Shown here: positions 1 through 64,000 of the stretch, piece after piece | Layout of the letters: every line of letters starts with the position of its first letter | Position numbering within the stretch: the first letter of the stretch is position 1 | Assembly (NCBI GenBank): GCA_947632605.1 | Contig: CANRPX010000001.1 | Span: 116,535 to 180,534 of the forward strand | From: an uncultured Clostridia bacterium | Lineage (GTDB): Bacteria > Bacillota > Clostridia > TANB77 > CAG-508 | Direction: 5' to 3' | Length of the DNA: 64,000 bases | The notes under the pieces: model-generated | The model's database searches: none | Told to the model about the DNA's origin: nothing | The model's input: the letters and a program-made list of their open reading frames with translations, nothing else | Made by a program: the position numbers and the translations under genes

Positions 1-26
1 AAATAAAAATATTAATAATATGTACA

Positions 27-1106
27 ATGGTAATTTTATTAATAGTTGTTGGAATTAGTGTAGTAAAAAAGGCAAATATATTTGAAAGAAAGGCAACAAA
101 ATTGGCAAATACAGAAGGTATTACAGTTGTGCCAACAATGAATGACACAATATCAACAGACAGCAGTTGGTGTGGGACATTTCAATTAGTTTGGAATGAT
201 ATGAAAAATGAAGTTGTAAAAGGAGATATTGTATTTAATCCTCAGTTAGAAATGGTAGAAAATTTAAATAAAGAGGATTTTAATGAATCAATGCTTTCAG
301 AGGATTATTATTTTAAGATTTATGGATTAAAGACTTTGGAATTAAAAGAACAAATAGAAAACGGAATAAAAGAAAAATTTAATCAAACAAGTGATATAAT
401 AGATGATTTTGATTGGTCAGAAAGTAGTTTAGAAGATCCTAATGATGCTTATACAAGAAGATATTTTTTCTATACAATGCTATATAGAAAATTTGAATTT
501 TTGAATGCTTTTGACAAATTAGAAAATGGAATGTTTGGTGATAAATATAACAATATAGAATATTTTGGAATAGATGAAAATACTGAAAATTATGTAGGAA
601 ATCAAATTACAGTTTTATATTATAATTCAAAAGATGATTTTGCAATATTAATAGATACTAAAACAAATGACGAAGTGATATTCTGTAAAAATCCCATAGG
701 AAATAATTTCAATGATATATATATAAATATGAATGATGAATCTTCAAAATATACTGGAAGTAAATCTTTTGAAAATGTAGATGAGTTTAAAGCTCCTAAA
801 TTAACATTTAATGAAAAAAGAGAATACACAGAACTAGCACAAAAGAAATTTAAGACAGCTGATCCAATTTATGATACAGCAGAAATACAAAAAGCCATAC
901 AAACAATACAATTTTCTTTAGATGAAAAAGGCGGAGAAATAAAAAGTGAAGCTTCAATTTTGATGGTTACCGCAGGTATGAAAATAGAAAAAGATGAACC
1001 AAGATACTTTTATGTAGATGATACATTTGCAATATTTTTAAGAGAAAAAGGAAAATCAAAACCATATTTTGCAGGAAGAGTAGATGATATAACAAAATTT
1101 CAATAA
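27..1106 (+). CDS. Serpin-family protease inhibitor with N-terminal hydrophobic anchor
   Basis: Serpin-like hinge and C-terminal motifs (DEKGGEIKSEASILMVTAG, FYVDDTFAIFLRE, KPYFAGRVDDI). The N-terminus is hydrophobic. There is no in-frame stop between the window start and the ATG at 27, so the true start may lie upstream. Confidence 0.6.
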   Translation: MVILLIVVGISVVKKANIFERKATKLANTEGITVVPTMNDTISTDSSWCGTFQLVWNDMKNEVVKGDIVFNPQLEMVENLNKEDFNESMLSEDYYFKIYGLKTLELKEQIENGIKEKFNQTSDIIDDFDWSESSLEDPNDAYTRRYFFYTMLYRKFEFLNAFDKLENGMFGDKYNNIEYFGIDENTENYVGNQITVLYYNSKDDFAILIDTKTNDEVIFCKNPIGNNFNDIYINMNDESSKYTGSKSFENVDEFKAPKLTFNEKREYTELAQKKFKTADPIYDTAEIQKAIQTIQFSLDEKGGEIKSEASILMVTAGMKIEKDEPRYFYVDDTFAIFLREKGKSKPYFAGRVDDITKFQ

Positions 1107-1184
1107 ATTTAGTACTATGAGTTTAAAATAGATATGTCGCAGTATTTATAATTATTGAAAAACATCATTATAAGGGGAAATATA

Positions 1185-1754
1185 GTGAAAATTAAAAAGA
1201 TATTTTTAGTTAGTATATCAGTATTATTAATTATGCTATTATTTTTTATAATATATTATATATATTATGTTTCAAATACAAGAACATTTAATATTTATGA
1301 ATATGAATATAGCAAAGGTATAATCTATTTAGATTTGGATGGAGATAATATTGATGAAAAAATAAATTTTAATGGAAAATATATTGAAATTAATGAGAAA
1401 AATTATGTAATCAATAAATATTTTAAGGAAAATAGCAATACAAATAATGTTGATGATGAAATAACTTTAGAAAAAGAATATACTAATAATTTTCAGTATA
1501 TTCTTGATTTGAATAATGATGGATATTTAGAGATTATACATAGAACCTATACTGACTCTGTATCACCTATTACAAATATATATACCATATATAATTATAA
1601 AAATAATAATTTAATTGAAATTGGGAAAATATCAATATTTGGAAGTATTCCTAATGACTTGAAAGTATTTAAAAACACTTTAAAATTTAAATATTGGTTA
1701 TATGAGTCACCTAGAGATTTAAAAAAAACTTATACTCTTAAACTAAATGTATAG
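1185..1754 (+). CDS. Hypothetical membrane-anchored protein
   Basis: ORF with an N-terminal TM helix. GTG at 1185 lies 7 nt after AAGGGG; the track start at 1155 lacks an RBS. Contains DxDGD / DLNNDG calcium-site-like motifs. No family recognised. Confidence 0.5.
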   Translation: MKIKKIFLVSISVLLIMLLFFIIYYIYYVSNTRTFNIYEYEYSKGIIYLDLDGDNIDEKINFNGKYIEINEKNYVINKYFKENSNTNNVDDEITLEKEYTNNFQYILDLNNDGYLEIIHRTYTDSVSPITNIYTIYNYKNNNLIEIGKISIFGSIPNDLKVFKNTLKFKYWLYESPRDLKKTYTLKLNV

Positions 1755-1806
1755 CTAGCATAGTTATAAAGAAATATAAAATCTATATTCTTTAGATAAT
1801 TCTATA

Positions 1807-1833
1807 AAAGGCGTTTTAGCCTTTTATTTTTTT
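1807..1833 (+). terminator. Rho-independent terminator (AT-rich backbone type)
   Basis: aaaggc-gtttta-gccttt hairpin followed by a T-run. Confidence 0.5.
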
Positions 1834-1907
1834 ATTTCAATATGTTTCTGTAAATTACTTTAAAATAAACTTTTATAAAAATGAAAGTAACAGGTTAAAA
1901 TGCTTAA

Positions 1908-1929
1908 GGGGGCCCATAGTAGGACCCCC
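1908..1929 (-). terminator. GC-rich hairpin terminator of foreign gene A
   Basis: gggggcc-catagta-ggaccccc. On the minus strand it is followed by ttaagcatttt, about 40 nt after the stop at 1969. Confidence 0.5.
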
Positions 1930-1968
1930 AGTTTGAGTGTTAACGAGTGACAGATTGAAATTGGTTGA

Positions 1969-2916
1969 TTAGACATTCGCAAAGAATTTGCGAATCGCTG
2001 CAAGAATGCCGCCATGTTCCTTTACGGTAACGTTCCCGTGGGAATCAACGGTGTTGTTGCTTTCCACATTCGTATGCATCGCTGAAAAGTCGACCTTCTC
2101 GAAAGCCTTGCGGATGTTCTCCGGTGTCACTTCGCAGAAGTGGTTATCCGGAGTACAGATCTGTAAGGTGAACGACATTGCATACTTCTCCCAGTCGGGA
2201 GGGGTAATGGTTCGCATCAAGAGGCCACGAACCACATTCTCGGAAACGGACACCGTGAAAGCATAGGGGTGATCCGCACTGTAATGCCCACACGGGGAAA
2301 GGATGATCTGGTCGTCGGGAATCTTGGAGCAGGAAAAACCTTCAAAGGTATACCCAGGGAAGTCCTCCTCAAAGAGCTTCTTGAGAGTCCTAAAAAGGTC
2401 CATCCGGGGATCATATTCCTGCAGTTCATTTTCCCAATTGCCATCTTTGTACATACTGAACGGACAGTTCCTAATGGAGCAGCCATCACAGTTTTCCTTG
2501 GAAGGCATATAGCCAGAAGCTCTGCGGTTCCCACGACAGGACAAAATCTTGAAGTATCTGATTACTTCATCCTGCCGGTTCACGATGTCAAAAGGCTGAT
2601 AGTAGCCACCACCGATCATACTGCCACCACCCCAAAAGTACCCAATGAGCCAGTTGGCTTGGAGGATGTAATCGTGGGCAGGAACTACGCCATTCATGAT
2701 TTTCTCGAGGTCATCCGGATGGATGTCCACAAAGAAAGGTCCACGATAGTGATGGAGAAGCAGGGGAGATCCGGGCAGCGGAGCCTGGGTATAGAAGAAA
2801 CGTCCCTCAGGCGAGATGTGGATGTGGTCAAGGCCGATGTACTGATCGACGATTGCGGAGAGTTCGGTTGCGAACTCCTGGATGTGAATGTTGCTGGCGA
2901 TGTCTTTGCTGTTCAT
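1969..2916 (-). CDS. Hypothetical Cys- and Gly-rich protein (foreign cassette A), 315 aa
   Basis: GC-shifted ORF (28/60 G+C at 2521-2580). ATG at 2914-2916 is preceded by TTAGGAGG. Contains GGGSMIGGGYY and a CDGCSIRNC cluster. No family recognised. Confidence 0.7.
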   Translation of the reverse strand: MNSKDIASNIHIQEFATELSAIVDQYIGLDHIHISPEGRFFYTQAPLPGSPLLLHHYRGPFFVDIHPDDLEKIMNGVVPAHDYILQANWLIGYFWGGGSMIGGGYYQPFDIVNRQDEVIRYFKILSCRGNRRASGYMPSKENCDGCSIRNCPFSMYKDGNWENELQEYDPRMDLFRTLKKLFEEDFPGYTFEGFSCSKIPDDQIILSPCGHYSADHPYAFTVSVSENVVRGLLMRTITPPDWEKYAMSFTLQICTPDNHFCEVTPENIRKAFEKVDFSAMHTNVESNNTVDSHGNVTVKEHGGILAAIRKFFANV

Positions 2917-3083
2917 AATGTAACCTCCTAATTTTGTTTTTTTTGAGAAACAGCTACAATATACCCAATTCAATCTGCATAAATATTAACATTTCAATGT
3001 TCTGTCTCCAAAGAATATCTTTTGATGAAAAAACATAGAGCTGTTAAAACTTACACGAGACTAAATAAGATATACCTATAATT

Positions 3084-3112
3084 ATTATACCATATTTTAC
3101 ATAAAATGTTAA
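3084..3112 (-). promoter_or_regulatory. Sigma-A-type promoter of cassette A
   Basis: Minus-strand TTAACA, 17 nt, TATAAT with extended -10 (TGGTATAAT). Confidence 0.55.
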
Positions 3113-3138
3113 CATTTGTTACAAAAGTATATTTTTAG

Positions 3139-3167
3139 TTGAAAATTCATATATTTTATAGTATAAT
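3139..3167 (+). promoter_or_regulatory. Sigma-A-type promoter of MYG1-like gene (cassette B)
   Basis: TTGAAA, 17 nt, TATAAT. It lies back to back with the cassette A promoter. Confidence 0.55.
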
Positions 3168-3177
3168 GGAAAAAGTA

Positions 3178-3193
3178 TGCTAGATTTCTAGCA
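3178..3193. promoter_or_regulatory. Inverted repeat at the start of the cassette B leader (possible operator)
   Basis: TGCTAGA-tt-TCTAGCA, about 10 nt downstream of the -10 box. Confidence 0.3.
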
Positions 3194-3291
3194 CTTTTAA
3201 TATAACTCCTATTTGCAACAATAGGGTTGACATAGATTGTAAGTTAGTAGTAACAAACAACAACTGAACCAATAAGTAGGAGGAAAAAAAC

Positions 3292-4227
3292 ATGATTATT
3301 GGTGTAGAAAAAACTCGGAATAATCGCCCATTAACTTTCGGAACACATAATGGAATCTTCCATTGCGATGAGGTTATTGGCATAGCGATACTCGAGCTTG
3401 CAAACATGAATACTGATGCGTATGTTGTAAGAACAAGAAACAAGGATGTGCTAAATGGGCTTGATGTAGTAATCGATGTTGGAGGAAAAAAGTACGATCA
3501 CCATCAGGCTGGATTTGATCAAAGAAGATCAACAGGGGAAAAGTATGCTAGTGCTGGTTTGATTTGGCGAGATTTTGCGGAAAAAGCTATTAAAAATGTG
3601 GCAATCGAAGGGAAAATGTCCATTGATGATGATGAAATTAGTGTAGTCAAAGGGCAAATCGATAAGGAAATAATCATTTTTGTCGATATGGAAGACAATG
3701 GAAAAGAAGTTGGCACTCATATATTCAGCTTTATCCCAAGTTTTTACCCTGCGTGGTTTCAAGATCCCGAATATGATGAAGCTTTCATGAAGGTTGAAAG
3801 AATTGTATTTTCGATTATGAGGGAGATTATTAAGGAAAAAATCGTGCAGATTGCAACTCGGAAAGAGATTGAGAAAAAATGCAATTCTGCTAATGATGGA
3901 GTATTAGAAATTCCTGTGCAGACCATGCCTTGGCAAGAGAGTGTAGTCAATTTTAACGAAACACATGCCCAGAAGATAAACTTCGTAATTTTCCCGTATC
4001 CTGATGGAGGTTGGGCGGCACAATGTGTTCCACCATCTATGGAGAAAAAGTTCGAACAGCGCATTCCTTTTCCAAAAAAATGGGCTGGTGGAAATGAAAA
4101 AACCCTGCCCGAAGTTTCCGGAATATCGGATGCAACATTTTGCCATAATGGACGATTTTTTGTGAGAGCAAAAACAAAAGAATCTGTCTTAAAAATGTGC
4201 AAGATAGCATCTAGTGAGTTGCTTTAG
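3292..4227 (+). CDS. MYG1/UPF0160-family metal-dependent hydrolase (DHH superfamily), foreign cassette B
   Basis: N-terminal FGTHNGIFHCDE and YDHHQ motifs typical of MYG1/UPF0160. AGGAGG RBS. G+C above the backbone (29/60 at 3961-4020). Confidence 0.8.
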   Translation: MIIGVEKTRNNRPLTFGTHNGIFHCDEVIGIAILELANMNTDAYVVRTRNKDVLNGLDVVIDVGGKKYDHHQAGFDQRRSTGEKYASAGLIWRDFAEKAIKNVAIEGKMSIDDDEISVVKGQIDKEIIIFVDMEDNGKEVGTHIFSFIPSFYPAWFQDPEYDEAFMKVERIVFSIMREIIKEKIVQIATRKEIEKKCNSANDGVLEIPVQTMPWQESVVNFNETHAQKINFVIFPYPDGGWAAQCVPPSMEKKFEQRIPFPKKWAGGNEKTLPEVSGISDATFCHNGRFFVRAKTKESVLKMCKIASSELL

Positions 4228-4242
4228 GCCAACAAATTATGT

Positions 4243-4272
4243 GACAGGCGAGTGGTGTACCGCTCGCCTGTC
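4243..4272 (+). terminator. GC-rich hairpin terminator of cassette B
   Basis: gacaggcgag-N10-ctcgcctgtc followed by ttcttaatttt. Confidence 0.6.
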
Positions 4273-4296
4273 TTCTTAATTTTATTATAAAAAAAT

Positions 4297-5157
4297 TTAA
4301 ATCTTATCAGTTATAAAAATAGTAACATATTTTATGTTTAGAGATCTATGTTGTAATATATGTTTTTTTACATCTTTTTCAATTAAAGTTGCTTCTTTTA
4401 ATGTCAAATTTGGATTTAATACTAAAGTTAATTGTAACTTGTAATAAGAACCATATTTTATTAAAGTTATTTTCAAATTATTTATATTTTCTTCTTTTAA
4501 TATGACTTCTTTAACACGATTAATTAATTCTTCATTTTCTTCAACTTCACCAATGACAGATAGAGAATTTTCAACAATAATATTATAAGATGTTTTAAAT
4601 ACAATTATACCTATTAAAACAGATCCAACAATATCTGAATATTTTAAAATAGGAAGCTGTTTTGTAAATTGTAAAAGAATAGTTATAATCATTACACCAA
4701 TTGTAGAATATAAATCAGCTGAAGATTCTTTTACAGAAGTTATTAATAGTTGACTATGAGTTTTTGTTCCAACTTTATGCATAATTAAAATAGCAACTAA
4801 TTTTAAAAGAAAAACAATTATTAAAAGTACTAAAACTGAAATAGGAGGGGTAATAGTTTCTTTTCCAAAAGCATTTACTATAATAAATATTGCAAGAGCT
4901 AGAAGTATAATTCCAACAAATAAATTGGTTAGATATTCAACTTTTCCAAATCCAAAAGGATGACTTTTTGTTGGCTTCTTTTTTGTTATTTTTTCTGTTC
5001 CAATACAAACTACATCTGTGAAAAAATCACTAAATGTATGCATTCCATCTGCAAATAAAGAACTTAATCCGAAAAACATACCTCCAAATAATTTAATAAT
5101 TGAAATTATTAAATTATTTATCATACTATAAGTTAATACTTTAGATTCCTCTTTCAT
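4297..5157 (-). CDS. Cation diffusion facilitator (CDF) family transporter
   Basis: Six TM segments, HTFSDFFTD and SSADLYS motifs, C-terminal cytoplasmic domain. Confidence 0.8.
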   Translation of the reverse strand: MKEESKVLTYSMINNLIISIIKLFGGMFFGLSSLFADGMHTFSDFFTDVVCIGTEKITKKKPTKSHPFGFGKVEYLTNLFVGIILLALAIFIIVNAFGKETITPPISVLVLLIIVFLLKLVAILIMHKVGTKTHSQLLITSVKESSADLYSTIGVMIITILLQFTKQLPILKYSDIVGSVLIGIIVFKTSYNIIVENSLSVIGEVEENEELINRVKEVILKEENINNLKITLIKYGSYYKLQLTLVLNPNLTLKEATLIEKDVKKHILQHRSLNIKYVTIFITDKI

Positions 5158-5317
5158 ATATTTTCCTCCTAAATTGATTTGTTTAATTATATTATAAAAA
5201 AAGCTAAAATTCTATATTGTCAAATAAATGTAATGAAAAATAAATAAAATTGATTTTATTGTTAATAATACTTTGATGTGTTATAATATGAAAAAATAAA
5301 AAAGGAATAATATTATT

Positions 5318-5791
5318 ATGAATATAGGGTTTTATGCTGGAAGTTTTGATCCATTTACAAATGGTCATTTGCATGTAATAAAAAGATCAGAAAAATTATT
5401 TGATAAAGTTGTTGTAGGTATTGGAATACATCCAAGCAAAACTAGAAGATATAACAATGAAATAATGAAAAATGCTATTAAAGAAGTATTAAAACGAGAA
5501 AAAATAAAAAATGTTGAAGTAATTACTTATGATAATCTTTCAGTTGATGCAGCAAAATCACATAATGCTAATTTTCTTATTCGTGGTATTAGAAATGGAA
5601 TGGATTATGATTATGAAGAAAATCTTGCTTCAATAAATGAAGAAATTTCAGGGTTAGATACTATTTATATAAGAGCAGGAAGATTAGGAAATATAAGTTC
5701 AAGTATTGTTATGGAGCTTGTGAGAAATGGAAAAGATGTTTCAAAATATGTTCCAAAAGAAATTCTAAAAATAATAAATGAAGATAATTAA
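5318..5791 (+). CDS. coaD: Phosphopantetheine adenylyltransferase-like nucleotidyltransferase
   Basis: GSFDPFTNGH nucleotidyltransferase motif. Size about 157 aa. Confidence 0.7.
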   Translation: MNIGFYAGSFDPFTNGHLHVIKRSEKLFDKVVVGIGIHPSKTRRYNNEIMKNAIKEVLKREKIKNVEVITYDNLSVDAAKSHNANFLIRGIRNGMDYDYEENLASINEEISGLDTIYIRAGRLGNISSSIVMELVRNGKDVSKYVPKEILKIINEDN

Positions 5792-5807
5792 AAAAGTAGG
5801 AGAAATC

Positions 5808-6587
5808 CTACTTTAAATTTTTTTCTAAAACTTTTATTACTTCATTATGAACAATACCATTGCTAATAATTGCACCATTTATATTAGTATCATATCTTTG
5901 TTCATTGCCAAATAAATCTGTAACTTTTCCACCAGCTTCTTCAACGATAACTTTAACTGCTGCTATATCGCAGTTTTTGTGCTTAGTACCGGGAAAAATT
6001 GATAAAGAAAAATCTCCATTAGCAATACACATACATGCTCTTATGACACTTCCAATGCTAACAAAATAAGAGTTTTTGCTAAGTTCTGATATTGTACTAT
6101 ATATATTATAATCAGATTTTGACCACATATCGTAATTGCAGACTGTTTTTATATTATTTAATTCATAATCATTTACATGTATTTTTTCATTATTTCTATA
6201 AGCACCTTTACCTTTAATTGCAGAATAAAGATTGTCTGTAAATGGATCATAAACAACACCAATTAAAGGAGCACCATCAATTACTAATGCAAGAGAAAAA
6301 ACAGCTACTGGTATATGTCTTGCATACATAGCAGTACCATCAACTGGATCACATACCCACACATAATTAGATTTACCAAATTGTTCTTCTTCACCATCAA
6401 CTGAATGTGTAGGAAAATTTTCTTTTACTTTTTTTACTAAAAAACTATTAATTTCTTTATCTGCTTTTGTGACAATTGTTTGATCAAATTTATAATCAGC
6501 ACCATTATTTTCTTTAAAATATTTATGCATAATTTTTCCAGCTTCAATAGCTATTTCTTTAGCAAATTTTAAATATTCTTCTTCCAT
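5808..6587 (-). CDS. Inositol monophosphatase family protein
   Basis: WVCDPVDGT and GEEE metal-binding motifs. Confidence 0.8.
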   Translation of the reverse strand: MEEEYLKFAKEIAIEAGKIMHKYFKENNGADYKFDQTIVTKADKEINSFLVKKVKENFPTHSVDGEEEQFGKSNYVWVCDPVDGTAMYARHIPVAVFSLALVIDGAPLIGVVYDPFTDNLYSAIKGKGAYRNNEKIHVNDYELNNIKTVCNYDMWSKSDYNIYSTISELSKNSYFVSIGSVIRACMCIANGDFSLSIFPGTKHKNCDIAAVKVIVEEAGGKVTDLFGNEQRYDTNINGAIISNGIVHNEVIKVLEKNLK

Positions 6588-6716
6588 ATTTTCTCCTTAA
6601 TAATAATTAACTTTAAAATATAAATTTATTATAACGTTAATTTATTGATGTTTCAATAATCTTGTGTTAAAATAATATAGCAGAATTGTAAGATTAAATA
6701 TAAAAGGAATGAAAAT

Positions 6717-7157
6717 ATGGAAATAATTTCAAACTCTGAAGAAGAAACAATTGAACTTGGAAAAAAAGTAGCTAAAAATTTAGAAAAAGGAAATATAATT
6801 ATTCTTTCTGGGAATTTAGGTTCTGGTAAGACTAAATTCACTGAAGGAGTATTAACTTATTTTGGATTACAAAATGAAATTTCTAGCCCAACATTTACTA
6901 TTGTTAATGAATATAATGCTAATAATATTAATATATATCATTTTGATGTTTATAGATTGAGTGATGTTGATGAATTTGAAGCAATTGGTGGAGAAGAATA
7001 TTTTGAAAAAGGAATTTGCATAATAGAATGGGGAGAATTGATAGAACCAATACTTCCTGAAAATTATGTAAAAATTACATTTTCTAGAAACTTAGAAAAT
7101 GAAAATACAAGAAATATTAAAATAGATTGTTTTGGAGATATTAATTTAGATTTATAA
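6717..7157 (+). CDS. tsaE: tRNA t6A37 biosynthesis ATPase TsaE
   Basis: LSGNLGSGKT P-loop, SPTFTIVNEY motif, about 146 aa. Confidence 0.85.
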   Translation: MEIISNSEEETIELGKKVAKNLEKGNIIILSGNLGSGKTKFTEGVLTYFGLQNEISSPTFTIVNEYNANNINIYHFDVYRLSDVDEFEAIGGEEYFEKGICIIEWGELIEPILPENYVKITFSRNLENENTRNIKIDCFGDINLDL

Positions 7158-7162
7158 AAAAA

Positions 7163-7192
7163 GCAAGGGACCAGTTAGGTCCCTGCTTTTTT
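7163..7192. terminator. GC-rich bidirectional hairpin between tsaE and cassette C
   Basis: gcaagggacc-agtta-ggtccctgc flanked by an A-run and a T-run. The stop codon of the minus-strand gene lies in the loop. Confidence 0.6.
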
Positions 7193-7732
7193 CTGATATA
7201 ACACAGTGAGATCGAATTGGATACTCGACCGGATGAAGAAATGGAATTGCTTTGTTTCGTAATGATATCCTGTGCAAAACTGATTGGCATGTTTCTCCCA
7301 GTCAAAATCTGCACGAATCAAAGTAAATCTATAAATAGAATCATTGTGCAAATTGAGATAAGAAGAATAACGAGTTGTAATAATTGTCGATTGATAGTGT
7401 GCCAAAAAATGTGCCAGCTCAAATGGATCGTTTGACACTTTAAATATGGCTGTGATGTTTTCGGGAACAGGTAAGGAAAAGGACTCTCCGATGTGGAGCT
7501 TCGTATAGATTTCCATAAAACCCGATATTCCGTCAATGTCAAATTTTTCCTTTAAAAATGAATCAAAAACATTCTTAGGAGCAGAGACACTCACATTTAA
7601 GGATGAATTATCAATTGTTTGCAATTTGTCTACAGTTTCACATTTGGATAAGTTACGATGGTCACGTTCGGTTTCTTCAAAAGGATTTTCCAAATTAGTT
7701 AAAATATGGAAAATATTAGAATCTTCATTCAT
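7175..7732 (-). CDS. Hypothetical protein (foreign cassette C), about 185 aa
   Basis: G+C above the backbone (24/60 at 7261-7320). AAGGAGG lies 7 nt before the second ATG (7730-7732). No family recognised. The last six codons are encoded by the terminator arm and T-run. Confidence 0.6.
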   Translation of the reverse strand: MNEDSNIFHILTNLENPFEETERDHRNLSKCETVDKLQTIDNSSLNVSVSAPKNVFDSFLKEKFDIDGISGFMEIYTKLHIGESFSLPVPENITAIFKVSNDPFELAHFLAHYQSTIITTRYSSYLNLHNDSIYRFTLIRADFDWEKHANQFCTGYHYETKQFHFFIRSSIQFDLTVLYQKKAGT

Positions 7733-7800
7733 ACGCATACCTCCTTTTAAGTTTATAGTTCGAATGAAGTGTTGTGTTTAGAACACGGTGTTACAAAATT

Positions 7801-7829
7801 ATATTAACATAAAATCGACATAAAATCAA
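7801..7829 (-). promoter_or_regulatory. Putative promoter of cassette C
   Basis: Minus-strand TTGATT, 17 nt, TAATAT. Confidence 0.45.
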
Positions 7830-7889
7830 ATTATGGTTTACAAATTAGATAAAATATTATAAAATATTACAGTAATTGGAGGAATAATA

Positions 7890-8555
7890 ATGAAAATTTT
7901 AGCAATAGATACATCAAGTAAAATATGTTCTGTGGCTTTGTTAGAAGATAATGTAGTTATAGATAAAAATGAATTAGATGATGGTAAAACTCATTCTGAA
8001 AATCTTATGCCATTATTAGATGAGTTACTTAAGAGAAATAAAATTAATATTAAACAAATTGAATTATTAGCTTGCTCAGTTGGACCTGGTTCTTTTACTG
8101 GAATAAGAATTGGAGTAGCTACAATAAAACCAATAGCAGAAGTTTTAAATATTAAAATAGCAAGTGTTACTTCTTTAGAGACATTAGCTAGAATTATAGA
8201 AGAAAATGATACAATAGTTTCATTAATAGATGCTAGAAATAATCAAGTATATTGTGGTATTTTTGATAAAAATTATAATAAAAAAGAAGATTATATTGCA
8301 GATGATATAAATGAAGCAATCGAACATATAAAAAAGTATAATGATATTATTTGTGTTGGTGATGGTGCAATATTACATAAAGATTTATTAAATGAAAAAA
8401 TAAAAGATATTAAATTTGCCGAAGAAAATAATGAATCAGCTGTGAATGTTGGAAAAATTGGATATAAAAAGTTTTTAGAAAATGATTTATGTTCAGCAGA
8501 TTCTATTGTTCCAATTTATTTAAGAAAATCACAAGCAGAACGACTAAAAAAATAA
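7890..8555 (+). CDS. tsaB: tRNA t6A37 biosynthesis protein TsaB
   Basis: MKILAIDTSS start, GPGSFTGIRIG motif. Confidence 0.85.
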   Translation: MKILAIDTSSKICSVALLEDNVVIDKNELDDGKTHSENLMPLLDELLKRNKINIKQIELLACSVGPGSFTGIRIGVATIKPIAEVLNIKIASVTSLETLARIIEENDTIVSLIDARNNQVYCGIFDKNYNKKEDYIADDINEAIEHIKKYNDIICVGDGAILHKDLLNEKIKDIKFAEENNESAVNVGKIGYKKFLENDLCSADSIVPIYLRKSQAERLKK

Positions 8556-9038
8556 ATGACAATATTTAAATTAAAAATAGGAGAAAATAAAATTGAAAAT
8601 ATGAGTATTACTATTAAAAAAATGAATTTAAAAGATTATGAAAAGATAAAAGATAATCTAAAAAAAGACTTTGATGACTTTTGGACTCCAACTGTTTTAG
8701 AAAGTGAATTAAAAAATAAAAATTCTAAATATATTGTGGCAAAAGAAAACGAAGAAATTCTTGGATTTGCTGGAATAATTATTTTGCCTGATGATGTAGA
8801 AATTACAAATATTGTTGTAAAAAAAGAAGAAAGAAAAAAAGGTATAGGAAAAAGTCTTTTAGAGAAAATAATAGAAATATCAAAAGAAACAAAAAGAAAT
8901 ATAATAAGTTTAGAAGTAAATGAAAAAAATTTAGTAGCAATAAATTTATATAAAAAATTTGGATTTGAAAAAGTTGGCCAAAGGAAAAAATATTATAACG
9001 GAACGGATGATGCAGTTATTATGAGTAGAAAAATTTAG
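8556..9038 (+). CDS. rimI: Ribosomal-protein-alanine N-acetyltransferase (GNAT)
   Basis: GNAT motif RKKGIGKSLL. Position after tsaB. An alternative start at 8601 is possible. Confidence 0.75.
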   Translation: MTIFKLKIGENKIENMSITIKKMNLKDYEKIKDNLKKDFDDFWTPTVLESELKNKNSKYIVAKENEEILGFAGIIILPDDVEITNIVVKKEERKKGIGKSLLEKIIEISKETKRNIISLEVNEKNLVAINLYKKFGFEKVGQRKKYYNGTDDAVIMSRKI

Positions 9039-9155
9039 TTTGATATGTAGATTAATGTTGAATAATGTAAAATTTTTAAAATAGTAATTGCATTATTCTT
9101 TTTTTTGATATAAAATTATTCTAGAATGTAACTTTATCGGAGGAAAAAAGTACTA

Positions 9156-11561
9156 ATGAGAAAGAGAAATGAACTAACGCCAAGGGATTTAAAGGATATT
9201 TGTAATCCAAATCAATTTAAATTTGAAACAACAAAAGAACTTGTAGATACAAATGATTTAATATACGGCCAAGAGAGAGGAATCAAGGCATTAGAATTTG
9301 GTACAGATATTGATATTAAAGGCTATAATCTTTATTTAGAGGGGCCTTCAGGTGTTGGAAAAACTATGTACACAAAAAAGTTCTTGGATAAAAAAGCCGA
9401 AAAAGAAAAAGTTCCTAATGATTGGGTATATATTTATAATTTCGACAATCCAAATGAACCAATAGCAGTTTCATTTCCAGCAGGACAAGGAAGTGTCTTT
9501 AAATCAACAATGGAAGGTTTTGTAAAAGATGTTAGAAAAGACATCAAAAAAACCTTTAATAATGATGACTTCGAAAAAGAAAAACAGATTATAAAGCAAG
9601 AATTTGAAGAAAAAAGAGATGCTTTATTAAATAAATTAAATCAAAAAACAATGATACAAGGTTTTCAGGTAAAATCTACTGAAAATGGTGTATATATGAT
9701 GCCAGTATTAGATGGCAAAACACTTGCAGAAGAAGAATTTGAAGAATTAGATGAATCTATAAAAAAAGAATTTGAAGAAAGATCAGCACTAGTTCAAGAA
9801 CAGATTTTTGAAGCTTTAGCAGAAATAAAATCAATTGAAAAAGCTGCTGAAAGAAAAATAGATGAATGGCAATCAAATATAGCATTAATGACAATAAATG
9901 TTCATATTAATTCAATAAAAGCAAATTATAAAAGAAATAAAAAAGTTGTAGTTTACTTAGACAATATCAAAAAAGACATATTGAAAAATATAAATTGTTT
10001 TTTAGCATCAGATACAGAGCCTAAAATTCCACAACCACCTCAAGTACAACAAATGTCAAAAACTGAAAAAGAACCATGGCTTAATTATAGAGTAAATTTG
10101 TTTATAGATAATAGTAAACTTGAAGGTGCACCAGTTATTATGGATACAAACTATTCATATTATAATATTTTTGGTGGATTAGAATATGAAAATCAATTTG
10201 GTGCATTAAAAACAGATTATATGATGATAAAACCAGGATTACTTCATCAAGCAAATGGTGGTTATATCATTTTTCAAGCAAAAGATATTTTAGCAAATGG
10301 TTTATGTTATGAAGCATTAAAAAAAGCATTGAAAATAAAAGAATTATCAATTGAAAATATGGCAGAACAAAGAGGTGGAATGCTATTAGTTGCTTTAAAA
10401 CCAGAGCCAATACCATTAGATTTAAAAGTTTTATTAATTGGAAATTCAAATATTTATCATACACTTTTGTCAATGGATGAAGATTTTAGAAAATTATTTA
10501 AAATTAAAGTTGAGTTTGAAGAAGATGCTCCAAAAACAACTGAAAATATAGAAAGATTAAGTAACTTTGTTAGAAGTTTTTGTACACAAGAAGAATTGTT
10601 AGATTTAGATAAAGAAGCAATGGCAAAACTAGTAGAAGTAACTTCTAAAATGGCTGGAGATAAAGAAAAATTATCTACACAATTTAGTGAAATAGGCGAA
10701 ATTGTTGGAGAAGCTTCTGTATGGGCGAAAAAAGATAAACAAAAAATAATAACTAAAGATTATATACAAAAAGCATTAAATGAAAGAATTGATAGAATAA
10801 AGAAATATGATACTAGATATCTTCAAATGATAAAAGATGAAGCATTATTAATTGATACAGATGGTTTTGAAGTAGGACAAATTAATGGATTAACTGTAAT
10901 AACAATAGGAGATTATTCTTTTGGAAAACCTGCTAGAATTACAGCAAGTACTTATATGGGAAAAGAAGGAATCATAAACATTGAAAGAGAAGTTGATATG
11001 TCTGGTTCTTCACATTCTAAAGGTGTTTTAATCTTAACAGGATATTTAGGAGATCAATTTGCACAAGATATACCATTATCACTAACTGCTAATATTTGTT
11101 TTGAACAATTATATGGAGGAGTTGATGGAGATAGTGCATCAAGTACAGAAGCTTATGCAATTTTATCTAGCTTATCAGAAATGCCAATAAATCAGTCAAT
11201 TGCAGTTACTGGTTCTATAAATCAAAAAGGATATATTCAACCAATAGGTGGAGTAAATGAAAAAATAGAAGGTTTCTATCAAATTTGTAAACTAAAAGGA
11301 TTTAATGGAGAACAAGGAGTAATCATACCAAAACAAAATGTTAGAAACTTATATTTAGATGATGAAATTATAGATGCAGTAAAAAAAGGAAAATTTCATA
11401 TATATGCTATTTCTACTATTGATGAAGGAATTGAAATTTTGACAGGAGTTCCAGCTGGTAAAAAAGATAGAAATGGTAATTTCCCACTTGGAACAGTTAA
11501 TTATCTTGTACATGAAAAATTAAAGAAATTTGCAAAAGCAGAAAGAGCAGCAGCTAAATAA
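9156..11561 (+). CDS. Lon-like protease with a large helical insertion in the AAA module (LonC/COG1067-like)
   Basis: GPSGVGKT P-loop, long charged helical insert, C-terminal Lon proteolytic domain (GVDGDSASS ... GGVNEKIEGF). Confidence 0.8.
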   Translation: MRKRNELTPRDLKDICNPNQFKFETTKELVDTNDLIYGQERGIKALEFGTDIDIKGYNLYLEGPSGVGKTMYTKKFLDKKAEKEKVPNDWVYIYNFDNPNEPIAVSFPAGQGSVFKSTMEGFVKDVRKDIKKTFNNDDFEKEKQIIKQEFEEKRDALLNKLNQKTMIQGFQVKSTENGVYMMPVLDGKTLAEEEFEELDESIKKEFEERSALVQEQIFEALAEIKSIEKAAERKIDEWQSNIALMTINVHINSIKANYKRNKKVVVYLDNIKKDILKNINCFLASDTEPKIPQPPQVQQMSKTEKEPWLNYRVNLFIDNSKLEGAPVIMDTNYSYYNIFGGLEYENQFGALKTDYMMIKPGLLHQANGGYIIFQAKDILANGLCYEALKKALKIKELSIENMAEQRGGMLLVALKPEPIPLDLKVLLIGNSNIYHTLLSMDEDFRKLFKIKVEFEEDAPKTTENIERLSNFVRSFCTQEELLDLDKEAMAKLVEVTSKMAGDKEKLSTQFSEIGEIVGEASVWAKKDKQKIITKDYIQKALNERIDRIKKYDTRYLQMIKDEALLIDTDGFEVGQINGLTVITIGDYSFGKPARITASTYMGKEGIINIEREVDMSGSSHSKGVLILTGYLGDQFAQDIPLSLTANICFEQLYGGVDGDSASSTEAYAILSSLSEMPINQSIAVTGSINQKGYIQPIGGVNEKIEGFYQICKLKGFNGEQGVIIPKQNVRNLYLDDEIIDAVKKGKFHIYAISTIDEGIEILTGVPAGKKDRNGNFPLGTVNYLVHEKLKKFAKAERAAAK

Positions 11562-11589
11562 ATTTAATATTGTTTATTAAAATTAAAAT

Positions 11590-11620
11590 AAAAGTAGATA
11601 AAAAATCTACTTTTATTTTT
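11590..11620 (+). terminator. Rho-independent terminator
   Basis: aaaagtagat-aaaa-atctactttt followed by a T-run. Confidence 0.6.
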
Positions 11621-11693
11621 TGTTTAAATTTAAAATTGTTAATTAAACAAAGAAAAAATGGATATACTAAATAAAATTGGAAAGGAGATTTTT

Positions 11694-12761
11694 ATGGGAA
11701 AAATAACAGCTATACAATATGGAGTTGGAAAAATGGCTTCATATATTATGAAGTATATGATTGAAAAAGGAATAGAAATAGTTGGTGCAGTTGATGTAAC
11801 TCCAGATATTGTTGGAAAAGATATTGGAGAAATTATTGGAAAAGAAAAAATGGGAGTTACAGTTACTGATGCAAAAAATGCAAAATCATTATTAGAAGAA
11901 TTGAAACCAGATATATGTGTAGTTACAACAAGAAGTTTTATAGGAGAGCTTGAAAAACCAATTATTCTTTGTGCAAGTAAAGGAATTAATGTAATTACAA
12001 CTTGTGAAGAAGCATTTTATCCAATGAATTCAAATCCAATATTAACTGATAGAATAGATAAACTTGCAAAAGAAAATAATTGCACAATAACAGGAAGTGG
12101 ATATCAAGATGTTTATTGGGGAGGATTAGTTTCTTTAATAGCAGGTTCTACTCAAGCTATAAAGAAAATAAAAGGAAGTTCAAGTTATAATGTTGAAGAA
12201 TATGGAATAGCATTAGCACAAGCACATGGAGCAGGACTTACAGTTGCAGAATTTGATGAAAAGATTGCATCAGTAGATAGAATATCTGATGAAGAAAGAG
12301 AAGAAAAGATGAAAAAAGGAGAATATCTTCCATCATATATGTGGAATGTAAATGGATGGTTATGTGAAAAATTGGGATTAACTGTAAAAAGACAAACACA
12401 AAAATGTGTACCACAAACTTATTCAGAAGATATATATTCTAATACTTTAAATATGACAATAAAATCTGGTGATGTTACAGGAATGAGTGCTATTGTTACA
12501 ACAGAAACAGAAGAGGGAATAACACTTGAAACAGAATGTATAGGAAAAGTTTATGGTCCAGATGAATTTGATAAAAATGTTTGGACTGTTGAGGGAGAAC
12601 CAACAACTACTATAACAGTTGAAAAGCCAAATACAGTAGAACTTACTTGTGCAACAATAGTAAACAGAATTCCAGATGTAATATCAGGAAAACCAGGATA
12701 TATTCCAACAGCACAATTTGAAGATTTGAAGTTTAAAAATCAAATTTATAAAGAGAAATAA
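11694..12761 (+). CDS. NAD(P)-dependent dehydrogenase with a DapB-like N-terminal domain (2,4-diaminopentanoate dehydrogenase-like)
   Basis: N-terminal Rossmann-type segment IQYGVGKMA. AAGGAG RBS before the ATG at 11694. The family assignment is tentative. Confidence 0.55.
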   Translation: MGKITAIQYGVGKMASYIMKYMIEKGIEIVGAVDVTPDIVGKDIGEIIGKEKMGVTVTDAKNAKSLLEELKPDICVVTTRSFIGELEKPIILCASKGINVITTCEEAFYPMNSNPILTDRIDKLAKENNCTITGSGYQDVYWGGLVSLIAGSTQAIKKIKGSSSYNVEEYGIALAQAHGAGLTVAEFDEKIASVDRISDEEREEKMKKGEYLPSYMWNVNGWLCEKLGLTVKRQTQKCVPQTYSEDIYSNTLNMTIKSGDVTGMSAIVTTETEEGITLETECIGKVYGPDEFDKNVWTVEGEPTTTITVEKPNTVELTCATIVNRIPDVISGKPGYIPTAQFEDLKFKNQIYKEK

Positions 12762-12803
12762 TTTTTAATAAATTATATGTTATAAATTTTGTTAGAAAAA
12801 TAT

Positions 12804-12832
12804 TGACAAATTCAATTTTTAAAAATACAATT
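12804..12832 (+). promoter_or_regulatory. Sigma-A promoter of the ABC/GntR operon
   Basis: TTGACA, 17 nt, TACAAT. Confidence 0.6.
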
Positions 12833-12860
12833 GTACTAGCACAAATAGTACAATTGTATT
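12826..12860. promoter_or_regulatory. Perfect 14-bp inverted repeat, candidate GntR-family operator
   Basis: ATACAATTGTACTA-gcacaaa-TAGTACAATTGTAT overlaps the -10 box. It contains the GT-N-AC core typical of GntR operators. Confidence 0.55.
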
Positions 12861-12912
12861 TTTATTTTACAATAAAATATAAATAACTTTTGTTATTTAG
12901 AAAGGGGATTTT

Positions 12913-13809
12913 ATGATTAAAATAAGTAATTTAAGTAAATCATTTGAGAATAAAAAAGTTTTAGAAAATTTAAATTGCAATATTAAAACAAATTCTATAT
13001 ATGGATTTGTAGGAGCAAATGGTGCTGGAAAATCAACTTTACTTAGAATAATTAATGATGTATTTAAAGCCGATTCTGGTACAGTTGAAATTGATGGAAA
13101 AAGTATAGAAAACAATCAAGAACTTAAGCAAAAACTAGTTTTTGTTCCAGATGATTTATATTTTTTTCCAAATTATACATTAAATGAAATGGCAAAATTT
13201 TATAATTCGATGTATAAAAATTTTGATATGGAATACTTAAAAAAATTAGCTGAAACTTTAAAGCTAGATATGAATTCAAAAATTCAAAACTTTTCAAAAG
13301 GTATGAAAAGGCAGTGTGCTTTAATATGTGCAGTTTGCACAAATGCAGACTATATGTTTTTTGATGAAACTTTTGATGGAGTAGATCCAGTTATTAGAGG
13401 ATTATTAAAAAAGATTATAGCAAAACAAATGGAGAAAAAAGAAACTACAATAATTATGACAAGTCATAATTTGAGAGAACTAGAAGATATTTGTGATAAT
13501 TTAGCATTAATTTATAAAGGTGGAATTCTTTTTGAGAGTGAAGTAAACACATTGAAAACAAATATGTTTAAAGTTCAAGTTTCTTTAAAAGAAGATTTTG
13601 ATAAAGATACATTTAAAGATTTAGAAATTTTAAATTTCAAAAAAGTTGGAAGTGTTGCAACAATAATTATAAAGGAAGATAAAGAAAAGGCAATAGAAAA
13701 ATTGCAAAATTTAAATCCAATAATTTTAGATGTATTACCAGTAACATTAGAAGAAATGTTTGTTTATGAAATGGAGGTGCTAGGATATGAATTTAACCAA
13801 GTATTTTAA
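12913..13809 (+). CDS. ABC transporter ATP-binding protein
   Basis: Walker A GANGAGKST, signature-like FSKGMKRQ, Walker B FFDETFDG. Confidence 0.85.
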   Translation: MIKISNLSKSFENKKVLENLNCNIKTNSIYGFVGANGAGKSTLLRIINDVFKADSGTVEIDGKSIENNQELKQKLVFVPDDLYFFPNYTLNEMAKFYNSMYKNFDMEYLKKLAETLKLDMNSKIQNFSKGMKRQCALICAVCTNADYMFFDETFDGVDPVIRGLLKKIIAKQMEKKETTIIMTSHNLRELEDICDNLALIYKGGILFESEVNTLKTNMFKVQVSLKEDFDKDTFKDLEILNFKKVGSVATIIIKEDKEKAIEKLQNLNPIILDVLPVTLEEMFVYEMEVLGYEFNQVF

Positions 13810-15802
13810 TCTTAATTATTTAAAAGAAAATTTCAAAAAATCTAGGGGAATACTTTTATTAATAACAATTATAATTCCTTTATTAACATTATTTAGCATT
13901 TTATTCATAAATAAGCCTGCAAGTTATACAAAGATTGTAGAACTAATGGAAATTAGTTGGGTTAATATGTTTGGAATGTATGTAATACCAATTGCAATTT
14001 CATTTATATTATTTGGATATGTTTATAAAAAAACAAGTGTAGACTTTATAAATTCAATGCCTATTAATAGAAAAACAATTTTTATCACAAACACCATTGG
14101 AGGAATTTTACTTATAACATTAATTCAAATTTTAACCGCAGTAACACTTTTATTAAGCTCAATATTTATAAAAGAAATAATGATTTTTACTGGAATGATA
14201 ATAGATGTGTTTATTATTATGTGGATTGCATATTTATTTATGTTTTTTGTAACAAATCTTGCAATGACATTATCTGGAACATTTTTAACACAAATTGCTT
14301 TGACTATGATAATTTTATTTATAATACCATTTTGTTTAAGTACATTTGATTTATTAAGAAATCAAAAAATTATAGAAGAAGAATATACAGAAAGTACTCT
14401 TCAAAATAGTGAAAACAATAATAATATAACTATTATGGAAAACATTGATAATAAAGAATATACACTTCCATTTGATTTAATTTGGAATACTGATTTATCA
14501 TTTTCAAATACAAGAAATGCTAAAATGTTAGTTTTGGGAATAGTATATTTTTGTTTAGGACTATATTTATTTCAAAAACGTAAAATGGAAAATGCAGAAG
14601 AATCTTTTTCAAAAGTAAAAGTGCATTTATTTGTTAAAGCTTTAACAGTATTTCCTTTATTAGTTTTAGTAAATTTAGCTAGTGAGTCACCAAATAAATT
14701 TTTAATTTTATTAATTATAATTTACTATTTTGTTTATGATTACATTGTAAGAAGAAAAGTAAAATTTAAATATTCTATTTTAGGACTTATAATAACGTTA
14801 GCAGTTTCACAAGGTATAATTGTAGGAATTGAAAATTATTATCCAATAAATACCTCATATAGAGATAATATGGAAATAGCAAGAGAAGATGTAGATGAAG
14901 TAAGTTTAAATTTTGATGATAATAGTTATTATTTGCGTGAACAACCGGAAAACGATTATTATATGAATAATAAAGAATTAATCGATTTAATTTTTGATGC
15001 TTCAGAAAGATCTTATGAATTTAGAGAAGAAATTAAGAGTATAGATGTTATAGATAGTGTAAACTCAATGACTTCACTTTATGGAAATTTTAAATGTAAA
15101 GATGGAAGAATACTTAGATTTTATGCAGAAATTTTAGAAGAAGATGAAGAAAAGTTTTTAGATATTCTAGCTCAAGATGAAAACTTTATGAAATCTATAA
15201 AAGATAAATATATGGAAAAAAGTGTTATTACTTTTAATGGTCATGTTATGCTAGATATTGGTGAAAAAATAGAATTAGAAGGAAAAAATGCAATTAATAA
15301 TATGACTTTAAAAGAATATTATACATTATATAGTAAAGAAAGTTTAAATGGCTATTATCCTTTATACTTCAATTACTATAAAAATCATAATTTAGTATCA
15401 CTTTATGTTCCAATTAATATAAGTAATGAAGTATTAAAAACAATAGCAGATAATGAAAATGAATTTATAGATCAAAATTTTTATGTTGGAGAAAATTCAA
15501 GCGGAAATAGATTTAATATTGGTATAATGGCTGGACCTTTAGGATATGACAGAAATGATGTTGAATTTTCAAATTTTAGTGGTAACTTTTTTTACACATT
15601 AGATTTAATGGAAGAATTCATTAATGAGAACAAAAATGAAAAAATAGATCCAAGTCAAAAATGTTATGCAATTCAAATTACTGGAATTAATTCAGACTAT
15701 AACAATGAAAGAATTTTCTTTACAAATAAAACCGAAGAAATTGATTCAATAATTAGAAAAGAAATGTCATTTTATCAAGAAACATATTATTATGATTTTT
15801 AA
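13787..15802 (+). CDS. ABC-2-type multi-pass membrane protein with a large C-terminal soluble domain
   Basis: Overlaps the ATPase stop. Multiple TM helices in the first ~350 aa, then a non-membrane domain of about 320 aa. Confidence 0.6.
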   Translation: MNLTKYFNLNYLKENFKKSRGILLLITIIIPLLTLFSILFINKPASYTKIVELMEISWVNMFGMYVIPIAISFILFGYVYKKTSVDFINSMPINRKTIFITNTIGGILLITLIQILTAVTLLLSSIFIKEIMIFTGMIIDVFIIMWIAYLFMFFVTNLAMTLSGTFLTQIALTMIILFIIPFCLSTFDLLRNQKIIEEEYTESTLQNSENNNNITIMENIDNKEYTLPFDLIWNTDLSFSNTRNAKMLVLGIVYFCLGLYLFQKRKMENAEESFSKVKVHLFVKALTVFPLLVLVNLASESPNKFLILLIIIYYFVYDYIVRRKVKFKYSILGLIITLAVSQGIIVGIENYYPINTSYRDNMEIAREDVDEVSLNFDDNSYYLREQPENDYYMNNKELIDLIFDASERSYEFREEIKSIDVIDSVNSMTSLYGNFKCKDGRILRFYAEILEEDEEKFLDILAQDENFMKSIKDKYMEKSVITFNGHVMLDIGEKIELEGKNAINNMTLKEYYTLYSKESLNGYYPLYFNYYKNHNLVSLYVPINISNEVLKTIADNENEFIDQNFYVGENSSGNRFNIGIMAGPLGYDRNDVEFSNFSGNFFYTLDLMEEFINENKNEKIDPSQKCYAIQITGINSDYNNERIFFTNKTEEIDSIIRKEMSFYQETYYYDF

Positions 15803-15812
15803 GGAGGTGCGT

Positions 15813-16160
15813 ATGATAAATTTAGATTATCAAAGTAGAACTCCAATATATGAACAGATTATTCAAGAAATAGAAAGGTATGTAGCACTTGGAATTTTAA
15901 AACCAAAAGATCAAATTATGCCTGTAAGAGAAATGGCAACAACACTTGGAATCAATCCAAATACTGTAAAGAAGGCATACACAGAACTTGAAAATAGAGG
16001 AGTAATAACAAGTGTCTCTACAAAAGGAACTTTTATAACAGATGATATAAGCAAAGTTATAAATTCAAAAATTCAAGATAAAATAAAAGAGATTAAAAAG
16101 TCTATATCGGAGTTAGAAAAATTAGGTTTAACAAGAGAAGAAATTTTAAAGAAAATATAA
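15813..16160 (+). CDS. GntR-family (YtrA-like, short) transcriptional regulator
   Basis: Winged-HTH segment PVREMATTLGINPNTVKKAYTELENRGVI. AAGGAGG lies before the ATG at 15813. Confidence 0.8.
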   Translation: MINLDYQSRTPIYEQIIQEIERYVALGILKPKDQIMPVREMATTLGINPNTVKKAYTELENRGVITSVSTKGTFITDDISKVINSKIQDKIKEIKKSISELEKLGLTREEILKKI

Positions 16161-16168
16161 AATAATAA

Positions 16169-16234
16169 AAAAATTCTATATAAAAAATTATATAACGTTG
16201 TAAAATGTTTTTATAAATTTTATATAGAATTTTT
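16169..16234 (+). terminator. Long AT-only inverted repeat (17-bp arms, 32-nt loop), possible terminator
   Basis: aaaaattctatataaaa ... ttttatatagaattttt. Confidence 0.35.
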
Positions 16235-16337
16235 AATTATAAATAAAATCTTACTAATAGAAAATTTTTATTTACTTTAAAAATTTTTAAATATATAATT
16301 AATAAATAAATTTATTGAATGAGAAAGGAAAAGGTCA

Positions 16338-19300
16338 GTGAAAAAAGCTTTACTAAAAGATAGTATAAAAGAAATTAAAAAAACTTATAAAAGATTTATA
16401 TCAATACTACTTATGGCTTTTTTAGGAGTAGGCTTTTTTGCTGGTGTTAGAGCAACTAGTCCAGATATGGATCTTACAATTGATTCATATTTAGATAAAA
16501 GAAATGTTTATGATATCAAATTAGTATCTACATTAGGACTTACAGATGAAGATATTAATGAAATTAGCAAATTAGAAAATATAGAAAAAGTAGTAGGAAC
16601 TTTTAGTGAAGATGTATTTATAGATTTTGAAGATGAAGAGGCTGTTGTAAAAATATATGCATTAGAAAAAGATATTAATCAAGTTGATTTAATAGAAGGA
16701 AATTTACCAGAAAATATTGATGAATGTGTTATTGAAGAATCAATGAAAAATGCCAAAGGAATCTCAATTGGAGATTATTTAGAAATAGAAGAAAATCTTG
16801 AAAATGAAGATGAAAATCAATCTTTTAAAAATACAAAACTTAAAGTAGTAGGAACAGTAAAAAGTCCATTATATATTTCTAGAGATAGAGGAACAACTAC
16901 ATTAGGTTCTGGAAAAATATCTTATTATATGTATGTTAATAAAGAAAATATATCATCAGATATTTATACAGAAGTAGATATTTTAGCTAAAGGCACAAAA
17001 AATCTAATTTCTTTAAGAGAAGAATATAACAATAAAATTGAAGAAGTTGAAAATGAGCTAAATGCTATAAAAGAAGAAAGACAAAATGCAAGATATCATG
17101 AGTTAATTGATGAAGCAAATCAAAAACTTGATGATGCACAAAAAGAATTTGATGAAAAAAAAGCAGATGCTGAGCAAAAAATAAAAGATGCAGAAAATGA
17201 GATAGAAAAAGGAAAAATAGAAATTGCAGACGGAGAAAAAGAAATTTTAGATGGAGAAAATAAATTACAAGAAGGAAAAGATGAAGCAGCAAATGAGTTT
17301 GCTTTAGCAGAAGGACAATTAGCAGAAGCAGAAACAACAATTATAAAATCACAAGAAGAATTAAATAAAGGAATTAGTCAATTAGAACAAAAAAAGAAAG
17401 AAGCAGAATCTGGAATTTCTCAGTTAAAATTTGGAATAGAAGAAATAAATAAACAGTTATCAGATTTAACATCAAAAAAGAATAGCATAGAAGCTGGATT
17501 AAATCAAATTGCATTAATAGATGATAATATAAGTAAGTTAAAAATATTATTGGAAACCGAAACAGAACCCGATAAAATAGAAGAAATAAATTCTCAAATA
17601 AATAAATTAGAAAGTGATAAAAATGCTTTAATATCACAAGGAATAACTCAAGAAAATTTAGATAATTTAAATTCTGGATTAAATGAATGTCAAACTCAAA
17701 AACAATTACTAGAAAATAAATTAAATTCTATTAATTCTGAACTTGCAAATGCACAAAATCAAATAAATGATGCTCAAAATAAACTTAATAATGCATGGCA
17801 AGAATTAAATAATTCAAAAGTTACTTTTGCAAATACTAAAGCAGATACAGAAACAAAATTAAAGAGTTCAGAAGATGAATTAGAAAAAGGAAAAAGAGAA
17901 CTTGCAGATGCTAAAAAGGAATTACAAGATGGAGAAAAAGAATTATTAGATAAAAAAGAAGAATTTAATAGAGAAATAACGGATGCAGAAGCAAAATTAA
18001 TTGATGCAAGAGAAAAAGTAAATGATATAGAAACTGCAAAATGGTATATTTTTGGAAGAAATGATGATTCTGGATTTAATAGTTTTAAACAAGATACAGA
18101 TAATGTAAAAAAATTAGGAGAAGCTTTTCCAATAGTATTTTTTATAATAGCAGTTTTAATAAGCTTAACTTCTATGTCTAGAATGGTTGAAGAAGAAAGA
18201 GTTCAAATTGGAACATTGAAAGCATTAGGATATAATAGATTACAAATAATGTCTAAGTATATTATTTATTCATTGCTAGCATCTGTAATTGGAGGAATTT
18301 TAGGATCTGTATTTGGACTTAAGTTTTTCCCAACAGTTATAATTACAATTTATCAAATGATGTATGATATTAGTGAATTAAAAGTAGTATTTAATGTTTA
18401 TTATGCAAGTTTAGGAATTGGAATTATGACTGTGTGTATAGTAGGCTCAACAATTTATACAGCAATAAAAGAATTAAATAGCACACCTGCTGAGATGATG
18501 AGACCTAAAGCACCAAAGGCAGGTAAAAGAGTATTATTAGAAAAAATACCATTTATATGGAATAAATTAAACTTTACTCAAAAAGTTACTTTAAGAAATA
18601 TGTTTAGATACAAAAAAAGATTTTTGATGACTGTTGTTGGAATATGTGGTTGTACAGCACTAATACTTACAGGATTTGGATTAAAAGATCCAATTTCAAA
18701 AATAATGGATTTCCAATATATTGATATTTATGATTATGATGCTCTAATTGGTTTAAAAGATACTTTAACAGAAGAAGAAAAAGCAAGTTTAATTTCAGAT
18801 TTGGAAAACAAAGAAGAGATATCAAAATGTGTTCAAATTTATATGTCTTCTGAAAGTATAAGAAAAAATGATGTTAAAAAAGATACTCAAATAGTAGTTA
18901 CTTCAAATCCAGAAGAATTAGAAAATGTTATAAGATTAAAAGATTTAAAAACTGGAGAAAAGTTAAAACTAAATGATGATGAAATAATAATAACAGATAA
19001 ATTATCACAATTAATTAATGCAGGTATTGGTGATGAAATTACTTTAATTGATTCTGATAATAATGAATATAAAGCAAAAATTGGTGGAATAACAGAACAT
19101 TACATATCACATTATATTTATATGACTGAAAATTTGTATGAAAAAACTTTTGGAAAAGAAATGAATTCTAATGTATTACTTACACAATATGCTCATGAAA
19201 TTTCAGAAGAAAAAGAAGATTTATTATCAAAAGAAATTTTAGAAAATTCTAAAGTAGCATCAGTAACTCTAAGTAGTTATTTAATGCAAACCATAAATGA

Positions 19301-19715
19301 TACTTTAAAATCTATGAATTTAGTTGTATATGTTTTAATTATTTCAGCAGGACTTTTAGCATTTATAGTTCTTTATAATTTAGCAAATATTAATATAAGT
19401 GAAAGAATTAGAGAACTTGCAACAATAAAAGTTTTAGGATTTTATGATAAAGAAGTATATGATTATATAACAAGAGAAATTGTTTTACTTACAATTATAG
19501 GAATTCTATTAGGATTAATTTTTGGATTTTTCTTAAGTTCATTTATTTTAAAAACTTGTGAAATAGAAATTCTTAGATTCAAAAGATTAATAAGATTACC
19601 AAGTTATATTTATGCTTGTGTTATAACAATTATTTTCACTATAATTGTAAATTGTATAACATATTTTTCTTTAAAGAAAATAGATATGATAGAATCTTTG
19701 AAAAGTGTAGAATAA
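16338..19715 (+). CDS. FtsX/MacB-type ABC permease (two FtsX modules) with a coiled-coil insertion of about 330 aa
   Basis: TM1, extracytoplasmic domain, long heptad-rich E/K/L/N region (about aa 230-560), 3 TM helices, a second extracytoplasmic domain, 3 TM helices. Confidence 0.8.
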   Translation: MKKALLKDSIKEIKKTYKRFISILLMAFLGVGFFAGVRATSPDMDLTIDSYLDKRNVYDIKLVSTLGLTDEDINEISKLENIEKVVGTFSEDVFIDFEDEEAVVKIYALEKDINQVDLIEGNLPENIDECVIEESMKNAKGISIGDYLEIEENLENEDENQSFKNTKLKVVGTVKSPLYISRDRGTTTLGSGKISYYMYVNKENISSDIYTEVDILAKGTKNLISLREEYNNKIEEVENELNAIKEERQNARYHELIDEANQKLDDAQKEFDEKKADAEQKIKDAENEIEKGKIEIADGEKEILDGENKLQEGKDEAANEFALAEGQLAEAETTIIKSQEELNKGISQLEQKKKEAESGISQLKFGIEEINKQLSDLTSKKNSIEAGLNQIALIDDNISKLKILLETETEPDKIEEINSQINKLESDKNALISQGITQENLDNLNSGLNECQTQKQLLENKLNSINSELANAQNQINDAQNKLNNAWQELNNSKVTFANTKADTETKLKSSEDELEKGKRELADAKKELQDGEKELLDKKEEFNREITDAEAKLIDAREKVNDIETAKWYIFGRNDDSGFNSFKQDTDNVKKLGEAFPIVFFIIAVLISLTSMSRMVEEERVQIGTLKALGYNRLQIMSKYIIYSLLASVIGGILGSVFGLKFFPTVIITIYQMMYDISELKVVFNVYYASLGIGIMTVCIVGSTIYTAIKELNSTPAEMMRPKAPKAGKRVLLEKIPFIWNKLNFTQKVTLRNMFRYKKRFLMTVVGICGCTALILTGFGLKDPISKIMDFQYIDIYDYDALIGLKDTLTEEEKASLISDLENKEEISKCVQIYMSSESIRKNDVKKDTQIVVTSNPEELENVIRLKDLKTGEKLKLNDDEIIITDKLSQLINAGIGDEITLIDSDNNEYKAKIGGITEHYISHYIYMTENLYEKTFGKEMNSNVLLTQYAHEISEEKEDLLSKEILENSKVASVTLSSYLMQTINDTLKSMNLVVYVLIISAGLLAFIVLYNLANINISERIRELATIKVLGFYDKEVYDYITREIVLLTIIGILLGLIFGFFLSSFILKTCEIEILRFKRLIRLPSYIYACVITIIFTIIVNCITYFSLKKIDMIESLKSVE

Positions 19716-19773
19716 TTTTAAAATTAATAAATACTTAAAAATAAAAAATATATAATTACATTTAATAAAAAAT

Positions 19774-19802
19774 TTGTGTATTTTAGAAAATAATGGTATA
19801 AT
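19774..19802 (+). promoter_or_regulatory. Promoter of the large ncRNA
   Basis: TTGTGT, 17 nt, TATAAT with extended -10 TGG. Confidence 0.55.
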
Positions 19803-19808
19803 ATTATT

Positions 19809-20370
19809 GTTGGTGCACTATTCTAGTGTATACTCCTGTTATGAGGGTGGGCCTAAAAATCTACTAAAAAGTATTATCAGTCGAAGTTTTTCGGAGTACT
19901 GCGCGTTACGCCCAGTTGTGCGTGGCTTTGGAAAAAAGATTTTAGGATAGTTTATAATGGCATATAAATGATTCCTGATTTCATTGAGACTTATTCATTT
20001 GAATAGGTAAAACCATATAGATAATAATATGGTGGTAATGACTGTCTTGAGTGATTTATTGGAATTAATTCGATAATCATAAAATTAATTTGGCCAAATT
20101 GATTTTATGATTGAATTATGAAACTTAGATTGCAAAAGGGACTAATAACAGGCTAGGATATTAAAAGAAAATTTCTAGAGTGTTTGCTTAGAATAAAATA
20201 AGCATGGAAACTCGGGGATTAAGGTACGGATTTAAGTGGTGATCTGGCGACATTTTGAAAAAAATGTGGAGCTTTTAAATGGAAACAGCTTTTTAGTAAT
20301 AAAAAGTAATGCTTCGAGAAACTCTGCTAGACCTAAACCGTAAAGTTTACTCGAGTTTTCACCAATATAC
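19809..20370 (+). ncRNA. Large structured non-coding RNA, OLE-like (tentative)
   Basis: About 560 nt with no ORF and G+C above the backbone. The 5' TTGGTG pairs with the 3' CACCAA. Contains a 17-bp hairpin at 20077-20110 and several smaller hairpins. It has its own promoter and lies directly upstream of a small 4-TM protein, as for OLE/oapA. Confidence 0.5.
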
Positions 20371-20409
20371 TTATAAAAAACGATAACTTAATTTGGAGAA
20401 AAATATAAT

Positions 20410-20940
20410 ATGAAAGAAAAACAAAAAGGTAATAATAATTCGTGGGTAATAGTAATAGCTATTACCACATTTATTTTATCATTATTTTTTTCGTTTGTAT
20501 CAAATACAGCTATATCAAAGCTTAATATAATAGCAGGATTAATTGTTTTAATAATAGTAATTTTAATTGGTGTAGTATTTGATTTAATAGGTGTCGCTGT
20601 TACGGTTGCAAATGAAGAAGATTTTCATGCACAAGCTAGTAAAAAAATAAAAGGTGCAAAAACATCTATAAAAATGATAAGAAATTCAGCAAAAGTATCT
20701 AACTTTTGTGCTGATGTAATTGGAGATATATGTGGAGTATTAAGTGGTGCAATAAGTGCGATGATTGCTCTTAAAATTACTCAAAATTATGGAGTAAATG
20801 AAAATATACAAATAATTTTTAGTGCAATAGTCGCATCTATTACAGTAGGAGGAAAAGCAATAACAAAAGAAATTGCAAAAAGAAATTCAACAAAGATAGT
20901 TACAATAATAAGTAAATTTGTTTCTTTTGGAGAAAAATAA
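20410..20940 (+). CDS. oapA: Small 4-TM membrane protein, OapA-like (tentative)
   Basis: 176 aa with four predicted TM helices. Position immediately after the large ncRNA. Confidence 0.5.
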   Translation: MKEKQKGNNNSWVIVIAITTFILSLFFSFVSNTAISKLNIIAGLIVLIIVILIGVVFDLIGVAVTVANEEDFHAQASKKIKGAKTSIKMIRNSAKVSNFCADVIGDICGVLSGAISAMIALKITQNYGVNENIQIIFSAIVASITVGGKAITKEIAKRNSTKIVTIISKFVSFGEK

Positions 20941-20957
20941 TTTATATAAATATGAAA

Positions 20958-20981
20958 ATGACCGCCAAATGAGGCGGTCAT
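20958..20981. terminator. GC-rich bidirectional hairpin between the oapA-like gene and cassette D
   Basis: atgaccgcc-aaatga-ggcggtcat. Confidence 0.55.
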
Positions 20982-21054
20982 TACCTTTATATAAGACTAA
21001 TGGAATCTGTTAATAAAGGATTTAGAAGGTAGAATCGGTGGAAACTTGTTTCCT

Positions 21055-21705
21055 TTACAGGATTACGTGTGTCTCCACAAATTCATCGTGCCCGACGCGG
21101 TACACTCCCTTGGTAGTGATGATGAGATAGTCGCCGATTTGAAGTTGAGTGCTTTCAGCCTCGCCATTCTCATCAGTTTCCATCCACTCATCAACGCAGG
21201 CAGTGATGCCAGAATCGTAGAGCTCCTTGGTGACCTCGATGCAGCGGCGTTCTTCAGAGGCAGTGGTGACCAGGAGAAGATCTTTCTTCATGTTCGCGAA
21301 CATATCAGCGAGCATTTTCTTATCTGTCTCGTCGGCGATACCACTCAGGATGGTGCAGAGGTTGATGAGACCTTCGGCCGAATTGGTGCCTACGACTTTG
21401 ACGTCTTTGGCGCCGGAAACTTTGGAGAATTTCCAGCAATAGCAATCGGGCCGGCCGGACATCAGAACCTTGCCACCGATGACACGAAGTACCGTCTGGA
21501 AAACGGCTTCATCGTAGATGTTACCGGAGGGCTGCTCCTTGGTGCTGACACACTGCTTGAAGATGAGACCCATGAGGCCGAGATCCGACCACTTGGGAAA
21601 AACGATGTTTTGCATCTCAAGCTTCAGGCAGTCCCGCTGGCAGTCCAGCTCAGCGCTCTTGTTGATGATCTCTTGGGTGACTTGCTGTTTGTTTAATTTA
21701 GCCAT
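21055..21705 (-). CDS. Hypothetical protein (foreign cassette D), 216 aa
   Basis: 31/60 G+C at 21061-21120. TTAGGAGG lies 8 nt before the ATG. No family recognised. Confidence 0.65.
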   Translation of the reverse strand: MAKLNKQQVTQEIINKSAELDCQRDCLKLEMQNIVFPKWSDLGLMGLIFKQCVSTKEQPSGNIYDEAVFQTVLRVIGGKVLMSGRPDCYCWKFSKVSGAKDVKVVGTNSAEGLINLCTILSGIADETDKKMLADMFANMKKDLLLVTTASEERRCIEVTKELYDSGITACVDEWMETDENGEAESTQLQIGDYLIITTKGVYRVGHDEFVETHVIL

Positions 21706-21754
21706 GAAATATACCTCCTAAAATTGTCTAAAATTGTTAATGGCTTACAACATA

Positions 21755-21783
21755 ATTATACCATAATTTACATAAAAATACAA
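21755..21783 (-). promoter_or_regulatory. Promoter of cassette D
   Basis: Minus-strand TTGTAT, 17 nt, TATAAT with extended -10 TGG. Confidence 0.5.
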
Positions 21784-21813
21784 TTAGTAAACTAATATAA
21801 AATTATTAATTAT

Positions 21814-21850
21814 ATAAATTTATTAATTTCTTGATAATTAATAAATTTAT
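21814..21850. repeat. 14-bp perfect AT-only inverted repeat overlapping the holA promoter
   Basis: ataaatttattaat-ttcttgata-attaataaatttat. Confidence 0.35.
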
Positions 21851-21858
21851 GATATACT
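21831..21858 (+). promoter_or_regulatory. Putative holA promoter
   Basis: TTGATA, 16 nt, TATACT. Confidence 0.4.
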
Positions 21859-21879
21859 AGTTACATTAAAGGAGAAAAA

Positions 21880-22897
21880 ATGGTTTTAAGTTATGATGAT
21901 TTAAATAAAAGTATTGATTCTGGATTAAATTCAATATATTTATTATATGGTAATGAACAATACTTAATTGAAAATGCAATTAATAGAATAAAGAAAAAAT
22001 TTCGGAGAAAAATTATTGGGAATAAATTATGTTTTAATTGATGAATCAAATTTAGAAGATATTATTCCTAATATTGAAATGCCTGCATTTGGATATGATA
22101 AAAAACTTATAATAATAAAAAATACAAGTTTATTTAAAAAAGATGGAAGAAAAAAATCAGAAACACCGATTCAAGAAAAAATTTTAGATTTTATTAAAAA
22201 TAATATTGATATTATAAAAGAATCTGTAGTTTTAGTATTTGTAAATCAAGAAGTAGACAAAAATACTGTTTTTGAAGAAATTGAAAAAAATGGAATAGTT
22301 TGTATGATAGAAGAATTAAAACCATATCAATTAGTAAAAAAACTAAAACAAATATGTTCTTTATATAAAGTAAATGTAGATGATGTAACTTTAAATTATT
22401 TAGTTGAAACATCTGGAACAAGCCTTCAAAATTTAATAAATGAAATAAGAAAATTAATTGAATATGCAGGAGAAAATGGAAAAATAACAATTGATGATGT
22501 GAATAATCTAGCAATAAAACAAATGGAAAGTGTTATTTTTGAACTTACAGATAACTTAGCAATAAGAAAAATAGATAAATCATTAGAAATTTTAGATAAT
22601 TTAATTTATCAAAAAGAACCAATACAAAAAATATTAATAACTCTATATAATCATTTTAAAAAAATATATTTATGTTTAATAGCAGTAGAAGAAAATAAAG
22701 ATATAGTATTTTCTTTATCTTTAAAACCAAATCAAACATTTTTAGTTTCAAAATATAAAAAACAAGCATCTTACTTTAAAAAGAATGAATTAAGAAAAAT
22801 TTTGAAAGAATTTATAGAATTAGATTATAATTCAAAAAATGGAAAAATAGATGTGGATATTGGATTAAGAAGTATATTGTGTAATTATTGTAGTTAA
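21880..22897 (+). pseudogene. holA: DNA polymerase III delta subunit, interrupted by a 1-nt frameshift near 22003
   Basis: ATG at 21880 with a GGAG RBS reads MVLSYDDLNKSI...KKKF and then stops. Deleting the c in tttCgga restores ...KFGEKLLGINYVLIDESN, which joins the ORF at 22016. Confidence 0.7.
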
Positions 22898-23003
22898 AAT
22901 ACATACATAATTTACTTGAAAAAAAACACTTATAATGATATAAATAATAAAATAAAAATAATAATTTATTTCTATTTTTAATAAATACTTTATGGAGACA
23001 ATT

Positions 23004-24236
23004 ATGATTAATGTTAATGAAAACTTTTTAAATTTACAAGATAGTTATCTTTTTTCTACAATAGCAAAAAAGGTAGCAGAATTTCAAAAAAATAATCCAG
23101 ACAAAAAGATTATAAAATTAGGAATAGGAGATGTTACAAGACCAATAGTACCAGCAGTTTTAGATGCTATGCATAAAGCTGTTGATGAATTAGGAAATTT
23201 AGAAACTTTTAGAGGTTATGGACCAGAGCAAGGTTATGAATTCTTAAGAGAAAAAATTGCAGAATTTGATTATGCAAAAAGAGGAGTAAAAATATCTGTT
23301 GATGAAATTTTTGTATCAGATGGTGCAAAATGTGATTGTGGAAATATAGGAGACATCTTAGGAATAGATAATGTAGTTGCAATTACAGATCCTGTATATC
23401 CAGTATATTTAGACACAAATGTTATGGCAGGAAGAAGTGGAAATTATAATAGCGAAACTGGAAAATATGAAAATATAATTTATATTCCAGCTACTGCTGA
23501 AAACAATTTTATACCTGAATTTCCAGATAGAGTTCCAGATATGATTTATTTGTGTTTTCCAAATAATCCAACAGGAACAACACTTTCAAAATCAGAATTA
23601 AAAAAATGGGTTGATTATGCAAAAGAAAATCATTCATTAATTTTGTTTGATTCTGCATACGAAGCATTTATTTCTGAAGAAAATGTACCACATACTATAT
23701 ATGAAATAGAAGGTGCTAAAGAAGTTGCTATTGAATTTAGAAGTTTTTCTAAAACAGCAGGGTTTACAGGCGTAAGATGTGCATATACTGTTGTTCCAAA
23801 GGAACTAAATGCATATACAAAAAATGGAGAAAAAATACAATTAAATTCATTATGGAATAGAAGACATGGTACTAAATTTAATGGAGTATCATATCCAGTT
23901 CAAAGAGCAGCAGAAGCTGTTTATTCTGAAAATGGGCAAAAACAAATAAAAGAGAATATAGCTTATTATATGAATAATGCTAAAATAATAAAAGAAGGAT
24001 TACAATCAGCAGGATTTACAGTTTATGGAGGAGTAAATGCTCCATATATTTGGCTTAAAGTACCAGAAGGATTAACTTCTTGGGAATTTTTTGATAAGCT
24101 TTTAAATGAAGTAAATGTAGTTGGAACACCTGGTGTTGGATTTGGACCAAGTGGAGAAGGTTATTTTAGATTAACTGCATTTGGAACAAAAGAAAGCACA
24201 ATTAAAGCTATTGAAAGAATAAAAAATATGAAATAA
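23004..24236 (+). CDS. dapL: LL-diaminopimelate aminotransferase
   Basis: N-terminal [16 protein letters not shown] and class-I aminotransferase body ([12 protein letters not shown]). The start may be 22992 or 23004. Confidence 0.8.
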
Positions 24237-24291
24237 GATAGATTTAAATTTTAGAAATTTAAAAAAAAAAATAATTTAGGAGGAAAATTTT

Positions 24292-25791
24292 ATGGCTGAA
24301 GTATTAAAAGATGTATCAAGAACTTTTAATGAATTTCTTTTGTTACCAAACTTAACAGATGAAAGATGCATACCAGCAAATGTAAGTTTAAAAACACCAC
24401 TTGTAAAATTTAAAAAAGGAGAAGAACCAAAATATAGTGCAAATTTACCAATGGTTTCTGCAATAATGCAATCAGTATCAGGTGAGAAAATGGCTATTGC
24501 ACTTGCAAGAGAAGGTGGTTGTTCATTTATATTTGGTGCACAATCAATAGAATCACAAGCTCAAATGGTTAGAAATGTAAAAAAATATAAAGCTGGTTTT
24601 ATAACTAGTGATTCTAATGTTACAAGTACTACAACAATTAAAGAATTAATGGAATTAATTGAACAAACGGGTCATTCAACTGTTATGATAACAGAAGATG
24701 GTACAGCCAAAGGAAAATTTTTAGGATTAGTAACTGATAAAGATTTTAGACTTTCAAGAGTTGATTTAAATGAACCAGTAAGTAATTATATGGTTCCAAG
24801 AGAAAAAATTGTATTTGCAAGAAAAGGAATTTCTTTACATGATGCAAATGATATAATTTGGGACAATAAAATAAGTTGTTTACCAATTTTAGATGAAGAT
24901 GATAATTTATATAGCTTAGTTTTTAGAAAAGATTATGAATCTGATAAAGAAAATCCTAATTCTTTATTAGATGAAAATAAAAGATTTATTGTAGGAGCTG
25001 GAATAAATACTAGAGATTATGAAGAAAGAATACCAGCACTAGTAGAAGCAGGTGTTGACTTAATTTGTATGGATTCTTCAGATGGATATTCTGTATGGCA
25101 AAAAAATACAATAGATTGGGTAAGAAAAAATTATGGAGATTCAGTAAAAATCGGAGCTGGAAACATAGTAGATAAAGAAGGATTTTATTATTTAGCTGAA
25201 AATGGCGCTGATTTTATAAAAGTTGGAGTAGGCGGAGGATCAATTTGTATAACTCGTGAAACAAAAGGTATCGGTAGAGGGCAAGCATCAGCTTTAATGG
25301 ATGTTGTTGAAGCTAGAAATGAATATTTTGAACGTACAGGTGTATATATTCCAATTTGTGCTGATGGAGGAATTGTACATGATTATCATATAACATTAGC
25401 TTTGGCAATGGGTGCTGATTTTGTTATGATGGGAAGATATTTTGCAAGATTTGATGAAAGCCCTACAAGAATAGTTAAAAGAAATGGTACTTTTATGAAA
25501 GAATATTGGGGTGAAGGCTCAAATAGGGCTAGAAATTGGCAAAGATATGATTTAGGTGGAGAAGCAAAGAATAAATTAGTTTTCGAAGAAGGTGTAGATT
25601 CATTTATACCTTATGCAGGAAGACTAAAAGATAATGTTGCAATTACAGTTGCCAAAATAAAATCAACAATGTGTAATTGTGGCTCAATAACTATAAAAGA
25701 ACTTCATGAAAAAGCTAGATTAACCATAGTATCAGATATTAGTATAAAAGAAGGCGGAGCACATGATGTTCAGCTAAAAGAAAGAATGTAA
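24292..25791 (+). CDS. guaB: IMP dehydrogenase family protein
   Basis: TIM-barrel with a CBS insert. Active-site-loop-like [10 protein letters not shown]. Confidence 0.7.
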
Positions 25792-25814
25792 TAAATGTAT
25801 TTATAAAATGCAGA

Positions 25815-25841
25815 AGAGCAGGCATTGCACCTGCTCTTTTT
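25815..25841. terminator. GC-rich bidirectional hairpin between the guaB-like gene and cassette E
   Basis: agagcagg-cattgca-cctgctct followed by a T-run. Confidence 0.6.
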
Positions 25842-25851
25842 AAACTGCTTT

Positions 25852-26280
25852 TCAATCGTCAACCAAGACGAAAATGAACGGCTCTTCGGAATATTCTTTG
25901 GTAATGTCCTCTAAGCTAACCTTTGCGGCAGGTTCCTTGTCATCGGGTTTGTGCTCGAAGCTCCCGTCAGGGTTTCTCCTTGCAACATGGAAGTCATCAT
26001 ATTCCATACCCCAAAGGGAACGATACGCGTACCAGCCCCAGAGCCAGAATGCGGTTTTGCCGTTGGTTTCTTCGATGGAACTTACCTGCCGAACACGGAT
26101 GCCGTATCGTTTCAGAGTTTCCACGAAGGAGTTAACAGGACTGTTATCAAAGTACCGACCTGTGTCGGGATCGCGGTAGCGGTCGAGGACTACAACCTCT
26201 TCAACACCGATTGCAAACCCGAGGCAGTTAAATTTTGAGATGTTCATTGTCTTGTTTGCTTGGTCTGCTGTAAAAAACAT
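25852..26280 (-). CDS. Hypothetical protein (foreign cassette E), 142 aa
   Basis: 30/60 G+C at 25981-26040. AAGGAGG lies 9 nt before the ATG at 26278-26280. No family recognised. Confidence 0.65.
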   Translation of the reverse strand: MFFTADQANKTMNISKFNCLGFAIGVEEVVVLDRYRDPDTGRYFDNSPVNSFVETLKRYGIRVRQVSSIEETNGKTAFWLWGWYAYRSLWGMEYDDFHVARRNPDGSFEHKPDDKEPAAKVSLEDITKEYSEEPFIFVLVDD

Positions 26281-26339
26281 ACGTAATAACCTCCTTGCCA
26301 TAGTGGCGATGCGTGTTTTGTTAAAAAGCTTACATAATA

Positions 26340-26368
26340 ATTATACCATATTTTATATATAAAATCAA
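26340..26368 (-). promoter_or_regulatory. Promoter of cassette E
   Basis: Minus-strand TTGATT, 17 nt, TATAAT with extended -10 TGG. Confidence 0.5.
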
Positions 26369-26460
26369 AAAACAGCATGTTACATAGAATTTATAATATT
26401 GATAATATTTAGTATTTGTGTTAAAATATTAACGAATAAATTTATAAAAAAGGAGAAAAA

Positions 26461-27231
26461 ATGAGAGTTTTAGCAGTAGGAGATATTGTAGGTAGAAGTG
26501 GTATCCAAAAACTTAAAGAAACACTTCCAAATGTCATTAAAGAAAATAATATTGATTTTGTTATTGTTAATGGAGAAAATGCAGCAGATGGAATGGGAAT
26601 CACTGAAAAAATGTATAAAGATATAATTTCCTTAGGTGTAGATGTTGTTACAATGGGAAATCATACTTGGGGTAAAAAAGAGATTTTTAATTTCATTGAT
26701 GATAAACATATTATAAGACCTGCAAATTATCCTAATAATAATCCTGGAAAAGGATATGAAATTTTTGAGTGTAATGGAAAATCTATATGTGTTATAAATT
26801 TAATTGGAAGAATTACAATGTCAGTTCTTTCAGAAAATCCTTTTTTAGTTGCAAAAGATATTATTTCAGAAATAAAAGAAGCAGTAGATATAATAATAAT
26901 TGATTTTCATGCCGAAGCCACAGCAGAAAAAATAGCATTAGCATATTATTTAAATGGTGATGCAACAATTGTATATGGAACACATACACATGTTCAAACA
27001 GCAGATGAAACAATTTTGGAAAATGGAACAGCATTTATTACTGACATTGGAATGACTGGACCAAAAAAATCTGTTATAGGAATGGATATCGATGTGTCAA
27101 TAAAAAGATTTGAAACATCACTTCCTGAAAAATATAAAACTGCTGAAGGAAAAGCAAAATTTAGTAGCTTTATGTTTGAAATAGATGATAAAACTAATAA
27201 GGTTGTAAAAATGGAAAGAATAAATAGATAA
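26461..27231 (+). CDS. ymdB: YmdB-family metallophosphoesterase
   Basis: GDIVGRSG, GENAADG and GNHTW motifs. Confidence 0.85.
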   Translation: MRVLAVGDIVGRSGIQKLKETLPNVIKENNIDFVIVNGENAADGMGITEKMYKDIISLGVDVVTMGNHTWGKKEIFNFIDDKHIIRPANYPNNNPGKGYEIFECNGKSICVINLIGRITMSVLSENPFLVAKDIISEIKEAVDIIIIDFHAEATAEKIALAYYLNGDATIVYGTHTHVQTADETILENGTAFITDIGMTGPKKSVIGMDIDVSIKRFETSLPEKYKTAEGKAKFSSFMFEIDDKTNKVVKMERINR

Positions 27232-27404
27232 CATAATAGTATTTTATTCGACAAAAAACTTGTAAATATTGAAAATAGTGTAGAAAAATGGCACACGAAA
27301 GTTCGGTAAATTGATGAAAAAGTATAGACTTCCAAAAATGATTATTGTAAAATTAGAACATCAAAACACAAGAAAAAATAAAAATTATAGGAGGAAAAAA
27401 GAAA

Positions 27405-27668
27405 ATGGAAGTTTTAAAAATTTCATCAAAATCAAACCCAAATTCAGTTGCAGGAGCAATCGCAGGGTTAGTAAAAGAAAGTACAAGAGCTGAAATGCAA
27501 GCAATAGGAGCTGGAGCTATAAATCAAGCAATAAAGGCAGTTGCAATAGCAAGAGGATTTGTAGCACCATCAGGAGTGGATTTAGTATGCGTTCCAGCAT
27601 TTGCAGAAGTTCAAGTTGAAGGAGAAGACAGAACTGGAATAAAGTTAATTATAGAATCTAGAAAATAA
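27405..27668 (+). CDS. spoVS: Stage V sporulation protein S
   Basis: MEVLKISSKSNPNSVAGAIAG...AINQAIKAVAIARGF, highly characteristic of SpoVS. Confidence 0.9.
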   Translation: MEVLKISSKSNPNSVAGAIAGLVKESTRAEMQAIGAGAINQAIKAVAIARGFVAPSGVDLVCVPAFAEVQVEGEDRTGIKLIIESRK

Positions 27669-27688
27669 TAATTGTTTATATAATATAT

Positions 27689-27751
27689 AGATACTAATTT
27701 AAACAAATATATAGTAATAACTATTTGTTTAAAATTAGTATCTTTTTTTTT
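27689..27751 (+). terminator. Strong rho-independent terminator
   Basis: Stem of about 20 bp (agatactaatttaaacaaata / tatttgtttaaaattagtatct) followed by T9. Confidence 0.7.
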
Positions 27752-27813
27752 GCTTTTTTATTGAAAATATAAAAAAAATAATATATTATTATCACGTAGA
27801 AAGGTAATTAAAA

Positions 27814-29403
27814 ATGAATAATAATAACAATATTTTCAAATATATTTTTGCTATAGTTGTAGTCTTTTTAGTTGCATATACATTGTATGTAATTTTTCAA
27901 AGTAAAGCAGATAATTCAGATACTAATCTTGATCAAACATCTACTTTATCTAATATTCAAACTGATTTAAGATTGTCAATTGCACAGATAGATACTATAA
28001 ATCCATTACTTACAAACAATAGAAATGTTCAAGAAATTACAAAAATTATTTATGATCCATTAGTTACTTTAAATGAAAATTATAAATTAGAGTACTGCTT
28101 AGCAGAAGAAATTGCAAAGTCAGATGATTTAAATTATGTGGTAAAGCTAAGAAGTGGTGTTGTTTGGGAAAATAACACAAATTTTACAGTTGATGATGTA
28201 ATATATACAATTGAATTGATACAAAATGGTGTAAGTCCAATATATTCTGAAAATTTAAGAAAAGTAGAATCTGTAGAAGCAATAGATAGTAATACTTTAA
28301 AAATCAAACTTATAGAACCAGAACCATTTTTTGAATATAATTTAACATTTCCTATAATGTGTAAAAGCTATTATGAAGGAGAAGATTTTGTATCAAGTCA
28401 AAAAGCTCCGATAGGAACTGGAATGTTCAAAATTGTGGAATATAGTAGTAATGTTATAAAACTTGTTCCAAATGGAAATTATTGGAATACAAACAGAAAA
28501 CCAATGGCAACAGAAATAAATATTAATTTATATAATTCTATTGGAGAATGTTATTCCGCTTTTAAAAATGGAGAAATAGATATATTATCTGTAAAAATAA
28601 ATGATGTAGAGAACTATATTGGAAATTTGGGATATAATAAAATTGAATATAAATCTAGAGAGTATGACTTTTTAGCATTTAATACTCAAAATGAATTATT
28701 ATCAGATCCAATTGTTAGAAAAGCAATTAGCTTATCAATTGATAAAAATAATATTGTAGCAACTTGTTTAGGAAAAGGGTATACACCATCAAATTTTAGT
28801 TTAGATATGGGAAATTGGTTGTATACAAAAGATTTAAATATTTCTACTGACACAGAACAAGCTGCACAACTTTTAATTAACAATGGATGGGAGAGAACTA
28901 GTAATTCTTGGATAAAAAGAACAGATGGAAAAACATTAAGATTAGAATTTTCATTAACAGTAAATACAAATAATCAGTCAAGAGTAAATGTAGCAGAAAA
29001 TATAAAAAATCAATTAGCTAATTTAGGAATTCCAGTATCAATAAATTATTTGTCAGCAGATAATTATAATGAAGCAATCGGAAATAGAAATTTTGATTCA
29101 GCATTAATTGGTATAAAATTAGGATATTCTCCAAGTTTAGAAACTTTTTTTGGAAATGGAAATTTAGCAAATTATAATAACAATGAAGTTGCGGAAATTA
29201 TGAATATTGTAGCAAATACAACAGATGAAAAAACCTTATATGAAAAATATTCTAGATTATATGATATTTATTTAGAAGAAGCACCATATATTGGTTTGTA
29301 TAGAAATACAGATGTACTAGTTTATAACCAAAGTTTAGTTGGTAATATTACAGCTAATACTTTTAATATTTTTCATAATATAGAAAAATGGTATAGAAGA
29401 TAA
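27814..29403 (+). CDS. ABC transporter substrate-binding protein, peptide/nickel (family 5) type
   Basis: N-terminal anchor. Size and motifs are typical of SBP family 5. Confidence 0.7.
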   Translation: MNNNNNIFKYIFAIVVVFLVAYTLYVIFQSKADNSDTNLDQTSTLSNIQTDLRLSIAQIDTINPLLTNNRNVQEITKIIYDPLVTLNENYKLEYCLAEEIAKSDDLNYVVKLRSGVVWENNTNFTVDDVIYTIELIQNGVSPIYSENLRKVESVEAIDSNTLKIKLIEPEPFFEYNLTFPIMCKSYYEGEDFVSSQKAPIGTGMFKIVEYSSNVIKLVPNGNYWNTNRKPMATEININLYNSIGECYSAFKNGEIDILSVKINDVENYIGNLGYNKIEYKSREYDFLAFNTQNELLSDPIVRKAISLSIDKNNIVATCLGKGYTPSNFSLDMGNWLYTKDLNISTDTEQAAQLLINNGWERTSNSWIKRTDGKTLRLEFSLTVNTNNQSRVNVAENIKNQLANLGIPVSINYLSADNYNEAIGNRNFDSALIGIKLGYSPSLETFFGNGNLANYNNNEVAEIMNIVANTTDEKTLYEKYSRLYDIYLEEAPYIGLYRNTDVLVYNQSLVGNITANTFNIFHNIEKWYRR

Positions 29404-29411
29404 AAAAGGTA

Positions 29412-29439
29412 TTGACAAAAGAAAAATTAGAGATATAAT
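29412..29439 (+). promoter_or_regulatory. recA promoter
   Basis: TTGACA, 16 nt, TATAAT. Confidence 0.55.
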
Positions 29440-29441
29440 AA

Positions 29442-29453
29442 GAACATAAGTTT
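29442..29453. promoter_or_regulatory. LexA (Cheo) box-like site
   Basis: GAAC-ATAA-GTTT immediately after the -10. One mismatch to GAAC-N4-GTTC. Confidence 0.45.
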
Positions 29454-29484
29454 TACAAACAAATTTTTGTTAGGAGGAAATTAA

Positions 29485-30543
29485 ATGGGAGAGAATTCAG
29501 AGAAACGAAAGGCATTAGATGCTGCAATGAGTCAAATAGAAAAACAATTTGGAAAAGGTTCTGTAATGAAATTAGGAGATTATAAATCAATGAATGTTGA
29601 AGCAATTTCAACAGGAGCTTTAAATTTAGATATAGCTTTAGGAATTGGTGGTATACCAAGAGGAAGAATAGTAGAAATTTATGGACCAGAATCTTCTGGT
29701 AAAACAACACTTGCTTTACATGCTGTTGCAGAAGCTCAAAAATTAGGAGGAGAGGCAGCATTTATAGATGCAGAGCATGCATTAGATCCATCTTATGCAA
29801 AAAAGATAGGTGTTGATATAGACAATTTAATTGTTTCACAACCAGATACTGGTGAACAAGCTTTAGAAATAGCAGAAGCATTAATAAGAAGTGGAGCAAT
29901 AGATATAGTTGTTGTAGACTCAGTAGCTGCTTTAGTACCTAAAGCAGAAATAGATGGAGATATGGGTGATGCACATGTTGGATTACAAGCAAGATTAATG
30001 TCACAAGCTTTAAGAAAATTAGCAGGAACAATAAATAAAACAAATGCAATAATAATATTTATTAATCAATTAAGAGAAAAAGTTGGTGTAATGTTTGGAA
30101 ATCCAGAAACAACAGCTGGCGGTAGAGCTTTAAAATATTATGCATCTGTAAGAATGGATATAAGAAGAGTAGAATCTATAAAACAAGATGGAGAAGTAAT
30201 TGGAAATAGAACTAGAGTTAAAGTTGTAAAAAATAAAGTTGCTCCACCATTTAGAGAGGCAGAATTTGATATAATATATGGACAAGGTATATCTAAAGAA
30301 GGAACAGTTTTAGATTTAGCAGTAAGTCTAGATATTATAGAAAAAAGTGGATCTTGGTTTAGTTATAATGGAGAAAAAATTGCACAAGGTCGTGAAAATG
30401 TAAAAAAATATCTTTTAGATAATCCTAAATTTATGGAAGATATTGAGAAAAAGGTAAGAGATAACTTTAACAAAGCATTTGAAAATGCTCTAGTTGAAGA
30501 TGAAGAAACTGATACAGAAGAAGATAAAGAACCAGAAGAATAA
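29485..30543 (+). CDS. recA: Recombinase RecA
   Basis: GPESSGKTT Walker A and a full-length RecA pattern. Confidence 0.95.
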
Positions 30544-30561
30544 TTTTATAAAATAAATTAG

Positions 30562-30598
30562 TTATGGGTTGAATAATTAAAAAATGTTCAACCCATAA
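30562..30598 (+). terminator. Hairpin terminator after recA
   Basis: ttatgggttgaa-N13-ttcaacccataa. Confidence 0.5.
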
Positions 30599-30635
30599 AT
30601 TTAATTTATAAAATAATTATATTTTAGGAGCAGTT

Positions 30636-30986
30636 ATGAAAGAAGAAATAAATTTAGAAGAAGAGTTTAATAAATTAGATGAAAATAGTCCATTGAGAAA
30701 ATTTCAAGAATATACAGAGAAAATGATAAAAGTAAGAGGTTTTGATAATGAAACACCCGAAGATGTAGTTCTTCTTTTAACAGAAGAGTTAGGAGAAGTA
30801 GCAAAAGAAGTTAGAAAATCTACTAGTATAAAAATGGATGTTAATAGTTCAAAAGAACAAAATCTAGATAAAGAAATTGCAGATCTTTTTAATATGCTTA
30901 TGTCTTTATGTGTAGTTACAAAAGTAGATTTATTTAATGCTTTTAAAAATAAAGAAGAAATAAATTTGAAAAGAAAGTGGAATTAA
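30636..30986 (+). CDS. MazG-like nucleotide pyrophosphohydrolase
   Basis: LTEELGEVAKEV and EIADLF helical motifs. 116 aa. Confidence 0.6.
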   Translation: MKEEINLEEEFNKLDENSPLRKFQEYTEKMIKVRGFDNETPEDVVLLLTEELGEVAKEVRKSTSIKMDVNSSKEQNLDKEIADLFNMLMSLCVVTKVDLFNAFKNKEEINLKRKWN

Positions 30987-30992
30987 ATTGTT

Positions 30993-31463
30993 ATGGAATA
31001 CATGAGCAAAGAGAAATTTGAAGAGGCAGAAAAACTAGATAAATTAAAAAATAAGATGCTAAAGTATATAATGTATAAAAAAAGAACAGAAGCAGAAGTA
31101 AGACAAAAGTTTTCAGAAGAAGATGAAAATATGCTTGAAGATAGTATAGAATACTTGAAAGAATTAAACTATATAAATGATAAAGAATATGTAGTAAGAG
31201 CAGTAAATGAATTTATGGCATTAAGAAATTTATCTATAAAAGAAATATCTTATAAAATTTTTCAAAAAGGTATAGAAAAAAATTTAATAGATGATTATAT
31301 TTGCAAAAATAAAGACATTATGTTAGAATATGAAATAGCTTCTGCAAAGGCTATTATACTAAAGAAACAGAGAGATTTAGAAGAACAAGAAATAAAAAAT
31401 TATTTATACAAAAAAGGCTATATGAGTGAAAGTATTAGTATAGCTTTTGATGATATAAAATAA
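30993..31463 (+). CDS. recX: Recombination regulator RecX
   Basis: Position after recA. Helical repeat protein with a YIMYKKRTEAEVRQK-type motif. Confidence 0.7.
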   Translation: MEYMSKEKFEEAEKLDKLKNKMLKYIMYKKRTEAEVRQKFSEEDENMLEDSIEYLKELNYINDKEYVVRAVNEFMALRNLSIKEISYKIFQKGIEKNLIDDYICKNKDIMLEYEIASAKAIILKKQRDLEEQEIKNYLYKKGYMSESISIAFDDIK

Positions 31464-31475
31464 AGTAGGTAATAT

Positions 31476-32234
31476 ATGAATAATAAAGTAATAACACTTG
31501 AATCAAAAAAATATGAATTAAAATTAGAAAATTTTGAAGGTCCATTAGACTTATTATGCTACTTAATAGATAAAAATAAAATGGATATTTATAAAGTAAA
31601 CATTTCTGATATTGCAGATCAATATATTAAATATTTAAAAGAACAAGAAGAATTAAATCTTGAAATTGCTAGTGAATTTTTAGTAATGGCATCAACATTA
31701 CTTCTAATAAAATCAAAAGGATTATTACCAAAAGAAATTGATGATGAAGCAGAAATAACAGAAGAAGAATTAATAAGAAGAATTATTGAATATAAGCAAT
31801 ATAAAGAAATTAGTAAAAAATTTAAAGAACAAATGGCAATATTTTCTGGAAGATTTTATAAAATGCCAGATAGAATTGAACTTCCAAAACAAGAATTAGA
31901 AAAAGAATTTTCTGCTGAAGATATAATAGAAAGATATAGATTATTAGTTCAGAAAAACGAAGAAAAGAGAAATAACGATGCAAAGAATATTGAGAAAATA
32001 GCCGTTTATGATACATTTTCTGTTGCAGATAAAGTAAAAGATATATTTAGAGAATTAATAAAAAGACCAAAATTTGTTTTTAGCAAATTATTTTCATTAA
32101 GAGAAAAACCAAAAGCAGAAGTTGTTACAGCTTTTTCAGGTGTATTAGAATTAAGTAGAAGAAATAAAATAACAGCAGAGCAAAAGGAATTATTTGGAGA
32201 CATAATTATTTCTAAAAGAAAAAAAGATAATTAA
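31476..32234 (+). CDS. scpA: Segregation and condensation protein A
   Basis: FEGPLDLLCYLI motif near the N-terminus. Confidence 0.8.
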   Translation: MNNKVITLESKKYELKLENFEGPLDLLCYLIDKNKMDIYKVNISDIADQYIKYLKEQEELNLEIASEFLVMASTLLLIKSKGLLPKEIDDEAEITEEELIRRIIEYKQYKEISKKFKEQMAIFSGRFYKMPDRIELPKQELEKEFSAEDIIERYRLLVQKNEEKRNNDAKNIEKIAVYDTFSVADKVKDIFRELIKRPKFVFSKLFSLREKPKAEVVTAFSGVLELSRRNKITAEQKELFGDIIISKRKKDN

Positions 32235-32242
32235 TTTTAAAA

Positions 32243-32270
32243 AGTATAAGAAAACTCTTATACTTTTTTT
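32243..32270 (+). terminator. Rho-independent terminator after scpA
   Basis: agtataaga-aaac-tcttatact followed by T7. Confidence 0.6.
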
Positions 32271-32279
32271 ATATAAAAA

Positions 32280-32308
32280 TTGATTTTATTTACATAATAT
32301 GTTACAAT
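32280..32308 (+). promoter_or_regulatory. Putative promoter of cassette F
   Basis: TTGATT, 17 nt, TACAAT. Confidence 0.45.
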
Positions 32309-32369
32309 TGAATATGTAACTAGTTGTTCTAAAAATGGCAGAATTGCCAATAAAGAAAGGGGAGTCTCT

Positions 32370-33767
32370 ATGAAGAGAACAGAGAAACGGTTACTTATCA
32401 ACAGTTGCTTAGCATTTATTATGATTTTGACTTTTTGCTTAGCAACCACCACAGCTTATGCTACTACCACCATTAGCAATATTAGTATTAAGGTGGAGAA
32501 AAATGACTGGGAGCAGACCAACAATCCGGGAATAACAGTTACCGGAACAGGTTACAAAATCTCAGATGAAAGCATAAGTTGGAGTAAAAATGTTTCTGAC
32601 TGTTATCCGTCAGAGCAAATAGTTGTGACGATGCAACTTGAAACTTTAGAGGGCTATTCATTTAAGGATACCTTGAAAAAAAGCTCTTTTAAGATAACGA
32701 ACGCAAGCATTGAAAGTTTTGAATATTCAGCTGGAAATATTTTACTTAGTCTCTCTTATGATGTTCGCGGTATCGCAAGCGAACCAGAAGACTTATATTG
32801 GGATGGTTCCAAAGCAAGATGGGATATGCCCGATGAATTGAGAGATAAAGTAAGATATGACGTGAAAATCGTTGGAAAAAATGGACGTAATTCCACTGTT
32901 GTTGCTGAAAATATTTCGGACCGGAAAGTAAATTTGTATGATTGGCTTGCATCAGATCCTTATTATTGGGAAGATTATGTTCGCTTTAGAGTAAGAGCAA
33001 TTCCCAAAACAAAATACGAGGGTTTGATAAAATCATCCAGTTATGCAGAATCAGAAGATTTTTCAGATTGGGACATAATAGCTTACAATTATGGAACTAG
33101 TCATAATTCTGGTAGTAACAATTATTTTCCGGAAGAAAATCCTAATTACAATCAGTGGTGGTGGGAGTCACCGTATCCATCGTATACTAGAACAGAAGGG
33201 TGGCAATACTTAAATGGAATTTGGTATTATATAAAGGATTCCAAGTATGTTACTAATAAGTTTTATGATGTCGATGGTGTAAGATATTATTTTGATAGTA
33301 CTGGTAGAATGGTAACTGGCTGGTACAAAATAAATAATGTCTGGTATCTATTTGATTCCTCAGGAGCTATGCTTAAAAATCGTTGGGTTTTCATCTCAAA
33401 TAATTGGTATTGGCTCCAATCCGACGGTAAAATGAAAACAGGCTGGTTTGACTGGGCTGGAAATACATACTACCTTAGACAATCTTCTGGTGAAATGCTT
33501 ACTGGATGGCAAATTATTAATGGTGTATGGTATTACTTTAGCTCAGAAAAAGGTGGTGCATTAGCAAGATCAACGGCTATTCCATCGGCAGATGGACGTT
33601 TCTGGTATTTTATAAGAGATGATGGTGCATTACAAACTGGCTGGATTGATCCAGATGGATATGGCTGGATGTATGTTGATCCAGAAACAGGTTGTTATCA
33701 AACAGGAGAAAAACAGATTGGTGGTATATGGCACAATTTCAACCAATTTGGAAGACTGGTTTGGTAA
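32370..33767 (+). CDS. Secreted protein with C-terminal cell-wall/choline-binding repeats (foreign cassette F)
   Basis: Signal peptide, unknown N-terminal half, then about nine ~20-aa repeats of the GW..ING.WYYF..SG.M.TGW type from 33198. G+C above the backbone (23/60 at 32521-32580). Confidence 0.75.
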   Translation: MKRTEKRLLINSCLAFIMILTFCLATTTAYATTTISNISIKVEKNDWEQTNNPGITVTGTGYKISDESISWSKNVSDCYPSEQIVVTMQLETLEGYSFKDTLKKSSFKITNASIESFEYSAGNILLSLSYDVRGIASEPEDLYWDGSKARWDMPDELRDKVRYDVKIVGKNGRNSTVVAENISDRKVNLYDWLASDPYYWEDYVRFRVRAIPKTKYEGLIKSSSYAESEDFSDWDIIAYNYGTSHNSGSNNYFPEENPNYNQWWWESPYPSYTRTEGWQYLNGIWYYIKDSKYVTNKFYDVDGVRYYFDSTGRMVTGWYKINNVWYLFDSSGAMLKNRWVFISNNWYWLQSDGKMKTGWFDWAGNTYYLRQSSGEMLTGWQIINGVWYYFSSEKGGALARSTAIPSADGRFWYFIRDDGALQTGWIDPDGYGWMYVDPETGCYQTGEKQIGGIWHNFNQFGRLVW

Positions 33768-33787
33768 AAAATATGTAATTAAAAAAA

Positions 33788-33812
33788 GGGCTTCGGAGTG
33801 TTTCCGGAGCCC
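33788..33812 (+). terminator. GC-rich hairpin after cassette F
   Basis: gggcttcgg-agtgttt-ccggagccc. The T-run is weak. Confidence 0.45.
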
Positions 33813-33886
33813 TTTCCCCATATAAAAATAAATGAATAAATATAAAAAATAAAAAGATAATAATAATTAATATAAGTAGGTGTGAT

Positions 33887-34498
33887 ATGTTTATAATTCT
33901 AATTATATCAATTGTTATTATTCTTTTTTCTATATTAATAGTAGGGTTAATTTATGCAGATATATTAATAGATGTAAAAAATTGCCATATTTTATATAGT
34001 GATACAAAATTTGATGTAGAAAAATTAGATATTATTATAAAAATTTGTATATTTAAATTTTTGAAAATAAAAATAAGTAAAAATGTAAAAATAGATATAT
34101 TAGAAAAAATTAAAAAAAATGAATATGATGAAAACACTGTAATTTCAATAATAAAACTATTAATAGACAGTAGTAGAAAAAAAGTAAGATTTAAAGATTT
34201 AAATCCAAAACTTGATTCATTAGATTTATGCTTATATTTTGGTACATCTAATCAAATGGTAACTACATTTTCTATACCGATTATATCAACAGTTCTATCT
34301 ATATATTTGAGTAAATTAGTATCAAATTATAGCAGAGAATTTTACAATTATAGAATTTTTCCTGAATATTCAAATAAAAATTACTTAAGTATAAATCTAA
34401 TAACAGAAATAAAATTTAAATTAATTAATTTATTATTTTTTGCTTTTAAAATGAAAAACATAAACAAAAAATTAATTTTTAAAAATGTTATTAAGTGA
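33887..34498 (+). CDS. DUF2953/YtfI-like membrane protein
   Basis: N-terminal TM helix. Position directly upstream of the GerW/YtfJ gene. Confidence 0.5.
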   Translation: MFIILIISIVIILFSILIVGLIYADILIDVKNCHILYSDTKFDVEKLDIIIKICIFKFLKIKISKNVKIDILEKIKKNEYDENTVISIIKLLIDSSRKKVRFKDLNPKLDSLDLCLYFGTSNQMVTTFSIPIISTVLSIYLSKLVSNYSREFYNYRIFPEYSNKNYLSINLITEIKFKLINLLFFAFKMKNINKKLIFKNVIK

Positions 34499-34575
34499 TA
34501 TTAAAAATTTTGCATAATAGATTTTTTTCTGGAAATAATATTATTACTAGTTTGAAAGAAAGAAGGAATAGAAAA

Positions 34576-35250
34576 ATGAGTGAACATCCGATAGAAGTTC
34601 TTATGGAAACAGCTATGAATAGTATTAAAGATATGGTTGATGTTAATACTATAATTGGAGAACCAATAGAAACAAAAAATGGTATGGTTATAATACCAAT
34701 TTCAAAAGTAAGCTTTGGATTTGCAGCAGGTGGTAGTGAATTTAAAGGTGAAACAATAGATGAATATAAGAAAAAAGATAAAGAAGAACAAGTTCAATAT
34801 AGACTTCCATTTGGTGGAGGAAGTGGTGCTGGAATTTCTATAAATCCAGTAGCATTTGTTATTGTATCAAAGGAATCTATAAAAGTTCTTCCAATTGAGC
34901 ACACATCTGCAATAGACAAGTTAATGGATTATGTTCCAGATTTAATGGAAAAAGCTAATATTATGGTAGATAAATCTATGAATGATATGGAAAATAATGA
35001 AAACAAAAATGAAAATTTTAATAATAATACAGTTAATAATGAAAATAACGAAAATAAAGAAAAGAAAACGAAAATAAAAAATCCATTAAATAATAAACAA
35101 AGTAAAAAGAATAAAATAAATTTAAATAATCAAAATAATCAAAATGGTCAAAATAATCAATCTGATTTTGATATTTCAAATATTGAAATAGAAGAAAATC
35201 CAGAAGATGAAGAAGTTGAAGAATATTTTGAAGAAGATGATGATGAATAA
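34576..35250 (+). CDS. ytfJ: GerW/YtfJ-family sporulation protein with an N/E/D-rich tail
   Basis: IGEPIETKNGMVIIPISKVSFGFAAGG and PFGGGSGAGISINPVAFVIV motifs. ATG at 34576 after AGAAGGAA. Confidence 0.8.
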   Translation: MSEHPIEVLMETAMNSIKDMVDVNTIIGEPIETKNGMVIIPISKVSFGFAAGGSEFKGETIDEYKKKDKEEQVQYRLPFGGGSGAGISINPVAFVIVSKESIKVLPIEHTSAIDKLMDYVPDLMEKANIMVDKSMNDMENNENKNENFNNNTVNNENNENKEKKTKIKNPLNNKQSKKNKINLNNQNNQNGQNNQSDFDISNIEIEENPEDEEVEEYFEEDDDE

Positions 35251-35255
35251 ATAAA

Positions 35256-35289
35256 AACTTGCAAGCTTTATTAGTTTGCAAGTTTTTTT
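35256..35289 (+). terminator. Rho-independent terminator
   Basis: aacttgcaa-N11-ttgcaagtt followed by a T-run. Confidence 0.6.
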
Positions 35290-35310
35290 AAAAATGAAAA
35301 TCTTTTAATA

Positions 35311-35346
35311 ATAAATAAAATAAATAAAATAAATAAAATAAATATT
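35311..35346. repeat. 9-bp tandem repeat (ataaataaa x3 plus a partial unit)
   Basis: Read directly from the sequence upstream of thyX. Confidence 0.6.
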
Positions 35347-35410
35347 ATTGAAGTATAAAAAAAATTATGATATAAAAAAGAAAATAATAGATGAGAAAGG
35401 AAATAATAAA

Positions 35411-36832
35411 ATGAAAATAGAGTTATTAGGTGGATGTGAAAAAAATGAATTAGAGAAAAGAATTCAAAATACAGCAGCTGCTGGAAAATTATCTAGATTT
35501 CCTGGTAATGTAATAGAAGTATTGGAAAGTTGTGATGATTACGAAAGTAATTTAAAATTAGTCAAAAGAATTATTAAAATGGGACATAAATCTATTATTG
35601 AACATGATTATTTAGTATTTGCTTTATGTGATGTAACACCTATTGTAGAACAAACTTTAATTGGGTATAGATTAACATCTTTTACAGTAAAATCAAGAAG
35701 AGAAGTTGATTTTAGAACAGTTGGTTTTTATGTTCCAGAATTTAGAAATAAAAATGGTGAAATTCATGAAAAAAATGAAGAACTAAAAAAAGAATACATA
35801 GAAGATATGAAAATGTTATTTAATACTTATGGAGAAATTGTAGATAGAGATGTAAAAGTTGAAGATGCAAGATTTATTTTACCTTATTCATATCATAGTA
35901 ACTTTATTATGGGAGTTAATGCAAGAGAGCTAGAGAGAATGGTTATTGCATTAAAATTTGGACATTTAAGTAAAATACCAGATTTAAAAGAAGTTGGAGA
36001 AGCTTTATATGATATTGTAAAAGAAAATGTGCCATATTTAGTTCCTAATATTAAAGGACAAGAAGAAAAATTAGAATCTGGATATGAATATTTAGAAAGT
36101 ATTGAGAAAAGGCCAGATATAAAAATTATAGAAAAAACTCAAATGATAAGCTATACTCCTAATGCTGATGATGTTGTATTAGAAAGTGCAATTATGTATC
36201 ATTATCAATGCTCAAAAGAAAAGGCAAAAGAAATTTTAAATGATATGGTAAAAAAGGATGAAAAAGCAAAAGAAAAAATGATGTATGAAATAATGCACAA
36301 AGAAGAAAGAAGAGAATTAGAACAAGTAAGTTTTAGTTTTCAAATTCCAATTTCTTTAGCTATTCTTACACATTTAACTCGTCATAGAATGCATTCATTA
36401 TTAGTTCCAGAATTTTTGCCAATGTGGGATATGAATAACTATATAACACCTGAATCTGTTAATGCAAAAGCAAAAGATATATATGATAAAGCAGTTAAAA
36501 AGAATATTGAAGTTAAAGAAAAATTTGAAAAATTAGGAGTTTATGAAGGAGATTTAGTATATTTCTATTTGAGTAATCAAATGCTTAATGTAGTAACAAC
36601 AATGAATGCTAGAAATACTCAATGGGTTTGTAGAATGCGTTGTTGTAATAAAGCACAATGGCAGATAAGATATATAGCAAAAGATATAGCTAAACAAGTA
36701 TCAAGTGTAGCGCCACTTATAGGAAAAGGATTAGGTTCAACTTGTGTTACTGATAGATATTGCGGTGAAGGTAGAGAATGCTGTGGATTAATAAATAGTT
36801 TATTAGAAGCAGATGAAAAAAATAAAAAATAA
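35411..36832 (+). CDS. thyX: FAD-dependent thymidylate synthase ThyX, unusually long form
   Basis: GHKSIIEH and LTRHRMHS (RHR motif). Cys-rich C-terminus. About 470 aa. Confidence 0.7.
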   Translation: MKIELLGGCEKNELEKRIQNTAAAGKLSRFPGNVIEVLESCDDYESNLKLVKRIIKMGHKSIIEHDYLVFALCDVTPIVEQTLIGYRLTSFTVKSRREVDFRTVGFYVPEFRNKNGEIHEKNEELKKEYIEDMKMLFNTYGEIVDRDVKVEDARFILPYSYHSNFIMGVNARELERMVIALKFGHLSKIPDLKEVGEALYDIVKENVPYLVPNIKGQEEKLESGYEYLESIEKRPDIKIIEKTQMISYTPNADDVVLESAIMYHYQCSKEKAKEILNDMVKKDEKAKEKMMYEIMHKEERRELEQVSFSFQIPISLAILTHLTRHRMHSLLVPEFLPMWDMNNYITPESVNAKAKDIYDKAVKKNIEVKEKFEKLGVYEGDLVYFYLSNQMLNVVTTMNARNTQWVCRMRCCNKAQWQIRYIAKDIAKQVSSVAPLIGKGLGSTCVTDRYCGEGRECCGLINSLLEADEKNKK

Positions 36833-36843
36833 AAGGAAATAAT

Positions 36844-37731
36844 ATGATTGATTTACATATACATACAAACCATTCTGATGGTACAGACACTGTTCAAGAA
36901 TTATTTGAAAAAGCAAATGCAAAAAATATTGAGATAATTTCTATAACAGATCATGATTCTGTTGATGCATATTTTGAATTAGAAAAAAATCTAGAGCTTA
37001 GAAAATTATATAATGGAAAAATAATAGTGGGTTCTGAAATCAAAACATCTTTTGAAAAAGTTCCAATAGAAATTTTAGCTTATGGAATAGATTACAAAAA
37101 AATAAAAATCCATAAAATTGATATGGATAAAATGCAAAAAGAAATTTTACAAAAGATGAAAATGGTTTGCAATGATTTAGGACTAAAATATGATGAAGAA
37201 AATACTTATATAGATAGAAAAGATAGCACAAAGCAATTTGGCGCTTTGGTTATGGGAACTGAACTATTAAAACATGAAGAAAACAGAGAAATTATAAGTA
37301 AAATTGGTGAATTTGAACCAAGTACTTTTTTTAGAGTTCATCAAAGTAATAGTGAAAGTCCATTTTATTTTGATGAAACAAATTTCTCAATTAATATAAA
37401 TGAATTAATTTCTGAAATCCATAAATCTGGTGGATTAGCATTTTTAGCACATGGTTTTGTATATCCATTTAAAAATAAAGTAGAAACAATTGAAAAAATA
37501 TTAACTACTACTGATATTGATGGAATGGAATGTATATATCCTATTTTCTCTAATGAAGAAAGAAAAATAATATTCGAGTTATGTAAAAAATATAATAAAT
37601 TTACATCTGGTGGAACAGACTATCATGCAAAAAATAAGCCTAATATCGATTTAGGAACAGGAATAAATAATAATATGCTTATAGAAAAAGAATTTATATC
37701 AAATTGGCTTCCAAAAGTAAAACTTATTTAG
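36844..37731 (+). CDS. PHP-domain phosphoesterase
   Basis: IDLHIHTNHSDG motif. Confidence 0.75.
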   Translation: MIDLHIHTNHSDGTDTVQELFEKANAKNIEIISITDHDSVDAYFELEKNLELRKLYNGKIIVGSEIKTSFEKVPIEILAYGIDYKKIKIHKIDMDKMQKEILQKMKMVCNDLGLKYDEENTYIDRKDSTKQFGALVMGTELLKHEENREIISKIGEFEPSTFFRVHQSNSESPFYFDETNFSININELISEIHKSGGLAFLAHGFVYPFKNKVETIEKILTTTDIDGMECIYPIFSNEERKIIFELCKKYNKFTSGGTDYHAKNKPNIDLGTGINNNMLIEKEFISNWLPKVKLI

Positions 37732-37737
37732 ATTTTA

Positions 37738-38802
37738 TTATCTTTCATCAGCTTCTTTAGCTCTACTTTTTTGAAAGCTATTATTTATTTCGGAAACACA
37801 ATTAATAGAGTCTTTTTTTAAAGGCTCTTTTTTTCTATAAAAATTAATTAATTGTTGTTTTAAATAATCTGAACTTCTAACAATGTTACTATTAAAAATT
37901 TCACGATGGGTTGCATCTCTTAAAATGATTGCAGATATATCAATTCCTAATTTTTTATAAAATTCAATAGAATTTTGAAATCTAGAATTCATTGTTTCGC
38001 CAAATAATTCCCTTTGACTTTTTCCAACTTCTTTTGGAGTAGAAAGACTGCGATAAGACATATCGTGCATTGGGGCAGGTATTTGAGTACTAGAAGTTAC
38101 TCTTTCTCCGTTTATATCATAAGAGCCTCCTTCTTTTTCTTCGTTTTGTGCAACATAATAACCAAATTGTATTTTTTTATAAGAATCTAAATCAAATTTT
38201 TTTCCAAATAATGTTTCATAATTTTTTATTCCAATCGGATAATCTAATTTTTCTGTTGGAATAGGAATAGTGCCAGCAGCACCGCCGATAAGACATCTAT
38301 CAATAATTTCTGGATAAATTAATGCAAATCTTTGTGCAAAAACACCAGAAGCAGAATAACCGTTTAAAAATATTTTGTCACTTAACTTTTTGCCAGTAAT
38401 CTCATGAACCTTAGCTTGAGCATCTTGAATACAAGTAAAGAATTTTTTATCAATGTGCTCATCAGTTACTGATTCTAATGATAATTGTTGTGTGTCTGGA
38501 TGATCTTTAAGGCAAGGAGTTATGGGTAAAAGAATAGGTGCATCTTCACAAACATCTAAAAGTTGAGCAAATTGATGATTATTTTTTACATCTAATGCTT
38601 GAGATATATTAAAAGCATAATAATTGGTTTCTTTACCATTTGAATTAAAACTTTCAACAACCATTTCTGCATTTTCATCGAAATTTTTAGGTATAGCTAA
38701 CAAATAGCATAGACCGCTACTACTTTTTTCAGCATATAAATCAAATTTTGTATTTCTATAATTTGAATAATCAGTTAAAATTAATCCCATAAAACTCTCC
38801 AT
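37738..38802 (-). CDS. Alpha/beta-hydrolase-like protein
   Basis: GYSASG nucleophile elbow. G+C slightly above the backbone (19/60 at 38281-38340). Confidence 0.5.
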   Translation of the reverse strand: MESFMGLILTDYSNYRNTKFDLYAEKSSSGLCYLLAIPKNFDENAEMVVESFNSNGKETNYYAFNISQALDVKNNHQFAQLLDVCEDAPILLPITPCLKDHPDTQQLSLESVTDEHIDKKFFTCIQDAQAKVHEITGKKLSDKIFLNGYSASGVFAQRFALIYPEIIDRCLIGGAAGTIPIPTEKLDYPIGIKNYETLFGKKFDLDSYKKIQFGYYVAQNEEKEGGSYDINGERVTSSTQIPAPMHDMSYRSLSTPKEVGKSQRELFGETMNSRFQNSIEFYKKLGIDISAIILRDATHREIFNSNIVRSSDYLKQQLINFYRKKEPLKKDSINCVSEINNSFQKSRAKEADER

Positions 38803-38869
38803 TTCACAAAATATAAAATATTATAACATAATATTTTAAAATAAACTAGTGCTTTTTGTCACAGTCAAA

Positions 38870-38891
38870 GCTTCTCTTGTTGGACTCGGAA
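38870..38891 (-). repeat. Duplicated fragment of the tRNA-Asn 3' end
   Basis: gcttctcttgttggactcggaa versus the tRNA sequence gctcctcttgttggactcgaa (39004-39024). A 15-nt core is identical. Confidence 0.5.
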
Positions 38892-39001
38892 AGCCACATT
38901 GGAAAAATAGTCTATCAAATTATTTTCTAATCTTTCTTTTCAAATTCTTCAAGTTAAAATGCAAAATAAAAAAGCCCATTTTATATGGACTTTTTTTACT
39001 T

Positions 39002-39077
39002 TGGCTCCTCTTGTTGGACTCGAACCAACGACCTATCGGTTAACAGCCGAGCGCTCTACCAACTGAGCTAAAGAGGA
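39002..39077 (-). tRNA. tRNA-Asn (GTT)
   Basis: Cloverleaf read by hand: acceptor UCCUCUU/AAGAGGA, anticodon loop CUGUUAA, T-arm GGUUCGAGUCC, encoded CCA. Confidence 0.9.
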
Positions 39078-39331
39078 ATATATTTTTTGAACAAAATTAT
39101 TATATAGTATTATATTTATATATGCAAGTTTTTATTCAAAAAAAATATATTTTTTTATTATTTACTATATAGAAATTTATATATTTTTATGTTATAAAAA
39201 GTATAAGAAATATAGTTAATAAATTATTTATTAAAATTCAAAATCTTTAAAAAACTTATTTATTCTTTAAAAATCTCTTTATTTCTTTAAAATTCTATGA
39301 TATAATATTTAAATCTTTAGTTAGGAGATTT

Positions 39332-40093
39332 TTGATTTTGAGTAAATTTTTTGTGAAGACAAATCAAATAGAAAATAATAAAATAAATATAATTGGTGAA
39401 GATGTTAATCACATAAAAAATGTTTTAAGATTAAATGTTAATGATAAAATTAATATATGTGATAATGATAACTCAAAAAACTATAAATGTGAAATAATAA
39501 ATATAAGTTCAAACAAAATAGAATGTGAAATATTAGAAGAATTACAAGAAAGCTCAGAAGGAAATGTAAATTTGCATATTTTTCAGGGTTTACCAAAAGC
39601 AGATAAAATGGAACTTGTTATTCAAAAAGGAACAGAACTTGGAGTTAGTAAATTTATACCAGTAAATTTAAAAAGATGTATAGTTAAAATCTCTGAAAAA
39701 GATGAATCAAAAAAAATTGATAGATGGAGAAAGATTGCAGAAGTTGCAGCTAAACAGTGTGGAAGAGATTTAATACCAATTGTAACAAATGTAGAAAATA
39801 TTAATACTTTATGTGAGAAAATAAAAGAATATGATTTAGCAATAGTAGCTTATGAAAATGAAAAAGAAAATTATATTAAAAATGAATTGAAAAAAATAAA
39901 AAATCAAAAAGAGCAATATAAAATAGCTGTAATAATTGGACCTGAAGGCGGAATAGATGAAGAAGAAATAAAAAAATTAAAGGCATCAGGAGCAAAAATT
40001 GTAACTTTAGGAAAAAGAATTTTAAGAACTGAAACAGTGGCAATGCAAGTTTCTTCTATAATTATGTATGAACTTGAAAACGGAGGAATATAG
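39332..40093 (+). CDS. rsmE: 16S rRNA (uracil1498-N3)-methyltransferase
   Basis: IGPEGG motif and PUA-like N-terminus. The start may be the second TTG at 39338. Confidence 0.8.
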   Translation: MILSKFFVKTNQIENNKINIIGEDVNHIKNVLRLNVNDKINICDNDNSKNYKCEIINISSNKIECEILEELQESSEGNVNLHIFQGLPKADKMELVIQKGTELGVSKFIPVNLKRCIVKISEKDESKKIDRWRKIAEVAAKQCGRDLIPIVTNVENINTLCEKIKEYDLAIVAYENEKENYIKNELKKIKNQKEQYKIAVIIGPEGGIDEEEIKKLKASGAKIVTLGKRILRTETVAMQVSSIIMYELENGGI

Positions 40094-40095
40094 TA

Positions 40096-40728
40096 TTGGA
40101 CAAAGCCAAACTAATGCAATTAGAAATTGATAAAAAAAGAAGATTGCCTGATAAAATAAAAGATAATATTAGTACAGATATTTTTCAAAATATATTAGCA
40201 GCAATAATTATTATTGGATATTTATTTGCTATAAATATGATTTACTATAATTTTGAAAGTGATATATTTGAAGAATATTTAAAATATTTTGCTTTAGGAA
40301 TAATCTTTTTTACAATTATAATTTTTGAAGTTTCTTATAGAAAAAAGAGTTTTAAATTTTGTTTTATAGGAATAGAACTTTTAATTTGTGCAGTATTATC
40401 ACTATATATTCCTTATATTTATTTACACACAACAAGAAAATTAAGAATGGAAATAATGATTTTACCAGCAATATTAGTTGTTTATTATGCAATAAAATCA
40501 ATCTTAATTTTTAAACAAAAGAAATTTAGTTATCAAAATAATTTAAGTGATGTAAAAGAAATGATGCAATATACTGAAAAAACAAGTTATTTAGATGAAG
40601 ATAGTACAAAAACATATAGAGAAAAAACAAAAGAGGAAGAAAAAATAAGACAAGAAATAATAAATGAGCAAAAGGAAAGAAAACTAAAAAAACAAAGAGA
40701 AAAAAATAAAAAGAAAAGAGGACAATAA
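40096..40728 (+). CDS. Hypothetical membrane protein with a K/E-rich tail
   Basis: Four TM helices and a charged C-terminus. Confidence 0.5.
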   Translation: MDKAKLMQLEIDKKRRLPDKIKDNISTDIFQNILAAIIIIGYLFAINMIYYNFESDIFEEYLKYFALGIIFFTIIIFEVSYRKKSFKFCFIGIELLICAVLSLYIPYIYLHTTRKLRMEIMILPAILVVYYAIKSILIFKQKKFSYQNNLSDVKEMMQYTEKTSYLDEDSTKTYREKTKEEEKIRQEIINEQKERKLKKQREKNKKKRGQ

Positions 40729-40729
40729 A

Positions 40730-41605
40730 TTGATTAAAAGTATGACAGGCTTCGGTCGAGGAAAATATGAAAATGATGGAAGAACCTATACTGTTGAAAT
40801 AAAATCAGTAAATCATAAATATACAGATATAAATATAAGAATTCCTAGATTTTTAAATAGTGTAGAAGATGAAATTAGAAAAAAAATAAATAATGCAATT
40901 TCAAGAGGAAAAATTGATGTTTTTATTAATTTTGAAAATTTTAGCAATAAAGGAAACGCTATAAGGATAAATAGAGAATTAGCAAAAGAATATCTAAAAG
41001 AGCTTAAAAGTTTGGCAGATGAAACTAATTTAGATTTCAATGTTAATGTAATAGATGTTTCTAGATTACCAGAAATATTAAAAATAGAAGATGAAGAAGA
41101 TGGAGAATTAATTTCTTCTGAACTTATGTTAGCAGTTGATGAAGCTATTCAAAATTTTGTTAAAATGAGAGAAACAGAAGGAATTAAATTAATTGAAGAT
41201 ATTGAAAAGAGAATATATTTAATTAAAGAGAAAGTAGAAGAAATAACATCATTTTCAAGTAATTTAGTTGAAGAATATATAGAAAAATTAAAAAGTAGAG
41301 TAGATGAATTATTAAAACCTGGAACAGTTGATGAAACTAGATTAATGCAAGAAATAGTAATATTTTCAGATAAATCTTCAATAGAAGAAGAACTTACTAG
41401 ATTGAAAAGTCATATATCACAATTTTTGAATTTAATAAAACAACCTTCTCCAATTGGTAAAAAAATGGATTTTCTTGTACAAGAAATAAATAGAGAAGTA
41501 AATACAATTGGTTCAAAAGCAAATTGTTTAGAAATAACAAATAGAGTTATTGAAATTAAAACAGAAGTTGAAAACATAAGAGAACAAATTCAAAATATAG
41601 AATAG
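40730..41605 (+). CDS. yicC: YicC-family stress-induced protein
   Basis: MIKSMTGFGR start and C-terminal EINREVNTIGSKA motif. Confidence 0.8.
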   Translation: MIKSMTGFGRGKYENDGRTYTVEIKSVNHKYTDINIRIPRFLNSVEDEIRKKINNAISRGKIDVFINFENFSNKGNAIRINRELAKEYLKELKSLADETNLDFNVNVIDVSRLPEILKIEDEEDGELISSELMLAVDEAIQNFVKMRETEGIKLIEDIEKRIYLIKEKVEEITSFSSNLVEEYIEKLKSRVDELLKPGTVDETRLMQEIVIFSDKSSIEEELTRLKSHISQFLNLIKQPSPIGKKMDFLVQEINREVNTIGSKANCLEITNRVIEIKTEVENIREQIQNIE

Positions 41606-41652
41606 TTTTATAGATTTTTTTAAAATCTAAATATGAAAGAAAGAGGTATATT

Positions 41653-41907
41653 ATGCAACTTATTAATATTGGTTTTGGAAATATAGTTTCAGCTGAAAGA
41701 ATAATATCAATTGTAAGTCCAGATTCAGCACCAATAAAAAGACTTGTTCAAGAAGCAAAAGATGGAAAGACAGCAATTGATGCAACTTATGGAAGAAGAA
41801 CAAGATCAGTTATTATTATGGATTCTGGCCATATAATATTATCAGCAGTTCAGCCAGAAACCATTGCAGGAAGAGTTGATACAGGATTAGATAATGTTGA
41901 AGAATAA
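41653..41907 (+). CDS. remA: RemA/DUF370 family regulator
   Basis: [27 protein letters not shown]. Confidence 0.85.
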
Positions 41908-41931
41908 TTAAAAATTAGGAGGTATTTTAAA

Positions 41932-42141
41932 ATGGTAGTAAAACCAACAGTAGCAGAATTGCTAGAAAAAGTTAATGATAACAGATATTCTTTAGTAATA
42001 ATGACTGCAAAAAGAGCAAGACAAATTGCAGATGGAGATACTGTCAGAACAAAGATTAAAGCAAGATCTGCTGTAACCTTAGCTGCTCATGAAATAGCAG
42101 AAGGAAAAGTCACAAAAGTAGATGATTCAGAAGAAGAATAA
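41932..42141 (+). CDS. rpoZ: RNA polymerase omega subunit
   Basis: NRYSLVIMTAKRARQI. Confidence 0.85.
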   Translation: MVVKPTVAELLEKVNDNRYSLVIMTAKRARQIADGDTVRTKIKARSAVTLAAHEIAEGKVTKVDDSEEE

Positions 42142-42158
42142 AATATTTAAAGAGGTAT

Positions 42159-42722
42159 TTGATTATGTTAGTTATAGTATCAGGAGTAGCAGGTGCAGGA
42201 AAAGACACAATAAAAAAAGAAATTATTAAAAGAATGGAAAATGTAAAATCAATTCCATCTTTGACAACTAGAACTCCAAGAGAAGGAGATATTCCAGGAG
42301 AAACATATATATTTTTATCAAAAGAAGAATTTGAAGAAAAAATTAGAAATGATGAGATATATGAATACGATATTCATCATAATCATTATTATGGAACTTC
42401 TAAAAAAATATTAAATGATGCATCAAAAGAAGGAATTATAATTAAAGATATAGATGTAAATGGAACAGAAGCATTAAAAAATACTTTGAAAGATATAAAA
42501 ATAGTAACTATATTTCTAAGAGTACCTAAAGAAGAATTAAGAAAAAGATTAGAAAATAGAATAGATAAACCATCAGAAGGTGAAATAATTCTTAGATTAA
42601 ATAGATTTGATTATGAAGAATCTAGAATAAATCTATATGATTATGTACTTAAAAATGATGATTTAGAAAAAACGGTAAATATAATTGAAGAAATTATAAG
42701 ACAAGAAAGTAAAAATAATTAA
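42159..42722 (+). CDS. gmk: Guanylate kinase-like protein
   Basis: P-loop SGVAGAGKDT. TTRTPREGDIPGETYIF motif. Confidence 0.7.
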   Translation: MIMLVIVSGVAGAGKDTIKKEIIKRMENVKSIPSLTTRTPREGDIPGETYIFLSKEEFEEKIRNDEIYEYDIHHNHYYGTSKKILNDASKEGIIIKDIDVNGTEALKNTLKDIKIVTIFLRVPKEELRKRLENRIDKPSEGEIILRLNRFDYEESRINLYDYVLKNDDLEKTVNIIEEIIRQESKNN

Positions 42723-42732
42723 AAGATAAAAA

Positions 42733-42767
42733 ATACATCTTAAATTTATTTTGAGATGTATTTTTTT
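42733..42767 (+). terminator. Rho-independent terminator
   Basis: atacatct-N13-agatgtat followed by T7. Confidence 0.55.
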
Positions 42768-42865
42768 ATTAGCAATTAATTTAAATAAAGAAAAACTTAA
42801 GATTTCTTAATATTTACTAAAAGTAAAATTTATGCTAGAATGTTAAATGAATTAAAGGAGACAAA

Positions 42866-45097
42866 ATGTTTGCTGAAGTTATAATAAATAGTAATGCAAG
42901 ACAACTTAATAAAGTATTTGATTATATAGTACCAATAGAAATGGAAAATTCTATAAAAGTTGGTGCTAGAGTTTTTGTGCCATTTGGAAAAGGAGAAAAA
43001 CTAGAAGATGGTTTTGTTATTGATTTAAAGGAAACTTCAGAGTTTGCAAACAAAGAAATTAAAAAGATTCAAAAAGGAAATAGTATTTCAGAAAGTAATA
43101 TAACTTTAGCAAAATTGATGTCCAGAAAATATTTTTGCAATATTTCAGAATGTATTAAATTAATGTTGCCACCAAGAACTGGTGGTAAAAAGATAGAAAA
43201 CAGAGTAAAAGAAAAAACTGGAAATTTTGTATTCTTAAAAAAAGAAAAAGAAGAAATAGATTTTTTAATAGATACTGAAAAAATAAGAAGTGATAAACAT
43301 ATAAGAGCTCTAAAATTTTTAGAAGATAATGATGGAATATATAAGTCAGATTTAGAGGTTTTAGCAGATGTAAGTCCTTCTATTATAAAAACATTAGAAA
43401 AAAATGGATATATAGAAATTGTAGAAAAACAAATTGAAAGAAATCCATTTATACATAAAAATATCGAAAAAGATTTTCCAAAAAACTTAAATAAAGAACA
43501 AAAAAAGTGTTTTGATAGTATAGCTTCTTGTATAGATAATAACGAATTTTCAAAACATTTAATATATGGAATTACAGGTTCTGGAAAAACTGAAATATAC
43601 TTACAATTAATAGATAGAGTATTGATGCAAGGAAAAGATGCTATTGTGTTAGTACCAGAAATATCTTTAACACCACAAATGGTAAATAGATTTTTAGCTA
43701 GATTTGGTAGCATAGTCGCAGTTCTTCATAGTAAATTATCAATTGGAGAACGATATGATGAATGGCAAAAAATAGCAAAAGGAGAAGCTAAAATAGTTAT
43801 TGGTGCAAGATCTGCAATTTTTGCTCCAGTAAAAAATCTTGGAATAATTATTATTGATGAAGAACATGATATGTCTTATAAGGCAGATTCAACTCCAAGA
43901 TATAATGCTAAAGATATAGCAAAATATATAGCAAAAGAAAATAATTGTCCACTTGTGCTTGGAAGTGCTACACCAGAAATAAATACAATGTATCAAGCAA
44001 AAAATAATGAAATATCTTTATATACATTAACAAAAAGAGCAAATAATACTAATCTTCCAGAAGTAGAAGTTGTAGACTTAAGAAATGAATTAGCTAGTGG
44101 TAATAGATCAATGTTAAGTTTAAAACTTCAAAAGGAAATTGAAAATAATTTAAAAAATAAAAAACAAACAATTTTATTTTTAAATAGAAGAGGATATTCT
44201 ACTTTTGTAATGTGTAGAGAATGTGGATATGTTGCAAAATGCAAAAATTGTAATATAAGTTTAACTTATCATATTAGAGAAAATAAGTTAAAATGCCATT
44301 ATTGTGGATATGAAATTAATAATATAACAGAATGTCCAAATTGTAAGAGCAAAAAGGTAAAGTATTTTGGAAGTGGAACTCAAAAATTAGAAGATGAAAT
44401 TCACAAACTTTATCCAGAAGCTACTACTATTAGAATGGATATAGATACAGTTAGTAAAAAGAATTCTCATGAAGAAATTTTAGATAAATTTAAAAATGAT
44501 AATATAGACATTTTAATTGGAACACAAATGGTAGTTAAAGGACATCATTTTCCAAAAGTAACTTTGGTTGGTGTAGTTTCAGCAGATAGTAGTTTAAATT
44601 TGGATGATTATAGAGCTGTTGAAAAAACATTTCAAACTTTGGTACAAGTTGCTGGAAGAAGTGGAAGAGAAGAAAGTGGAAAAGTAATAATTCAAACTTA
44701 TAATCCAGATCATTATGCAATAATTGAAGCTCAAAAACAAGATTATGACTTGTTTTATAATCAAGAATTGGATTTAAGAAAAATGTTGAATTATCCACCA
44801 TTTTGCGATATAATGCTTATTAGATTTTCTGGAAAAAATTTAGAAGAAATTAAAAAAATATCTAATATAGTTTATAAAAAGATTAAAGATATAAATAATG
44901 AAAATATTTACATTTATAAACCAGTTCCTTCACCAATAGATAAAATTAAGAATAAATATAGATGGAGAATTGTAATAAAATGTAAACTTACAACAAGGGT
45001 TTTAGATATTATAAATTATGCTATTCAAGATGATAAAATAAAAAAATATAAAGATACAAGTATTATTGTAGATATTAATCCTAATAGTATGAATTAG
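42866..45097 (+). CDS. priA: Primosomal replication-restart helicase PriA
   Basis: GITGSGKTE, DEEHD and the Cys4-Cys4 zinc-finger region. Confidence 0.9.
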   Translation: MFAEVIINSNARQLNKVFDYIVPIEMENSIKVGARVFVPFGKGEKLEDGFVIDLKETSEFANKEIKKIQKGNSISESNITLAKLMSRKYFCNISECIKLMLPPRTGGKKIENRVKEKTGNFVFLKKEKEEIDFLIDTEKIRSDKHIRALKFLEDNDGIYKSDLEVLADVSPSIIKTLEKNGYIEIVEKQIERNPFIHKNIEKDFPKNLNKEQKKCFDSIASCIDNNEFSKHLIYGITGSGKTEIYLQLIDRVLMQGKDAIVLVPEISLTPQMVNRFLARFGSIVAVLHSKLSIGERYDEWQKIAKGEAKIVIGARSAIFAPVKNLGIIIIDEEHDMSYKADSTPRYNAKDIAKYIAKENNCPLVLGSATPEINTMYQAKNNEISLYTLTKRANNTNLPEVEVVDLRNELASGNRSMLSLKLQKEIENNLKNKKQTILFLNRRGYSTFVMCRECGYVAKCKNCNISLTYHIRENKLKCHYCGYEINNITECPNCKSKKVKYFGSGTQKLEDEIHKLYPEATTIRMDIDTVSKKNSHEEILDKFKNDNIDILIGTQMVVKGHHFPKVTLVGVVSADSSLNLDDYRAVEKTFQTLVQVAGRSGREESGKVIIQTYNPDHYAIIEAQKQDYDLFYNQELDLRKMLNYPPFCDIMLIRFSGKNLEEIKKISNIVYKKIKDINNENIYIYKPVPSPIDKIKNKYRWRIVIKCKLTTRVLDIINYAIQDDKIKKYKDTSIIVDINPNSMN

Positions 45098-45110
45098 AAA
45101 GGAAGTTAAA

Positions 45111-45599
45111 ATGGCAATTAGAAATCTAAGATATGAAAATGATGAAATCCTTAAAAAAACTTCAAGAGAAATTAATGTTATAGATGATAAAATTAAAGAA
45201 CTTGCAGAAGATATGATGGAAACTATGCATAAATGGGATGGAGTTGGTTTGGCGGCTGTTCAAGTTGGTGTTTTAAAAAGAATAATAGTAATTGATTTAT
45301 ATGATGAAAATAAAACACAATATACTTTAATTAATCCTGTAATTATAAAACAAAAAGGAGAACAAGAAGTTGATGAAGGATGCTTAAGTTTTCCTAACCA
45401 ATTTGGAAAAGTTAAAAGACCAAAAGAAGTAGTGGTAGAAGCATTAGATATAAATGGTAAAAAGATTACAATAAAAGCTAAAGATTTACTTGCACAAGCA
45501 TTATGCCATGAGATTGACCATTTAAATGGAATAGTATTTACTGAAAAAGTAGAACCAGGAACTTTAGAAAAAGTTAATCCAGAAGAAAATAAAAAATAA
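45111..45599 (+). CDS. def: Peptide deformylase
   Basis: GVGLAAVQ, EGCLSFP and HEIDHLNG motifs. Confidence 0.9.
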   Translation: MAIRNLRYENDEILKKTSREINVIDDKIKELAEDMMETMHKWDGVGLAAVQVGVLKRIIVIDLYDENKTQYTLINPVIIKQKGEQEVDEGCLSFPNQFGKVKRPKEVVVEALDINGKKITIKAKDLLAQALCHEIDHLNGIVFTEKVEPGTLEKVNPEENKK

Positions 45600-45617
45600 T
45601 TTGAAAGGAAAATATTA

Positions 45618-46586
45618 ATGAAAATTCTTTTTATGGGAACACCTGATTTTGCTAGGGATTCCTTAGAAAAATTATATGAAAATGGATATGATATTTGTGG
45701 TGTAGTAACAACTCCTGATAGACCAGCAGGAAGAGGAATGAAATTAGTTTCTTCTCCAGTTAAAGAATATGCTATTTCAAAAAACTTAAAAATTTTTCAA
45801 CCAGAAAAAATATCAAATAATAAAGAATTCAAAGAAGAAATTAAAAATTTGGCTCCTGATTTAGTTTGTGTTGTTTCTTATGGAGTAATTCTTCCTAAAT
45901 CTTTTTTAAATATTCCTAAATTAGGATGTATAAATGTTCATCCATCAATGCTTCCAAAATATAGAGGATCAGCTCCTATTCAATGGGCAGTTTTAAATGG
46001 AGATAAAACCACTGGTGTTACTATAATGTATCTTAATGAGGAAATGGATGCAGGTGATATAATAAATCAAAAGGAAGTTGAAATTGGAGAAGATGAATCA
46101 TCCGGAGAATTATGGAATAGACTTTCTAAAGTAGGTGCTGATTTATTACTTTTTACAATAAAGCAAATAGAGCAAGGCACTGAAAAAAGAATACCTCAAG
46201 TAGGAGAATATACTTTAGCACCAATGCTAAATAAAGAAATGTCTAAAATTAATTGGAAAGAAAAAAAAGCAGAAGAAATAAAAAATCTAGTAAGAGGCTT
46301 AAATCCTATTATGGGAACATATACTTTCTTAAATGGTAAAAAAATAAAATTCTGGAAAGTACAAAAAATAGAAAATGATGAATTTATAAAAGAAAATAAT
46401 AATATAGATATAAAAAATGCAAAAGAAGGAGAAGTTCTTTTAGCAAATGAAAAAAAAGGACTTTTTATAAAAGCAATAAATGGAGTGATTTCTGTACTTG
46501 AAATACAAGGCGAAAATGCAAAAAAAATGAGTATATATGATTTCTTGAGAGGAAATAAAATACAAGAAAAAGATATATTTGAATAA
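45618..46586 (+). CDS. fmt: Methionyl-tRNA formyltransferase
   Basis: HPSMLPKYRGSAPIQ motif. Confidence 0.9.
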   Translation: MKILFMGTPDFARDSLEKLYENGYDICGVVTTPDRPAGRGMKLVSSPVKEYAISKNLKIFQPEKISNNKEFKEEIKNLAPDLVCVVSYGVILPKSFLNIPKLGCINVHPSMLPKYRGSAPIQWAVLNGDKTTGVTIMYLNEEMDAGDIINQKEVEIGEDESSGELWNRLSKVGADLLLFTIKQIEQGTEKRIPQVGEYTLAPMLNKEMSKINWKEKKAEEIKNLVRGLNPIMGTYTFLNGKKIKFWKVQKIENDEFIKENNNIDIKNAKEGEVLLANEKKGLFIKAINGVISVLEIQGENAKKMSIYDFLRGNKIQEKDIFE

Positions 46587-46649
46587 CTCTTGTAAAAAAA
46601 TGATTATATTGATATACTAATTATTAGTAAAAAAGATTATTAAGGAGGG

Positions 46650-47087
46650 ATGTACATTATGGAAGAAAACAAAGAAGAATTAGAAGTTTCTGAAGAAGAA
46701 ATATCAGTAGAAGGAAATGATACTGTAAAAATATCAAATGAAGCAGTTGCAACTTATGCTGGAATTGCAGTTTCAGAAGTTTCAGGTGTATATGGTATGG
46801 CAGGAGGCTTTGCTGGTATAACAGAGGCACTAAGTGGAAAGAAAAATTTGGCAAAAGGTATAAGAGTAGATGTAGGCGAAAAAGAAGCGAAAATAGATGT
46901 AAATATAATAGTTGAATATGGAGCTAGAATTCCAGAGGTAGCTTTTGAGATTCAATCAAGAGTAAAAAAATCAGTTGAAAATATGACAGGATTAAAAGTT
47001 TTAGAAGTTAATGTTCATGTACAAGGTGTTCATGCAGTAAGTGAAAACAAAAAACAAGAAGATGAAGAAGAACCAAATGAAGAATAA
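46650..47087 (+). CDS. Asp23/Gls24-family envelope stress protein
   Basis: Asp23-like core (VKISNEAVATYAGIAVSEVSGV). Confidence 0.8.
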   Translation: MYIMEENKEELEVSEEEISVEGNDTVKISNEAVATYAGIAVSEVSGVYGMAGGFAGITEALSGKKNLAKGIRVDVGEKEAKIDVNIIVEYGARIPEVAFEIQSRVKKSVENMTGLKVLEVNVHVQGVHAVSENKKQEDEEEPNEE

Positions 47088-47101
47088 AGAGGAGAAAAAT
47101 T

Positions 47102-47749
47102 ATGAAATTTTTAGATAAACTAGCTTTAAAAATATTTTCAATAATAATAGTTGTAATTACTATTACTGCAATATTGTTAATTACAAATATTATTTCAATT
47201 GATGTGATAGTAGAAAAAATATCATTACTTTCTCAATATGGAGATGTTGCTTTTCAAGCTGCAATTGCAGTAATTGCAGTATTATTGCTACTTGCAATAA
47301 AAGGTTTATTTTTTACAAGTAAATCAGATGATACTAGTAAAGATGGTATTATTTTAGAGAATGCAAGTGGGAAATTAGTAATATCAAAAGAAAGTTTAGA
47401 AAGTTTAATTGCAAGTGTAGTAAAAGAAATTCCAGGGGCAGAAACTGTTTCAAGTAGAACTTTTCTAGATAAACACAAAAATTTAATAGTTTTTGTAACA
47501 GCTGTTGTAAGTAAAGATGTTATGCTAAAAGATATATCAAATGAATTACAACAAAGAATAAAAGAAACAATGAGAAGAACAGCTGATTTAGAAGTTAAAG
47601 AAGTTAATATAAAAATTAAAAATATTATTTCAAAGAAAATAAAAGGATTGCCTGCAGCTAGTGCTATGGAAAAAGAAGAAGATTCTTCTGAAGAACAAAC
47701 AGAAGATGCAAGTGATAGCACACAAAAAAATGAAACAGGAGAGGAGTAA
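47102..47749 (+). CDS. amaP: AmaP-like membrane anchor for Asp23
   Basis: Two N-terminal TM helices and position after the asp23-family gene. Confidence 0.55.
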   Translation: MKFLDKLALKIFSIIIVVITITAILLITNIISIDVIVEKISLLSQYGDVAFQAAIAVIAVLLLLAIKGLFFTSKSDDTSKDGIILENASGKLVISKESLESLIASVVKEIPGAETVSSRTFLDKHKNLIVFVTAVVSKDVMLKDISNELQQRIKETMRRTADLEVKEVNIKIKNIISKKIKGLPAASAMEKEEDSSEEQTEDASDSTQKNETGEE

Positions 47750-47754
47750 TTTTT

Positions 47755-48024
47755 ATGAGCCAAAATAATAATGAAAATGAGAATGAAAATAATAATGAAA
47801 AAAATTTTAATTATTATCAAGAAAATAGTTTTAATTATTTTGTTTCAAAATACGGTGGAGCAGTAATAGGAGGATTAATCGCATTAATATTGTGTTTTAC
47901 AGAATTATATAAAATTTTAGTTTCAATAGTTATTGTATTAGCTGGTGTAGTTATAGGAAATTATGTACAAAAAAATAAATCAAATGTAAAAGAAAAATTA
48001 AAACAATTCATTGATAAATTTTAG
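47755..48024 (+). CDS. Small membrane protein (DUF2273-like)
   Basis: Two TM helices. Conserved third position in the asp23-amaP triad. Confidence 0.5.
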   Translation: MSQNNNENENENNNEKNFNYYQENSFNYFVSKYGGAVIGGLIALILCFTELYKILVSIVIVLAGVVIGNYVQKNKSNVKEKLKQFIDKF

Positions 48025-48033
48025 GAGGAAATA

Positions 48034-48462
48034 ATGCAAAGATCTGCAATGAGAGAATTAGCTTTCAAGTTAGTTTATGAAATAGAAATCCAAAAAAATG
48101 ATGAAGATGAACAACTTGAAATATTTGTTGAAAATAACGATATTACAGATGAAAAAGTTGTAGAATATTTAAAAGATATAAAAAATGGAATAAAAGCAAA
48201 TTTTGAAGAAATCAATAGATTGATTGAGAATAACCTTAAAGAAAATTGGAGTTTGAAAAGAATTTCTAAAATTAACTTAAGTTTAATTAAAATTGCTATT
48301 TATGAAATGTTATATAAAAATTTACCTTATAAAATAGCAATAAATGAAGTTGTAGAACTAGCAAAAAAATATGCAGATGAATCTGCTCCTATTTTTATTA
48401 ATGGAATACTTGCAAGTGTTGTAAAAGAAAAAAATTTAAATGGAGAAATTAATGAAAATTAA
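48034..48462 (+). CDS. nusB: Transcription antitermination factor NusB
   Basis: RSAMRELAFKLVYE start. Confidence 0.8.
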   Translation: MQRSAMRELAFKLVYEIEIQKNDEDEQLEIFVENNDITDEKVVEYLKDIKNGIKANFEEINRLIENNLKENWSLKRISKINLSLIKIAIYEMLYKNLPYKIAINEVVELAKKYADESAPIFINGILASVVKEKNLNGEINEN

Positions 48463-49639
48463 CCCTATTACTGTCGCTGAACTAAATAGATATATTAAAG
48501 ATAAAGTAGCAGATGATGAGTATTTAAACAGTGTATTTGTTAAGGGAGAAATTTCTAATTTTAAACATCATTATACAGGACACATGTATTTTACGTTAAA
48601 AGATGAAACTTCTCTTATAAAATGTATAATGTTTAAATCATATACTGCTACTTTAAATTTTGTTCCTAAAGATGGAATGAAAGTATTAGTTTTAGGATCT
48701 GTTGGTGTATTTGAAAGAGATGGTGTTTATCAAATATATGTTCAAGCAATGCAAGAAGATGGAATGGGAAATCTTTATACAGCTTATGAAGAATTAAAGA
48801 AAAAGCTTGAAGATGAGGGATTATTTGACCAAAAACATAAAAAAGCTATTCCGTTTATGCCTAAAATAATTGGAGTTTTAACTTCAAATACCGGTGCTGT
48901 TATTAGAGATATAATAAATGTATCTACTAGAAGAAATCCTAATGTTTATATAAGACTTTTACCAATACCTGTTCAAGGAGAAGGAGCAGGAAATAAAATT
49001 GCTAAAGCAATAAAACTTATGAATGAGAAAAAATTAGCAGATGTTATTATATTAGCAAGAGGTGGTGGATCTATTGAAGATTTATGGCCTTTTAATGAAG
49101 AAGTGGTTGCAAGAAGTATTTATGAATCTGAACTCCCAATTATTTCAGCAGTAGGACATGAAACAGATTTTACAATAGCTGATTTTGTTGCCGATTTAAG
49201 AGCTCCAACTCCTTCAGCTGCTGCTGAACTTGCAGTTGCAGATGTTTCAGAACTAAAAAATAGTATAGATTTGTATGAAAAAAGATTAAAAATATCTCTA
49301 AAAAGAAAAACAGAGATTATGAGACTTAGATATGAAAAATGTTTAAATTCAAAAGTTTATAAAGAACCATATCAAAGAATTAATGATTTTTATATGCAAA
49401 TAGAAAACAATATTAAAACTATGGAAAATATAACATCAAAGAAAATAAAAGATTGCAAAATTGAAGCAACAAAAATAATTACAAAATTAGATACTTTAAG
49501 TCCATTAAAAACTTTGACAAGAGGATATTGTGTTACTGAAATAGATAATAAAATTATTACAAAATCTTCTGATTTAAAAAGAGATATGGAAGTAAATTTA
49601 AGATTTTATGATGGAAATAAAAAAGCAAAAATTATTTGA
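48440..49639 (+). CDS. xseA: Exodeoxyribonuclease VII large subunit
   Basis: OB-fold N-terminus, ARGGGSIEDLWPFN motif. Confidence 0.85.
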   Translation: MEKLMKINPITVAELNRYIKDKVADDEYLNSVFVKGEISNFKHHYTGHMYFTLKDETSLIKCIMFKSYTATLNFVPKDGMKVLVLGSVGVFERDGVYQIYVQAMQEDGMGNLYTAYEELKKKLEDEGLFDQKHKKAIPFMPKIIGVLTSNTGAVIRDIINVSTRRNPNVYIRLLPIPVQGEGAGNKIAKAIKLMNEKKLADVIILARGGGSIEDLWPFNEEVVARSIYESELPIISAVGHETDFTIADFVADLRAPTPSAAAELAVADVSELKNSIDLYEKRLKISLKRKTEIMRLRYEKCLNSKVYKEPYQRINDFYMQIENNIKTMENITSKKIKDCKIEATKIITKLDTLSPLKTLTRGYCVTEIDNKIITKSSDLKRDMEVNLRFYDGNKKAKII

Positions 49640-49712
49640 TTTTATAGATTTTTTGAAAATCTAAATACATATAAGGAGATGTATTAGAGAAAATCTAATA
49701 TAGAAAATTTTT

Positions 49713-50201
49713 ATGGACAAGAAAAAAAAGATAGTTATAGCCATATTTATAATTATTATTGCAGCTTTGACAGTAACTTTATGTGCTCTTGAAATGAACA
49801 ATTCCAAAAAAGAAAATAACGAAGCACAAGAAAATGTAGTAAATGAAATAATAGAAGAAAATGTTGTTTCAGAAAATGAAATAAATAATGTTGTAAATAG
49901 CACTGATAATGAAAACTTGAATAATGAAATAACAAGTAGTATATCAAATCCACCTAACACGGTTTACCAAAGTGATGAAGTGTACAATTCAAATTCAGAT
50001 GTTGGAACAACAAATAAGAAAGAAGAGGCTATTAATTTAGTAAAACAAGAATGGGGAGAAGATAGTACAGTTACTTTTAGTTGTGACTCTGTTACAACTA
50101 AAGGAGAATATATTATTGCTGTAACTTCTTTAGAAACAGCAACAGTAAAAAGTTATTTTAGAGTTAACTTAGAAAATAAAACTGTAACAGTAGAATTCTA
50201 G
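49713..50201 (+). CDS. Hypothetical membrane-anchored/secreted protein
   Basis: N-terminal TM helix and an N/E-rich linker. No family recognised. Confidence 0.45.
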   Translation: MDKKKKIVIAIFIIIIAALTVTLCALEMNNSKKENNEAQENVVNEIIEENVVSENEINNVVNSTDNENLNNEITSSISNPPNTVYQSDEVYNSNSDVGTTNKKEEAINLVKQEWGEDSTVTFSCDSVTTKGEYIIAVTSLETATVKSYFRVNLENKTVTVEF

Positions 50202-50213
50202 AAAGGAAAAAGT

Positions 50214-50450
50214 ATGAGTACAAAAAAAGAAGATTTAAATTTTGAACAATTAATGGAAAAATTAGAAGACATTACAAACAAATTAGAAAAAGAGCAATTG
50301 TCTTTAGATGATTCAGTTAAATTGTTTGAAGAAGGAATTGAACTTTCTAAAAAATGCAATTCTAAATTAGAAGAAGCGGAAAAGAAAATAACAATACTAA
50401 TAAACGATAACAACGAGATAAAGGAGGAAAACTTCACACCAGAAGGTTAA
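50214..50450 (+). CDS. xseB: Exodeoxyribonuclease VII small subunit
   Basis: FEQLMEKLEDITNKLE...LSLDDSVKLFEEG. Confidence 0.8.
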   Translation: MSTKKEDLNFEQLMEKLEDITNKLEKEQLSLDDSVKLFEEGIELSKKCNSKLEEAEKKITILINDNNEIKEENFTPEG

Positions 50451-50457
50451 AAAACTT

Positions 50458-50898
50458 ATGACAATCTTTAATCAAATTATAAATAACAAATGTATATGGT
50501 TACCAATTTTATTATGGTTTTTAATACAAACTTTTAAAGTAATTGTAGATTTAATTATAAATAAAAAACTAAATGTAAAAAGAATATTAGGAGCTGGAGG
50601 AATGCCAAGTTCACATTCAGCAATAGTTTCTTCACTTGCTGTTTGTATAGGAAGAGAATATGGCTTTGACTCTGGAATATTTGCTTTTTCTGTTATTATG
50701 GCTTTTGTTGTTATGTATGATGCAGCAGGAGTAAGAAGAGCAGCAGGAAAGCAAGCTAGAATATTAAATAAGATATTAGAAACACCTGGACTTACTACTA
50801 AAGAAGTACAAGAAAAGTTAATTGAAACATTGGGACATACACCAGTTCAAGTATTTGTAGGTGCTTTAATAGGAATAATTGCAGGTGCAATAGTATAA
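50458..50898 (+). CDS. Divergent PAP2 / DUF212 family membrane protein
   Basis: GGMPSSHSA and YDAAGVRR motifs. Confidence 0.7.
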   Translation: MTIFNQIINNKCIWLPILLWFLIQTFKVIVDLIINKKLNVKRILGAGGMPSSHSAIVSSLAVCIGREYGFDSGIFAFSVIMAFVVMYDAAGVRRAAGKQARILNKILETPGLTTKEVQEKLIETLGHTPVQVFVGALIGIIAGAIV

Positions 50899-50926
50899 AA
50901 ATATAAAAGTTAGGTGGTGTTATATT

Positions 50927-52588
50927 ATGACAGATATTGAAATAGCAAGAAGTGTAAAATTAGAAAAAATCACAAAAATTGCCGAAAAATATGGAATAGA
51001 CGAAGACTATTTAGAAGTCTATGGAAAATATAAGGCAAAAATTTCAGAAGAATTTATTAAAAAAGTAGAAACAAAAGAAGATGGAAAATTAATTTTAGTT
51101 ACAGCTATAAATCCAACACCATTAGGAGAAGGAAAAACAACTGTTGCAATAGGATTATCTGATGGATTAAACAGATTAGGAAAAAAATCTGTTTTAGCAT
51201 TAAGAGAACCTTCTTTAGGACCAGTTTTTGGAATAAAAGGAGGAGCAACAGGTGGTGGATATGCTCAAGTTGCACCAATGGAAGATATTAATTTACACTT
51301 TACTGGAGATATTCATGCAATAACATCAGCAAATAATTTATTAGCAGCTATGATTGATAATCATATCTATTATGGAAATAAATTAGGATTTAAAAAAGTT
51401 ATTTGGAAAAGATGTTTAGATTTAAATGATAGAGCTTTAAGAGAAGTAGAAGTAGGACTTTCAAAAGAAAAAAGAATGAAACCAAGAGAAGATGGATTTG
51501 ACATATCTGTTGCATCTGAAATAATGGCTATTTTCTGCTTATCTAAAGATATAAAAGATTTAGAGAGAAGACTTGGAAATATAATAGTTGGATATAATGA
51601 AGTAGATGAACCAATTTTTGCAAAAGATTTGAAAGCAGAAGGAGCATTAACAGTTTTATTAAAAGATGCAATTAATCCAAATATTGTACAAACTCTAGAA
51701 CATAATTTAGCAGTAGTTCATGGTGGACCTTTTGCAAATATTGCACATGGATGTAACAGTATAATAGCAACAAAATTAGCTTTAAAATTAGGAGATTATG
51801 TAGTTACAGAAGCAGGTTTTGGTGCAGATTTAGGTGCTGAAAAATTTGTAAATGTTAAATGTAGAAAAGCAGGATTAAATCCTTCTGTTTGTGTATGTGT
51901 AGCAACACTTAAAGCTTTAAAATATCATGGGGGAGCTAAACAAAGTGAATGTTCTAATGAAAATTTGGAAGCATTAGAAATAGGTATAGAAAATTTAAAA
52001 AGGCATGTTGAAAATATAAAATATAGATATGGATTAACACCTATTGTTGCAATTAACAAATATAAAGATGATTCTGAAAAAGAAATAAAACTTTTAGAAG
52101 AAAAATTAAATGAATTAGGAATAGATTTAAGTTTAACAGATGTATGGGCAAAAGGTGGAGAAGGAGCTATTGATTTAGCTGAGAAAGTTTTGAAATTAAC
52201 AGAAGTAAAAAATAAAATTAATTTTGTTTATAAAGATGAAGATGATATAAAAACAAAAATTGATAAAGTAGCAAGAGAAATTTATGGAGCTGAAGGTGCA
52301 GACTATTCTGAAGAAGCATTAGAACAAATTAAAGTAATAGAAAAAAATGGATACGGAAAATATCCTATTTGTATAGCAAAAACACAATACTCATTCTCAG
52401 ATGATGCAAAAAATCTTTTATGTGACAAACCTTTTAGAATATTTGTAAAAGAGGCAGTTGTAAAAAACGGAGCAGAATTTGTTGTTATAAAAACTGGAAA
52501 AATATTTACTATGCCTGGCCTTCCAGAATCTCCTTCAGCAGAAAGAATAAGAATTGATGAAAATGGAGAAATAGCAGGAATATTCTAA
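50927..52588 (+). CDS. fhs: Formate-tetrahydrofolate ligase
   Basis: TPLGEGKTT motif and full-length pattern. Confidence 0.9.
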   Translation: MTDIEIARSVKLEKITKIAEKYGIDEDYLEVYGKYKAKISEEFIKKVETKEDGKLILVTAINPTPLGEGKTTVAIGLSDGLNRLGKKSVLALREPSLGPVFGIKGGATGGGYAQVAPMEDINLHFTGDIHAITSANNLLAAMIDNHIYYGNKLGFKKVIWKRCLDLNDRALREVEVGLSKEKRMKPREDGFDISVASEIMAIFCLSKDIKDLERRLGNIIVGYNEVDEPIFAKDLKAEGALTVLLKDAINPNIVQTLEHNLAVVHGGPFANIAHGCNSIIATKLALKLGDYVVTEAGFGADLGAEKFVNVKCRKAGLNPSVCVCVATLKALKYHGGAKQSECSNENLEALEIGIENLKRHVENIKYRYGLTPIVAINKYKDDSEKEIKLLEEKLNELGIDLSLTDVWAKGGEGAIDLAEKVLKLTEVKNKINFVYKDEDDIKTKIDKVAREIYGAEGADYSEEALEQIKVIEKNGYGKYPICIAKTQYSFSDDAKNLLCDKPFRIFVKEAVVKNGAEFVVIKTGKIFTMPGLPESPSAERIRIDENGEIAGIF

Positions 52589-52625
52589 AAAATTTAAAAT
52601 AAAAAATATATAAATTTAAAAAATA

Positions 52626-52657
52626 AAAAATCCCTTAATATAAATTAAGGGATTTTT
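52626..52657. terminator. Bidirectional terminator
   Basis: aaaaatcccttaat-ataa-attaagggattttt. Confidence 0.6.
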
Positions 52658-52668
52658 GGTTTTTTGTA

Positions 52669-53640
52669 TTAATTATTATTTTCTCCTCCTAGATTAGAAA
52701 GAATTATTCTAGGTAAAGCTAAAACTTTTAAGAAAGCTAATTTTATTTTCTTCTTTATCATATAAAATTTATTTAAACTTCTAGGACTTACAAGATAGTT
52801 ATCAAGGTTATCTGTTTCTACAAGAGCAGTAGTACCAGCTTCTTCATTGTTTGTAGTTTCTTCTTCAATATTATTTTCAATTAAAGAAGGTTCAGTTACT
52901 TTTTCTTCTTGTTCAACAACTGATGTTTTTTCATATAATCCTGAAATTAAGTCATCTATTAAACTATTTACTACATTATCTTCTTCTAAATCAGATACAT
53001 CTTCAGAAAATTTAGCTTCTGATACATTTTGTTCATCTTGGTTAGTTTCTTCTTGATAAAATTCATCAAATAGTTTATCAATATCTAAATCTAATGAAGT
53101 TTCTTGAACTATATTACCAATTGAATCTTCAATTTCAATATGTTCTTCGTTTTCAGGTGCAACTTCAAAAGCATCAATATTAGTATTTTCTTCACTTTGA
53201 GGTTCTGCTAAATCAGATCCAAGAGTAACTTCTTCATCTGCAAGATTTATAGTGTCATCTTCTATTAATCCAATATCGCATTTTGTAACGTTTTCTACTA
53301 ATGTATCAATAATTTCTTCATTTATAATAAAATTTTCTTCTGCTTCTTTTTTAGTAATAGGGGCAGTAAAGTTATTATTATAATTATTATCCCATTCATA
53401 ATTTGAATTTCTAAAACAGAAATTTAAATTACTAAAGCTTAAAATCTTTATTTCAGCAACAAAACCATTTTCTGTTTTTTGCATTTCTAATTCAGTAGTA
53501 TTATTCCAACTACTATCAAATCCATATACAATAGATACAGATTCGGAATTATTTTTAAATAAAAATCCAGAATATGTAATGGTACAAGTTTCATTTTCTA
53601 TTAAATTTCCACTAAATGAGATATCATTTGTTAAATTCAT
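52669..53640 (-). CDS. Acidic protein with an N-terminal carbohydrate-binding-module-like domain
   Basis: The N-terminal ~100 aa resemble starch-binding CBM25-type modules (YGFDSSWNN...WDNNYNNNF). The rest is E/D/N-rich low complexity. Start chosen at the ATG 8 nt after AGGAG. Confidence 0.45.
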   Translation of the reverse strand: MNLTNDISFSGNLIENETCTITYSGFLFKNNSESVSIVYGFDSSWNNTTELEMQKTENGFVAEIKILSFSNLNFCFRNSNYEWDNNYNNNFTAPITKKEAEENFIINEEIIDTLVENVTKCDIGLIEDDTINLADEEVTLGSDLAEPQSEENTNIDAFEVAPENEEHIEIEDSIGNIVQETSLDLDIDKLFDEFYQEETNQDEQNVSEAKFSEDVSDLEEDNVVNSLIDDLISGLYEKTSVVEQEEKVTEPSLIENNIEEETTNNEEAGTTALVETDNLDNYLVSPRSLNKFYMIKKKIKLAFLKVLALPRIILSNLGGENNN

Positions 53641-53836
53641 TTTCATTACTCCTATTTTTAACACTATTATTCAAATCCATTATAATGATAATTTATAAAT
53701 AATTCAAGGGAATATAATTTTTTTATATTACATTTGTGTTACAAATATGTTACAAAATATAAAAATGGAATAAAAATTATAAATTGTAAAATAATAGTAA
53801 TTAGAAAAGCATTGCTAATAAAGGAGTTTATAAAAT

Positions 53837-54496
53837 ATGAAATTAAAAAAACTAATTCTATTATTTATAATTTTTTCGATTATAGTAGGATTATTTTCAA
53901 TTTCTTTTTCACTTTCAAAATATGGTTCAAGAGGAGAAGAAGTAAAGAAGATTCAAACTAAATTAAAAAATTGGGGATATTATTCTGGATCAGTAGATGG
54001 AATTTATGGTTCAAAAACTTTTGAAGCAGTAAAAAAATTTCAAAGAAAAAATGGATTAACAGTAGATGGTATAGCAGGTACTAATACTTTAAAAGCTTTA
54101 GGAATTACTTCTAGTAATTCATCAAGTGGAAATAAAAGTACAAATAATACAGATTTGAATTTGCTAAGTAAATTGGTACACGCAGAAGCAAGAGGAGAAC
54201 CATATAAGGGTATGGTAGCTGTTGCTGCAACTGTTTTAAATAGAGTATCAAGCTCTAAATTTCCAAACACAATTGCTGGAGTAATATATCAATCAGGAGC
54301 ATATACATGTGTATCTGATGGACAAATAAATTTAGAAGCTAGTTCTCAAGCTAAAAAAGCTGCTCAAGATGCAATAAATGGATGGGATCCTACTTCTGGA
54401 TGTATATATTATTTTAATCCAAGTACAGCAACATCATCATGGATTTGGAGTAGACCACAAGTACTTACAATTGGAAAACATATCTTTTGTAAATAA
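53837..54496 (+). CDS. sleB: SleB-like spore cortex-lytic enzyme
   Basis: PG-binding repeat (VKKIQTKLKNWGYYSGSVDGIYG) plus a cell-wall hydrolase domain (AEARGEPYKGMVAVAATVLNR). Confidence 0.8.
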   Translation: MKLKKLILLFIIFSIIVGLFSISFSLSKYGSRGEEVKKIQTKLKNWGYYSGSVDGIYGSKTFEAVKKFQRKNGLTVDGIAGTNTLKALGITSSNSSSGNKSTNNTDLNLLSKLVHAEARGEPYKGMVAVAATVLNRVSSSKFPNTIAGVIYQSGAYTCVSDGQINLEASSQAKKAAQDAINGWDPTSGCIYYFNPSTATSSWIWSRPQVLTIGKHIFCK

Positions 54497-54571
54497 TTTA
54501 AAATCAGGGTAAATTGTTGTTATAGTTAGTTTGACAAAACCTTAACATATTGGTAATATATATATGAAAAT

Positions 54572-55087
54572 ATGGAGGAGAATTATATGACACTTTATCC
54601 TGATTTTTATTGTAAAAAAGTTACTGATATTAATATAGAATATTTAAAAAAAAATAATATAAAAGCATTAATTTTAGATGTAGATAATACTCTTTTAGAT
54701 TTTGATTTAAAAATTTTAGATGGTTTAGAAGATTGGTACGATAATATCAAAAAAAATGATATAAAATGTATAATACTTTCAAATAGTAATAAATTGGAAA
54801 AAATAAAAAAAGTAGCAAATTTATTGCAAATACCTTTTATAAATTTTGCTACTAAACCTTTAAAAAGAGGATTTAAAAAAGCTCAAAAAGAATTAAATAT
54901 TCCAAATGAAAATATTGCAGTTGTTGGTGACCAAATATTTACAGATGTTATAGGAGCAAATAGAATGAAAATGCATTCTATACTTGTTGAACCAATAAAT
55001 AAAAAAGATTTATTTTTAACGAAAATTAAAAGACCATTAGAAGAAGTAGTTATTAAAAAATATTTAAAGAAGCAGGTAAATAAATAA
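54572..55087 (+). CDS. yqeG: YqeG-family HAD phosphatase
   Basis: LDVDNTL and VGDQIFTD motifs. Confidence 0.75.
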   Translation: MEENYMTLYPDFYCKKVTDINIEYLKKNNIKALILDVDNTLLDFDLKILDGLEDWYDNIKKNDIKCIILSNSNKLEKIKKVANLLQIPFINFATKPLKRGFKKAQKELNIPNENIAVVGDQIFTDVIGANRMKMHSILVEPINKKDLFLTKIKRPLEEVVIKKYLKKQVNK

Positions 55088-55857
55088 TGTATTTTAATGA
55101 TGTACATATTTTAATTTATGTGGTAATAGTAGCAATAGGGCTTATAGTAGGAAAATTTTGTGCTTGGTGCAATATGAGAATTCCAGAAAATAAAAAAATT
55201 TTTAGTAAAGATTTTTTTATTGAAGATAAAAAAGGAATTCCTCTTAATTATGTATTTATGATACTTACATCAATAATTTATATATTATTACTATATAAGT
55301 TTGGAATAAAAAAAGATGGAATTTTACAAAATTTAGATTTAATAAAATTAATTATATTAGTTCCAATGTTATTATTAACTTTCTTTATAGACTTTAAACA
55401 TAGAATAATTCCAAATAGATTAACTTTAACAATGTTTGAATTTGGTTTAGCAATAACTTTTATTTATGGTATTACAAATGTAAATATGGCAAAAGATTAT
55501 ATAATTGGAATGCTTACAGGTGCTGGAATTTTCTTTTTAATTACACTTCTTGGAAAGGTAATTTCTGGAAAGGAAGTAATGGGATTTGGCGATGTAAAAT
55601 TCATGGGAGCTTTAGGACTTTTTTCTGGAATGAACACTATTGCTGAAATAACTTTACTTACTTTTGCAATATCAGCTGTATGCTCAATTTTAATTATTAT
55701 TTATAGAATTATTATTAAAAGTAAAGATGAATATATTCCTTTTGGACCTTTTTTAGTAATTTCAACATTTATTTGTATGTTTATACCATCAGGATATGTA
55801 TTTGATATATTTCTACTAATATGTAAAGAAATTAGTAATAGAATATTGATATTTTAG
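55087..55857 (+). CDS. Prepilin peptidase (A24 family)
   Basis: Multi-TM protein with a GFGDVKFMGALG motif. Confidence 0.75.
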   Translation: MYFNDVHILIYVVIVAIGLIVGKFCAWCNMRIPENKKIFSKDFFIEDKKGIPLNYVFMILTSIIYILLLYKFGIKKDGILQNLDLIKLIILVPMLLLTFFIDFKHRIIPNRLTLTMFEFGLAITFIYGITNVNMAKDYIIGMLTGAGIFFLITLLGKVISGKEVMGFGDVKFMGALGLFSGMNTIAEITLLTFAISAVCSILIIIYRIIIKSKDEYIPFGPFLVISTFICMFIPSGYVFDIFLLICKEISNRILIF

Positions 55858-55869
55858 GAGGTTTTAATT

Positions 55870-56937
55870 ATGAATGTAAAAGTAAAATGGCTTAAAAATC
55901 AATTGGCAAATTTGAAATTAGATGGAATGATAATTACAAATCCTGTAAATATAAGGTATTTAACGGGCTTATCAGAAGAAGGAACATTAATTATTGCTAA
56001 AAGAGAAAATATATTTATTACAGATGGAAGATATATAGAAAGTGTTAACAAAAAACTTACAATAGATGATGAAATTGTAGTTTATAATGTAAGAGAATTA
56101 GATAAAATTGATTATGAAAATATTTTTACAATAGATGATAATGTAGGATTTGAAGAAAACTATGTAACGTATGAAAATTACAAAAAATATTTGCATACAT
56201 ATAGAGTAAATTTAATTGAAACAGAAGGTTTAATTGAAAATCAAAGAATAATTAAAGAACCAGAAGAATTAGAATTAATTAAAAAAGCTTGTGGAATTAC
56301 AGATAGAGCATTTGAATATATAATAAGAAATATTAAAGAAGGTATGACTGAAAAGGAAATAGCTTTTGAAATAGAAAGATTTATGATAAAAAATGGAGCT
56401 GATGGTTTAGCATTTGACTCAATTGTTGCATCTGGAGAAAATAGTTCAAAACCACATGCAGTTCCTACTGATAGAATAATTCGTTCAGGAGATATAATTC
56501 AATTCGATATTGGTTGTAAATATAAAGGATTTTGTTCAGATTTATCTAGAGTAGTTTTTGTAGATGAAATTGAACCAGAATATAAAGAAATATACAGCTT
56601 TGTATTAAATGAGCAAAAGAAAATGGCAGATTCTCTTAAAGATGGAGCAAATATAAGATTAGCTGTTAAAGATAGAGAAGAAGATTATAAAAATAGAAAT
56701 TTCGATATTGCACACAGTTTTGGACATGGAGTTGGTATAGAAATTCATGAATTACCAAGATTATATGCAAAAACAGATAATATATTAAAAGAAAATTCTG
56801 TAATTACAGTTGAACCAGGAGTATATATTCCTGGAAGATTTGGAATAAGAATTGAAGATACTTATAAAGTAAATAAAACTAATTGTGAAGCTTTAACACA
56901 ATGTTCAAAAAATTATACAGTAATAAACTTAGTTTAA
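55870..56937 (+). CDS. Xaa-Pro aminopeptidase (M24B)
   Basis: HGVGIEIHE and VEPGVY motifs. Confidence 0.8.
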   Translation: MNVKVKWLKNQLANLKLDGMIITNPVNIRYLTGLSEEGTLIIAKRENIFITDGRYIESVNKKLTIDDEIVVYNVRELDKIDYENIFTIDDNVGFEENYVTYENYKKYLHTYRVNLIETEGLIENQRIIKEPEELELIKKACGITDRAFEYIIRNIKEGMTEKEIAFEIERFMIKNGADGLAFDSIVASGENSSKPHAVPTDRIIRSGDIIQFDIGCKYKGFCSDLSRVVFVDEIEPEYKEIYSFVLNEQKKMADSLKDGANIRLAVKDREEDYKNRNFDIAHSFGHGVGIEIHELPRLYAKTDNILKENSVITVEPGVYIPGRFGIRIEDTYKVNKTNCEALTQCSKNYTVINLV

Positions 56938-57008
56938 AAAGCTTGATTTAAAAGGAATATTATGGTAATATTATATATAGTTTAAATAAATAGAAAAGGA
57001 GAATTATT

Positions 57009-57575
57009 ATGGCAGACGTATATATGGCTGGAGATTTAAGAAATAATACAACTTTTGAATTAGATGGAAATGTTTTTAAAGTTGTTGAATTTCAACATGT
57101 AAAACCAGGAAAAGGAGCAGCATTTGTTAGAGTAAAAATGAAAAATGTCATAACAGGAGCTGTTATAGAAAGAACATTTAACCCTTCAGAAAAATTACAA
57201 GGTGCAGAAATAGAAAAAAGAGAAATGCAATATTTATATAATGATGGTGGACTTTATTATTTAATGGATAACACAACTTATGAACAAATACCATTAAATG
57301 AAGAACAATTAGGAGATGCATTAAAATACATAAAAGAAAATATGAATGTTACAGTATTATCTTTTAAAGGAAAAGTATTTAATGTAGAACCTCCTATGTT
57401 TGTAGAACTAGAAGTTACATATACAGAACCAGGATTCAGTGGAAACACAACAACAACTTCTGGAAAACCTGCAACACTAGAAAATGGACTAGAAATATCT
57501 GTACCATTATTTGTAAATATTGGTGATGTTATTAGAATAGATACAAGAACAGGTTTATATATGGAAAGAATCTAA
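57009..57575 (+). CDS. efp: Elongation factor P
   Basis: [16 protein letters not shown] motif. Confidence 0.9.
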
Positions 57576-58151
57576 AAAAATTCTAAAGGATTGACGGCTA
57601 TGCCGTCTTTTTTTATTCCTAAATGTAAGTGACATCCGCGTAGTAGCACCATTTGTAGGGTTGCCATTAGAGTCTTTATATGGATTATTTGGAATTCCAA
57701 AAATGTTTTTCGGACCAACATTTGCAATTTGTTCTCCAGAAGATACAATTTGTCCAACAGATACTATAAAATTAGGAGAAACATGTGAATATGAAACATC
57801 TAAATTATTGCTTCTAACAGTAATAGTACAACCATTTGCACCTTGAAAACCAATAAAAATAATTTTTCCATCTGTAACTGAATAAATATTTGTGTTTTGA
57901 GGAGCAGAAATATCAATTCCAGAATGTGTACTAGAAGCACCAGAAGTAGGACTTCTTCTAGGACCGAATTGAGAAGTAATTGTATGAAATCCAGGAATAG
58001 GCCAAAAGAATTCATTATTAGAAAAATAATAATTTGAATCTAAATCTTCTACTTTAGAATTAAAATCTAAGTTTTGGCTATAATAAAAAATAGAAATGTA
58101 AATAATAATTATAATTAGAATAAAAGAGTAATATGAAAAAAATTTATTAAT
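57572..58151 (-). pseudogene. M23-family metallopeptidase lacking a canonical start and carrying a frameshift near 57638-57640
   Basis: Hand translation gives ...FWPIPGFHTITSQFGPRRSPTSGASSTHSGIDISAP...NGATT in one frame and [21 protein letters not shown] in another. AGGAGG is followed after 7 nt by ATT, with an in-frame TAA upstream and no ATG/GTG/TTG. Confidence 0.65.
57593..57614 (+). terminator. efp terminator, embedded in the convergent M23 gene
   Basis: gacggc-tat-gccgtc followed by T7. Confidence 0.6.
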
Positions 58152-58234
58152 ATTAAAACCTCCTTTTAAAAAAATAATTTATTTTAAAGAAAATAAAAAA
58201 AGCTAGAAATATATTAAATCTAGCTTTTTGCTTA

Positions 58235-58309
58235 TGGCAGGGGTAGTAGGATTCGAACCCACACAGGCGGTTTTGGAGACCGATGTGCTACCATTGACAC
58301 TATACCCCT
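58235..58309 (-). tRNA. tRNA-Trp (CCA)
   Basis: Acceptor AGGGGUA/UACCCCU, anticodon loop CUCCAAA, T-arm GGUUCGAAUCC, encoded CCA. Followed by a hairpin terminator at about 58195-58229. Confidence 0.9.
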
Positions 58310-58408
58310 AATTCAATAACAATAAATATTTTAGCATATTTGTTTTTTTTATTCAAGTAAATTTTAAATAAATAATAAATAAAAATATAAGAAAATATAA
58401 AAAAAGGC

Positions 58409-58437
58409 TTGCAAAAACATTCAATAAACGTTATAAT
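58409..58437 (+). promoter_or_regulatory. Promoter of the surface-protein/sortase operon
   Basis: TTGCAA, 17 nt, TATAAT. Confidence 0.5.
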
Positions 58438-58480
58438 ATTAATAGTTTTAACTTTAATATATGAATTTAGGGAGGAAATT

Positions 58481-59086
58481 ATGAGAAAATTATCAAAAAT
58501 ATTAACTATGACAGTTGTAGTTTTAGCTGTAATTGCAATGTCATTAAACGTAAATGCAGCAACACAAAAAGAAACTTTAATCAATTATATTAGAGAAGCA
58601 CATGTTGTTAATGGAATGATGTTTGAAATAACAAATGCACAAAAAAATGCATTAACAGATTACATTAACACAAGCATTAGTGAAGAAACAGCACAAGCTG
58701 TTTACAACGATTTAGTATCAATTGAAAATACTATAAAAAATACAGGAGCAACAAATACATCACAAATTAGTAGAGATGTTAGAGAAAAAGTTTTAGCACA
58801 AGCTAAAGCAACAGCTACAAAAGCTGGATTAACTTTAAATGTTGATACAAGAAACAATACATTCACTTTATTAAAAACTAATGGAGAAGTTTTAGCTTCT
58901 GGTGGATATTTATCATTAGTTACAAATCCAGGAGCAAATCCAGGATCTTCAAACGGAGGATCTTCAAATGGATCAACAGCTGGAGGAAATAAATTATTAT
59001 ATACAGGTGCTAATTATGTTGTATATGCATTACCAGTTTTAGCAATAGTTGCCGTTGCATTAGTTGTTAAAAAGAGAAAAGCATAA
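58481..59086 (+). CDS. Secreted surface protein with a sortase-type C-terminal anchor signal
   Basis: Signal peptide (cleavage after VNA), G/S/N linker, then LLYTGA, a hydrophobic helix and a KKRKA tail. GGAGG lies before the ATG at 58481. Confidence 0.6.
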   Translation: MRKLSKILTMTVVVLAVIAMSLNVNAATQKETLINYIREAHVVNGMMFEITNAQKNALTDYINTSISEETAQAVYNDLVSIENTIKNTGATNTSQISRDVREKVLAQAKATATKAGLTLNVDTRNNTFTLLKTNGEVLASGGYLSLVTNPGANPGSSNGGSSNGSTAGGNKLLYTGANYVVYALPVLAIVAVALVVKKRKA

Positions 59087-59091
59087 TTTAA

Positions 59092-59709
59092 ATGAGTAAA
59101 AAAATACTAAATATATTTAAAGCAGCTATTATATCTTTAATAGTTGCTTTTTTATTTGTTATAATTACTTGTATTACTTTGAGTAAGATAGGAAAAGAAA
59201 AGATTAATACGGCAATATATCTTTTAAAAGTAATTACAGTAAATGAGCAAAATATAAAAGGAGTTCAACCAGTATTAGAAGGTAATGTTCTAATTAATTA
59301 TCCAACTTATGGAAGTAAATATGCTACAATTAAAATTGATAGCATAGGATTAGAATTACCAGTCTATTATGGTGCTAATTATACAATTCTAAAAAGTGGT
59401 GTTGCACATGACGAGAATTCTTTTTTCCCAGGAGAAGGTGGAAGTATAATTTTAGCAGGACACAATTTTAGTAGTTTTCTTGGAGATTTACCAGAGGCTA
59501 AAATCGGAGATAAAATAGAATTAGAAACTAATTATGGAAATTTTACTTATGAAATTTATGATACAAAAATTGTTAAAGAAACTGCAGTAGATGAAGTTCC
59601 AATTCAAGATGAAAAAGAAATTTTAATGATTTATACTTGTTGGCCAATTAATAATATAGGTCATGCATCTGAAAGATATGTAGTATATGCTAATTTATTG
59701 GAGGAGTAA
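59092..59709 (+). CDS. Sortase-family transpeptidase
   Basis: N-terminal TM helix, LAGHN His motif, MIYTCWP (TLxTC-type Cys), conserved ERYVV Arg region. Confidence 0.8.
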   Translation: MSKKILNIFKAAIISLIVAFLFVIITCITLSKIGKEKINTAIYLLKVITVNEQNIKGVQPVLEGNVLINYPTYGSKYATIKIDSIGLELPVYYGANYTILKSGVAHDENSFFPGEGGSIILAGHNFSSFLGDLPEAKIGDKIELETNYGNFTYEIYDTKIVKETAVDEVPIQDEKEILMIYTCWPINNIGHASERYVVYANLLEE

Positions 59710-59710
59710 A

Positions 59711-60553
59711 ATGGACGTATTTAAATATATAGTTAATATAATTCTATCGTTTCTGATTATGATTACAATTCTTTTTGTAATTGCAGTTAATATTTTAAAT
59801 AATAATATACTTAATAAAGATTATATAAAAGAAAAAATGAAAGAAACTGAATTTAATCTTCAAATTTCAAGAGAAGTACAAAGTGGTTTTGAAAAATATA
59901 TTTATCAATCTGGTTTGCCATTAGAAACCATAGAAAATTTATTTACACAAGAAATGATACAAGAAGATGTTGATAGTATTTTAGATTTTATTTATGAAGG
60001 AACAGAAATTTCTTTAAGTAGTGATACTGTAAGAAATAACTTAGATAAAAAGATACAAGATTATGTATCTTCACAAAAAATAAACTTAAATAAACAAGGA
60101 AAAAATAATATAAAAAATTTTGAAGACTTGATAGTAAAAGAATATAATAATAATGTTAATGCTTCAAAGAATACTTATGAACAAGCACAGTCTACAATAG
60201 AAAAAATAAGAAATATAAATAATTTTATTAGATTTTTACCAATTATTTTGTTAAGTATATTAATTATTATATTGATATTTATAAACGTAACAGATTTATT
60301 AGAAGTTATTAACTTTTTAGGAATATCACTTTTGTCTGCTGGAGCATTAATAAAAATAGGAATTAGTTTAATTTTCTCAAATATAGATATAGATAATTTA
60401 GTTTTAATATCAACTTCTGTAAGTAATTTACTCATAAATGCTGTAAAAGAAATATTGTATAATATTTCTGATAAAGGCAACATTTTTATAGTTTGTGGTA
60501 TTGTGGCAATACTTGTACATGCAATTATAAAAAATGTAAAAACTAATAAATAA
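59711..60553 (+). CDS. Hypothetical membrane protein
   Basis: GGAGG lies before the ATG at 59711. One N-terminal TM helix and a C-terminal TM bundle. Confidence 0.5.
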   Translation: MDVFKYIVNIILSFLIMITILFVIAVNILNNNILNKDYIKEKMKETEFNLQISREVQSGFEKYIYQSGLPLETIENLFTQEMIQEDVDSILDFIYEGTEISLSSDTVRNNLDKKIQDYVSSQKINLNKQGKNNIKNFEDLIVKEYNNNVNASKNTYEQAQSTIEKIRNINNFIRFLPIILLSILIIILIFINVTDLLEVINFLGISLLSAGALIKIGISLIFSNIDIDNLVLISTSVSNLLINAVKEILYNISDKGNIFIVCGIVAILVHAIIKNVKTNK

Positions 60554-60710
60554 AAAATAATAAAGATGTAGGGAAAATAAACCCAAGAATTGCTAATAAA
60601 TATATAGTAATTCCTGCTGGTTTATTTTCTTTTTCTTTAAATTCAAAATTAGCATAACTGATACTCTTTAAAAAAGAATATATTAAAATAATAATTATTA
60701 AAAACTTCAT
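60543..60710 (-). CDS. Small 55-aa two-TM protein downstream of the ger operon (possible germinant-receptor D subunit)
   Basis: Below the ORF-track cutoff. GGAGA lies 4 nt before the ATG at 60708-60710. MKFLIIIILIYSFL...ITIYLLAILGFIFPTSLLFFIY. Confidence 0.4.
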   Translation of the reverse strand: MKFLIIIILIYSFLKSISYANFEFKEKENKPAGITIYLLAILGFIFPTSLLFFIY

Positions 60711-60727
60711 ATTATCTCCATAATAAA

Positions 60728-61876
60728 TTATTCTTTGTTAAATAAATTACTTGAGTTTATTCTAGAATTTATTTTTATATCAAAAAAAGAATCTTGAAAA
60801 ATCTCATCCCAATGAGTTTGTTCGAAGCTATCTCTGGTTAAAAATTCAGATTTATATAATGCTTTAAATCCAACAATATCTGAATTATATTTTTTAGTAA
60901 TTGTATATAAATAGTCATTTAATAATTTTTCAATATAATTATTTGTTTCATTTTCTAATTTTTTTATGTTTTCATCATCTATATAATTAAAACTTTTTCC
61001 AGAACTAAGTACAGCACCTTCTGGATAAACTGATATAGAAATAAAAGGAGTATTATTAATTAATTCTATATCAATATCTGTATTTTTATATAAACTAATT
61101 TCTAAATCAACTTTTTCTCCATCAGAAAATGGATTATCTAAAGTAATTACAGAATCCTCTAAATCACTAGAAATAATTAGATGAGCAATAGATTGTGAAG
61201 CATCAATGTGACCAATCATACAATCATTTTTAAAAACAGCAATTCCAGAAGTTTGAACAGTAGAATCATTTACTGAAGTATATATTGCACTTGGTTCATA
61301 ATAATCATTATCTAATCCTTGAAAAAATTTACCAAAAGTAGACTTTATTGTAAATCCTGTGTAATCTGTTGTATTAGTTAGATAATCATATAATCTAGCA
61401 GAAAATACTTCTCCAGAATTAGATACTTTATCCATAAGATCAAAAGCAGTAGTGGAACTAATAATAATATTACAAGTATGGCGTAATTCTGGATTATTGC
61501 TTAAAGTATTTATATAACTTCTAATGCCTTTCTCGGCAAGTTCTTCAGAAATGATTAATGCAGAACAATGTGTTAAATTTATTTTTTTATTTAAATAATT
61601 ATTTAAAATAGCTATTCCTTCATCAATAGTATTTGCTTCAACTGAATAAATTTTATAATTACTAGACTGACTACTAGAGCCACTAGAACTGCCAGATTCA
61701 CTTTCAGAAGAAGTTGAAGAATTTTGTACACTTAATTTTATAAGACCATTATCAGTAACATCTAACCCTAAAGAAATTATAAAATAATAATCATCAATTC
61801 CATTTGTATAATTACAACCTGTGAGTGTAAATAGTGATAAATTTAATATTAAAATTAAACTTAAGATTTTTTTCAT
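60728..61876 (-). CDS. Germinant receptor C subunit (Ger(x)C lipoprotein)
   Basis: Lipobox LTGC and Ger(x)C-like body. Third gene of the operon. Confidence 0.75.
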   Translation of the reverse strand: MKKILSLILILNLSLFTLTGCNYTNGIDDYYFIISLGLDVTDNGLIKLSVQNSSTSSESESGSSSGSSSQSSNYKIYSVEANTIDEGIAILNNYLNKKINLTHCSALIISEELAEKGIRSYINTLSNNPELRHTCNIIISSTTAFDLMDKVSNSGEVFSARLYDYLTNTTDYTGFTIKSTFGKFFQGLDNDYYEPSAIYTSVNDSTVQTSGIAVFKNDCMIGHIDASQSIAHLIISSDLEDSVITLDNPFSDGEKVDLEISLYKNTDIDIELINNTPFISISVYPEGAVLSSGKSFNYIDDENIKKLENETNNYIEKLLNDYLYTITKKYNSDIVGFKALYKSEFLTRDSFEQTHWDEIFQDSFFDIKINSRINSSNLFNKE

Positions 61877-61877
61877 A

Positions 61878-62969
61878 TTATTTATTACCTCTCAATTTTT
61901 TTATGTTTGCTAAAATAAGAATTATAAAATTTAATCCAAACATAAATCCTAAAATAATGTATTTGTAAAGAGTATTTTCTATAAAATGAATTTCAGATAC
62001 ATTTATTGGAAGCAAAGTTAATCCAAAAAGAATACTACAAGTAGAAAAAGATAGCATCTTTTCATTAGATACATTTAATAATTTTCTTAAAATACGGTTA
62101 ACTATAAAAATAACAAAACTTAAATAAGAGAAGATTGAAAAAATCCATAATAATATAAAAAGTGAGTCAACTCTTTGAATAAAGGTTCCTAATTCTATTT
62201 GTCTTACTAATAAAAATAAAGAATTAATTGGTTCACTACTTGTTGTAGTATTAAAAAGTGTAAGCATAGAAGTTACAGTTAAAATTAATAATCCTAATGA
62301 AATAATGTAAGAGATAATAGAAATTTTTTTAAAATCTTCTGGCTTTTTAAGTAATGGTTTTAAAAAATAATAATAAACTATAATATACATAGCAAATGTA
62401 TTAGTTAAACCTAAACAGAAGGTGGTATAATAATTTCTTCCCAATATTGGTGTTAAATGCTCTAAATCATAATTGTTAAAAACTGAAAAGAAGGAAACAA
62501 TTACACTAAAAATAGCAAAAGGAGCTATAAAAGTAGCAGTTCTTGAAATAGACTTAAAACCAATAATATTTGCTATTAATATTCCAATTATAAATAAAAG
62601 AAGTATTAGTAAAATATTAAAGTTTGAAAAATAAATTGTGTGCAAAACATTTGAAAAATCTATTAAAGTTATAAAAGAAACTAGCATAAATAGTAAAATA
62701 CTTAAAATTCCAACAATTACTTTTAACTTCTTACCAGCTAAGAATTCTGATATATCTAATAAATCGAGGTTTTCAAATTTATTTAATAATTTAATAATAA
62801 TTAATAAAAAAATAAAATCTATAATTCCAATATAAATAATATTTACTATTGATCCACTACCAGTTAGATTAACAATGTAATATGGCACATTTAAAATTAA
62901 CTTATTTATCATAACTAAAAGAATAAAAGAAATTACTTCAATATTTCCTAATTTATAATTATTTTTCAT
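61878..62969 (-). CDS. Germinant receptor B subunit (spore germination permease)
   Basis: About ten TM helices. Position between the A and C subunits. Confidence 0.75.
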   Translation of the reverse strand: MKNNYKLGNIEVISFILLVMINKLILNVPYYIVNLTGSGSIVNIIYIGIIDFIFLLIIIKLLNKFENLDLLDISEFLAGKKLKVIVGILSILLFMLVSFITLIDFSNVLHTIYFSNFNILLILLLFIIGILIANIIGFKSISRTATFIAPFAIFSVIVSFFSVFNNYDLEHLTPILGRNYYTTFCLGLTNTFAMYIIVYYYFLKPLLKKPEDFKKISIISYIISLGLLILTVTSMLTLFNTTTSSEPINSLFLLVRQIELGTFIQRVDSLFILLWIFSIFSYLSFVIFIVNRILRKLLNVSNEKMLSFSTCSILFGLTLLPINVSEIHFIENTLYKYIILGFMFGLNFIILILANIKKLRGNK

Positions 62970-64000
62970 TGTTCCTCCATTTCATACTAATATGATCTTC
63001 AATATTTGGCTTTTTAGTATTAAGGTATGGATTTCTTTTTTCTCTTTTCCAAACAGGATCAACATGTAAAGTTTCACTTTTTGATAAATCAGTGAAAGGT
63101 ATATAAGGTGCAAAGAAAGATACACCAAAAGAACTTTGATTTGCAAGTAAAAGAAAATGTATAAAAAATCCAAAAGCTATGCCAAGAAAACCGGCTAAAT
63201 ATCCTAAAACTATATACATAAATCTAAACATTTTAATAGAAAACCTTAATGAATTATCAGGAATAGCAAAAGAACAAATACCAGAAAATGCAACAATTAT
63301 AATTAAAATAGGACTTACAATATTTGCAGAAACTGCTGCTTCTCCTAAAATAAGAGCTCCTATTATTCCGTACAGTTGTACTAAAAGAAGATGGAACACG
63401 AATACTTGCTTCTTGTATTAATTCAAAAGAGGCTTCCATAATGATAATTTCAAATAAAATAGGAAATGGAATAGCTTCACGAGCTGCAACAATTGCGAAT
63501 AATAATTCTGATGGTATGAGTTCATAATGATACATAGTAATAGCAATATATAATCCAGGAACTAATAATGCAGATATTAATGCAATACTTCTTAAAAATT
63601 TAAGAAAATTTGCATAATGATAATTTAAATTTGAGTCTTCAGGAGAACTTAAAAAATCTATTAAACTTGCTGGAAGAATAATTGAAAATGGCGAACCATT
63701 TATTAATATTGCAATTCTTCCAAGAAGTAAATATCTAGAAGTTTTATCAGGCCTTTCAGTAGATATGGTTTGTGGAAATGCCATTTTAGGTGAATCTTTT
63801 ATAAATTGAATAAGCTGACCAGAAGATAGTAAATAATCTATTTCTAGGTTATTTATTCTGTATTTTGCTTCAGCAACTAAATCATCATTAGTTATGTTTT
63901 TCATATAACAAATAGCAACTTTTGTCTTGCTTATTTTTCCAACAGTTGTTTCTTCAATAATTAAATTTTCATTATTTATAATTTTTCTAAGCATTGATGT
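62959..64000 (-). pseudogene. Germinant receptor A subunit (GerA family), frameshifted near 63383-63390 and 5'-truncated by the window edge
   Basis: Two overlapping frames together give ...MEASFELIQEASIRVPSS / LVQLYGIIGALILGEAAVSANIVSPILIIIVAFSG.... The junction lies at an A4/T4 run. Confidence 0.7.

Follow-up and report, generated by a model that had tools for sequence, protein, structure and literature searches.

Six single-gene units (cassettes A to F) lie in a 64,000-nucleotide stretch of DNA from an uncultured Clostridia bacterium, hereafter the window. They are natural and in part long-resident, and are neither engineered nor mis-assembled. They are probably moron-like accessory cassettes in core-flanked gaps that would be inherited vertically and exchanged by recombination in their flanks. 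All six coding sequences are extreme compositional outliers against the very AT-rich backbone, for which 58 ORFs over the 64 kb gave a GC of 0.254 +/- 0.037 and a GC3 of 0.096 +/- 0.024 with a maximum GC3 of 0.163. The GC and GC3 values are 0.50/0.62 for A, 0.39/0.33 for B, 0.35/0.34 for C, 0.52/0.67 for D, 0.48/0.55 for E and 0.37/0.30 for F. The GC3 range of 0.30-0.67 corresponds to z values of 8.3 to 23.4 against the backbone, and a leave-one-out third-order Markov likelihood gave tetranucleotide z values of -4.9 to -11.0, so that the G+C shift reported in the preliminary description is borne out for every unit. On scanning with 200-nt windows, long stretches with GC of at least 0.36 were confined to the six cassettes, and elsewhere only short pieces of conserved genes (spoVS and recA among them) reached this level; the region from 36 to 64 kb contained nothing like the cassettes. 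A codon comparison, also proposed earlier, showed that CTC, CTG, CGC and CGG have 0 uses in 7877 backbone codons and are used freely in A, D and E, whose codon usage is like that of moderate-GC Firmicutes. In D, isoleucine is encoded by ATC 15 times and by ATT or ATA never.

Cassette A (1908-3112, minus strand) has a putative promoter at 3084-3112 (minus strand, TTAACA-17-TGgTATAAT) containing the first copy of a shared motif (3084-3105, TTTATGTAAAWTATGGTATAAT), a leader of about 170 nt (2917-3083) conserved against loci L096 and L111, a CDS at 1969-2916 (minus strand, 315 aa, four invariant Cys) and a GC-rich hairpin at 1908-1929. Cassette B (3139-4272, plus strand) comprises a promoter-like site at 3139-3167 (plus strand), a CDS of the MYG1/UPF0160 family at 3292-4227 (plus strand; Pfam PF03690, E = 4.8e-63) and a terminator with a 13-bp stem at 4243-4272. 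Cassette C (7158-7873, minus strand), between tsaE and tsaB, has boundaries taken from an empty site in strain L004, a putative promoter at 7801-7829 (minus strand, TTGATT-17-TAATAT), a CDS at 7175-7732 (minus strand, 185 aa) and a bidirectional terminator at 7166-7184 that overlaps the stop codon. Cassette D (20957-21783, minus strand) lies between OLE RNA/oapA and holA; the gene called oapA-like earlier does come after the OLE RNA, and holA is frameshifted in this strain. Its putative promoter at 21755-21783 (minus strand, TTGTAT-17-TGgTATAAT) contains the second motif copy (21755-21776) and is followed by a CDS at 21055-21705 (minus strand, 216 aa), a conserved 3'UTR at 20983-21054 (minus strand) and a bidirectional terminator at 20957-20982. 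Cassette E (25814-26368, minus strand), between an IMPDH-family gene and ymdB, has a putative promoter at 26340-26368 (minus strand, TTGATT-17-TGgTATAAT) with the third motif copy (26340-26361, 2 mismatches), a CDS at 25852-26280 (minus strand, 142 aa) with invariant NCLxF...DDFHV...EHKPD motifs and a weak DUF7689 match under the Pfam cut-off, and a terminator at 25814-25838. Cassette F (32279-33812, plus strand), between scpA and a ytfI-like ORF, has a promoter-like site at 32279-32307 (plus strand, TTGATT-17-TACAAT), a CDS at 32370-33767 (plus strand) with a signal-peptide-like N-terminus and choline/cell-wall-binding repeats (Pfam Choline_bind_1/3), and a GC-rich hairpin at 33788-33812; further samples of this species have it in the same context. 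The CDSs of A, C and E translate exactly to proteins in public collections, which confirms the coordinates first given for them.

The preliminary description had assigned to each unit a promoter, a strong RBS and a hairpin terminator. The RBS holds throughout (AGGAGG 5' of A to E, GGGGAG 5' of F). The terminators of B, C, D and E pass a formal scan, whereas the hairpins of A and F are without a canonical T-tract; the hairpins of the six cassettes are mutually unrelated in sequence. A generic sigma-70 consensus scan in this AT-rich DNA gave no enrichment over shuffles, and the promoter of each unit is therefore proposed from its position, joined in A, D and E by the shared motif. It was also correctly noted that four of the six units, namely A, C, D and E on the minus strand, oppose the gene flow, and that integrases, transposases and flanking repeats are not seen: such Pfam families were not recorded on neighbouring genes at the loci with gene tables, and direct or inverted repeats were not found at the cassette flanks. 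The sole repeat family linking the cassettes is the A/D/E promoter.

This sigma-A extended -10 promoter motif of 22-29 nt has 3 matches in the window against 0.04 expected and was found independently as repeat family D6; since it is common to A, D and E and not to B, C and F, the set is heterogeneous. Judged by its sequence, it is likely to act as a promoter (consensus TTG-N3-TTTTTATGTAAAwTATGGTATAAT), and its -35 TTG is conserved although it lies outside the searched pattern. Between E and D the similarity extends over 41 nt of promoter and leader. Among GTDB species representatives, the motif is present at 92 loci spread over some 80 related species. Most of these loci belong to MAGs of AT-rich Clostridia recovered from the guts of rabbit, human, goat, sheep, chicken and mouse; against viral contigs the motif gave no match. 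The proteins encoded downstream are mostly unrelated to one another, and 34 of 78 ORFs downstream of the motif (44%) have a GC of at least 0.34 compared with 71 of 568 other ORFs at the same loci (12.5%; odds ratio 5.4, p = 5e-10). The promoter-marked units are often lone antisense genes, 17 of 48 being antisense to both neighbours as against 23 of 276 backbone ORFs (odds ratio 6.0, p = 4e-6).

The search for empty sites in relatives succeeded for C. In L004, a strain of 99% identity, the tsaE-tsaB gap is 18 nt and cassette C is missing. The junction shows a replacement of about 25 nt that takes in the final codons of tsaE, without target-site duplication, and L004 retains a hairpin-like remnant (GACTAGCTTAGGTC vs GACCAGTTAGGTC), so that the event may be either a gain or a loss. 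C-family genes of 46-64% identity, with the promoter conserved, occupy the same gap in antisense in the more distant relatives L139, L140-144 and L145. L005 and L019 (~87%) and L072 (~75%) have orthologues of D at the same site, and the dS of D (0.39-0.47) equals that of the backbone (0.47 in the neighbouring FtsX-like gene). The D allele of the window is a mosaic with an L019-like N-terminus and an L005-like remainder, and it carries 5 private third-position changes against about 20 expected. At the E site, L005 holds a divergent allele (62% aa identity, pS 0.83) in flanks with dS of 0.34-0.47; the site holds an allele far older than its flanks. In addition, a 55-nt spacer of the window is occupied in L005 by a further cassette, of 75 aa. 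Equally shifted orthologues thus occupy the positions of C, D and E in related genomes, an outcome that the preliminary description had named as speaking against its own reading, and these three cassettes are therefore old residents or old hotspots. The presence or absence of C, the allele replacement at E and the mosaicism of D fit exchange through homologous recombination in the flanking core genes. As a counterpoint to this, SNP density near the C indel shows no rise beyond the junction itself.

It may be noted that the order promoter-RBS-CDS-terminator and the sharp composition steps do resemble synthetic parts, and engineering in the laboratory, chimeric assembly or construction in silico had been considered at the outset. 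We give an artefact of this kind virtually no chance, and it is refuted within the limits of assembled data. The exact cassette proteins occur on 4-8 independent contigs (NCBI, ENA, Logan). The chimera was rejected because independent assemblers and several samples agree on identical junctions and D co-diverges with its flanks. Deliberate engineering was rejected because the metagenome assemblies of several samples and diverged wild relatives from other hosts carry the same cassettes, and the promoter recurs at 92 loci. The remaining early suggestion, a dispersed accessory set acquired independently of a recombinase, comes closest to the results. Its foreign, autonomous and mobile-gene-free character stands, but not all units are recent and the set is heterogeneous.

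Recent independent horizontal transfer of each gene from GC-richer gut bacteria, with the GC shift as a time stamp, would agree with the Firmicutes-like codon usage of A, D and E. It would also agree with the relatives that D has in hosts of 42-48% GC. Further, a Mob_Pre relaxase adjoins one homologue of A, and A and B, which the 99% strain L004 carries together, are both missing beyond the cation-efflux gene from the relative L145 (~81-85%). Yet synteny largely refutes this reading for C, D and E, which relatives with as little as about 66-75% identity carry in orthologous positions, and D co-diverges with the backbone. In the A family (81 homologues), all eight sampled contexts, down to 34% identity, combine a GC-rich gene, AT-rich flanks and the same promoter, and none of them is in a GC-rich genome. 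Because the AT-rich promoter is common to distant homologues, the transferred unit would already have come from AT-rich hosts. We regard recent transfer as quite improbable. In a further alternative, a transposition system encoded elsewhere, site-specific or single-strand (integron-like, or IS200/IS605 PATE-like), would mobilize the cassettes in trans, with the conserved motif on the 5' side and the hairpin on the 3' side as recombination ends. This could account for the pairing of a conserved sequence with a hairpin at opposite ends, for the lack of target duplication, for the strand and orientation bias and for the reuse of the same intergenic sites. We regard it as very improbable, since the hairpin sequences are unrelated, the motif is a textbook TTG-17-TGnTATAAT promoter correctly placed before the RBS, and the cassettes continue for about 45 nt past this motif to ends that they do not share. 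Further, a common target sequence was not seen, the window and the neighbours at loci with gene tables contain no recombinase, and the E and D patterns resemble homologous exchange.

A different reading, unlikely though better founded, is that the units form a distinct self-maintaining class, whose GC-rich coding and standard promoter would be maintained through selection or biased gene conversion. This might be due to a regulator acting on the conserved spacer, to an accessory-gene regulon, or to effects on translation or mRNA stability through codons that the host does not use. On that reading the units would not simply be imports undergoing passive amelioration. Two observations point to it and fit poorly with foreign origin and slow amelioration: C keeps a GC3 of 0.23-0.34 at one site in lineages between which the synonymous sites of the backbone are saturated, and the 8/8 pattern of the A family includes members at 34-58% aa identity with GC3 of 0.42-0.62. 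Heterogeneous origin and turnover also leave unexplained why the promoter with its spacer, which some 80 species keep before unrelated genes, shows stronger conservation than the downstream proteins. The heavy use of the four codons that the backbone never uses would agree as well. The third-position changes of D are balanced in L019 (13 S>W, 16 W>S) but show a net S>W excess in L005 (27 vs 8), a polarization confounded by the mosaic D allele. Against such a class, amelioration is nearly complete in part of the D family in AT-rich hosts (GC3 0.21-0.27); 27 promoter matches precede ordinary AT-rich ORFs, and a PerR-box-like palindrome is restricted to A-family promoters.

Among the closest known systems are phage morons, reportedly described by Hendrix and colleagues as autonomous promoter-gene-terminator units between conserved phage genes. 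The cassettes resemble them in being single genes with their own promoter and terminator between genes adjacent in relatives, with deviating composition and without a recombinase or repeats of their own. They differ in lying between chromosomal housekeeping genes and not in a prophage, in having one promoter common to many unrelated units, and in the long stay of several units in orthologous positions in different species or genera; A and D gave no match to phage records, nor A to viral contigs. The structures of A (pLDDT 84.7) and D (pLDDT 95.7) were predicted with confidence and have no fold neighbour in the PDB. With integron gene cassettes the units share single-gene cargo that is heterogeneous and mostly without known function, and a structured 3' element; unlike these, they are dispersed with one promoter per unit and lack an attC consensus, intI and an array. 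Hotspots that are free of mobile elements and diversify through double recombination in the core genes beside them are an established concept (PMC5635113). The core-flanked sites, presence and absence, allele turnover and lack of integrase or transposase are alike here, and the mechanism requires only RecA-type housekeeping recombination, which for the cassettes we infer. However, the cassettes have one gene per site, rarely two, and the same family stays long at the same site (C, D), in contrast to the rapid turnover of diverse cargo in hotspots. Highly similar promoters upstream of non-homologous genes have been described as putative mobile promoters (Nijveen, Matus-Garcia and van Passel 2012, PMC3575422). 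The motif likewise precedes non-homologous genes within and between genomes, but its similarity is short (22-41 nt) and tied to one AT-rich gut Clostridia clade. The motif also shows a statistical association with monocistronic genes of foreign composition that are often antisense, and it is kept across homologues only 34% identical.

In the reading that we favour, the six units would be natural autonomous accessory cassettes in gaps between core-gene operons of gut Clostridia with about 26% GC, each with its own promoter, strong RBS, one CDS and its own hairpin. Their coding regions would come from families with moderate-GC Firmicutes composition, as seen for D, and the donor composition would be the origin of the GC shift. 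The D family (99 representatives) splits into one clade in moderate-GC hosts, the sister clade having hosts of 42-48% GC, and one deep clade in AT-rich hosts, where GC3 ranges from 0.21 to 0.69 as if amelioration had reached different stages. Once in place, a cassette would be inherited vertically, and it may be lost, give way to a divergent allele or recombine with a copy from a related species. These changes would occur through ordinary homologous recombination within the conserved genes on either side, which would explain why integrases, transposases and flanking repeats are not seen. Antisense placement and bidirectional terminators may insulate cassette expression from the neighbours, and a lineage-wide sigma-A extended -10 promoter, accompanying many unrelated cassettes, would drive it. 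What is new here is the promoter common to A, D and E that recurs upstream of unrelated GC-shifted genes, the antisense bias of the units it marks, and the combination of GC-rich gene, AT-rich flanks and this promoter in every A-family locus sampled.

Against a window mean GC of 26.3% and a backbone of 58 ORFs with GC 0.254 ± 0.037 and GC3 0.096 ± 0.024 (highest GC3 0.163), all six cassettes deviate, with GC3 z values of 8-23 relative to the backbone ORFs and z values of -4.9 to -11 under a third-order Markov model of the backbone, evaluated leave-one-out. They are A (CDS 1969-2916, - strand; GC 0.50, GC3 0.62), B (3292-4227, +; 0.39, 0.33), C (7175-7732, -; 0.35, 0.34), D (21055-21705, -; 0.52, 0.67), E (25852-26280, -; 0.48, 0.55) and F (32370-33767, +; 0.37, 0.30), and a scan of all 64 kb gave no further extended GC peaks. 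The codons CTC, CTG, CGC and CGG, with 0 uses in 7877 backbone codons, are freely used by A, D and E, and the isoleucines of D are encoded by ATC 15 times and by ATT or ATA in no case. GC3, codon usage and the Markov model, the last being a formal k-mer test of the kind the preliminary description had named as a check, thus bear out its claim of compositional outliers. A promoter-like site, an RBS before the start codon (AGGAGG in A-E, GGGGAG in F) and a hairpin are present in 6 of 6 cassettes. Of the GC-rich hairpin terminators described earlier, four (B-E) satisfy a formal scan for terminators, and the other two (A and F) are rich in GC and have no U-tract. Four cassettes (A, C, D and E) are oriented against the local gene flow, as had been stated. 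Since composition, RBS, hairpin and strand data agree, the original observation is confirmed with minor corrections.

Compositional outliers in raw sequence can pass for engineering, and both deliberate engineering and an assembly or in-silico chimera had been put forward as origins. Engineering is contradicted by the finding of all six proteins, residue-identical, on 4-8 independent contigs (NCBI, ENA, Logan) and of the same cassettes in diverged wild relatives: D lies between oapA and holA in loci L005 and L019 (rabbit-gut MAG, ~87% nucleotide identity), and after the same FtsX-like gene in L072 (human-gut MAG, ~75% identity). The chimera fails on the junctions, which recur at 100% identity in contigs from several samples, and on the dS of D, which at 0.39-0.47 is the same as for the FtsX-like gene beside it (0.47); therefore D travelled, and co-diverges, with its flanks. 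The cassettes are real and natural.

Around D, a full-length OLE RNA (Rfam RF01071, 259.7 bits) occupies 19794-20381 on the + strand and is followed by the oapA-like ORF at 20410-20940, with D immediately downstream; in L072 D directly follows the FtsX-like gene, without OLE or oapA. On its other side D adjoins holA (~21880-22897), an essential-looking gene that, compared with L019, has one T more in the run AAAAAATTT and is thereby split. An independent ENA assembly (L007) also has the split sequence, which is either a real frameshift/pseudogene or a site needing frameshifting. D has a conserved 3′ UTR of ~70 nt (20983-21054, -), orthologous in L019, L005 and L072, with the stem CCTTTAT/ATAAAGG and then a bidirectional terminator that shows compensatory stem changes (gaccGcc/ggCggtc vs gaccAcc/ggTggtc). 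The strand antisense to D carries an open frame over the full length (216 aa), longer still in loci L019 and L095. We rejected it as a real gene, since ~1.6 TTA/CTA/TCA triplets are expected in D and finding none is not significant; the frame is open because these triplets are absent in GC-rich codon usage.

Comparison with relatives for empty sites, as proposed in the preliminary description, showed differences in cassette content. In L004, a strain with 99.0-99.6% identity across 13 kb, cassette C is absent and the tsaE-tsaB spacing is 18 nt, as against 716 nt in the window; at the junction ~25 nt are replaced, including the last tsaE codons, with no target duplication, and a short hairpin-like remnant is kept in L004. 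L005 in turn carries an extra antisense cassette (its positions 3074-3477, between the IMPDH-family and aminotransferase genes) with a 75-aa hydrophobic ORF, GC3 0.28 and the promoter TTTATGGTATAAT; its counterpart in the window is a spacer of 55 nt (24237-24291). A and B are absent from L145, a relative of ~81-85% identity. Homologues of C, 46-64% identical, are found at tsaE/tsaB in L145 and in the more distant loci L139 and L140-144, antisense and with a conserved promoter; in L139 and L140-144 the TsaB and TsaE proteins are 66-71% identical and synonymous sites are saturated. Judged by these homologues C is not new to this site, and the empty site of L004 may therefore be a loss. In L140-L144 (4600-5259) the tsaE/tsaB cassette comprises two genes, which encode the C homologue and a DUF7694 protein. 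At the E site, L005 has a divergent allele of the same family (62% aa identity, pS 0.83, GC 0.38), and the flanking IMPDH-family gene and ymdB have a dS of only 0.34-0.47 between the window and L005. With divergence so far above that of the flanks, the allele predates the species split by a wide margin, and a replacement at the site is implied. Over its first ~30 residues the D of the window resembles L019, and from there on L005; it has 5 private third-position changes vs ~20 predicted from the backbone and is a mosaic allele. Shifted orthologues at the same positions, which had been expected to mark ordinary old residents, were thus found in relatives for the C, D and E families. In the few genomes available, the mosaic D and the old E allele suggest exchange, and SNP density beside the C indel is not raised. 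Cassettes would be exchanged or lost through homologous recombination in the conserved flanks, a route we favour because the variation, the lack of repeats and the lack of a mobility gene nearby fit it, and which has already been proposed for hotspots without mobile elements (PMC5635113).

The earlier statement that no integrase, transposase, recombinase or flanking repeats are present holds: Pfam lists of the neighbours contain no mobility genes, and a repeat search gave no repeats or MITE-like ends at the cassette ends. IS elements, transposons and MITEs are marked by terminal inverted repeats, a target-site duplication and a transposase; here there are no terminal inverted repeats and the C junction replaces its ~25 nt without duplication, so that this class was rejected. 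Integron cassettes have an attC site, depend on the intI integrase, are promoterless and stand in arrays. In contrast, our hairpins are unrelated in sequence, the neighbours include no integrase, and the cassettes, each with a promoter of its own, are scattered across 32 kb. A phage origin was also rejected: a tblastn search of 50,697 phage records found nothing for A or D, IMG/VR contains no relative of the A family, and PHROGs gave nothing beyond a chance-level hit for A-E. PADLOC matched 0 of 6 cassette proteins and only 3 of 42 proteins in the wider promoter-linked set, which speaks against a known anti-phage defence system. The cassettes resemble phage morons in having one gene with its own promoter and terminator (promoter-like sites and hairpins in 6 of 6, formal terminators in 4 of 6), in lying between genes that are adjacent in relatives (C vs L004; the extra L005 cassette vs the window) and in a composition that differs from the surroundings (GC3 z = 8-23), but their neighbours are chromosomal (tsaE/tsaB, holA, IMPDH, ymdB, recA, scpA) and phage or viral matches are missing. 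With core-flanked hotspots devoid of mobile elements they share flanking core genes conserved in relatives, presence and absence (C in the 99% strain, A and B in L145, the extra L005 cassette) or replacement (E), and freedom from integrase, transposase and other mobility genes. With putative mobile promoters they share a near-identical promoter before non-homologous genes (A, D, E; 92 loci). These are the closest systems, for anatomy, dynamics and promoter respectively, and no one of the three covers all observed features.

That promoter, TTTATGTAAAWTATGGTATAAT, is carried by A, D and E (3 matches in the window vs 0.04 expected), and the same family was recovered independently by a repeat finder, which aligned D and E over 41 nt at 83% identity, extending into the leader. 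Its form, TTG-17-TGnTATAAT, is that of a predicted extended -10 promoter. The promoter-like sites of B, C and F are of an ordinary kind, unlike the shared motif; a PWM linking them to A, D and E was discarded because B, C and F do not score with it, and after A, D and E the best match in the window is the OLE RNA promoter. A 23-base version of the motif gave 92 loci among GTDB representatives (one genome per species), where by our own estimate ~1 match is expected by chance, and 0 matches in 2.9 million viral contigs (IMG/VR). Nearly all of the 92 loci are from uncultured Clostridia MAGs of 25-30% GC, from rabbit, human, goat, sheep, chicken and mouse guts, and the -35 TTG, which lay outside the search pattern, is yet conserved at the right distance across the loci. 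Within the 80 AT-rich loci, GC reaches at least 0.34 in 34 of the 78 ORFs that follow the motif vs 71 of 568 other ORFs (odds ratio 5.4, p = 5e-10). Promoter-marked units lie as lone antisense genes between co-directional neighbours in 17 of 48 cases, and backbone ORFs in 23 of 276 (odds ratio 6.0, p = 4e-6). For the most part, the downstream proteins show no relationship to one another; of the 42 that are GC-shifted, 31 are without a Pfam family, the remainder are mixed (NUDIX, Tad8-like, C-C bond lyase and NTPase among them), and few match defence or phage families. The promoter accompanies A and D homologues across long divergence and is conserved better than the cassettes' proteins; such retention argues equally for co-inheritance or constraint and for mobility. 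TTTATGTAAA within the promoter may be a binding site for a factor. A PerR/Fur-like operator sequence, TATAATnATTATAA, is present over the -10 in A-family promoters, and was rejected as a general feature because across the 92 loci its frequency is that found after any TATAAT. Accessory cassettes of uncultured gut Clostridia can be catalogued simply by searching for this promoter, which could also serve as an expression element in organisms without genetic tools.

The A family has a long 5′ leader (window 2917-3083, -; 4814-4970 in locus L096 and ~4826-5000 in locus L111) whose first ~100 nt are almost invariant though the proteins are only ~50% identical, with GGAGA and then a mini-ORF of 3-6 codons; a second leader type is common to L015, L016 and L095. 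Rfam gave no match for the A leaders and nothing significant in the other leaders or UTRs, and the A leader could be an unrecognised attenuator or riboregulator. In moderate-GC hosts (L128, L130, L131) the D homologues have upstream, in place of the AT-clade promoter, a conserved leader rich in hairpins, gcgactcgttctg...cagaacgagtcgc, which may be a structured regulatory RNA.

As for the proteins, B is a member of the MYG1/UPF0160 family and F a predicted secreted protein with choline/cell-wall-binding repeats, its N-terminal half being without a family. A, C, D and E gave no match in NCBIfam or in PDB sequence searches, and for C there was no match of any kind. A has invariant HYRG and WGGG motifs and four invariant Cys residues. 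In E the motifs NCLxF, DDFHV and EHKPD are invariant, and there is a sub-threshold match to DUF7689, an accession neighbouring in Pfam the DUF7694 of the L140-L144 cassette; we found no literature on either. The structure search suggested earlier was made on the models of A (pLDDT 84.7) and D (pLDDT 95.7): both are confident and Foldseek found no fold neighbours in the PDB, family assignments being limited to B and the F repeats. Against BFVD, D gave only a marginal match (TM ~0.5) to an algal-virus 'glutaredoxin' of unnamed function. The cassettes therefore include confidently folded families without known structural relatives.

Compositional outliers are routinely taken as recent horizontal transfer; here they occupy orthologous sites in diverged relatives. 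The A family comprises 81 clusters, almost all on short contigs, and the 8 contexts sampled, at 34-58% aa identity to the window copy, all have GC3 0.42-0.62, AT-rich flanks and the shared promoter. One of these eight contexts adjoins a Mob_Pre relaxase. C retains a GC3 of 0.23-0.34 at this position in lineages whose backbone divergence is saturated. For D, a sister clade in hosts of 42-48% GC has GC3 0.58-0.78 and different promoters, and in a deep clade of AT-rich hosts GC3 runs from 0.69 down to 0.21. This spread looks like amelioration at different stages, yet most D-family members remain high in GC3 at 40-50% protein divergence. The persistent shift may reflect slow amelioration with repeated re-import of alleles, and may equally be due to biased gene conversion or to selection acting on the coding sequence. 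Polarised substitution counts were set aside as proof of a GC3 equilibrium, being confounded by the recombinant D allele and a saturated outgroup.

What is distinctive is a clade-wide promoter, the persistent foreignness of old residents and protein folds without known relatives. A bolder reading, which we think improbable but worth stating, is that these are 'chromosomal morons', a clade-wide class in AT-rich uncultured gut Clostridia: single-gene units with a standardised promoter, antisense between core operons, whose GC-rich coding composition is maintained and whose foreignness is functional, with new folds in A and D. The sigma-A promoter would in that case probably double as a regulatory site, and upkeep would come from selection on DNA or mRNA, from translation via codons otherwise never used by the host, or from biased gene conversion during frequent exchange. 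If it were true, the GC shift would not be the fading trace of a recent transfer, and an accessory-gene system would have compositional foreignness as a stable and functional trait; if the shift is indeed maintained, amelioration clocks and GC-based island callers would mislead in very AT-rich genomes.

Follow-up and report, generated by a model that had tools for sequence, protein, structure and literature searches.

The 2.4-kb region at positions 1908-4272 of the window (the whole 64,000-nt stretch of DNA analysed here) is probably a place where two single-gene transcription units, each self-contained and acquired independently, meet head-to-head. It adjoins a cation-efflux (CDF) gene at a variable spot in the genome of a gut Bacillota bacterium of ~26% GC, and its neighbours are housekeeping genes. 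Unit 1 (~3112 to 1908, minus strand) would be a mobile orphan cassette made up of an extended -10 promoter, a ~160-nt hairpin leader, a gene here called cys315 and a GC-rich hairpin. Unit 2 (~3139 to 4272, plus strand) would consist of MYG1 with its own promoter, a leader with a 5' hairpin and an anti-Shine-Dalgarno element, and a terminator. The features of the region are as follows.

1908..1929, minus strand: cys315 3' hairpin, 8 bp, GC-rich, GGGGGUCCUACUAUGGGCCCCC, 39 nt downstream of the stop codon
1969..2916, minus strand: cys315 open reading frame, 315 aa, GC 0.50, GC3 0.62 (open reading frame and family alignment)
2924..2929, minus strand: cys315 Shine-Dalgarno AGGAGG, 7 nt upstream of the ATG (read from the sequence)
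2958..3076, minus strand: predicted cys315 leader hairpin, 'type B', long and imperfect, ~120 nt, most of the 5' leader
3077-3089: perfect palindrome TATAAT-N-ATTATA over the cys315 -10
3084..3112, minus strand: putative cys315 promoter, -35 TTAACA, 17-nt spacer TTTTATGTAAAATATGG, extended -10 TGgTATAAT, 11/12
3113..3138, no strand: inter-promoter junction, 26 nt between the -35 boxes, part of neither conserved unit
3139..3167, plus strand: putative MYG1 promoter, TTGAAA, 17 nt, TATAAT, 11/12
3178..3193, plus strand: MYG1 5' palindrome or hairpin TGCTAGA-tt-TCTAGCA, start of the leader
3206..3226, plus strand: predicted second MYG1 leader hairpin CTCCTAT...ATAGGG (leader fold and alignment)
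3278..3283, plus strand: MYG1 Shine-Dalgarno AGGAGG (read from the sequence)
3292..4227, plus strand: MYG1/UPF0160 open reading frame, 311 aa, DHH-superfamily phosphoesterase, GC3 0.33, Pfam PF03690
4243..4272, plus strand: MYG1 intrinsic terminator, 13-bp stem (9 GC pairs) followed by a T-rich tail

The two genes are neighbours only in the window and in one locus of the same species (L001, 99% identity). All loci come from metagenome assemblies with many short contigs, such that absence within 10 kb does not equal absence from the genome; on that scale, MYG1 lies within ~10 kb of cys315 in 0/20 independent cys315 loci, and cys315 accompanies MYG1 in 0/55 MYG1 loci (49 screened; L023, L024, L026 and L027 by gene listing). 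These counts speak against the reading of the earlier note, which had taken the genes for a co-regulated, co-functional two-gene module; the note itself had named a lack of conserved co-occurrence as refuting, and as a conserved module the pair fails by that standard. The anatomy on which that reading was built is present in the sequence: the divergent promoter-like sites are the two best matches in positions 1500-4800, exactly 26 nt separate their -35 boxes, and they lie in a 375-nt AT-rich intergenic spacer (2917-3291, 25.6% GC) that includes a cys315 leader of ~165 nt (2917-3083; 90-190 nt across loci). Hairpins were also proposed to end both genes. Both exist, and the one at 4243-4272 is a terminator; the terminator scan did not call that at 1908-1929 because it lacks a good T-run. 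The 78-nt segment holding it has a minimum free energy (MFE) of -19.7 kcal/mol, and a comparably strong hairpin follows within ~85 nt of the stop codon in nearly all of 17 homologous cys315 loci. It probably terminates the cys315 unit or stabilises its 3' end, despite a weak T-tail, and cys315 appears to be monocistronic in all loci.

There is strong evidence that neither gene is native to this very AT-rich host, as the earlier note had supposed. GC is 0.50 in cys315 and 0.39 in MYG1, and GC3 is 0.62 and 0.33, respectively, against 0.08-0.09 in neighbouring core genes. Both genes use codons that are near-absent from host usage; for example, CGG is found a single time among 16,112 core codons but twice in each of the two genes. 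A GC-rich block (1908-2935, 49.6% GC) is sharply flanked by DNA of 19-26% GC. In two sister species, the flanking core proteins CDF, TsaE and TsaB are 83-89% identical (CDF alone 84-86%) and the tsaE-tsaB-rimI-lon order is conserved, yet cys315 and MYG1 are both missing from this site and other genes adjoin CDF. The closest non-self MYG1 relative is 67-68% identical, compared with 84-86% for the CDF relatives. No target-site duplications or repeats were identified at the insertion, and the flanking open reading frames in positions 1-9000 of the window encode no recombinase or relaxase of the Tn4451 type. The GC3 gap between cys315, MYG1 and the core genes is suggestive of separate origins.

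The control region of cys315 is inherited with cys315. A promoter of the same type lies ~70-190 nt upstream of homologues in 15/19 loci, and nucleotide similarity among cys315 loci extends no further than the -35 box, most loci losing it at 3106-3118; from these alignments, the promoter type appears to travel with the gene. The type-B hairpin at 2958-3076 has an MFE of -46.8 kcal/mol (z = -5.2; 0/200 shuffles as stable), and its sequence is conserved in four further loci (L007, L008, L014 and L015). Compensatory pairs number 1/19 in type-A and 2/38 in type-B cys315 leaders, in sequences that are too conserved and too few for covariation to weigh either way. Rfam 15 yielded only chance-level matches for positions 2850-3320 and for the L002 leader, those to the cys315 leader being sub-threshold and microRNA-precursor-like, and no gathering-level matches in the window besides OLE and tRNAs. 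A leader peptide was considered and rejected, as the candidate open reading frame of L002 is broken in L004 and the peptides of 3-10 codon mini-ORFs are not conserved. The long palindrome is unlikely to be an integron attC site, as it sits 5' of an open reading frame that has its own promoter. The palindrome over the -10 at 3077-3089 was likened to a PerR/Fur-type box; it is a weak lead, since it is kept only in closer homologues and the near-matches in the window (10 against 4.6 expected) do not clearly exceed chance.

MYG1 likewise keeps its own control region. The -10-proximal part of its promoter, TTTTATaGTATAAT, is common to the closest MYG1 relatives. The inverted repeat at 3178-3193, which had been picked out from the letters alone, proves to be a real conserved element: it is present in 8 MYG1 loci, with two-sided, pairing-preserving changes at 3/7 pairs (for example, TACTAAA/TTTAGTA in L022), and could be a 5' hairpin in the mRNA or else a repressor's operator. 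The 5' arm of the hairpin at 3206-3226 is an anti-Shine-Dalgarno-like CUCCU, and the MFE fold pairs this arm with the MYG1 Shine-Dalgarno instead. The cys315 and MYG1 leaders could both act in post-transcriptional control. Since promoter and leader are inherited with their own gene in other genomes, the divergent promoter pair reads as the junction of two units, with no shared control region. The recurrent neighbour of MYG1 in other genomes is Sua5/TsaC rather than cys315, adjoining it in 24/49 loci in two different arrangements. We know of no report of this linkage.

By its sequence, the plus-strand protein is a full-length, bona fide MYG1/UPF0160 member of ordinary bacterial type, as the earlier note had recognised from its motifs. 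It matches PF03690 with E = 4.8e-63 and 214.1 bits (cut-off 22.1), residues 16-306 spanning positions 2-317 of the 318-position profile, and carries the motifs FGTHNGIFHCDE and YDHHQ. The PDB entry 'MYG1 exonuclease' (24ah) matches it with E = 6.7e-30, aligning GTHNGIFHCDE, DVGG, YDHHQ and a C-terminal FCHNG (F-x-H), and the catalytic-motif columns are invariant in 29 MYG1 relatives. MYG1 of human and yeast belongs to the DHH superfamily and is a 3'-5' exonuclease of RNA (Grover et al. 2019, PMC6582341), with the activity on RNA demonstrated for the human protein only (PMC6582341), and bacterial homologues are poorly characterised (PMC10089162). By homology to eukaryotic MYG1, the window protein is probably also a 3'-5' exonuclease that presumably acts on RNA.

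The minus-strand protein belongs to no recognised family, as first suspected, and the GGGSMIGGGYY and CDGCSIRNC segments seen in it are confirmed. Searches of Pfam, NCBIfam, PHROGs and PADLOC found no match to cys315 (nor did Pfam for any of the 41 family members), PDB sequences gave nothing with a single-sequence or a profile query, and Foldseek searches of PDB and BFVD with its AlphaFold (AF2) model (pLDDT 91, pTM 0.84) gave no match with E<0.1. It is a soluble cytoplasmic protein without a detectable relative in the searched fold and family libraries. We found 81 homologues, and a deep HMM search of 1.84 billion representatives indicates a small family of 121 clusters (50% identity), all its finds being from AT-rich gut Clostridia; one odd match in that search, P0298, is spurious, being a cadherin-repeat protein of 4133 aa. 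Four cysteines (C127, C143, C146 and C151), arranged as C-x15-C-x2-C-x4-C-P, are invariant in 41 sequences, as is a Gly-rich segment, GYxWGGGSMxGGGYYQP. The cysteines most likely hold a Zn or Fe-S centre, and the conservation of His, Asp, Arg and Gly-rich loop residues hints at an enzyme. An ADP-ribosyltransferase-like reading of conserved R-S-E residues was dropped because Foldseek would have found the ART fold. No relatives of cys315, or of the window cassettes o216 and o149, were found among the 2.9 million viral contigs of IMG/VR.

Unit 1 probably spreads on its own among AT-rich gut Clostridia. In at least one genome, cys315 adjoins the recombinase and relaxase genes of a mobilisable element that resembles Tn4451. 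In L009/L002, a Resolvase+Recombinase protein (643 aa) and a Mob_Pre protein (472 aa) precede the cys315 homologue in a block inserted after murD (order in L009: murD, large serine recombinase, Mob_Pre, 99-aa open reading frame, cys315). The L009 mobility genes are AT-rich like the host and cys315 alone is GC-rich there, so cys315 may itself have inserted into or beside the element. NikA-like and TnpV genes lie near cys315 in L007, and L020 carries tandem paralogues of it.

Several other explanations were weighed against that of two independent units. The divergent pair could be a co-functional module in which a Cys-rich sensor or effector and a MYG1 nuclease act in nucleic-acid defence or stress and move as one island. 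In its favour, the two genes are neighbours of foreign origin whose divergent promoters lie close together, the site in sister species lacks them both, and an antiviral role has been reported for yeast MYG1 (PMC10089162). This reading is nevertheless highly unlikely given the lack of co-occurrence across the 20 cys315 and 55 MYG1 loci, the very different GC3 of the two genes and the way each control region is passed on together with its gene. Nor does the proposed defence role find a counterpart among the PADLOC-DB v2 models, which match neither protein with E <= 0.1, and cys315 was not found in IMG/VR. As the pairing is an accident of one species, the region should not be classed as a new two-gene defence or nucleic-acid module. 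The spacing of the -35 boxes does count against two independent insertions, such a neat head-to-head landing being somewhat surprising. A single event may have brought both genes to the site, as no intermediate genome with only one of them there was found.

Two further readings concern control of the units. One places the genes in a single regulon or promoter class without physical linkage: a clade-specific promoter, TTGnnn(n)TTATGTAAA...TGnTATAAT, possibly bound by a regulator, would drive GC-rich accessory orphan genes, so that cys315, some MYG1 genes and the window cassettes o216, o149 and o187 are co-expressed. Within the window, the motif occurs only at foreign cassettes; in related loci totalling ~714 kb, it precedes cys315, MYG1 subfamily-2 and several other GC-rich orphan open reading frames; and genes with motif promoters have higher locus-relative GC3 than genes with other TTG/-10 promoters (median +0.03 versus -0.08, Mann-Whitney P = 1e-4), in loci chosen for cys315 or MYG1, where the enrichment is biased by ascertainment and by the shared ancestry of orthologous promoters. 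Its occurrence in either orientation (L017 and L018) with slightly variable spacing fits a protein-binding site. The MYG1 promoter of the window itself lacks the motif, however, and the same spacer appears in unrelated viral contigs at about the number expected for AT-rich DNA by a rough hand calculation. We regard this reading as improbable overall. Shared regulation of cys315 and MYG1 at a distance may still occur, because TTATGTAAA promoters lie upstream of cys315 and of the second MYG1 subfamily in other species. The shared promoter first suggested a common mobile vector for the four window cassettes; this idea was given less weight, as the motif is also found upstream of MYG1 in other species, upstream of other genes and in viral contigs. 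The other reading, the least probable of those weighed here, makes cys315 an inducible resistance or immunity determinant of mobilisable elements, with the leader as a translational attenuator that frees the Shine-Dalgarno under an inducing condition. The recombinase/relaxase pair of L009 and the strong promoter of cys315 itself fit such a role. In the predicted fold of type-A leaders, CUCCUUUU...GCACCUU pairs with AAGGUG...AAAAGGAG and would sequester the Shine-Dalgarno, and type-B leaders as aligned show a conserved Shine-Dalgarno-like GGAG, a start codon and a mini-ORF. However, the mini-ORF encodes no conserved peptide, the stability of the type-A fold does not exceed that of shuffled sequences (z = -0.66), covariation in the leaders is almost nil, cys315 is unlike any known resistance or immunity family and the window copy has no mobility genes nearby.

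More tentatively, and still doubtfully, cys315 may found a new protein family without a recognised fold, a metal- or Fe-S-dependent enzyme or sensor carried as a self-contained cassette in AT-rich gut Clostridia, and may be one of a broader class of GC-rich orphan cassettes, so far undescribed, that carry TTATGTAAA-type promoters and possibly form a common regulon. Under this proposal, the coding sequence stays GC-rich and the 5' control region (promoter, possible operator, and long leader hairpin or Shine-Dalgarno-sequestering leader) is strongly conserved, although the proteins have diverged to ~50% identity. The class, inserted between housekeeping genes, would also include o216, o149 and o187 in the window and RyR-domain and other orphan genes in related loci.

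Read as two separate units, the region is of interest on several counts. The cys315 family is compact, folds confidently, is confined to uncultured gut Clostridia and is evidently mobile; it lends itself well to structural and functional study. For bacterial MYG1, the conserved structured leader and the recurrent neighbourhood of the t6A enzyme Sua5/TsaC are first hints, making a role in tRNA or RNA processing testable. Genomes of extreme AT content (core GC3 ~0.08, CGG all but unused) harbour several GC-rich cassettes of one gene each, whose host-rare codons raise the question of how, and whether, their genes are translated.

Known systems resemble the two units in part. WhiB-like and FNR-type Cys4 metal or Fe-S sensors carry motifs of the form C...CxxCx(4-5)C, and the invariant cysteines of cys315, four in number as in a metal or Fe-S protein, comprise one CxxC, a fourth Cys close by with Pro after it, and one Cys at a distance. 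It has no sequence or fold similarity to those families and, at 315 aa with two further conserved domains, is much larger. Mobilisable transposons of the Tn4451/Tn4453 type encode the large serine recombinase TnpX and the Mob/Pre relaxase TnpZ; the cys315 homologue in L009/L002 resembles cargo of such an element, whereas the window copy has neither gene nearby. Phage 'morons', reportedly described by Hendrix and colleagues, are independent promoter-gene-terminator units of deviant base composition between resident genes. Both window units share this plan, each with its own promoter, terminator and deviant composition between resident genes, and their presence varies between close relatives. 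They differ from morons in lying among chromosomal housekeeping genes with no prophage, and cys315 differs further in having no IMG/VR relatives or PHROG match. Compared with known MYG1, the window copy is foreign in its host and has a conserved structured 5' leader, and its relatives are linked to Sua5/TsaC.

The divergent pair formed by the genes for a 315-aa four-cysteine protein (cys315) and a UPF0160 DHH protein (MYG1) most likely represents two independent, horizontally acquired monocistronic units. The ORFs, motifs, spacer, promoter pair, hairpins and inverted repeat that the earlier note had described were each found in the sequence:

1908-1929, minus strand: GC-rich hairpin after cys315, without a good T-tail
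1969-2916, minus strand: cys315 ORF, 315 aa, containing GGGSMIGGGYY and CDGCSIRNC
3112-3084, minus strand: cys315 promoter-like site, 11/12 match
3139-3167, plus strand: MYG1 promoter-like site, 11/12 match
3178-3193, plus strand: inverted repeat in the MYG1 leader, located in the sequence
3292-4227, plus strand: MYG1 ORF, 311 aa, containing FGTHNGIFHCDE and YDHHQ
4243-4272, plus strand: strong MYG1 terminator, from the terminator scan

The two promoter-like sites are the top-scoring ones of the region, their -35 boxes lie 26 nt apart, and the intergenic spacer measures 375 nt at 25.6% GC. The window has a GC content of 26.3%, and the block at 1908-2935 reaches 49.6% with sharp edges against DNA of 19-26% GC. 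Upstream of the island, a 359-aa ORF (27-1106, plus strand) resembles serpins only weakly, at its C-terminus (E = 1e-4, below the Pfam cut-off).

Conserved co-occurrence of the two genes was detected from neither side. MYG1 was found by tblastn in 0/20 independent cys315 loci, of which L002-L007 were obtained by looking up exact proteins and L008-L021 were taken from the genomes of GTDB species. Every one of these loci belongs to an uncultured member of the Clostridia or Bacillota living in the gut of chicken, rabbit or ruminants. The sole locus beyond the window with both genes by tblastn is L001, which is assigned to the window's own species because it is 99% identical and syntenic. Conversely, cys315 was found in none of 49 MYG1 loci (47 metagenome loci plus L022 and L025) and is not among the genes listed for MYG1 loci L023, L024, L026 and L027. 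The earlier note had itself named a lack of co-occurrence as evidence against its co-regulated two-gene module, and the module is not supported, as the genes do not co-occur and their control regions are inherited gene by gene.

On the cys315 side, the promoter TTGnnnTTTTATGTAAAnnTATGgTATAAT is common to 15 of 19 loci, ~70-190 nt 5' of the start codon, and in most loci nucleotide similarity to the window starts at 3106-3118, the cys315 -35 box. A strong GC-rich hairpin lies 3' of nearly every cys315 homologue. The leaders, better conserved than the proteins, fall into two related types. In type B (window, L007, L008, L014 and L015), the fold is a long hairpin of ~120 nt (window 2958-3076; -46.8 kcal/mol, z = -5.2). 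In the predicted fold of type A, the stability of which is nothing unusual, CUCCUUUUGCACCUU pairs with AAGGUG...AAAAGGAG and thereby sequesters the Shine-Dalgarno sequence (SD). Covariation in the cys315 leaders is minimal, and an Rfam search of the leaders matched no family. Expression of cys315 probably depends on a strong promoter, with the long leader as a moderating element. A perfect palindrome (TATAAT-T-ATTATA, 3077-3089) overlaps the cys315 -10 box; it is kept in the closer cys315 loci, has a one-mismatch copy at the promoter of another cassette, o149 (26333-26345), with weak statistical support in the window, and resembles the Bacillus PerR/Fur 7-1-7 box.

On the MYG1 side, a -10-proximal promoter and a 5' palindrome are common to the closest relatives (L022, L025, L047, L049, L050, L052, L055 and L060); the inverted repeat noticed earlier in the leader is therefore a conserved element, with compensatory changes in 3/7 pairs. 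The same eight relatives share a second hairpin with CUCCU, which in the window's MFE fold pairs with the MYG1 SD rather than in that hairpin. Conservation of each control region with its own gene argues that two units meet at the divergent promoter pair, with the 26 nt between the -35 boxes part of neither.

That both genes are foreign, as first proposed from the sequence, is upheld by GC3, CGG codons and gene content in sister species. Core genes of the window have an extreme codon bias (GC3 ~0.08-0.09), with one CGG and 430 AGA codons among 16,112; cys315 and MYG1 have two CGG codons each. Every foreign cassette (1969-2916, 3292-4227, 7175-7738, 21055-21705 and 25852-26280) carries 1-2 CGG plus many other CGN, CCG and GCG codons, and the window encodes no tRNA-Arg. 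In sister species, the cation-efflux gene beside the island (CDF), TsaE and TsaB are 83-89% identical to the window's and the block tsaE-tsaB-rimI-lon is kept. Beside CDF, these species have small unknown ORFs (L094) or a NERD/HRDC protein (L096), and MYG1 and cys315 are both absent, making the two genes accessory at this site. The closest non-self relative of the window's MYG1 is only 67-68% identical. The strong difference in composition between cys315 and MYG1 (GC3 0.62 versus 0.33) argues for separate origins.

Three other GC-rich single-gene cassettes of the window run on the minus strand, opposite to the prevailing gene direction:

7175-7738, minus strand: o187, GC3 0.34, no significant Pfam match
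21055-21705, minus strand: o216, GC3 0.67, no significant Pfam match
25852-26280, minus strand: o149, GC3 0.54, weak sub-threshold DUF7689 match

The cys315 promoter recurs almost base for base at o216 and o149 and more weakly at o187 (TTTTATGTAAAwTATGGTATAAT), and within the window the motif is confined to cys315 and these cassettes, bar one degenerate match (4604-4582). In other species it also lies 5' of genes of a second MYG1 subfamily, and it precedes several other orphan ORFs, many GC-rich and one encoding a RyR-domain protein. Such recurrence of near-identical promoters would fit a common regulon or common cassette class comprising cys315, some MYG1 genes and the orphan cassettes. This is a minority possibility, however: the motif count in viral contigs is, by a rough hand estimate, about the chance expectation for AT-rich DNA, and the GC3 enrichment of genes 3' of motif promoters relative to their locus (P = 1e-4) comes from a comparison biased by the choice of loci. 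Two independent units remain the preferred reading.

The o187 cassette lies between tsaE and tsaB. At this site L001 (same species, 97-99% identity) has just 34 bp (L001:5725-5760), and sister species L096 is likewise without o187. In sister species L094, a homologue with 63% identity occupies precisely this position (L094:7842-8399). The pattern points to polymorphic presence and absence or else to a hot spot of insertion. The o216 cassette sits before holA, just downstream of a full-length OLE (ornate large extremophilic) RNA (19794-20381, plus strand; 259.7 bits, E = 2e-72) and a 176-aa membrane-protein ORF (20410-20940, plus strand), possibly an OLE-associated protein.

The plus-strand protein matches Pfam PF03690 (E = 4.8e-63) and solved MYG1 exonuclease structures (E = 6.7e-30), with every catalytic motif aligned. 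These matches confirm the family assignment made earlier and identify the protein, by homology, as a full-length member of the MYG1/UPF0160 DHH phosphoesterases. In eukaryotes, MYG1 functions as a 3'-5' RNA exonuclease (PMC6582341), and bacterial homologues have been termed poorly characterised (PMC10089162); by analogy, the window's MYG1 probably acts as an RNA 3'-5' exonuclease. Sua5/TsaC is adjacent to MYG1/UPF0160 in 24/49 loci (L047-L093, L022 and L025), either upstream and divergent or downstream and convergent, and the window's MYG1 lies 2.5 kb from tsaE-tsaB-rimI. The Sua5/TsaC neighbourhood suggests a functional link of bacterial MYG1 to t6A or tRNA metabolism, and it is reasonable to infer that MYG1 takes part in the metabolism of tRNA or RNA.

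We note that in each of three species (L022:5891-6927, L025:8989-10022 and L047:2164-3194, all minus strand; 78-86% identical) Sua5/TsaC beside MYG1 can be read only by passing through three frames. Both junctions are conserved, and at each one a +1 shift follows a CGG codon: the first, ...TTT CGG A..., resumes after the C as GGA CAA ACG GTT GGT ATT AGA ATG CCT (GQTVGIRMP), and the second, ...(G/A)T(T/A) CGG..., resumes likewise as GGT AGT GTT AAA CTT (GSVKLSDK). They are candidates for programmed +1 frameshifting in an essential t6A enzyme, at CGG codons that would be 'hungry' or unassigned.

The first reading recognised no family for cys315, and searches agree: neither the single sequence nor a 41-sequence profile matched Pfam, NCBIfam, PHROGs, PADLOC or PDB sequences, and Foldseek with a confident AlphaFold2 model built from the family alignment (pLDDT 91, pTM 0.84) returned nothing at E < 0.1 in PDB or BFVD. 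The 81 homologues, each ~300 aa, are unnamed; exhaustive HMM searching across 1.84 billion representatives yielded only 121 clusters, and no relatives were found in the viral contigs of IMG/VR. C127, C143, C146 and C151 (C-x15-C-x2-C-x4-C-P) are invariant, H56, R58, D69 and R171 are invariant or almost so, and in GYxWGGGSMxGGGYYQP several residues are invariant and the remainder nearly so. The probable identity of cys315 is that of a cytoplasmic protein that binds Zn or Fe-S and has an enzymatic site.

The GC content of cys315 exceeds that of the host in all loci except L021 (0.36-0.53 versus 0.24-0.35), and the most divergent members are nearest to their host. L020 encodes two tandem paralogues (6003-7200 and 7311-8400; 366 and 346 aa), each with a separate TTATGTAAA-type promoter, and NikA-like and TnpV genes lie near the homologue in L007. 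In L009/L002, priA-def-fmt-cinA-murD is followed by an inserted block with genes for a large serine recombinase (643 aa) and a Mob_Pre relaxase (472 aa) and an ORF of 99 aa, and the homologue comes directly after these. Just 3' of this homologue (L009:12800-14000, equivalent to L002:4733-6283) are further GC-rich (0.36-0.43) orphan ORFs without Pfam matches, one of 154 aa and one of 319 aa, the former carrying the same promoter motif as cys315; GC-rich orphan cassettes thus cluster in other genomes too. The L009/L002 layout resembles that of Tn4451-type elements. The cys315 family is uncharacterised, narrowly distributed and mobile, and merits a Pfam-style description and experimental follow-up; the window's MYG1 is a further member of an already known family.

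Follow-up and report, generated by a model that had tools for sequence, protein, structure and literature searches.

Three unrelated, unusually GC-rich genes (A, D and E) on the very AT-rich chromosome of a gut Clostridia bacterium carry a near-identical strong promoter. The explanation that we favor, and that we hold to be moderately probable as a whole with all the parts set out below, is that a promoter subtype bearing the spacer word TTTTATGTAAA sits on self-contained orphan gene cassettes, which would thereby share one very active transcriptional regime.

Promoters of cassettes A, D and E

The analyzed window is the whole 64-kb stretch of DNA. The sequences that a first-pass annotation had claimed for A, D and E were all present where it had placed them, on the minus strand (Table 1). 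The 23-mer TTTTATGTAAAATATGGTATAAT, with up to three mismatches allowed, matched the window three times, in each case at one of these sites, compared with 0.01 expected matches. Pairwise spacer identities were 13/14 (A–D), 12/14 (A–E) and 11/14 (D–E); when 115 other promoter-like TGnTATAAT sites of related loci were compared in pairs, these values were reached by 0.08%, 0.37% and 1% of the pairs, respectively. A position matrix derived from 76 independent metagenome sites gave 24–37 bits for the three promoters versus ≤7 bits elsewhere in the window (7.2 bits for the OLE RNA promoter and ≤4 for all else). The 23-mer counts, spacer-pair percentages and matrix gap indicate that the likeness goes beyond an AT-rich promoter consensus, and the 23-mer search, spacer comparison and matrix scan all limit the module, within the window, to GC-shifted genes.

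The extended –10 element ATGGTATAAT, which had been listed as part of the shared module, is indeed common to A, D and E. However, it is not specific to them: it is the generic Firmicute TRTG-extended –10, as a fourth exact match in the window, at the OLE RNA promoter (19793–19802), makes clear. Generic promoters in these genomes also show a T-tract/A-tract/TATGG spacer consensus, TTTTT(A/T)TTAAAATATGG, and part of the A/D/E identity is therefore consensus. Both observations, together with the finding that shuffled sequences yield generic sigma-70-like matches at least as often as the window does and that viral contigs contain permuted words just as often (see below), would fit three strong promoters converging by chance on the AT-rich consensus of the clade. 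However, no more than 1% of other promoter pairs match at as many as 11–13 of 14 spacer positions, and the matrix gap, the retention of the word in homologues and its association with GC3-shifted genes also speak against chance convergence, which is already disfavored and which we consider highly improbable.

Among the recognized characteristics of Firmicute promoters are a TRTG extended –10, a start located 7 bp beyond the –10 and a Y(–1)R(+1) start element (PMC12641261). As part of the favored explanation, A, D and E are probably genuine strong promoters of the housekeeping sigma factor (sigma-A, sigma-70 type). The related promoters of cassettes C and F have, as had been noted, TTGATTTTAT at –35 and GTAAC 6–7 nt past the –10; E also has TTGATTTTAT at –35. 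In run X9, RNA coverage of C was not found.

Table 1. Features of the cassettes in the window, in order of position
Feature	Position	Strand	Description	Support
A terminator	1907..1929	–	hairpin GGGGGTCC...GGGCCCCC, weak T-run	read from sequence; RNA contig ends 1928
Gene A	1969..2916	–	315 aa, orphan family, four invariant Cys, GC3 0.62	predicted structure pLDDT 88
A 5' leader	2917..3077	–	~160 nt, GTAAGTTTTAACA (3054–3042) inside loop	RNA contig reaches 3053
Promoter A	3084..3112	–	TTAACA, 17-bp spacer TTTTATGTAAAATATGG (TRTG-type extended –10), TATAAT	matrix 35.8 bits; simple promoter scan 11/12 match, TG present
Promoter C	7802..7830 (±2 nt)	–	TTGATT-TTATGTCGATTTTATGT-TAATAT, then GTAAC	sequence
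D 3' UTR	20957..21054	–	conserved stem-loop CCTTTAT...ATAAAGG, then intrinsic terminator 20982–20957	RNA contig ends 20975
Gene D	21055..21705	–	216 aa, conserved family of at least 175 clusters, no Pfam, GC3 0.67	predicted structure pLDDT 82
D leader	21706..21748	–	predicted start G 21748 (GTAAG), CCATTAACAA, Shine-Dalgarno AGGAGG	RNA contig 5' end 21727
Promoter D	21755..21783	–	TTGTAT-TTTTATGTAAATTATGG-TATAAT, 17-nt spacer	matrix 37.1 bits; kept in D homologues
E terminator	25814..25838	–	intrinsic terminator	terminator scan and sequence
Gene E	25852..26280	–	142 aa, very small family (3 clusters), weak DUF7689 match, GC3 0.55	RNA contig 25847–26296
E leader	26281..26333	–	GTAAGCTTTTTAACAA, then GCATCGCCACTATGGCAAG hairpin-like segment, then Shine-Dalgarno	sequence
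Promoter E	26340..26368	–	TTGATT-TTATATATAAAATATGG-TATAAT, 17-nt spacer	matrix 23.7 bits
Promoter F	32274..32302 (±2 nt)	+	TTGATT-TTATTTACATAATATGT-TACAAT, core in TTACATAA orientation	partial RNA contig

Cassette anatomy, codon usage and expression

A, D and E each form a promoter–leader–ORF–terminator unit with a strong Shine-Dalgarno sequence, an ORF rich in C-ending codons and a hairpin terminator, and each unit lies antisense between AT-rich housekeeping genes. The terminator T-run is clear in D and E and weak in A, whose hairpin was not listed by a simple terminator scan. The A leader contains a long-range stem, GUCUC...GAGAC, with a compensatory change relative to ACUCC...GGAGU in homologues; no Rfam family was found for it. 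The GC3 values of the three genes (Table 1) compare with 0.05–0.15 in backbone genes. They also have in common a dialect of C-ending codons (C3 0.38–0.43, ATA 0%, with CTC, ATC and CGN preferred), while in the backbone C3 is 0.03, AGA makes up 94% of Arg codons and ATA 49% of Ile codons. About 90% of cassette proteins have no known domain.

The RNA evidence consists of assembled contigs from one metatranscriptome run (X9). Full-length contigs were obtained for A (1928–3053, depth 16.3), D (20975–21727, depth 24) and E (25847–26296, depth 13), all deeper than OLE RNA (8.5), and from 18 kb of backbone came just four fragments (170–255 nt, depth 2–4), with the neighboring genes almost uncovered; contig depth is a poor measure of abundance, and library GC bias could favor GC-rich transcripts.

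Conservation of the spacer word

The conserved element is the word TTTTATGTAAA with its near-palindromic core TTAYRTAA, which lies in the promoter spacer, ~20–27 bp upstream of the predicted start, rather than in the leader; a common regulator is thus still possible, but at another site. In the A family, TTTTATGT(A/T)AAT..ATGGTATAAT is kept at 4/4 loci despite differing neighbors, and the homologues with the word (L032, L033 and L035) occupy three unrelated contexts, with a lactamase and PGA_cap, with Mob_Pre, or with LRR and polysaccharide synthesis genes. Of 17 Clostridia loci of the D family, 7 have an exact TTATGTAA at an unchanged spacer position, with protein identities as low as 59%; five of the others have TTACATAA or TTAACATAA, and two have TTATAATAA. 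The two core orientations are offset by 1 bp, which weakens a strictly palindromic-operator reading. The promoter of the E orthologue in L012 is TTGATT-TTTAGCATAAAATATGG-TATAAT. Comparison of these loci suggests, with the confidence that we attach to the favored explanation as a whole, that the word has been kept by selection in two gene families with no relation to each other, whose homologues retain it in different genera and contexts.

The core TTAYRTAA was found in 18/115 'unselected' promoters versus 0.9 expected, a count inflated by homologous D promoters and by the choice of loci. Global over-representation of the word was not found in a viral collection (18 loci for the real word; 49, 23 and 28 for permuted words, whose matches were also mostly real promoters). 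In metagenome loci, 73% of the ORFs behind the word (n = 30) were GC3-shifted (shift >0.15), compared with 16% of those behind TTG/TGnTATAAT promoters without it at the same loci (n = 19; Fisher P = 1e-4, odds ratio ~15) and a base rate of ~10%. Among loci picked only for carrying D, the module preceded 1/16 other GC3-shifted ORFs; it does not mark every GC3-shifted gene. In low-GC gut Clostridia, the word appears preferentially to precede GC3-shifted orphan genes, and we think it moderately probable, again jointly with the rest of the explanation, that in many relatives of this bacterium it identifies self-contained orphan gene cassettes transcribed at high levels. The word may act as a functional recognition site, serving as the operator of a putative dimeric regulator that is itself conserved or making a contact on which promoter strength depends, and could in this way bring the cassettes under a shared regime.

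Origin of the cassettes

The shared non-coding DNA had been taken to suggest either one regulator or a common origin or vector. The similarity proved specific; however, neither the proposed leader box (see below) nor a single insertion is supported. D is syntenic in two congeners at 84–88% identity (neighbors 83–96%), E is patchy (62% identity in one congener, absent from the other), and A, whose closest relative outside the species has 58% identity, appears species-specific. Judged by these relationships, A, D and E are not one recent insertion, and the idea of one vector or insertion event is not supported.

A different possibility is shared descent only. One mobile pool, for example accessory genes of phages or plasmids in low-GC Clostridia, would have had its own dialect and promoter type, each gene would have brought its promoter along from it, and the likeness would be an inherited trait and not one kept up for common regulation in the host. 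The A cassette moves from promoter to terminator between unrelated contexts, once adjoining a Mob_Pre relaxase; D homologues beyond the genus are non-syntenic and occur also in Saccharibacteria; in L109 and L134, paralogous cassettes stand in tandem, and every one has a separate copy of the promoter; and the patchiness of E and the scarcity of known domains, typical of mobile accessory genes, also agree with such a pool. However, A and D gave no phage or plasmid matches, and no PHROG matches were found. The relaxase beside the A homologue is AT-rich (GC3 0.19), a carrier without the codon dialect. Moreover, D keeps its synteny throughout the genus, with GC3 values that have not decayed (0.67, 0.58 and 0.68; backbone 0.08), and per AT site it has undergone ~4 times as much AT-to-GC synonymous change as DapL. 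The spacer word persists where neutral intergenic DNA is no longer alignable, and saccharibacterial D genes lack the promoter. We therefore regard shared descent only as unlikely.

The leader box and the start site

The first-pass annotation had proposed a conserved box after the start, GTAAG-N2-5-TTAACA, which could act as an operator or leader-RNA element for one species regulator. The boxes are GTAAGTTTTAACA in A, GTAAGCCATTAACA in D (21748–21735) and GTAAGCTTTTTAACA in E (26333–26319), all on the minus strand. GTAAG-N2-6-TTAACA matched the window three times, always behind these promoters (expected 0.33), and random promoter-leader triples shared a 5+6 gapped motif in 79/200,000 trials. 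However, the pattern was set after the three sites had been seen, and the window test is therefore circular. In A, the box is found 23 nt farther downstream, within a loop, and homologues of A have TTTTGCACCTTATGG at the equivalent position. It is also missing from the D orthologues (leaders ...ATAATTGCCATACAAAA in L012 and GTAAGAGCCATAAGC in L013) and from the E orthologue in L012 (GTAACCTGTTGATTT). Among 226 promoter-like sites from related loci and the window, the full box was found only at the window's own sites, and TTAACA occurred in 6/226 leaders. GTAA[CG] was at most weakly enriched (8/86 versus 1.9 expected; the shuffle maximum was also 8).

GTAAG can be accounted for as a start element, as its position fits the expected start, with T at –1 and G at +1, 7 bp past the –10. 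The start site is most likely this G; the RNA contigs begin 21–37 nt past the predicted start and leave the 5' ends of transcripts unresolved. A regulatory leader box is thus quite improbable, and the favored explanation, at its joint level of confidence, would have TTAACA as a species-level coincidence beside a GTAAG start element.

Comparison with known systems

Fur/PerR-type boxes have a 7-1-7 arrangement, TTATAATnATTATAA, and can overlap the –10. Similarly, A and its homologues have TATAAT-N-ATTATA, a perfect 6-1-6 palindrome over the –10. However, the second half-site matches at 3/6 positions in D and 5/6 in E, and the palindrome is not common to all three. AT-rich discriminators readily yield such –10 palindromes.

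Anti-CRISPR and anti-defence loci have strong promoters with inverted-repeat operators for Aca repressors. The cassettes resemble them in their diverse small orphan proteins, very strong promoters and a palindromic element in or beside the core promoter; unlike them, they have no adjoining HTH (aca-like) gene and are monocistronic and chromosomal, with D syntenic. PADLOC and PHROG searches gave no matches.

Phage 'morons' are autonomous promoter-gene-terminator units of deviant base composition (PMC3594210). The cassettes likewise comprise one gene with its own promoter and hairpin terminator, lie between unrelated genes, differ far from their flanks in composition and, in the A family, move as whole units. 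In contrast to morons, they lie between chromosomal housekeeping genes rather than in a prophage, D is stably syntenic across the genus, phage homologues were not found, and many unrelated cassettes have one promoter subtype and one codon dialect.

A close parallel in architecture is provided by the Firmicute sigma-A '–16 region' (TRTG) promoters, which have the same TTGnnn –35, 17-bp spacer, TATGG directly before TATAAT, AT-rich discriminator and purine start ~7 bp downstream after a pyrimidine (PMC12641261). Promoter spacer sequence is normally poorly conserved (PMC8695583). What is additional here, compared with these sigma-A promoters, is a conserved word, TTTTATGTAAA (core TTAYRTAA), that occupies the spacer's upstream half, is retained in different gene families and goes with a single class of genes.

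Genomic setting and compositional outliers

The window is natural DNA from the chromosome of an uncultured, very AT-rich and spore-forming member of the Clostridia; its overall GC content is ~25%, and the GC content at third codon positions (GC3) of its backbone genes is 0.05–0.15. This backbone includes OLE RNA, IMPDH, DapL, holA, YmdB, RecA, EF-P and SpoVS. Within the species collection, the nearest genomes are two metagenome-assembled genomes (MAGs) from rabbit gut, whose neighboring proteins are 83–96% identical. Thirteen natural contigs, from rabbit gut and other sources, encode the identical D protein in the same context, which rules out engineered or vector DNA.

Six genes of the window are compositional outliers: the unrelated orphan genes A, D and E are extreme (GC3 0.55–0.67, compared with 0.08 in the flanks; GC 0.48–0.52, compared with 0.25), and B, C and F are mild (GC3 ~0.30–0.34). 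Four of the six (A, C, D and E) lie on the minus strand, nearly all of the backbone lies on the plus strand, and the GC skew is positive; these four cassettes are probably transcribed head-on to replication. B (GC3 0.33) is divergent from A and has a strong terminator. The matches to choline-binding (cell-wall-binding) repeats found in the cassette set probably correspond to the F protein.

Coordinates of features in the window and in related loci (L numbers); depths are those of RNA contigs assembled from metatranscriptome run X9
Feature	Location	Strand	Remarks
Gene A	1969–2916	−	
Promoter-leader of A	3041–3112	−	
Structured 5′ leader of A family	2917–3077; L032, L033 and L035 upstream of A homologues	−	stem ACUCC/GGAGU vs GUCUC/GAGAC
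Gene B	3292–4227	+	MYG1/UPF0160-family protein, Pfam E = 4.8e-63
Terminator of B	4243–4272		
OLE (ornate large extremophilic) RNA	19794–20381	+	259.7 bits
3′ UTR stem-loop AAATCCTTTATTAACAGATTCCATTAGTCTTATATAAAGG after D stop	20983–21054	−	directly before terminator
Gene D	21055–21705	−	
Promoter-leader of D	21734–21783	−	
Gene E	25852–26280	−	
Promoter-leader of E	26318–26368	−	
Gene F	32370–33767	+	465-aa protein; GC3 0.30
tRNA-Asn(GTT)	39002–39077	−	minority strand
tRNA-Trp(CCA)	58235–58309	−	minority strand
RNA contig of A	1928–3053		depth 16.3; one mismatch; includes 137 nt of AT-rich leader
RNA contig of B	3299–4234		depth 12.4; full-length
RNA contig of OLE RNA	19837–20244		depth 8.5
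RNA contig of D	20975–21727		depth 24; from just past predicted start to terminator stem
RNA contig of E	25847–26296		depth 13
RNA contig of F	part of gene		depth 4.2
Tandem arrays of paralogous small GC3-rich cassettes	L109 880–2620; L134 1898–2680		each cassette with its own TTTTATGTAAA-type promoter copy

A shared promoter upstream of A, D and E

The three promoter-leader sequences were located exactly at the positions given by the first-pass annotation. Each contains a −35-like hexamer, TTAACA (A), TTGTAT (D, with just 3 of 6 matches to TTGACA) or TTGATT (E), and a 17-bp spacer to TATAAT is common to all three, as had been described. The extended −10 that had also been singled out, TATGG-TATAAT, is indeed present in all three, but ATGGTATAAT is not special: a fourth exact copy forms part of the OLE RNA promoter, and it corresponds to the TRTG-type extended −10 that is standard in Firmicutes (PMC12641261). 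The OLE promoter as a whole reads TTGTGT-17-TGGTATAAT and ends at position 19802.

When up to three mismatches were allowed, a 23-mer across the spacer and the −10 matched the window at these three sites only, with 0.01 matches expected. Because generic sigma-70-like matches in the window were not commoner than in shuffled sequences, we took as a stricter null model 115 further TGnTATAAT promoter-like sites of related loci, whose spacers already show a T-tract/A-tract/TATGG consensus. Out of 14 spacer positions, 13 were identical between A and D, 12 between A and E and 11 between D and E, values reached by 0.08%, 0.37% and 1% of null pairs, respectively. A matrix derived from 76 independent metagenome sites scored 37.1 bits for D, 35.8 for A and 23.7 for E, compared with 7.2 for OLE and at most 4 for the rest of the window. 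It is very unlikely that the resemblance represents pure consensus or chance.

The predicted start element is GTAAG, which begins at the expected distance of 7 bp past the −10; T occupies position −1 and G position +1. The RNA contigs cover each unit and end 21–37 nt short of the predicted start, although they do not resolve 5′ ends. Judged from sequence, the shared module is a putative strong sigma-A promoter subtype, of which the diagnostic part is a conserved spacer word (core TTAYRTAA) and the predicted start is GTAAG. The F promoter, TTGATT-TTATTTACATAATATGT-TACAAT, contains the spacer core in the opposite orientation. To our knowledge, none of the boxes of sporulation sigma factors, CodY, PerR or PadR fits all three sites when compared by eye. 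No description of this promoter subtype was found in the literature.

The leader box is not conserved

The first-pass annotation had placed the conserved element in the leader, as a box GTAAG...TTAACA that a single regulator might bind. In the window, GTAAG-N2-6-TTAACA matches three times, always behind the promoters of A, D and E, and random leader triples seldom share such a motif (79/200,000), but the pattern was fitted to the same three sites on which it was counted. In A, the box lies 23 nt further downstream, as had been noticed, and within a loop.

The box failed the conservation test. It is absent from the D orthologues of the two congeners, which read ATAATTGCCATACAAAA (L012) and GTAAGAGCCATAAGC (L013), it is replaced by GTAACCTGTTGATTT in the E orthologue, and the loop position of the A homologues reads TTTTGCACCTTATGG instead. 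Of 226 promoter-like sites gathered from the window and related loci, none but the window's own has the full box, and TTAACA is present in 6 leaders; GTAA[CG] at the start position is at most weakly enriched (8/86, compared with 1.9 expected). We consequently regard an operator GTAAG-N-TTAACA bound by one regulator as very unlikely. Searches against Rfam revealed no riboswitch or known leader RNA for the cassettes: at the gathering threshold, the window yielded only OLE and two tRNAs, and the A-homologue loci yielded nothing relevant at E values up to 1.

The spacer word is conserved in the A and D families

The A family comprises 81 clusters without a Pfam domain. The homologues examined lie in three unrelated contexts (flanked by a lactamase-fold gene and PGA_cap, beside a Mob_Pre relaxase, or flanked by an LRR protein and polysaccharide-synthesis genes), and in all of them TTTTATGT(A/T)AAT..ATGGTATAAT-(A/T)ATTATA is kept, with the word present at 4/4 A-family loci. 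All of these A homologues also keep their own terminator and a structured ~150-nt leader, one stem of which shows a compensatory change; the leader may represent a new cis-regulatory or stabilizing element. The unit of inheritance in the A family is the entire cassette.

The D family comprises at least 175 clusters, again without a Pfam domain. Synteny with the window is limited to within or near the genus; nonetheless, TTGnnn-17-TGnTATAAT is found in every Clostridia D locus. Exact TTATGTAA occurs at the same spacer position in 7/17 of these loci, and the remaining loci contain TTACATAA, TTAACATAA or TTATAATAA (7 variants counted as conserved). The core is therefore a near-palindrome, TTAYRTAA, which occurs in both orientations, albeit offset by 1 bp. 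In both families, conservation of the word among orthologues and paralogues exceeds neutral expectation. The feature reported in the first-pass annotation is real and specific, but its functional part had been misplaced; the better candidate is the spacer word, not the leader box.

D homologues in Saccharibacteria lack this promoter. In these Candidatus Saccharibacteria MAGs (L026–L031), the family has a GC content of 0.48–0.60, compared with 0.38–0.43 for the host, and a different upstream region that contains a hairpin. The stem-loop in the 3′ UTR of D is kept in L012, L013, L015, L011 and L020 and not in other D loci.

Occurrence beyond the window

A scan of a metagenome collection for TTTTATGTWAA-N3-4-TGGTATAAT returned at least 120 loci. 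Among the matches listed, 111 unique sites had TTG at −35 in 73% of cases and a median contig GC of 0.30, and the ORFs behind them were extremely diverse, ~90% being without a known domain. Among the listed loci long enough for a background to be defined, 73% of the ORFs behind the word were GC3-shifted by more than +0.15 (n = 30), compared with 16% where a near-consensus promoter of the same loci lacked the word (n = 19; Fisher P = 1e-4). A C3-rich ORF with the module directly upstream stands amid AT-rich housekeeping genes in, for example, L059, L070, L098, L108, L134 and L153, and in L109 three tandem paralogous cassettes each have their own promoter copy.

TTAYRTAA was found at 18/115 local sites, compared with 0.9 expected, in a biased sample. 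In a viral collection there was no enrichment: three permuted control words occurred in 49, 23 and 28 loci, compared with 18 for the real word, and most of these permuted-word matches were real promoters too. Global over-representation of the spacer word can thus not be claimed. In loci selected solely for carrying D, the module preceded 0/134 ordinary genes, but it also preceded only 1/16 other GC3-shifted ORFs. It accordingly marks particular families and not every outlier.

Transcription and codon usage

We used the depth of assembled contigs in one metatranscriptome (run X9) that contains contigs of this species. The AT-rich neighbors and 18 kb of backbone were represented by four fragments only, at depth 2–4. 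Contig depth is a rough measure, and the library may be GC-biased; even so, OLE at ~30% GC was recovered and the A contig passes through its AT-rich leader. With these reservations, we read the cassettes as real, abundant and monocistronic transcripts.

A, D and E resemble one another in codon usage (C3 0.38–0.43, A3 0.10–0.21, no ATA) and favor ATC, CTC, TCC, ACC, GGC and CGN, compared with a C3 of 0.03, 94% AGA and 49% ATA in the backbone. Native genes expected to be highly expressed, EF-P, RecA, RpoZ and SpoVS in the window and ribosomal S15 in L070, have a GC3 of only 0.07–0.11, and translational optimization of the ordinary kind was thus ruled out as the cause of this dialect. In the literature, we found no account of GC3-rich gene classes conserved among AT-rich Clostridia.

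Three genes of different ages

D occupies the same locus in two congeners, with 88% and 84% identity (neighbors, 83–96%), and its GC3 in the three taxa is 0.67, 0.58 and 0.68. By rough parsimony, its GC-to-AT change per GC site is about that of DapL, and its rate of AT-to-GC change, per AT site, is about fourfold that of DapL. D seems to be at its own compositional equilibrium and not decaying, although this is a weak inference from an unrooted tree of three taxa. The E family has three clusters, and one congener carries an E with 62% identity. The nearest relative of A outside the species is 58% identical, though congener MAGs are in the database. The IMPDH–YmdB intergenic site is variable: it holds E in the window (25792–26460), the 62%-identical E in L012 (4860–5577), and ~2.2 kb of AT-rich opposite-strand ORFs in place of E in L013 (3706–5950).

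These different histories imply three different ages, which excludes a single vector or a single insertion event. We lean slightly toward a functional spacer element, an operator or a strength determinant, that would place the cassettes under a shared regime. The main rival is inheritance from a common mobile gene pool without present-day shared regulation, which we consider fairly unlikely.

It is more speculative, and distinctly unlikely, that selection maintains dispersed orphan genes in a C-ending codon dialect, marked by a dedicated promoter-spacer element, in low-GC gut Clostridia. If this were true, the odd composition would be functional and not a leftover of transfer, and codon usage and promoter would jointly define a distinct expression regime, coupled for example to nucleotide or tRNA-modification status or to a developmental state. 

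The puzzle is a gene that stays near GC3 0.6 through the lifetime of the genus within a genome of GC3 0.08. D does not match the usual interpretation of compositional outliers, that they are recently acquired foreign DNA, and caution is needed when composition is used to call horizontal transfer or contamination in such MAGs. Should our main reading hold, uncultured and very AT-rich gut Clostridia would harbor a hidden class of orphan genes, autonomous and strongly transcribed, that a short promoter signature, easy to scan for, would reveal. The promoter would also be a candidate part for strong expression in these organisms.

Comparison with known systems

The cargo proteins A, D and C had no match in Pfam, NCBIfam, PADLOC or PHROGs, and E had a sub-threshold match to DUF7689 alone. 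PDB profile searches with the cargo proteins and tblastn searches against plasmids and phages were empty. Two cargo genes, A and D, have confident AlphaFold models (pLDDT 88 and 82, respectively) that match no solved structure, with no significant hit in PDB or BFVD.

Integron gene cassettes were ruled out, since each of the A, D and E units has its own promoter and terminator; these units are also dispersed over 24 kb, with no integrase near. Unlike morons, they lie outside phages and prophages, among holA, DapL, IMPDH, YmdB and coaD and without phage matches. As in morons, a single ORF is enclosed by its own promoter and its own factor-independent terminator (with a weak T-run in A), and the base composition differs from that of the flanks. 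The genes behind the module are C3-rich orphans in autonomous, moron-like cassettes, which are abundantly transcribed and of differing age.
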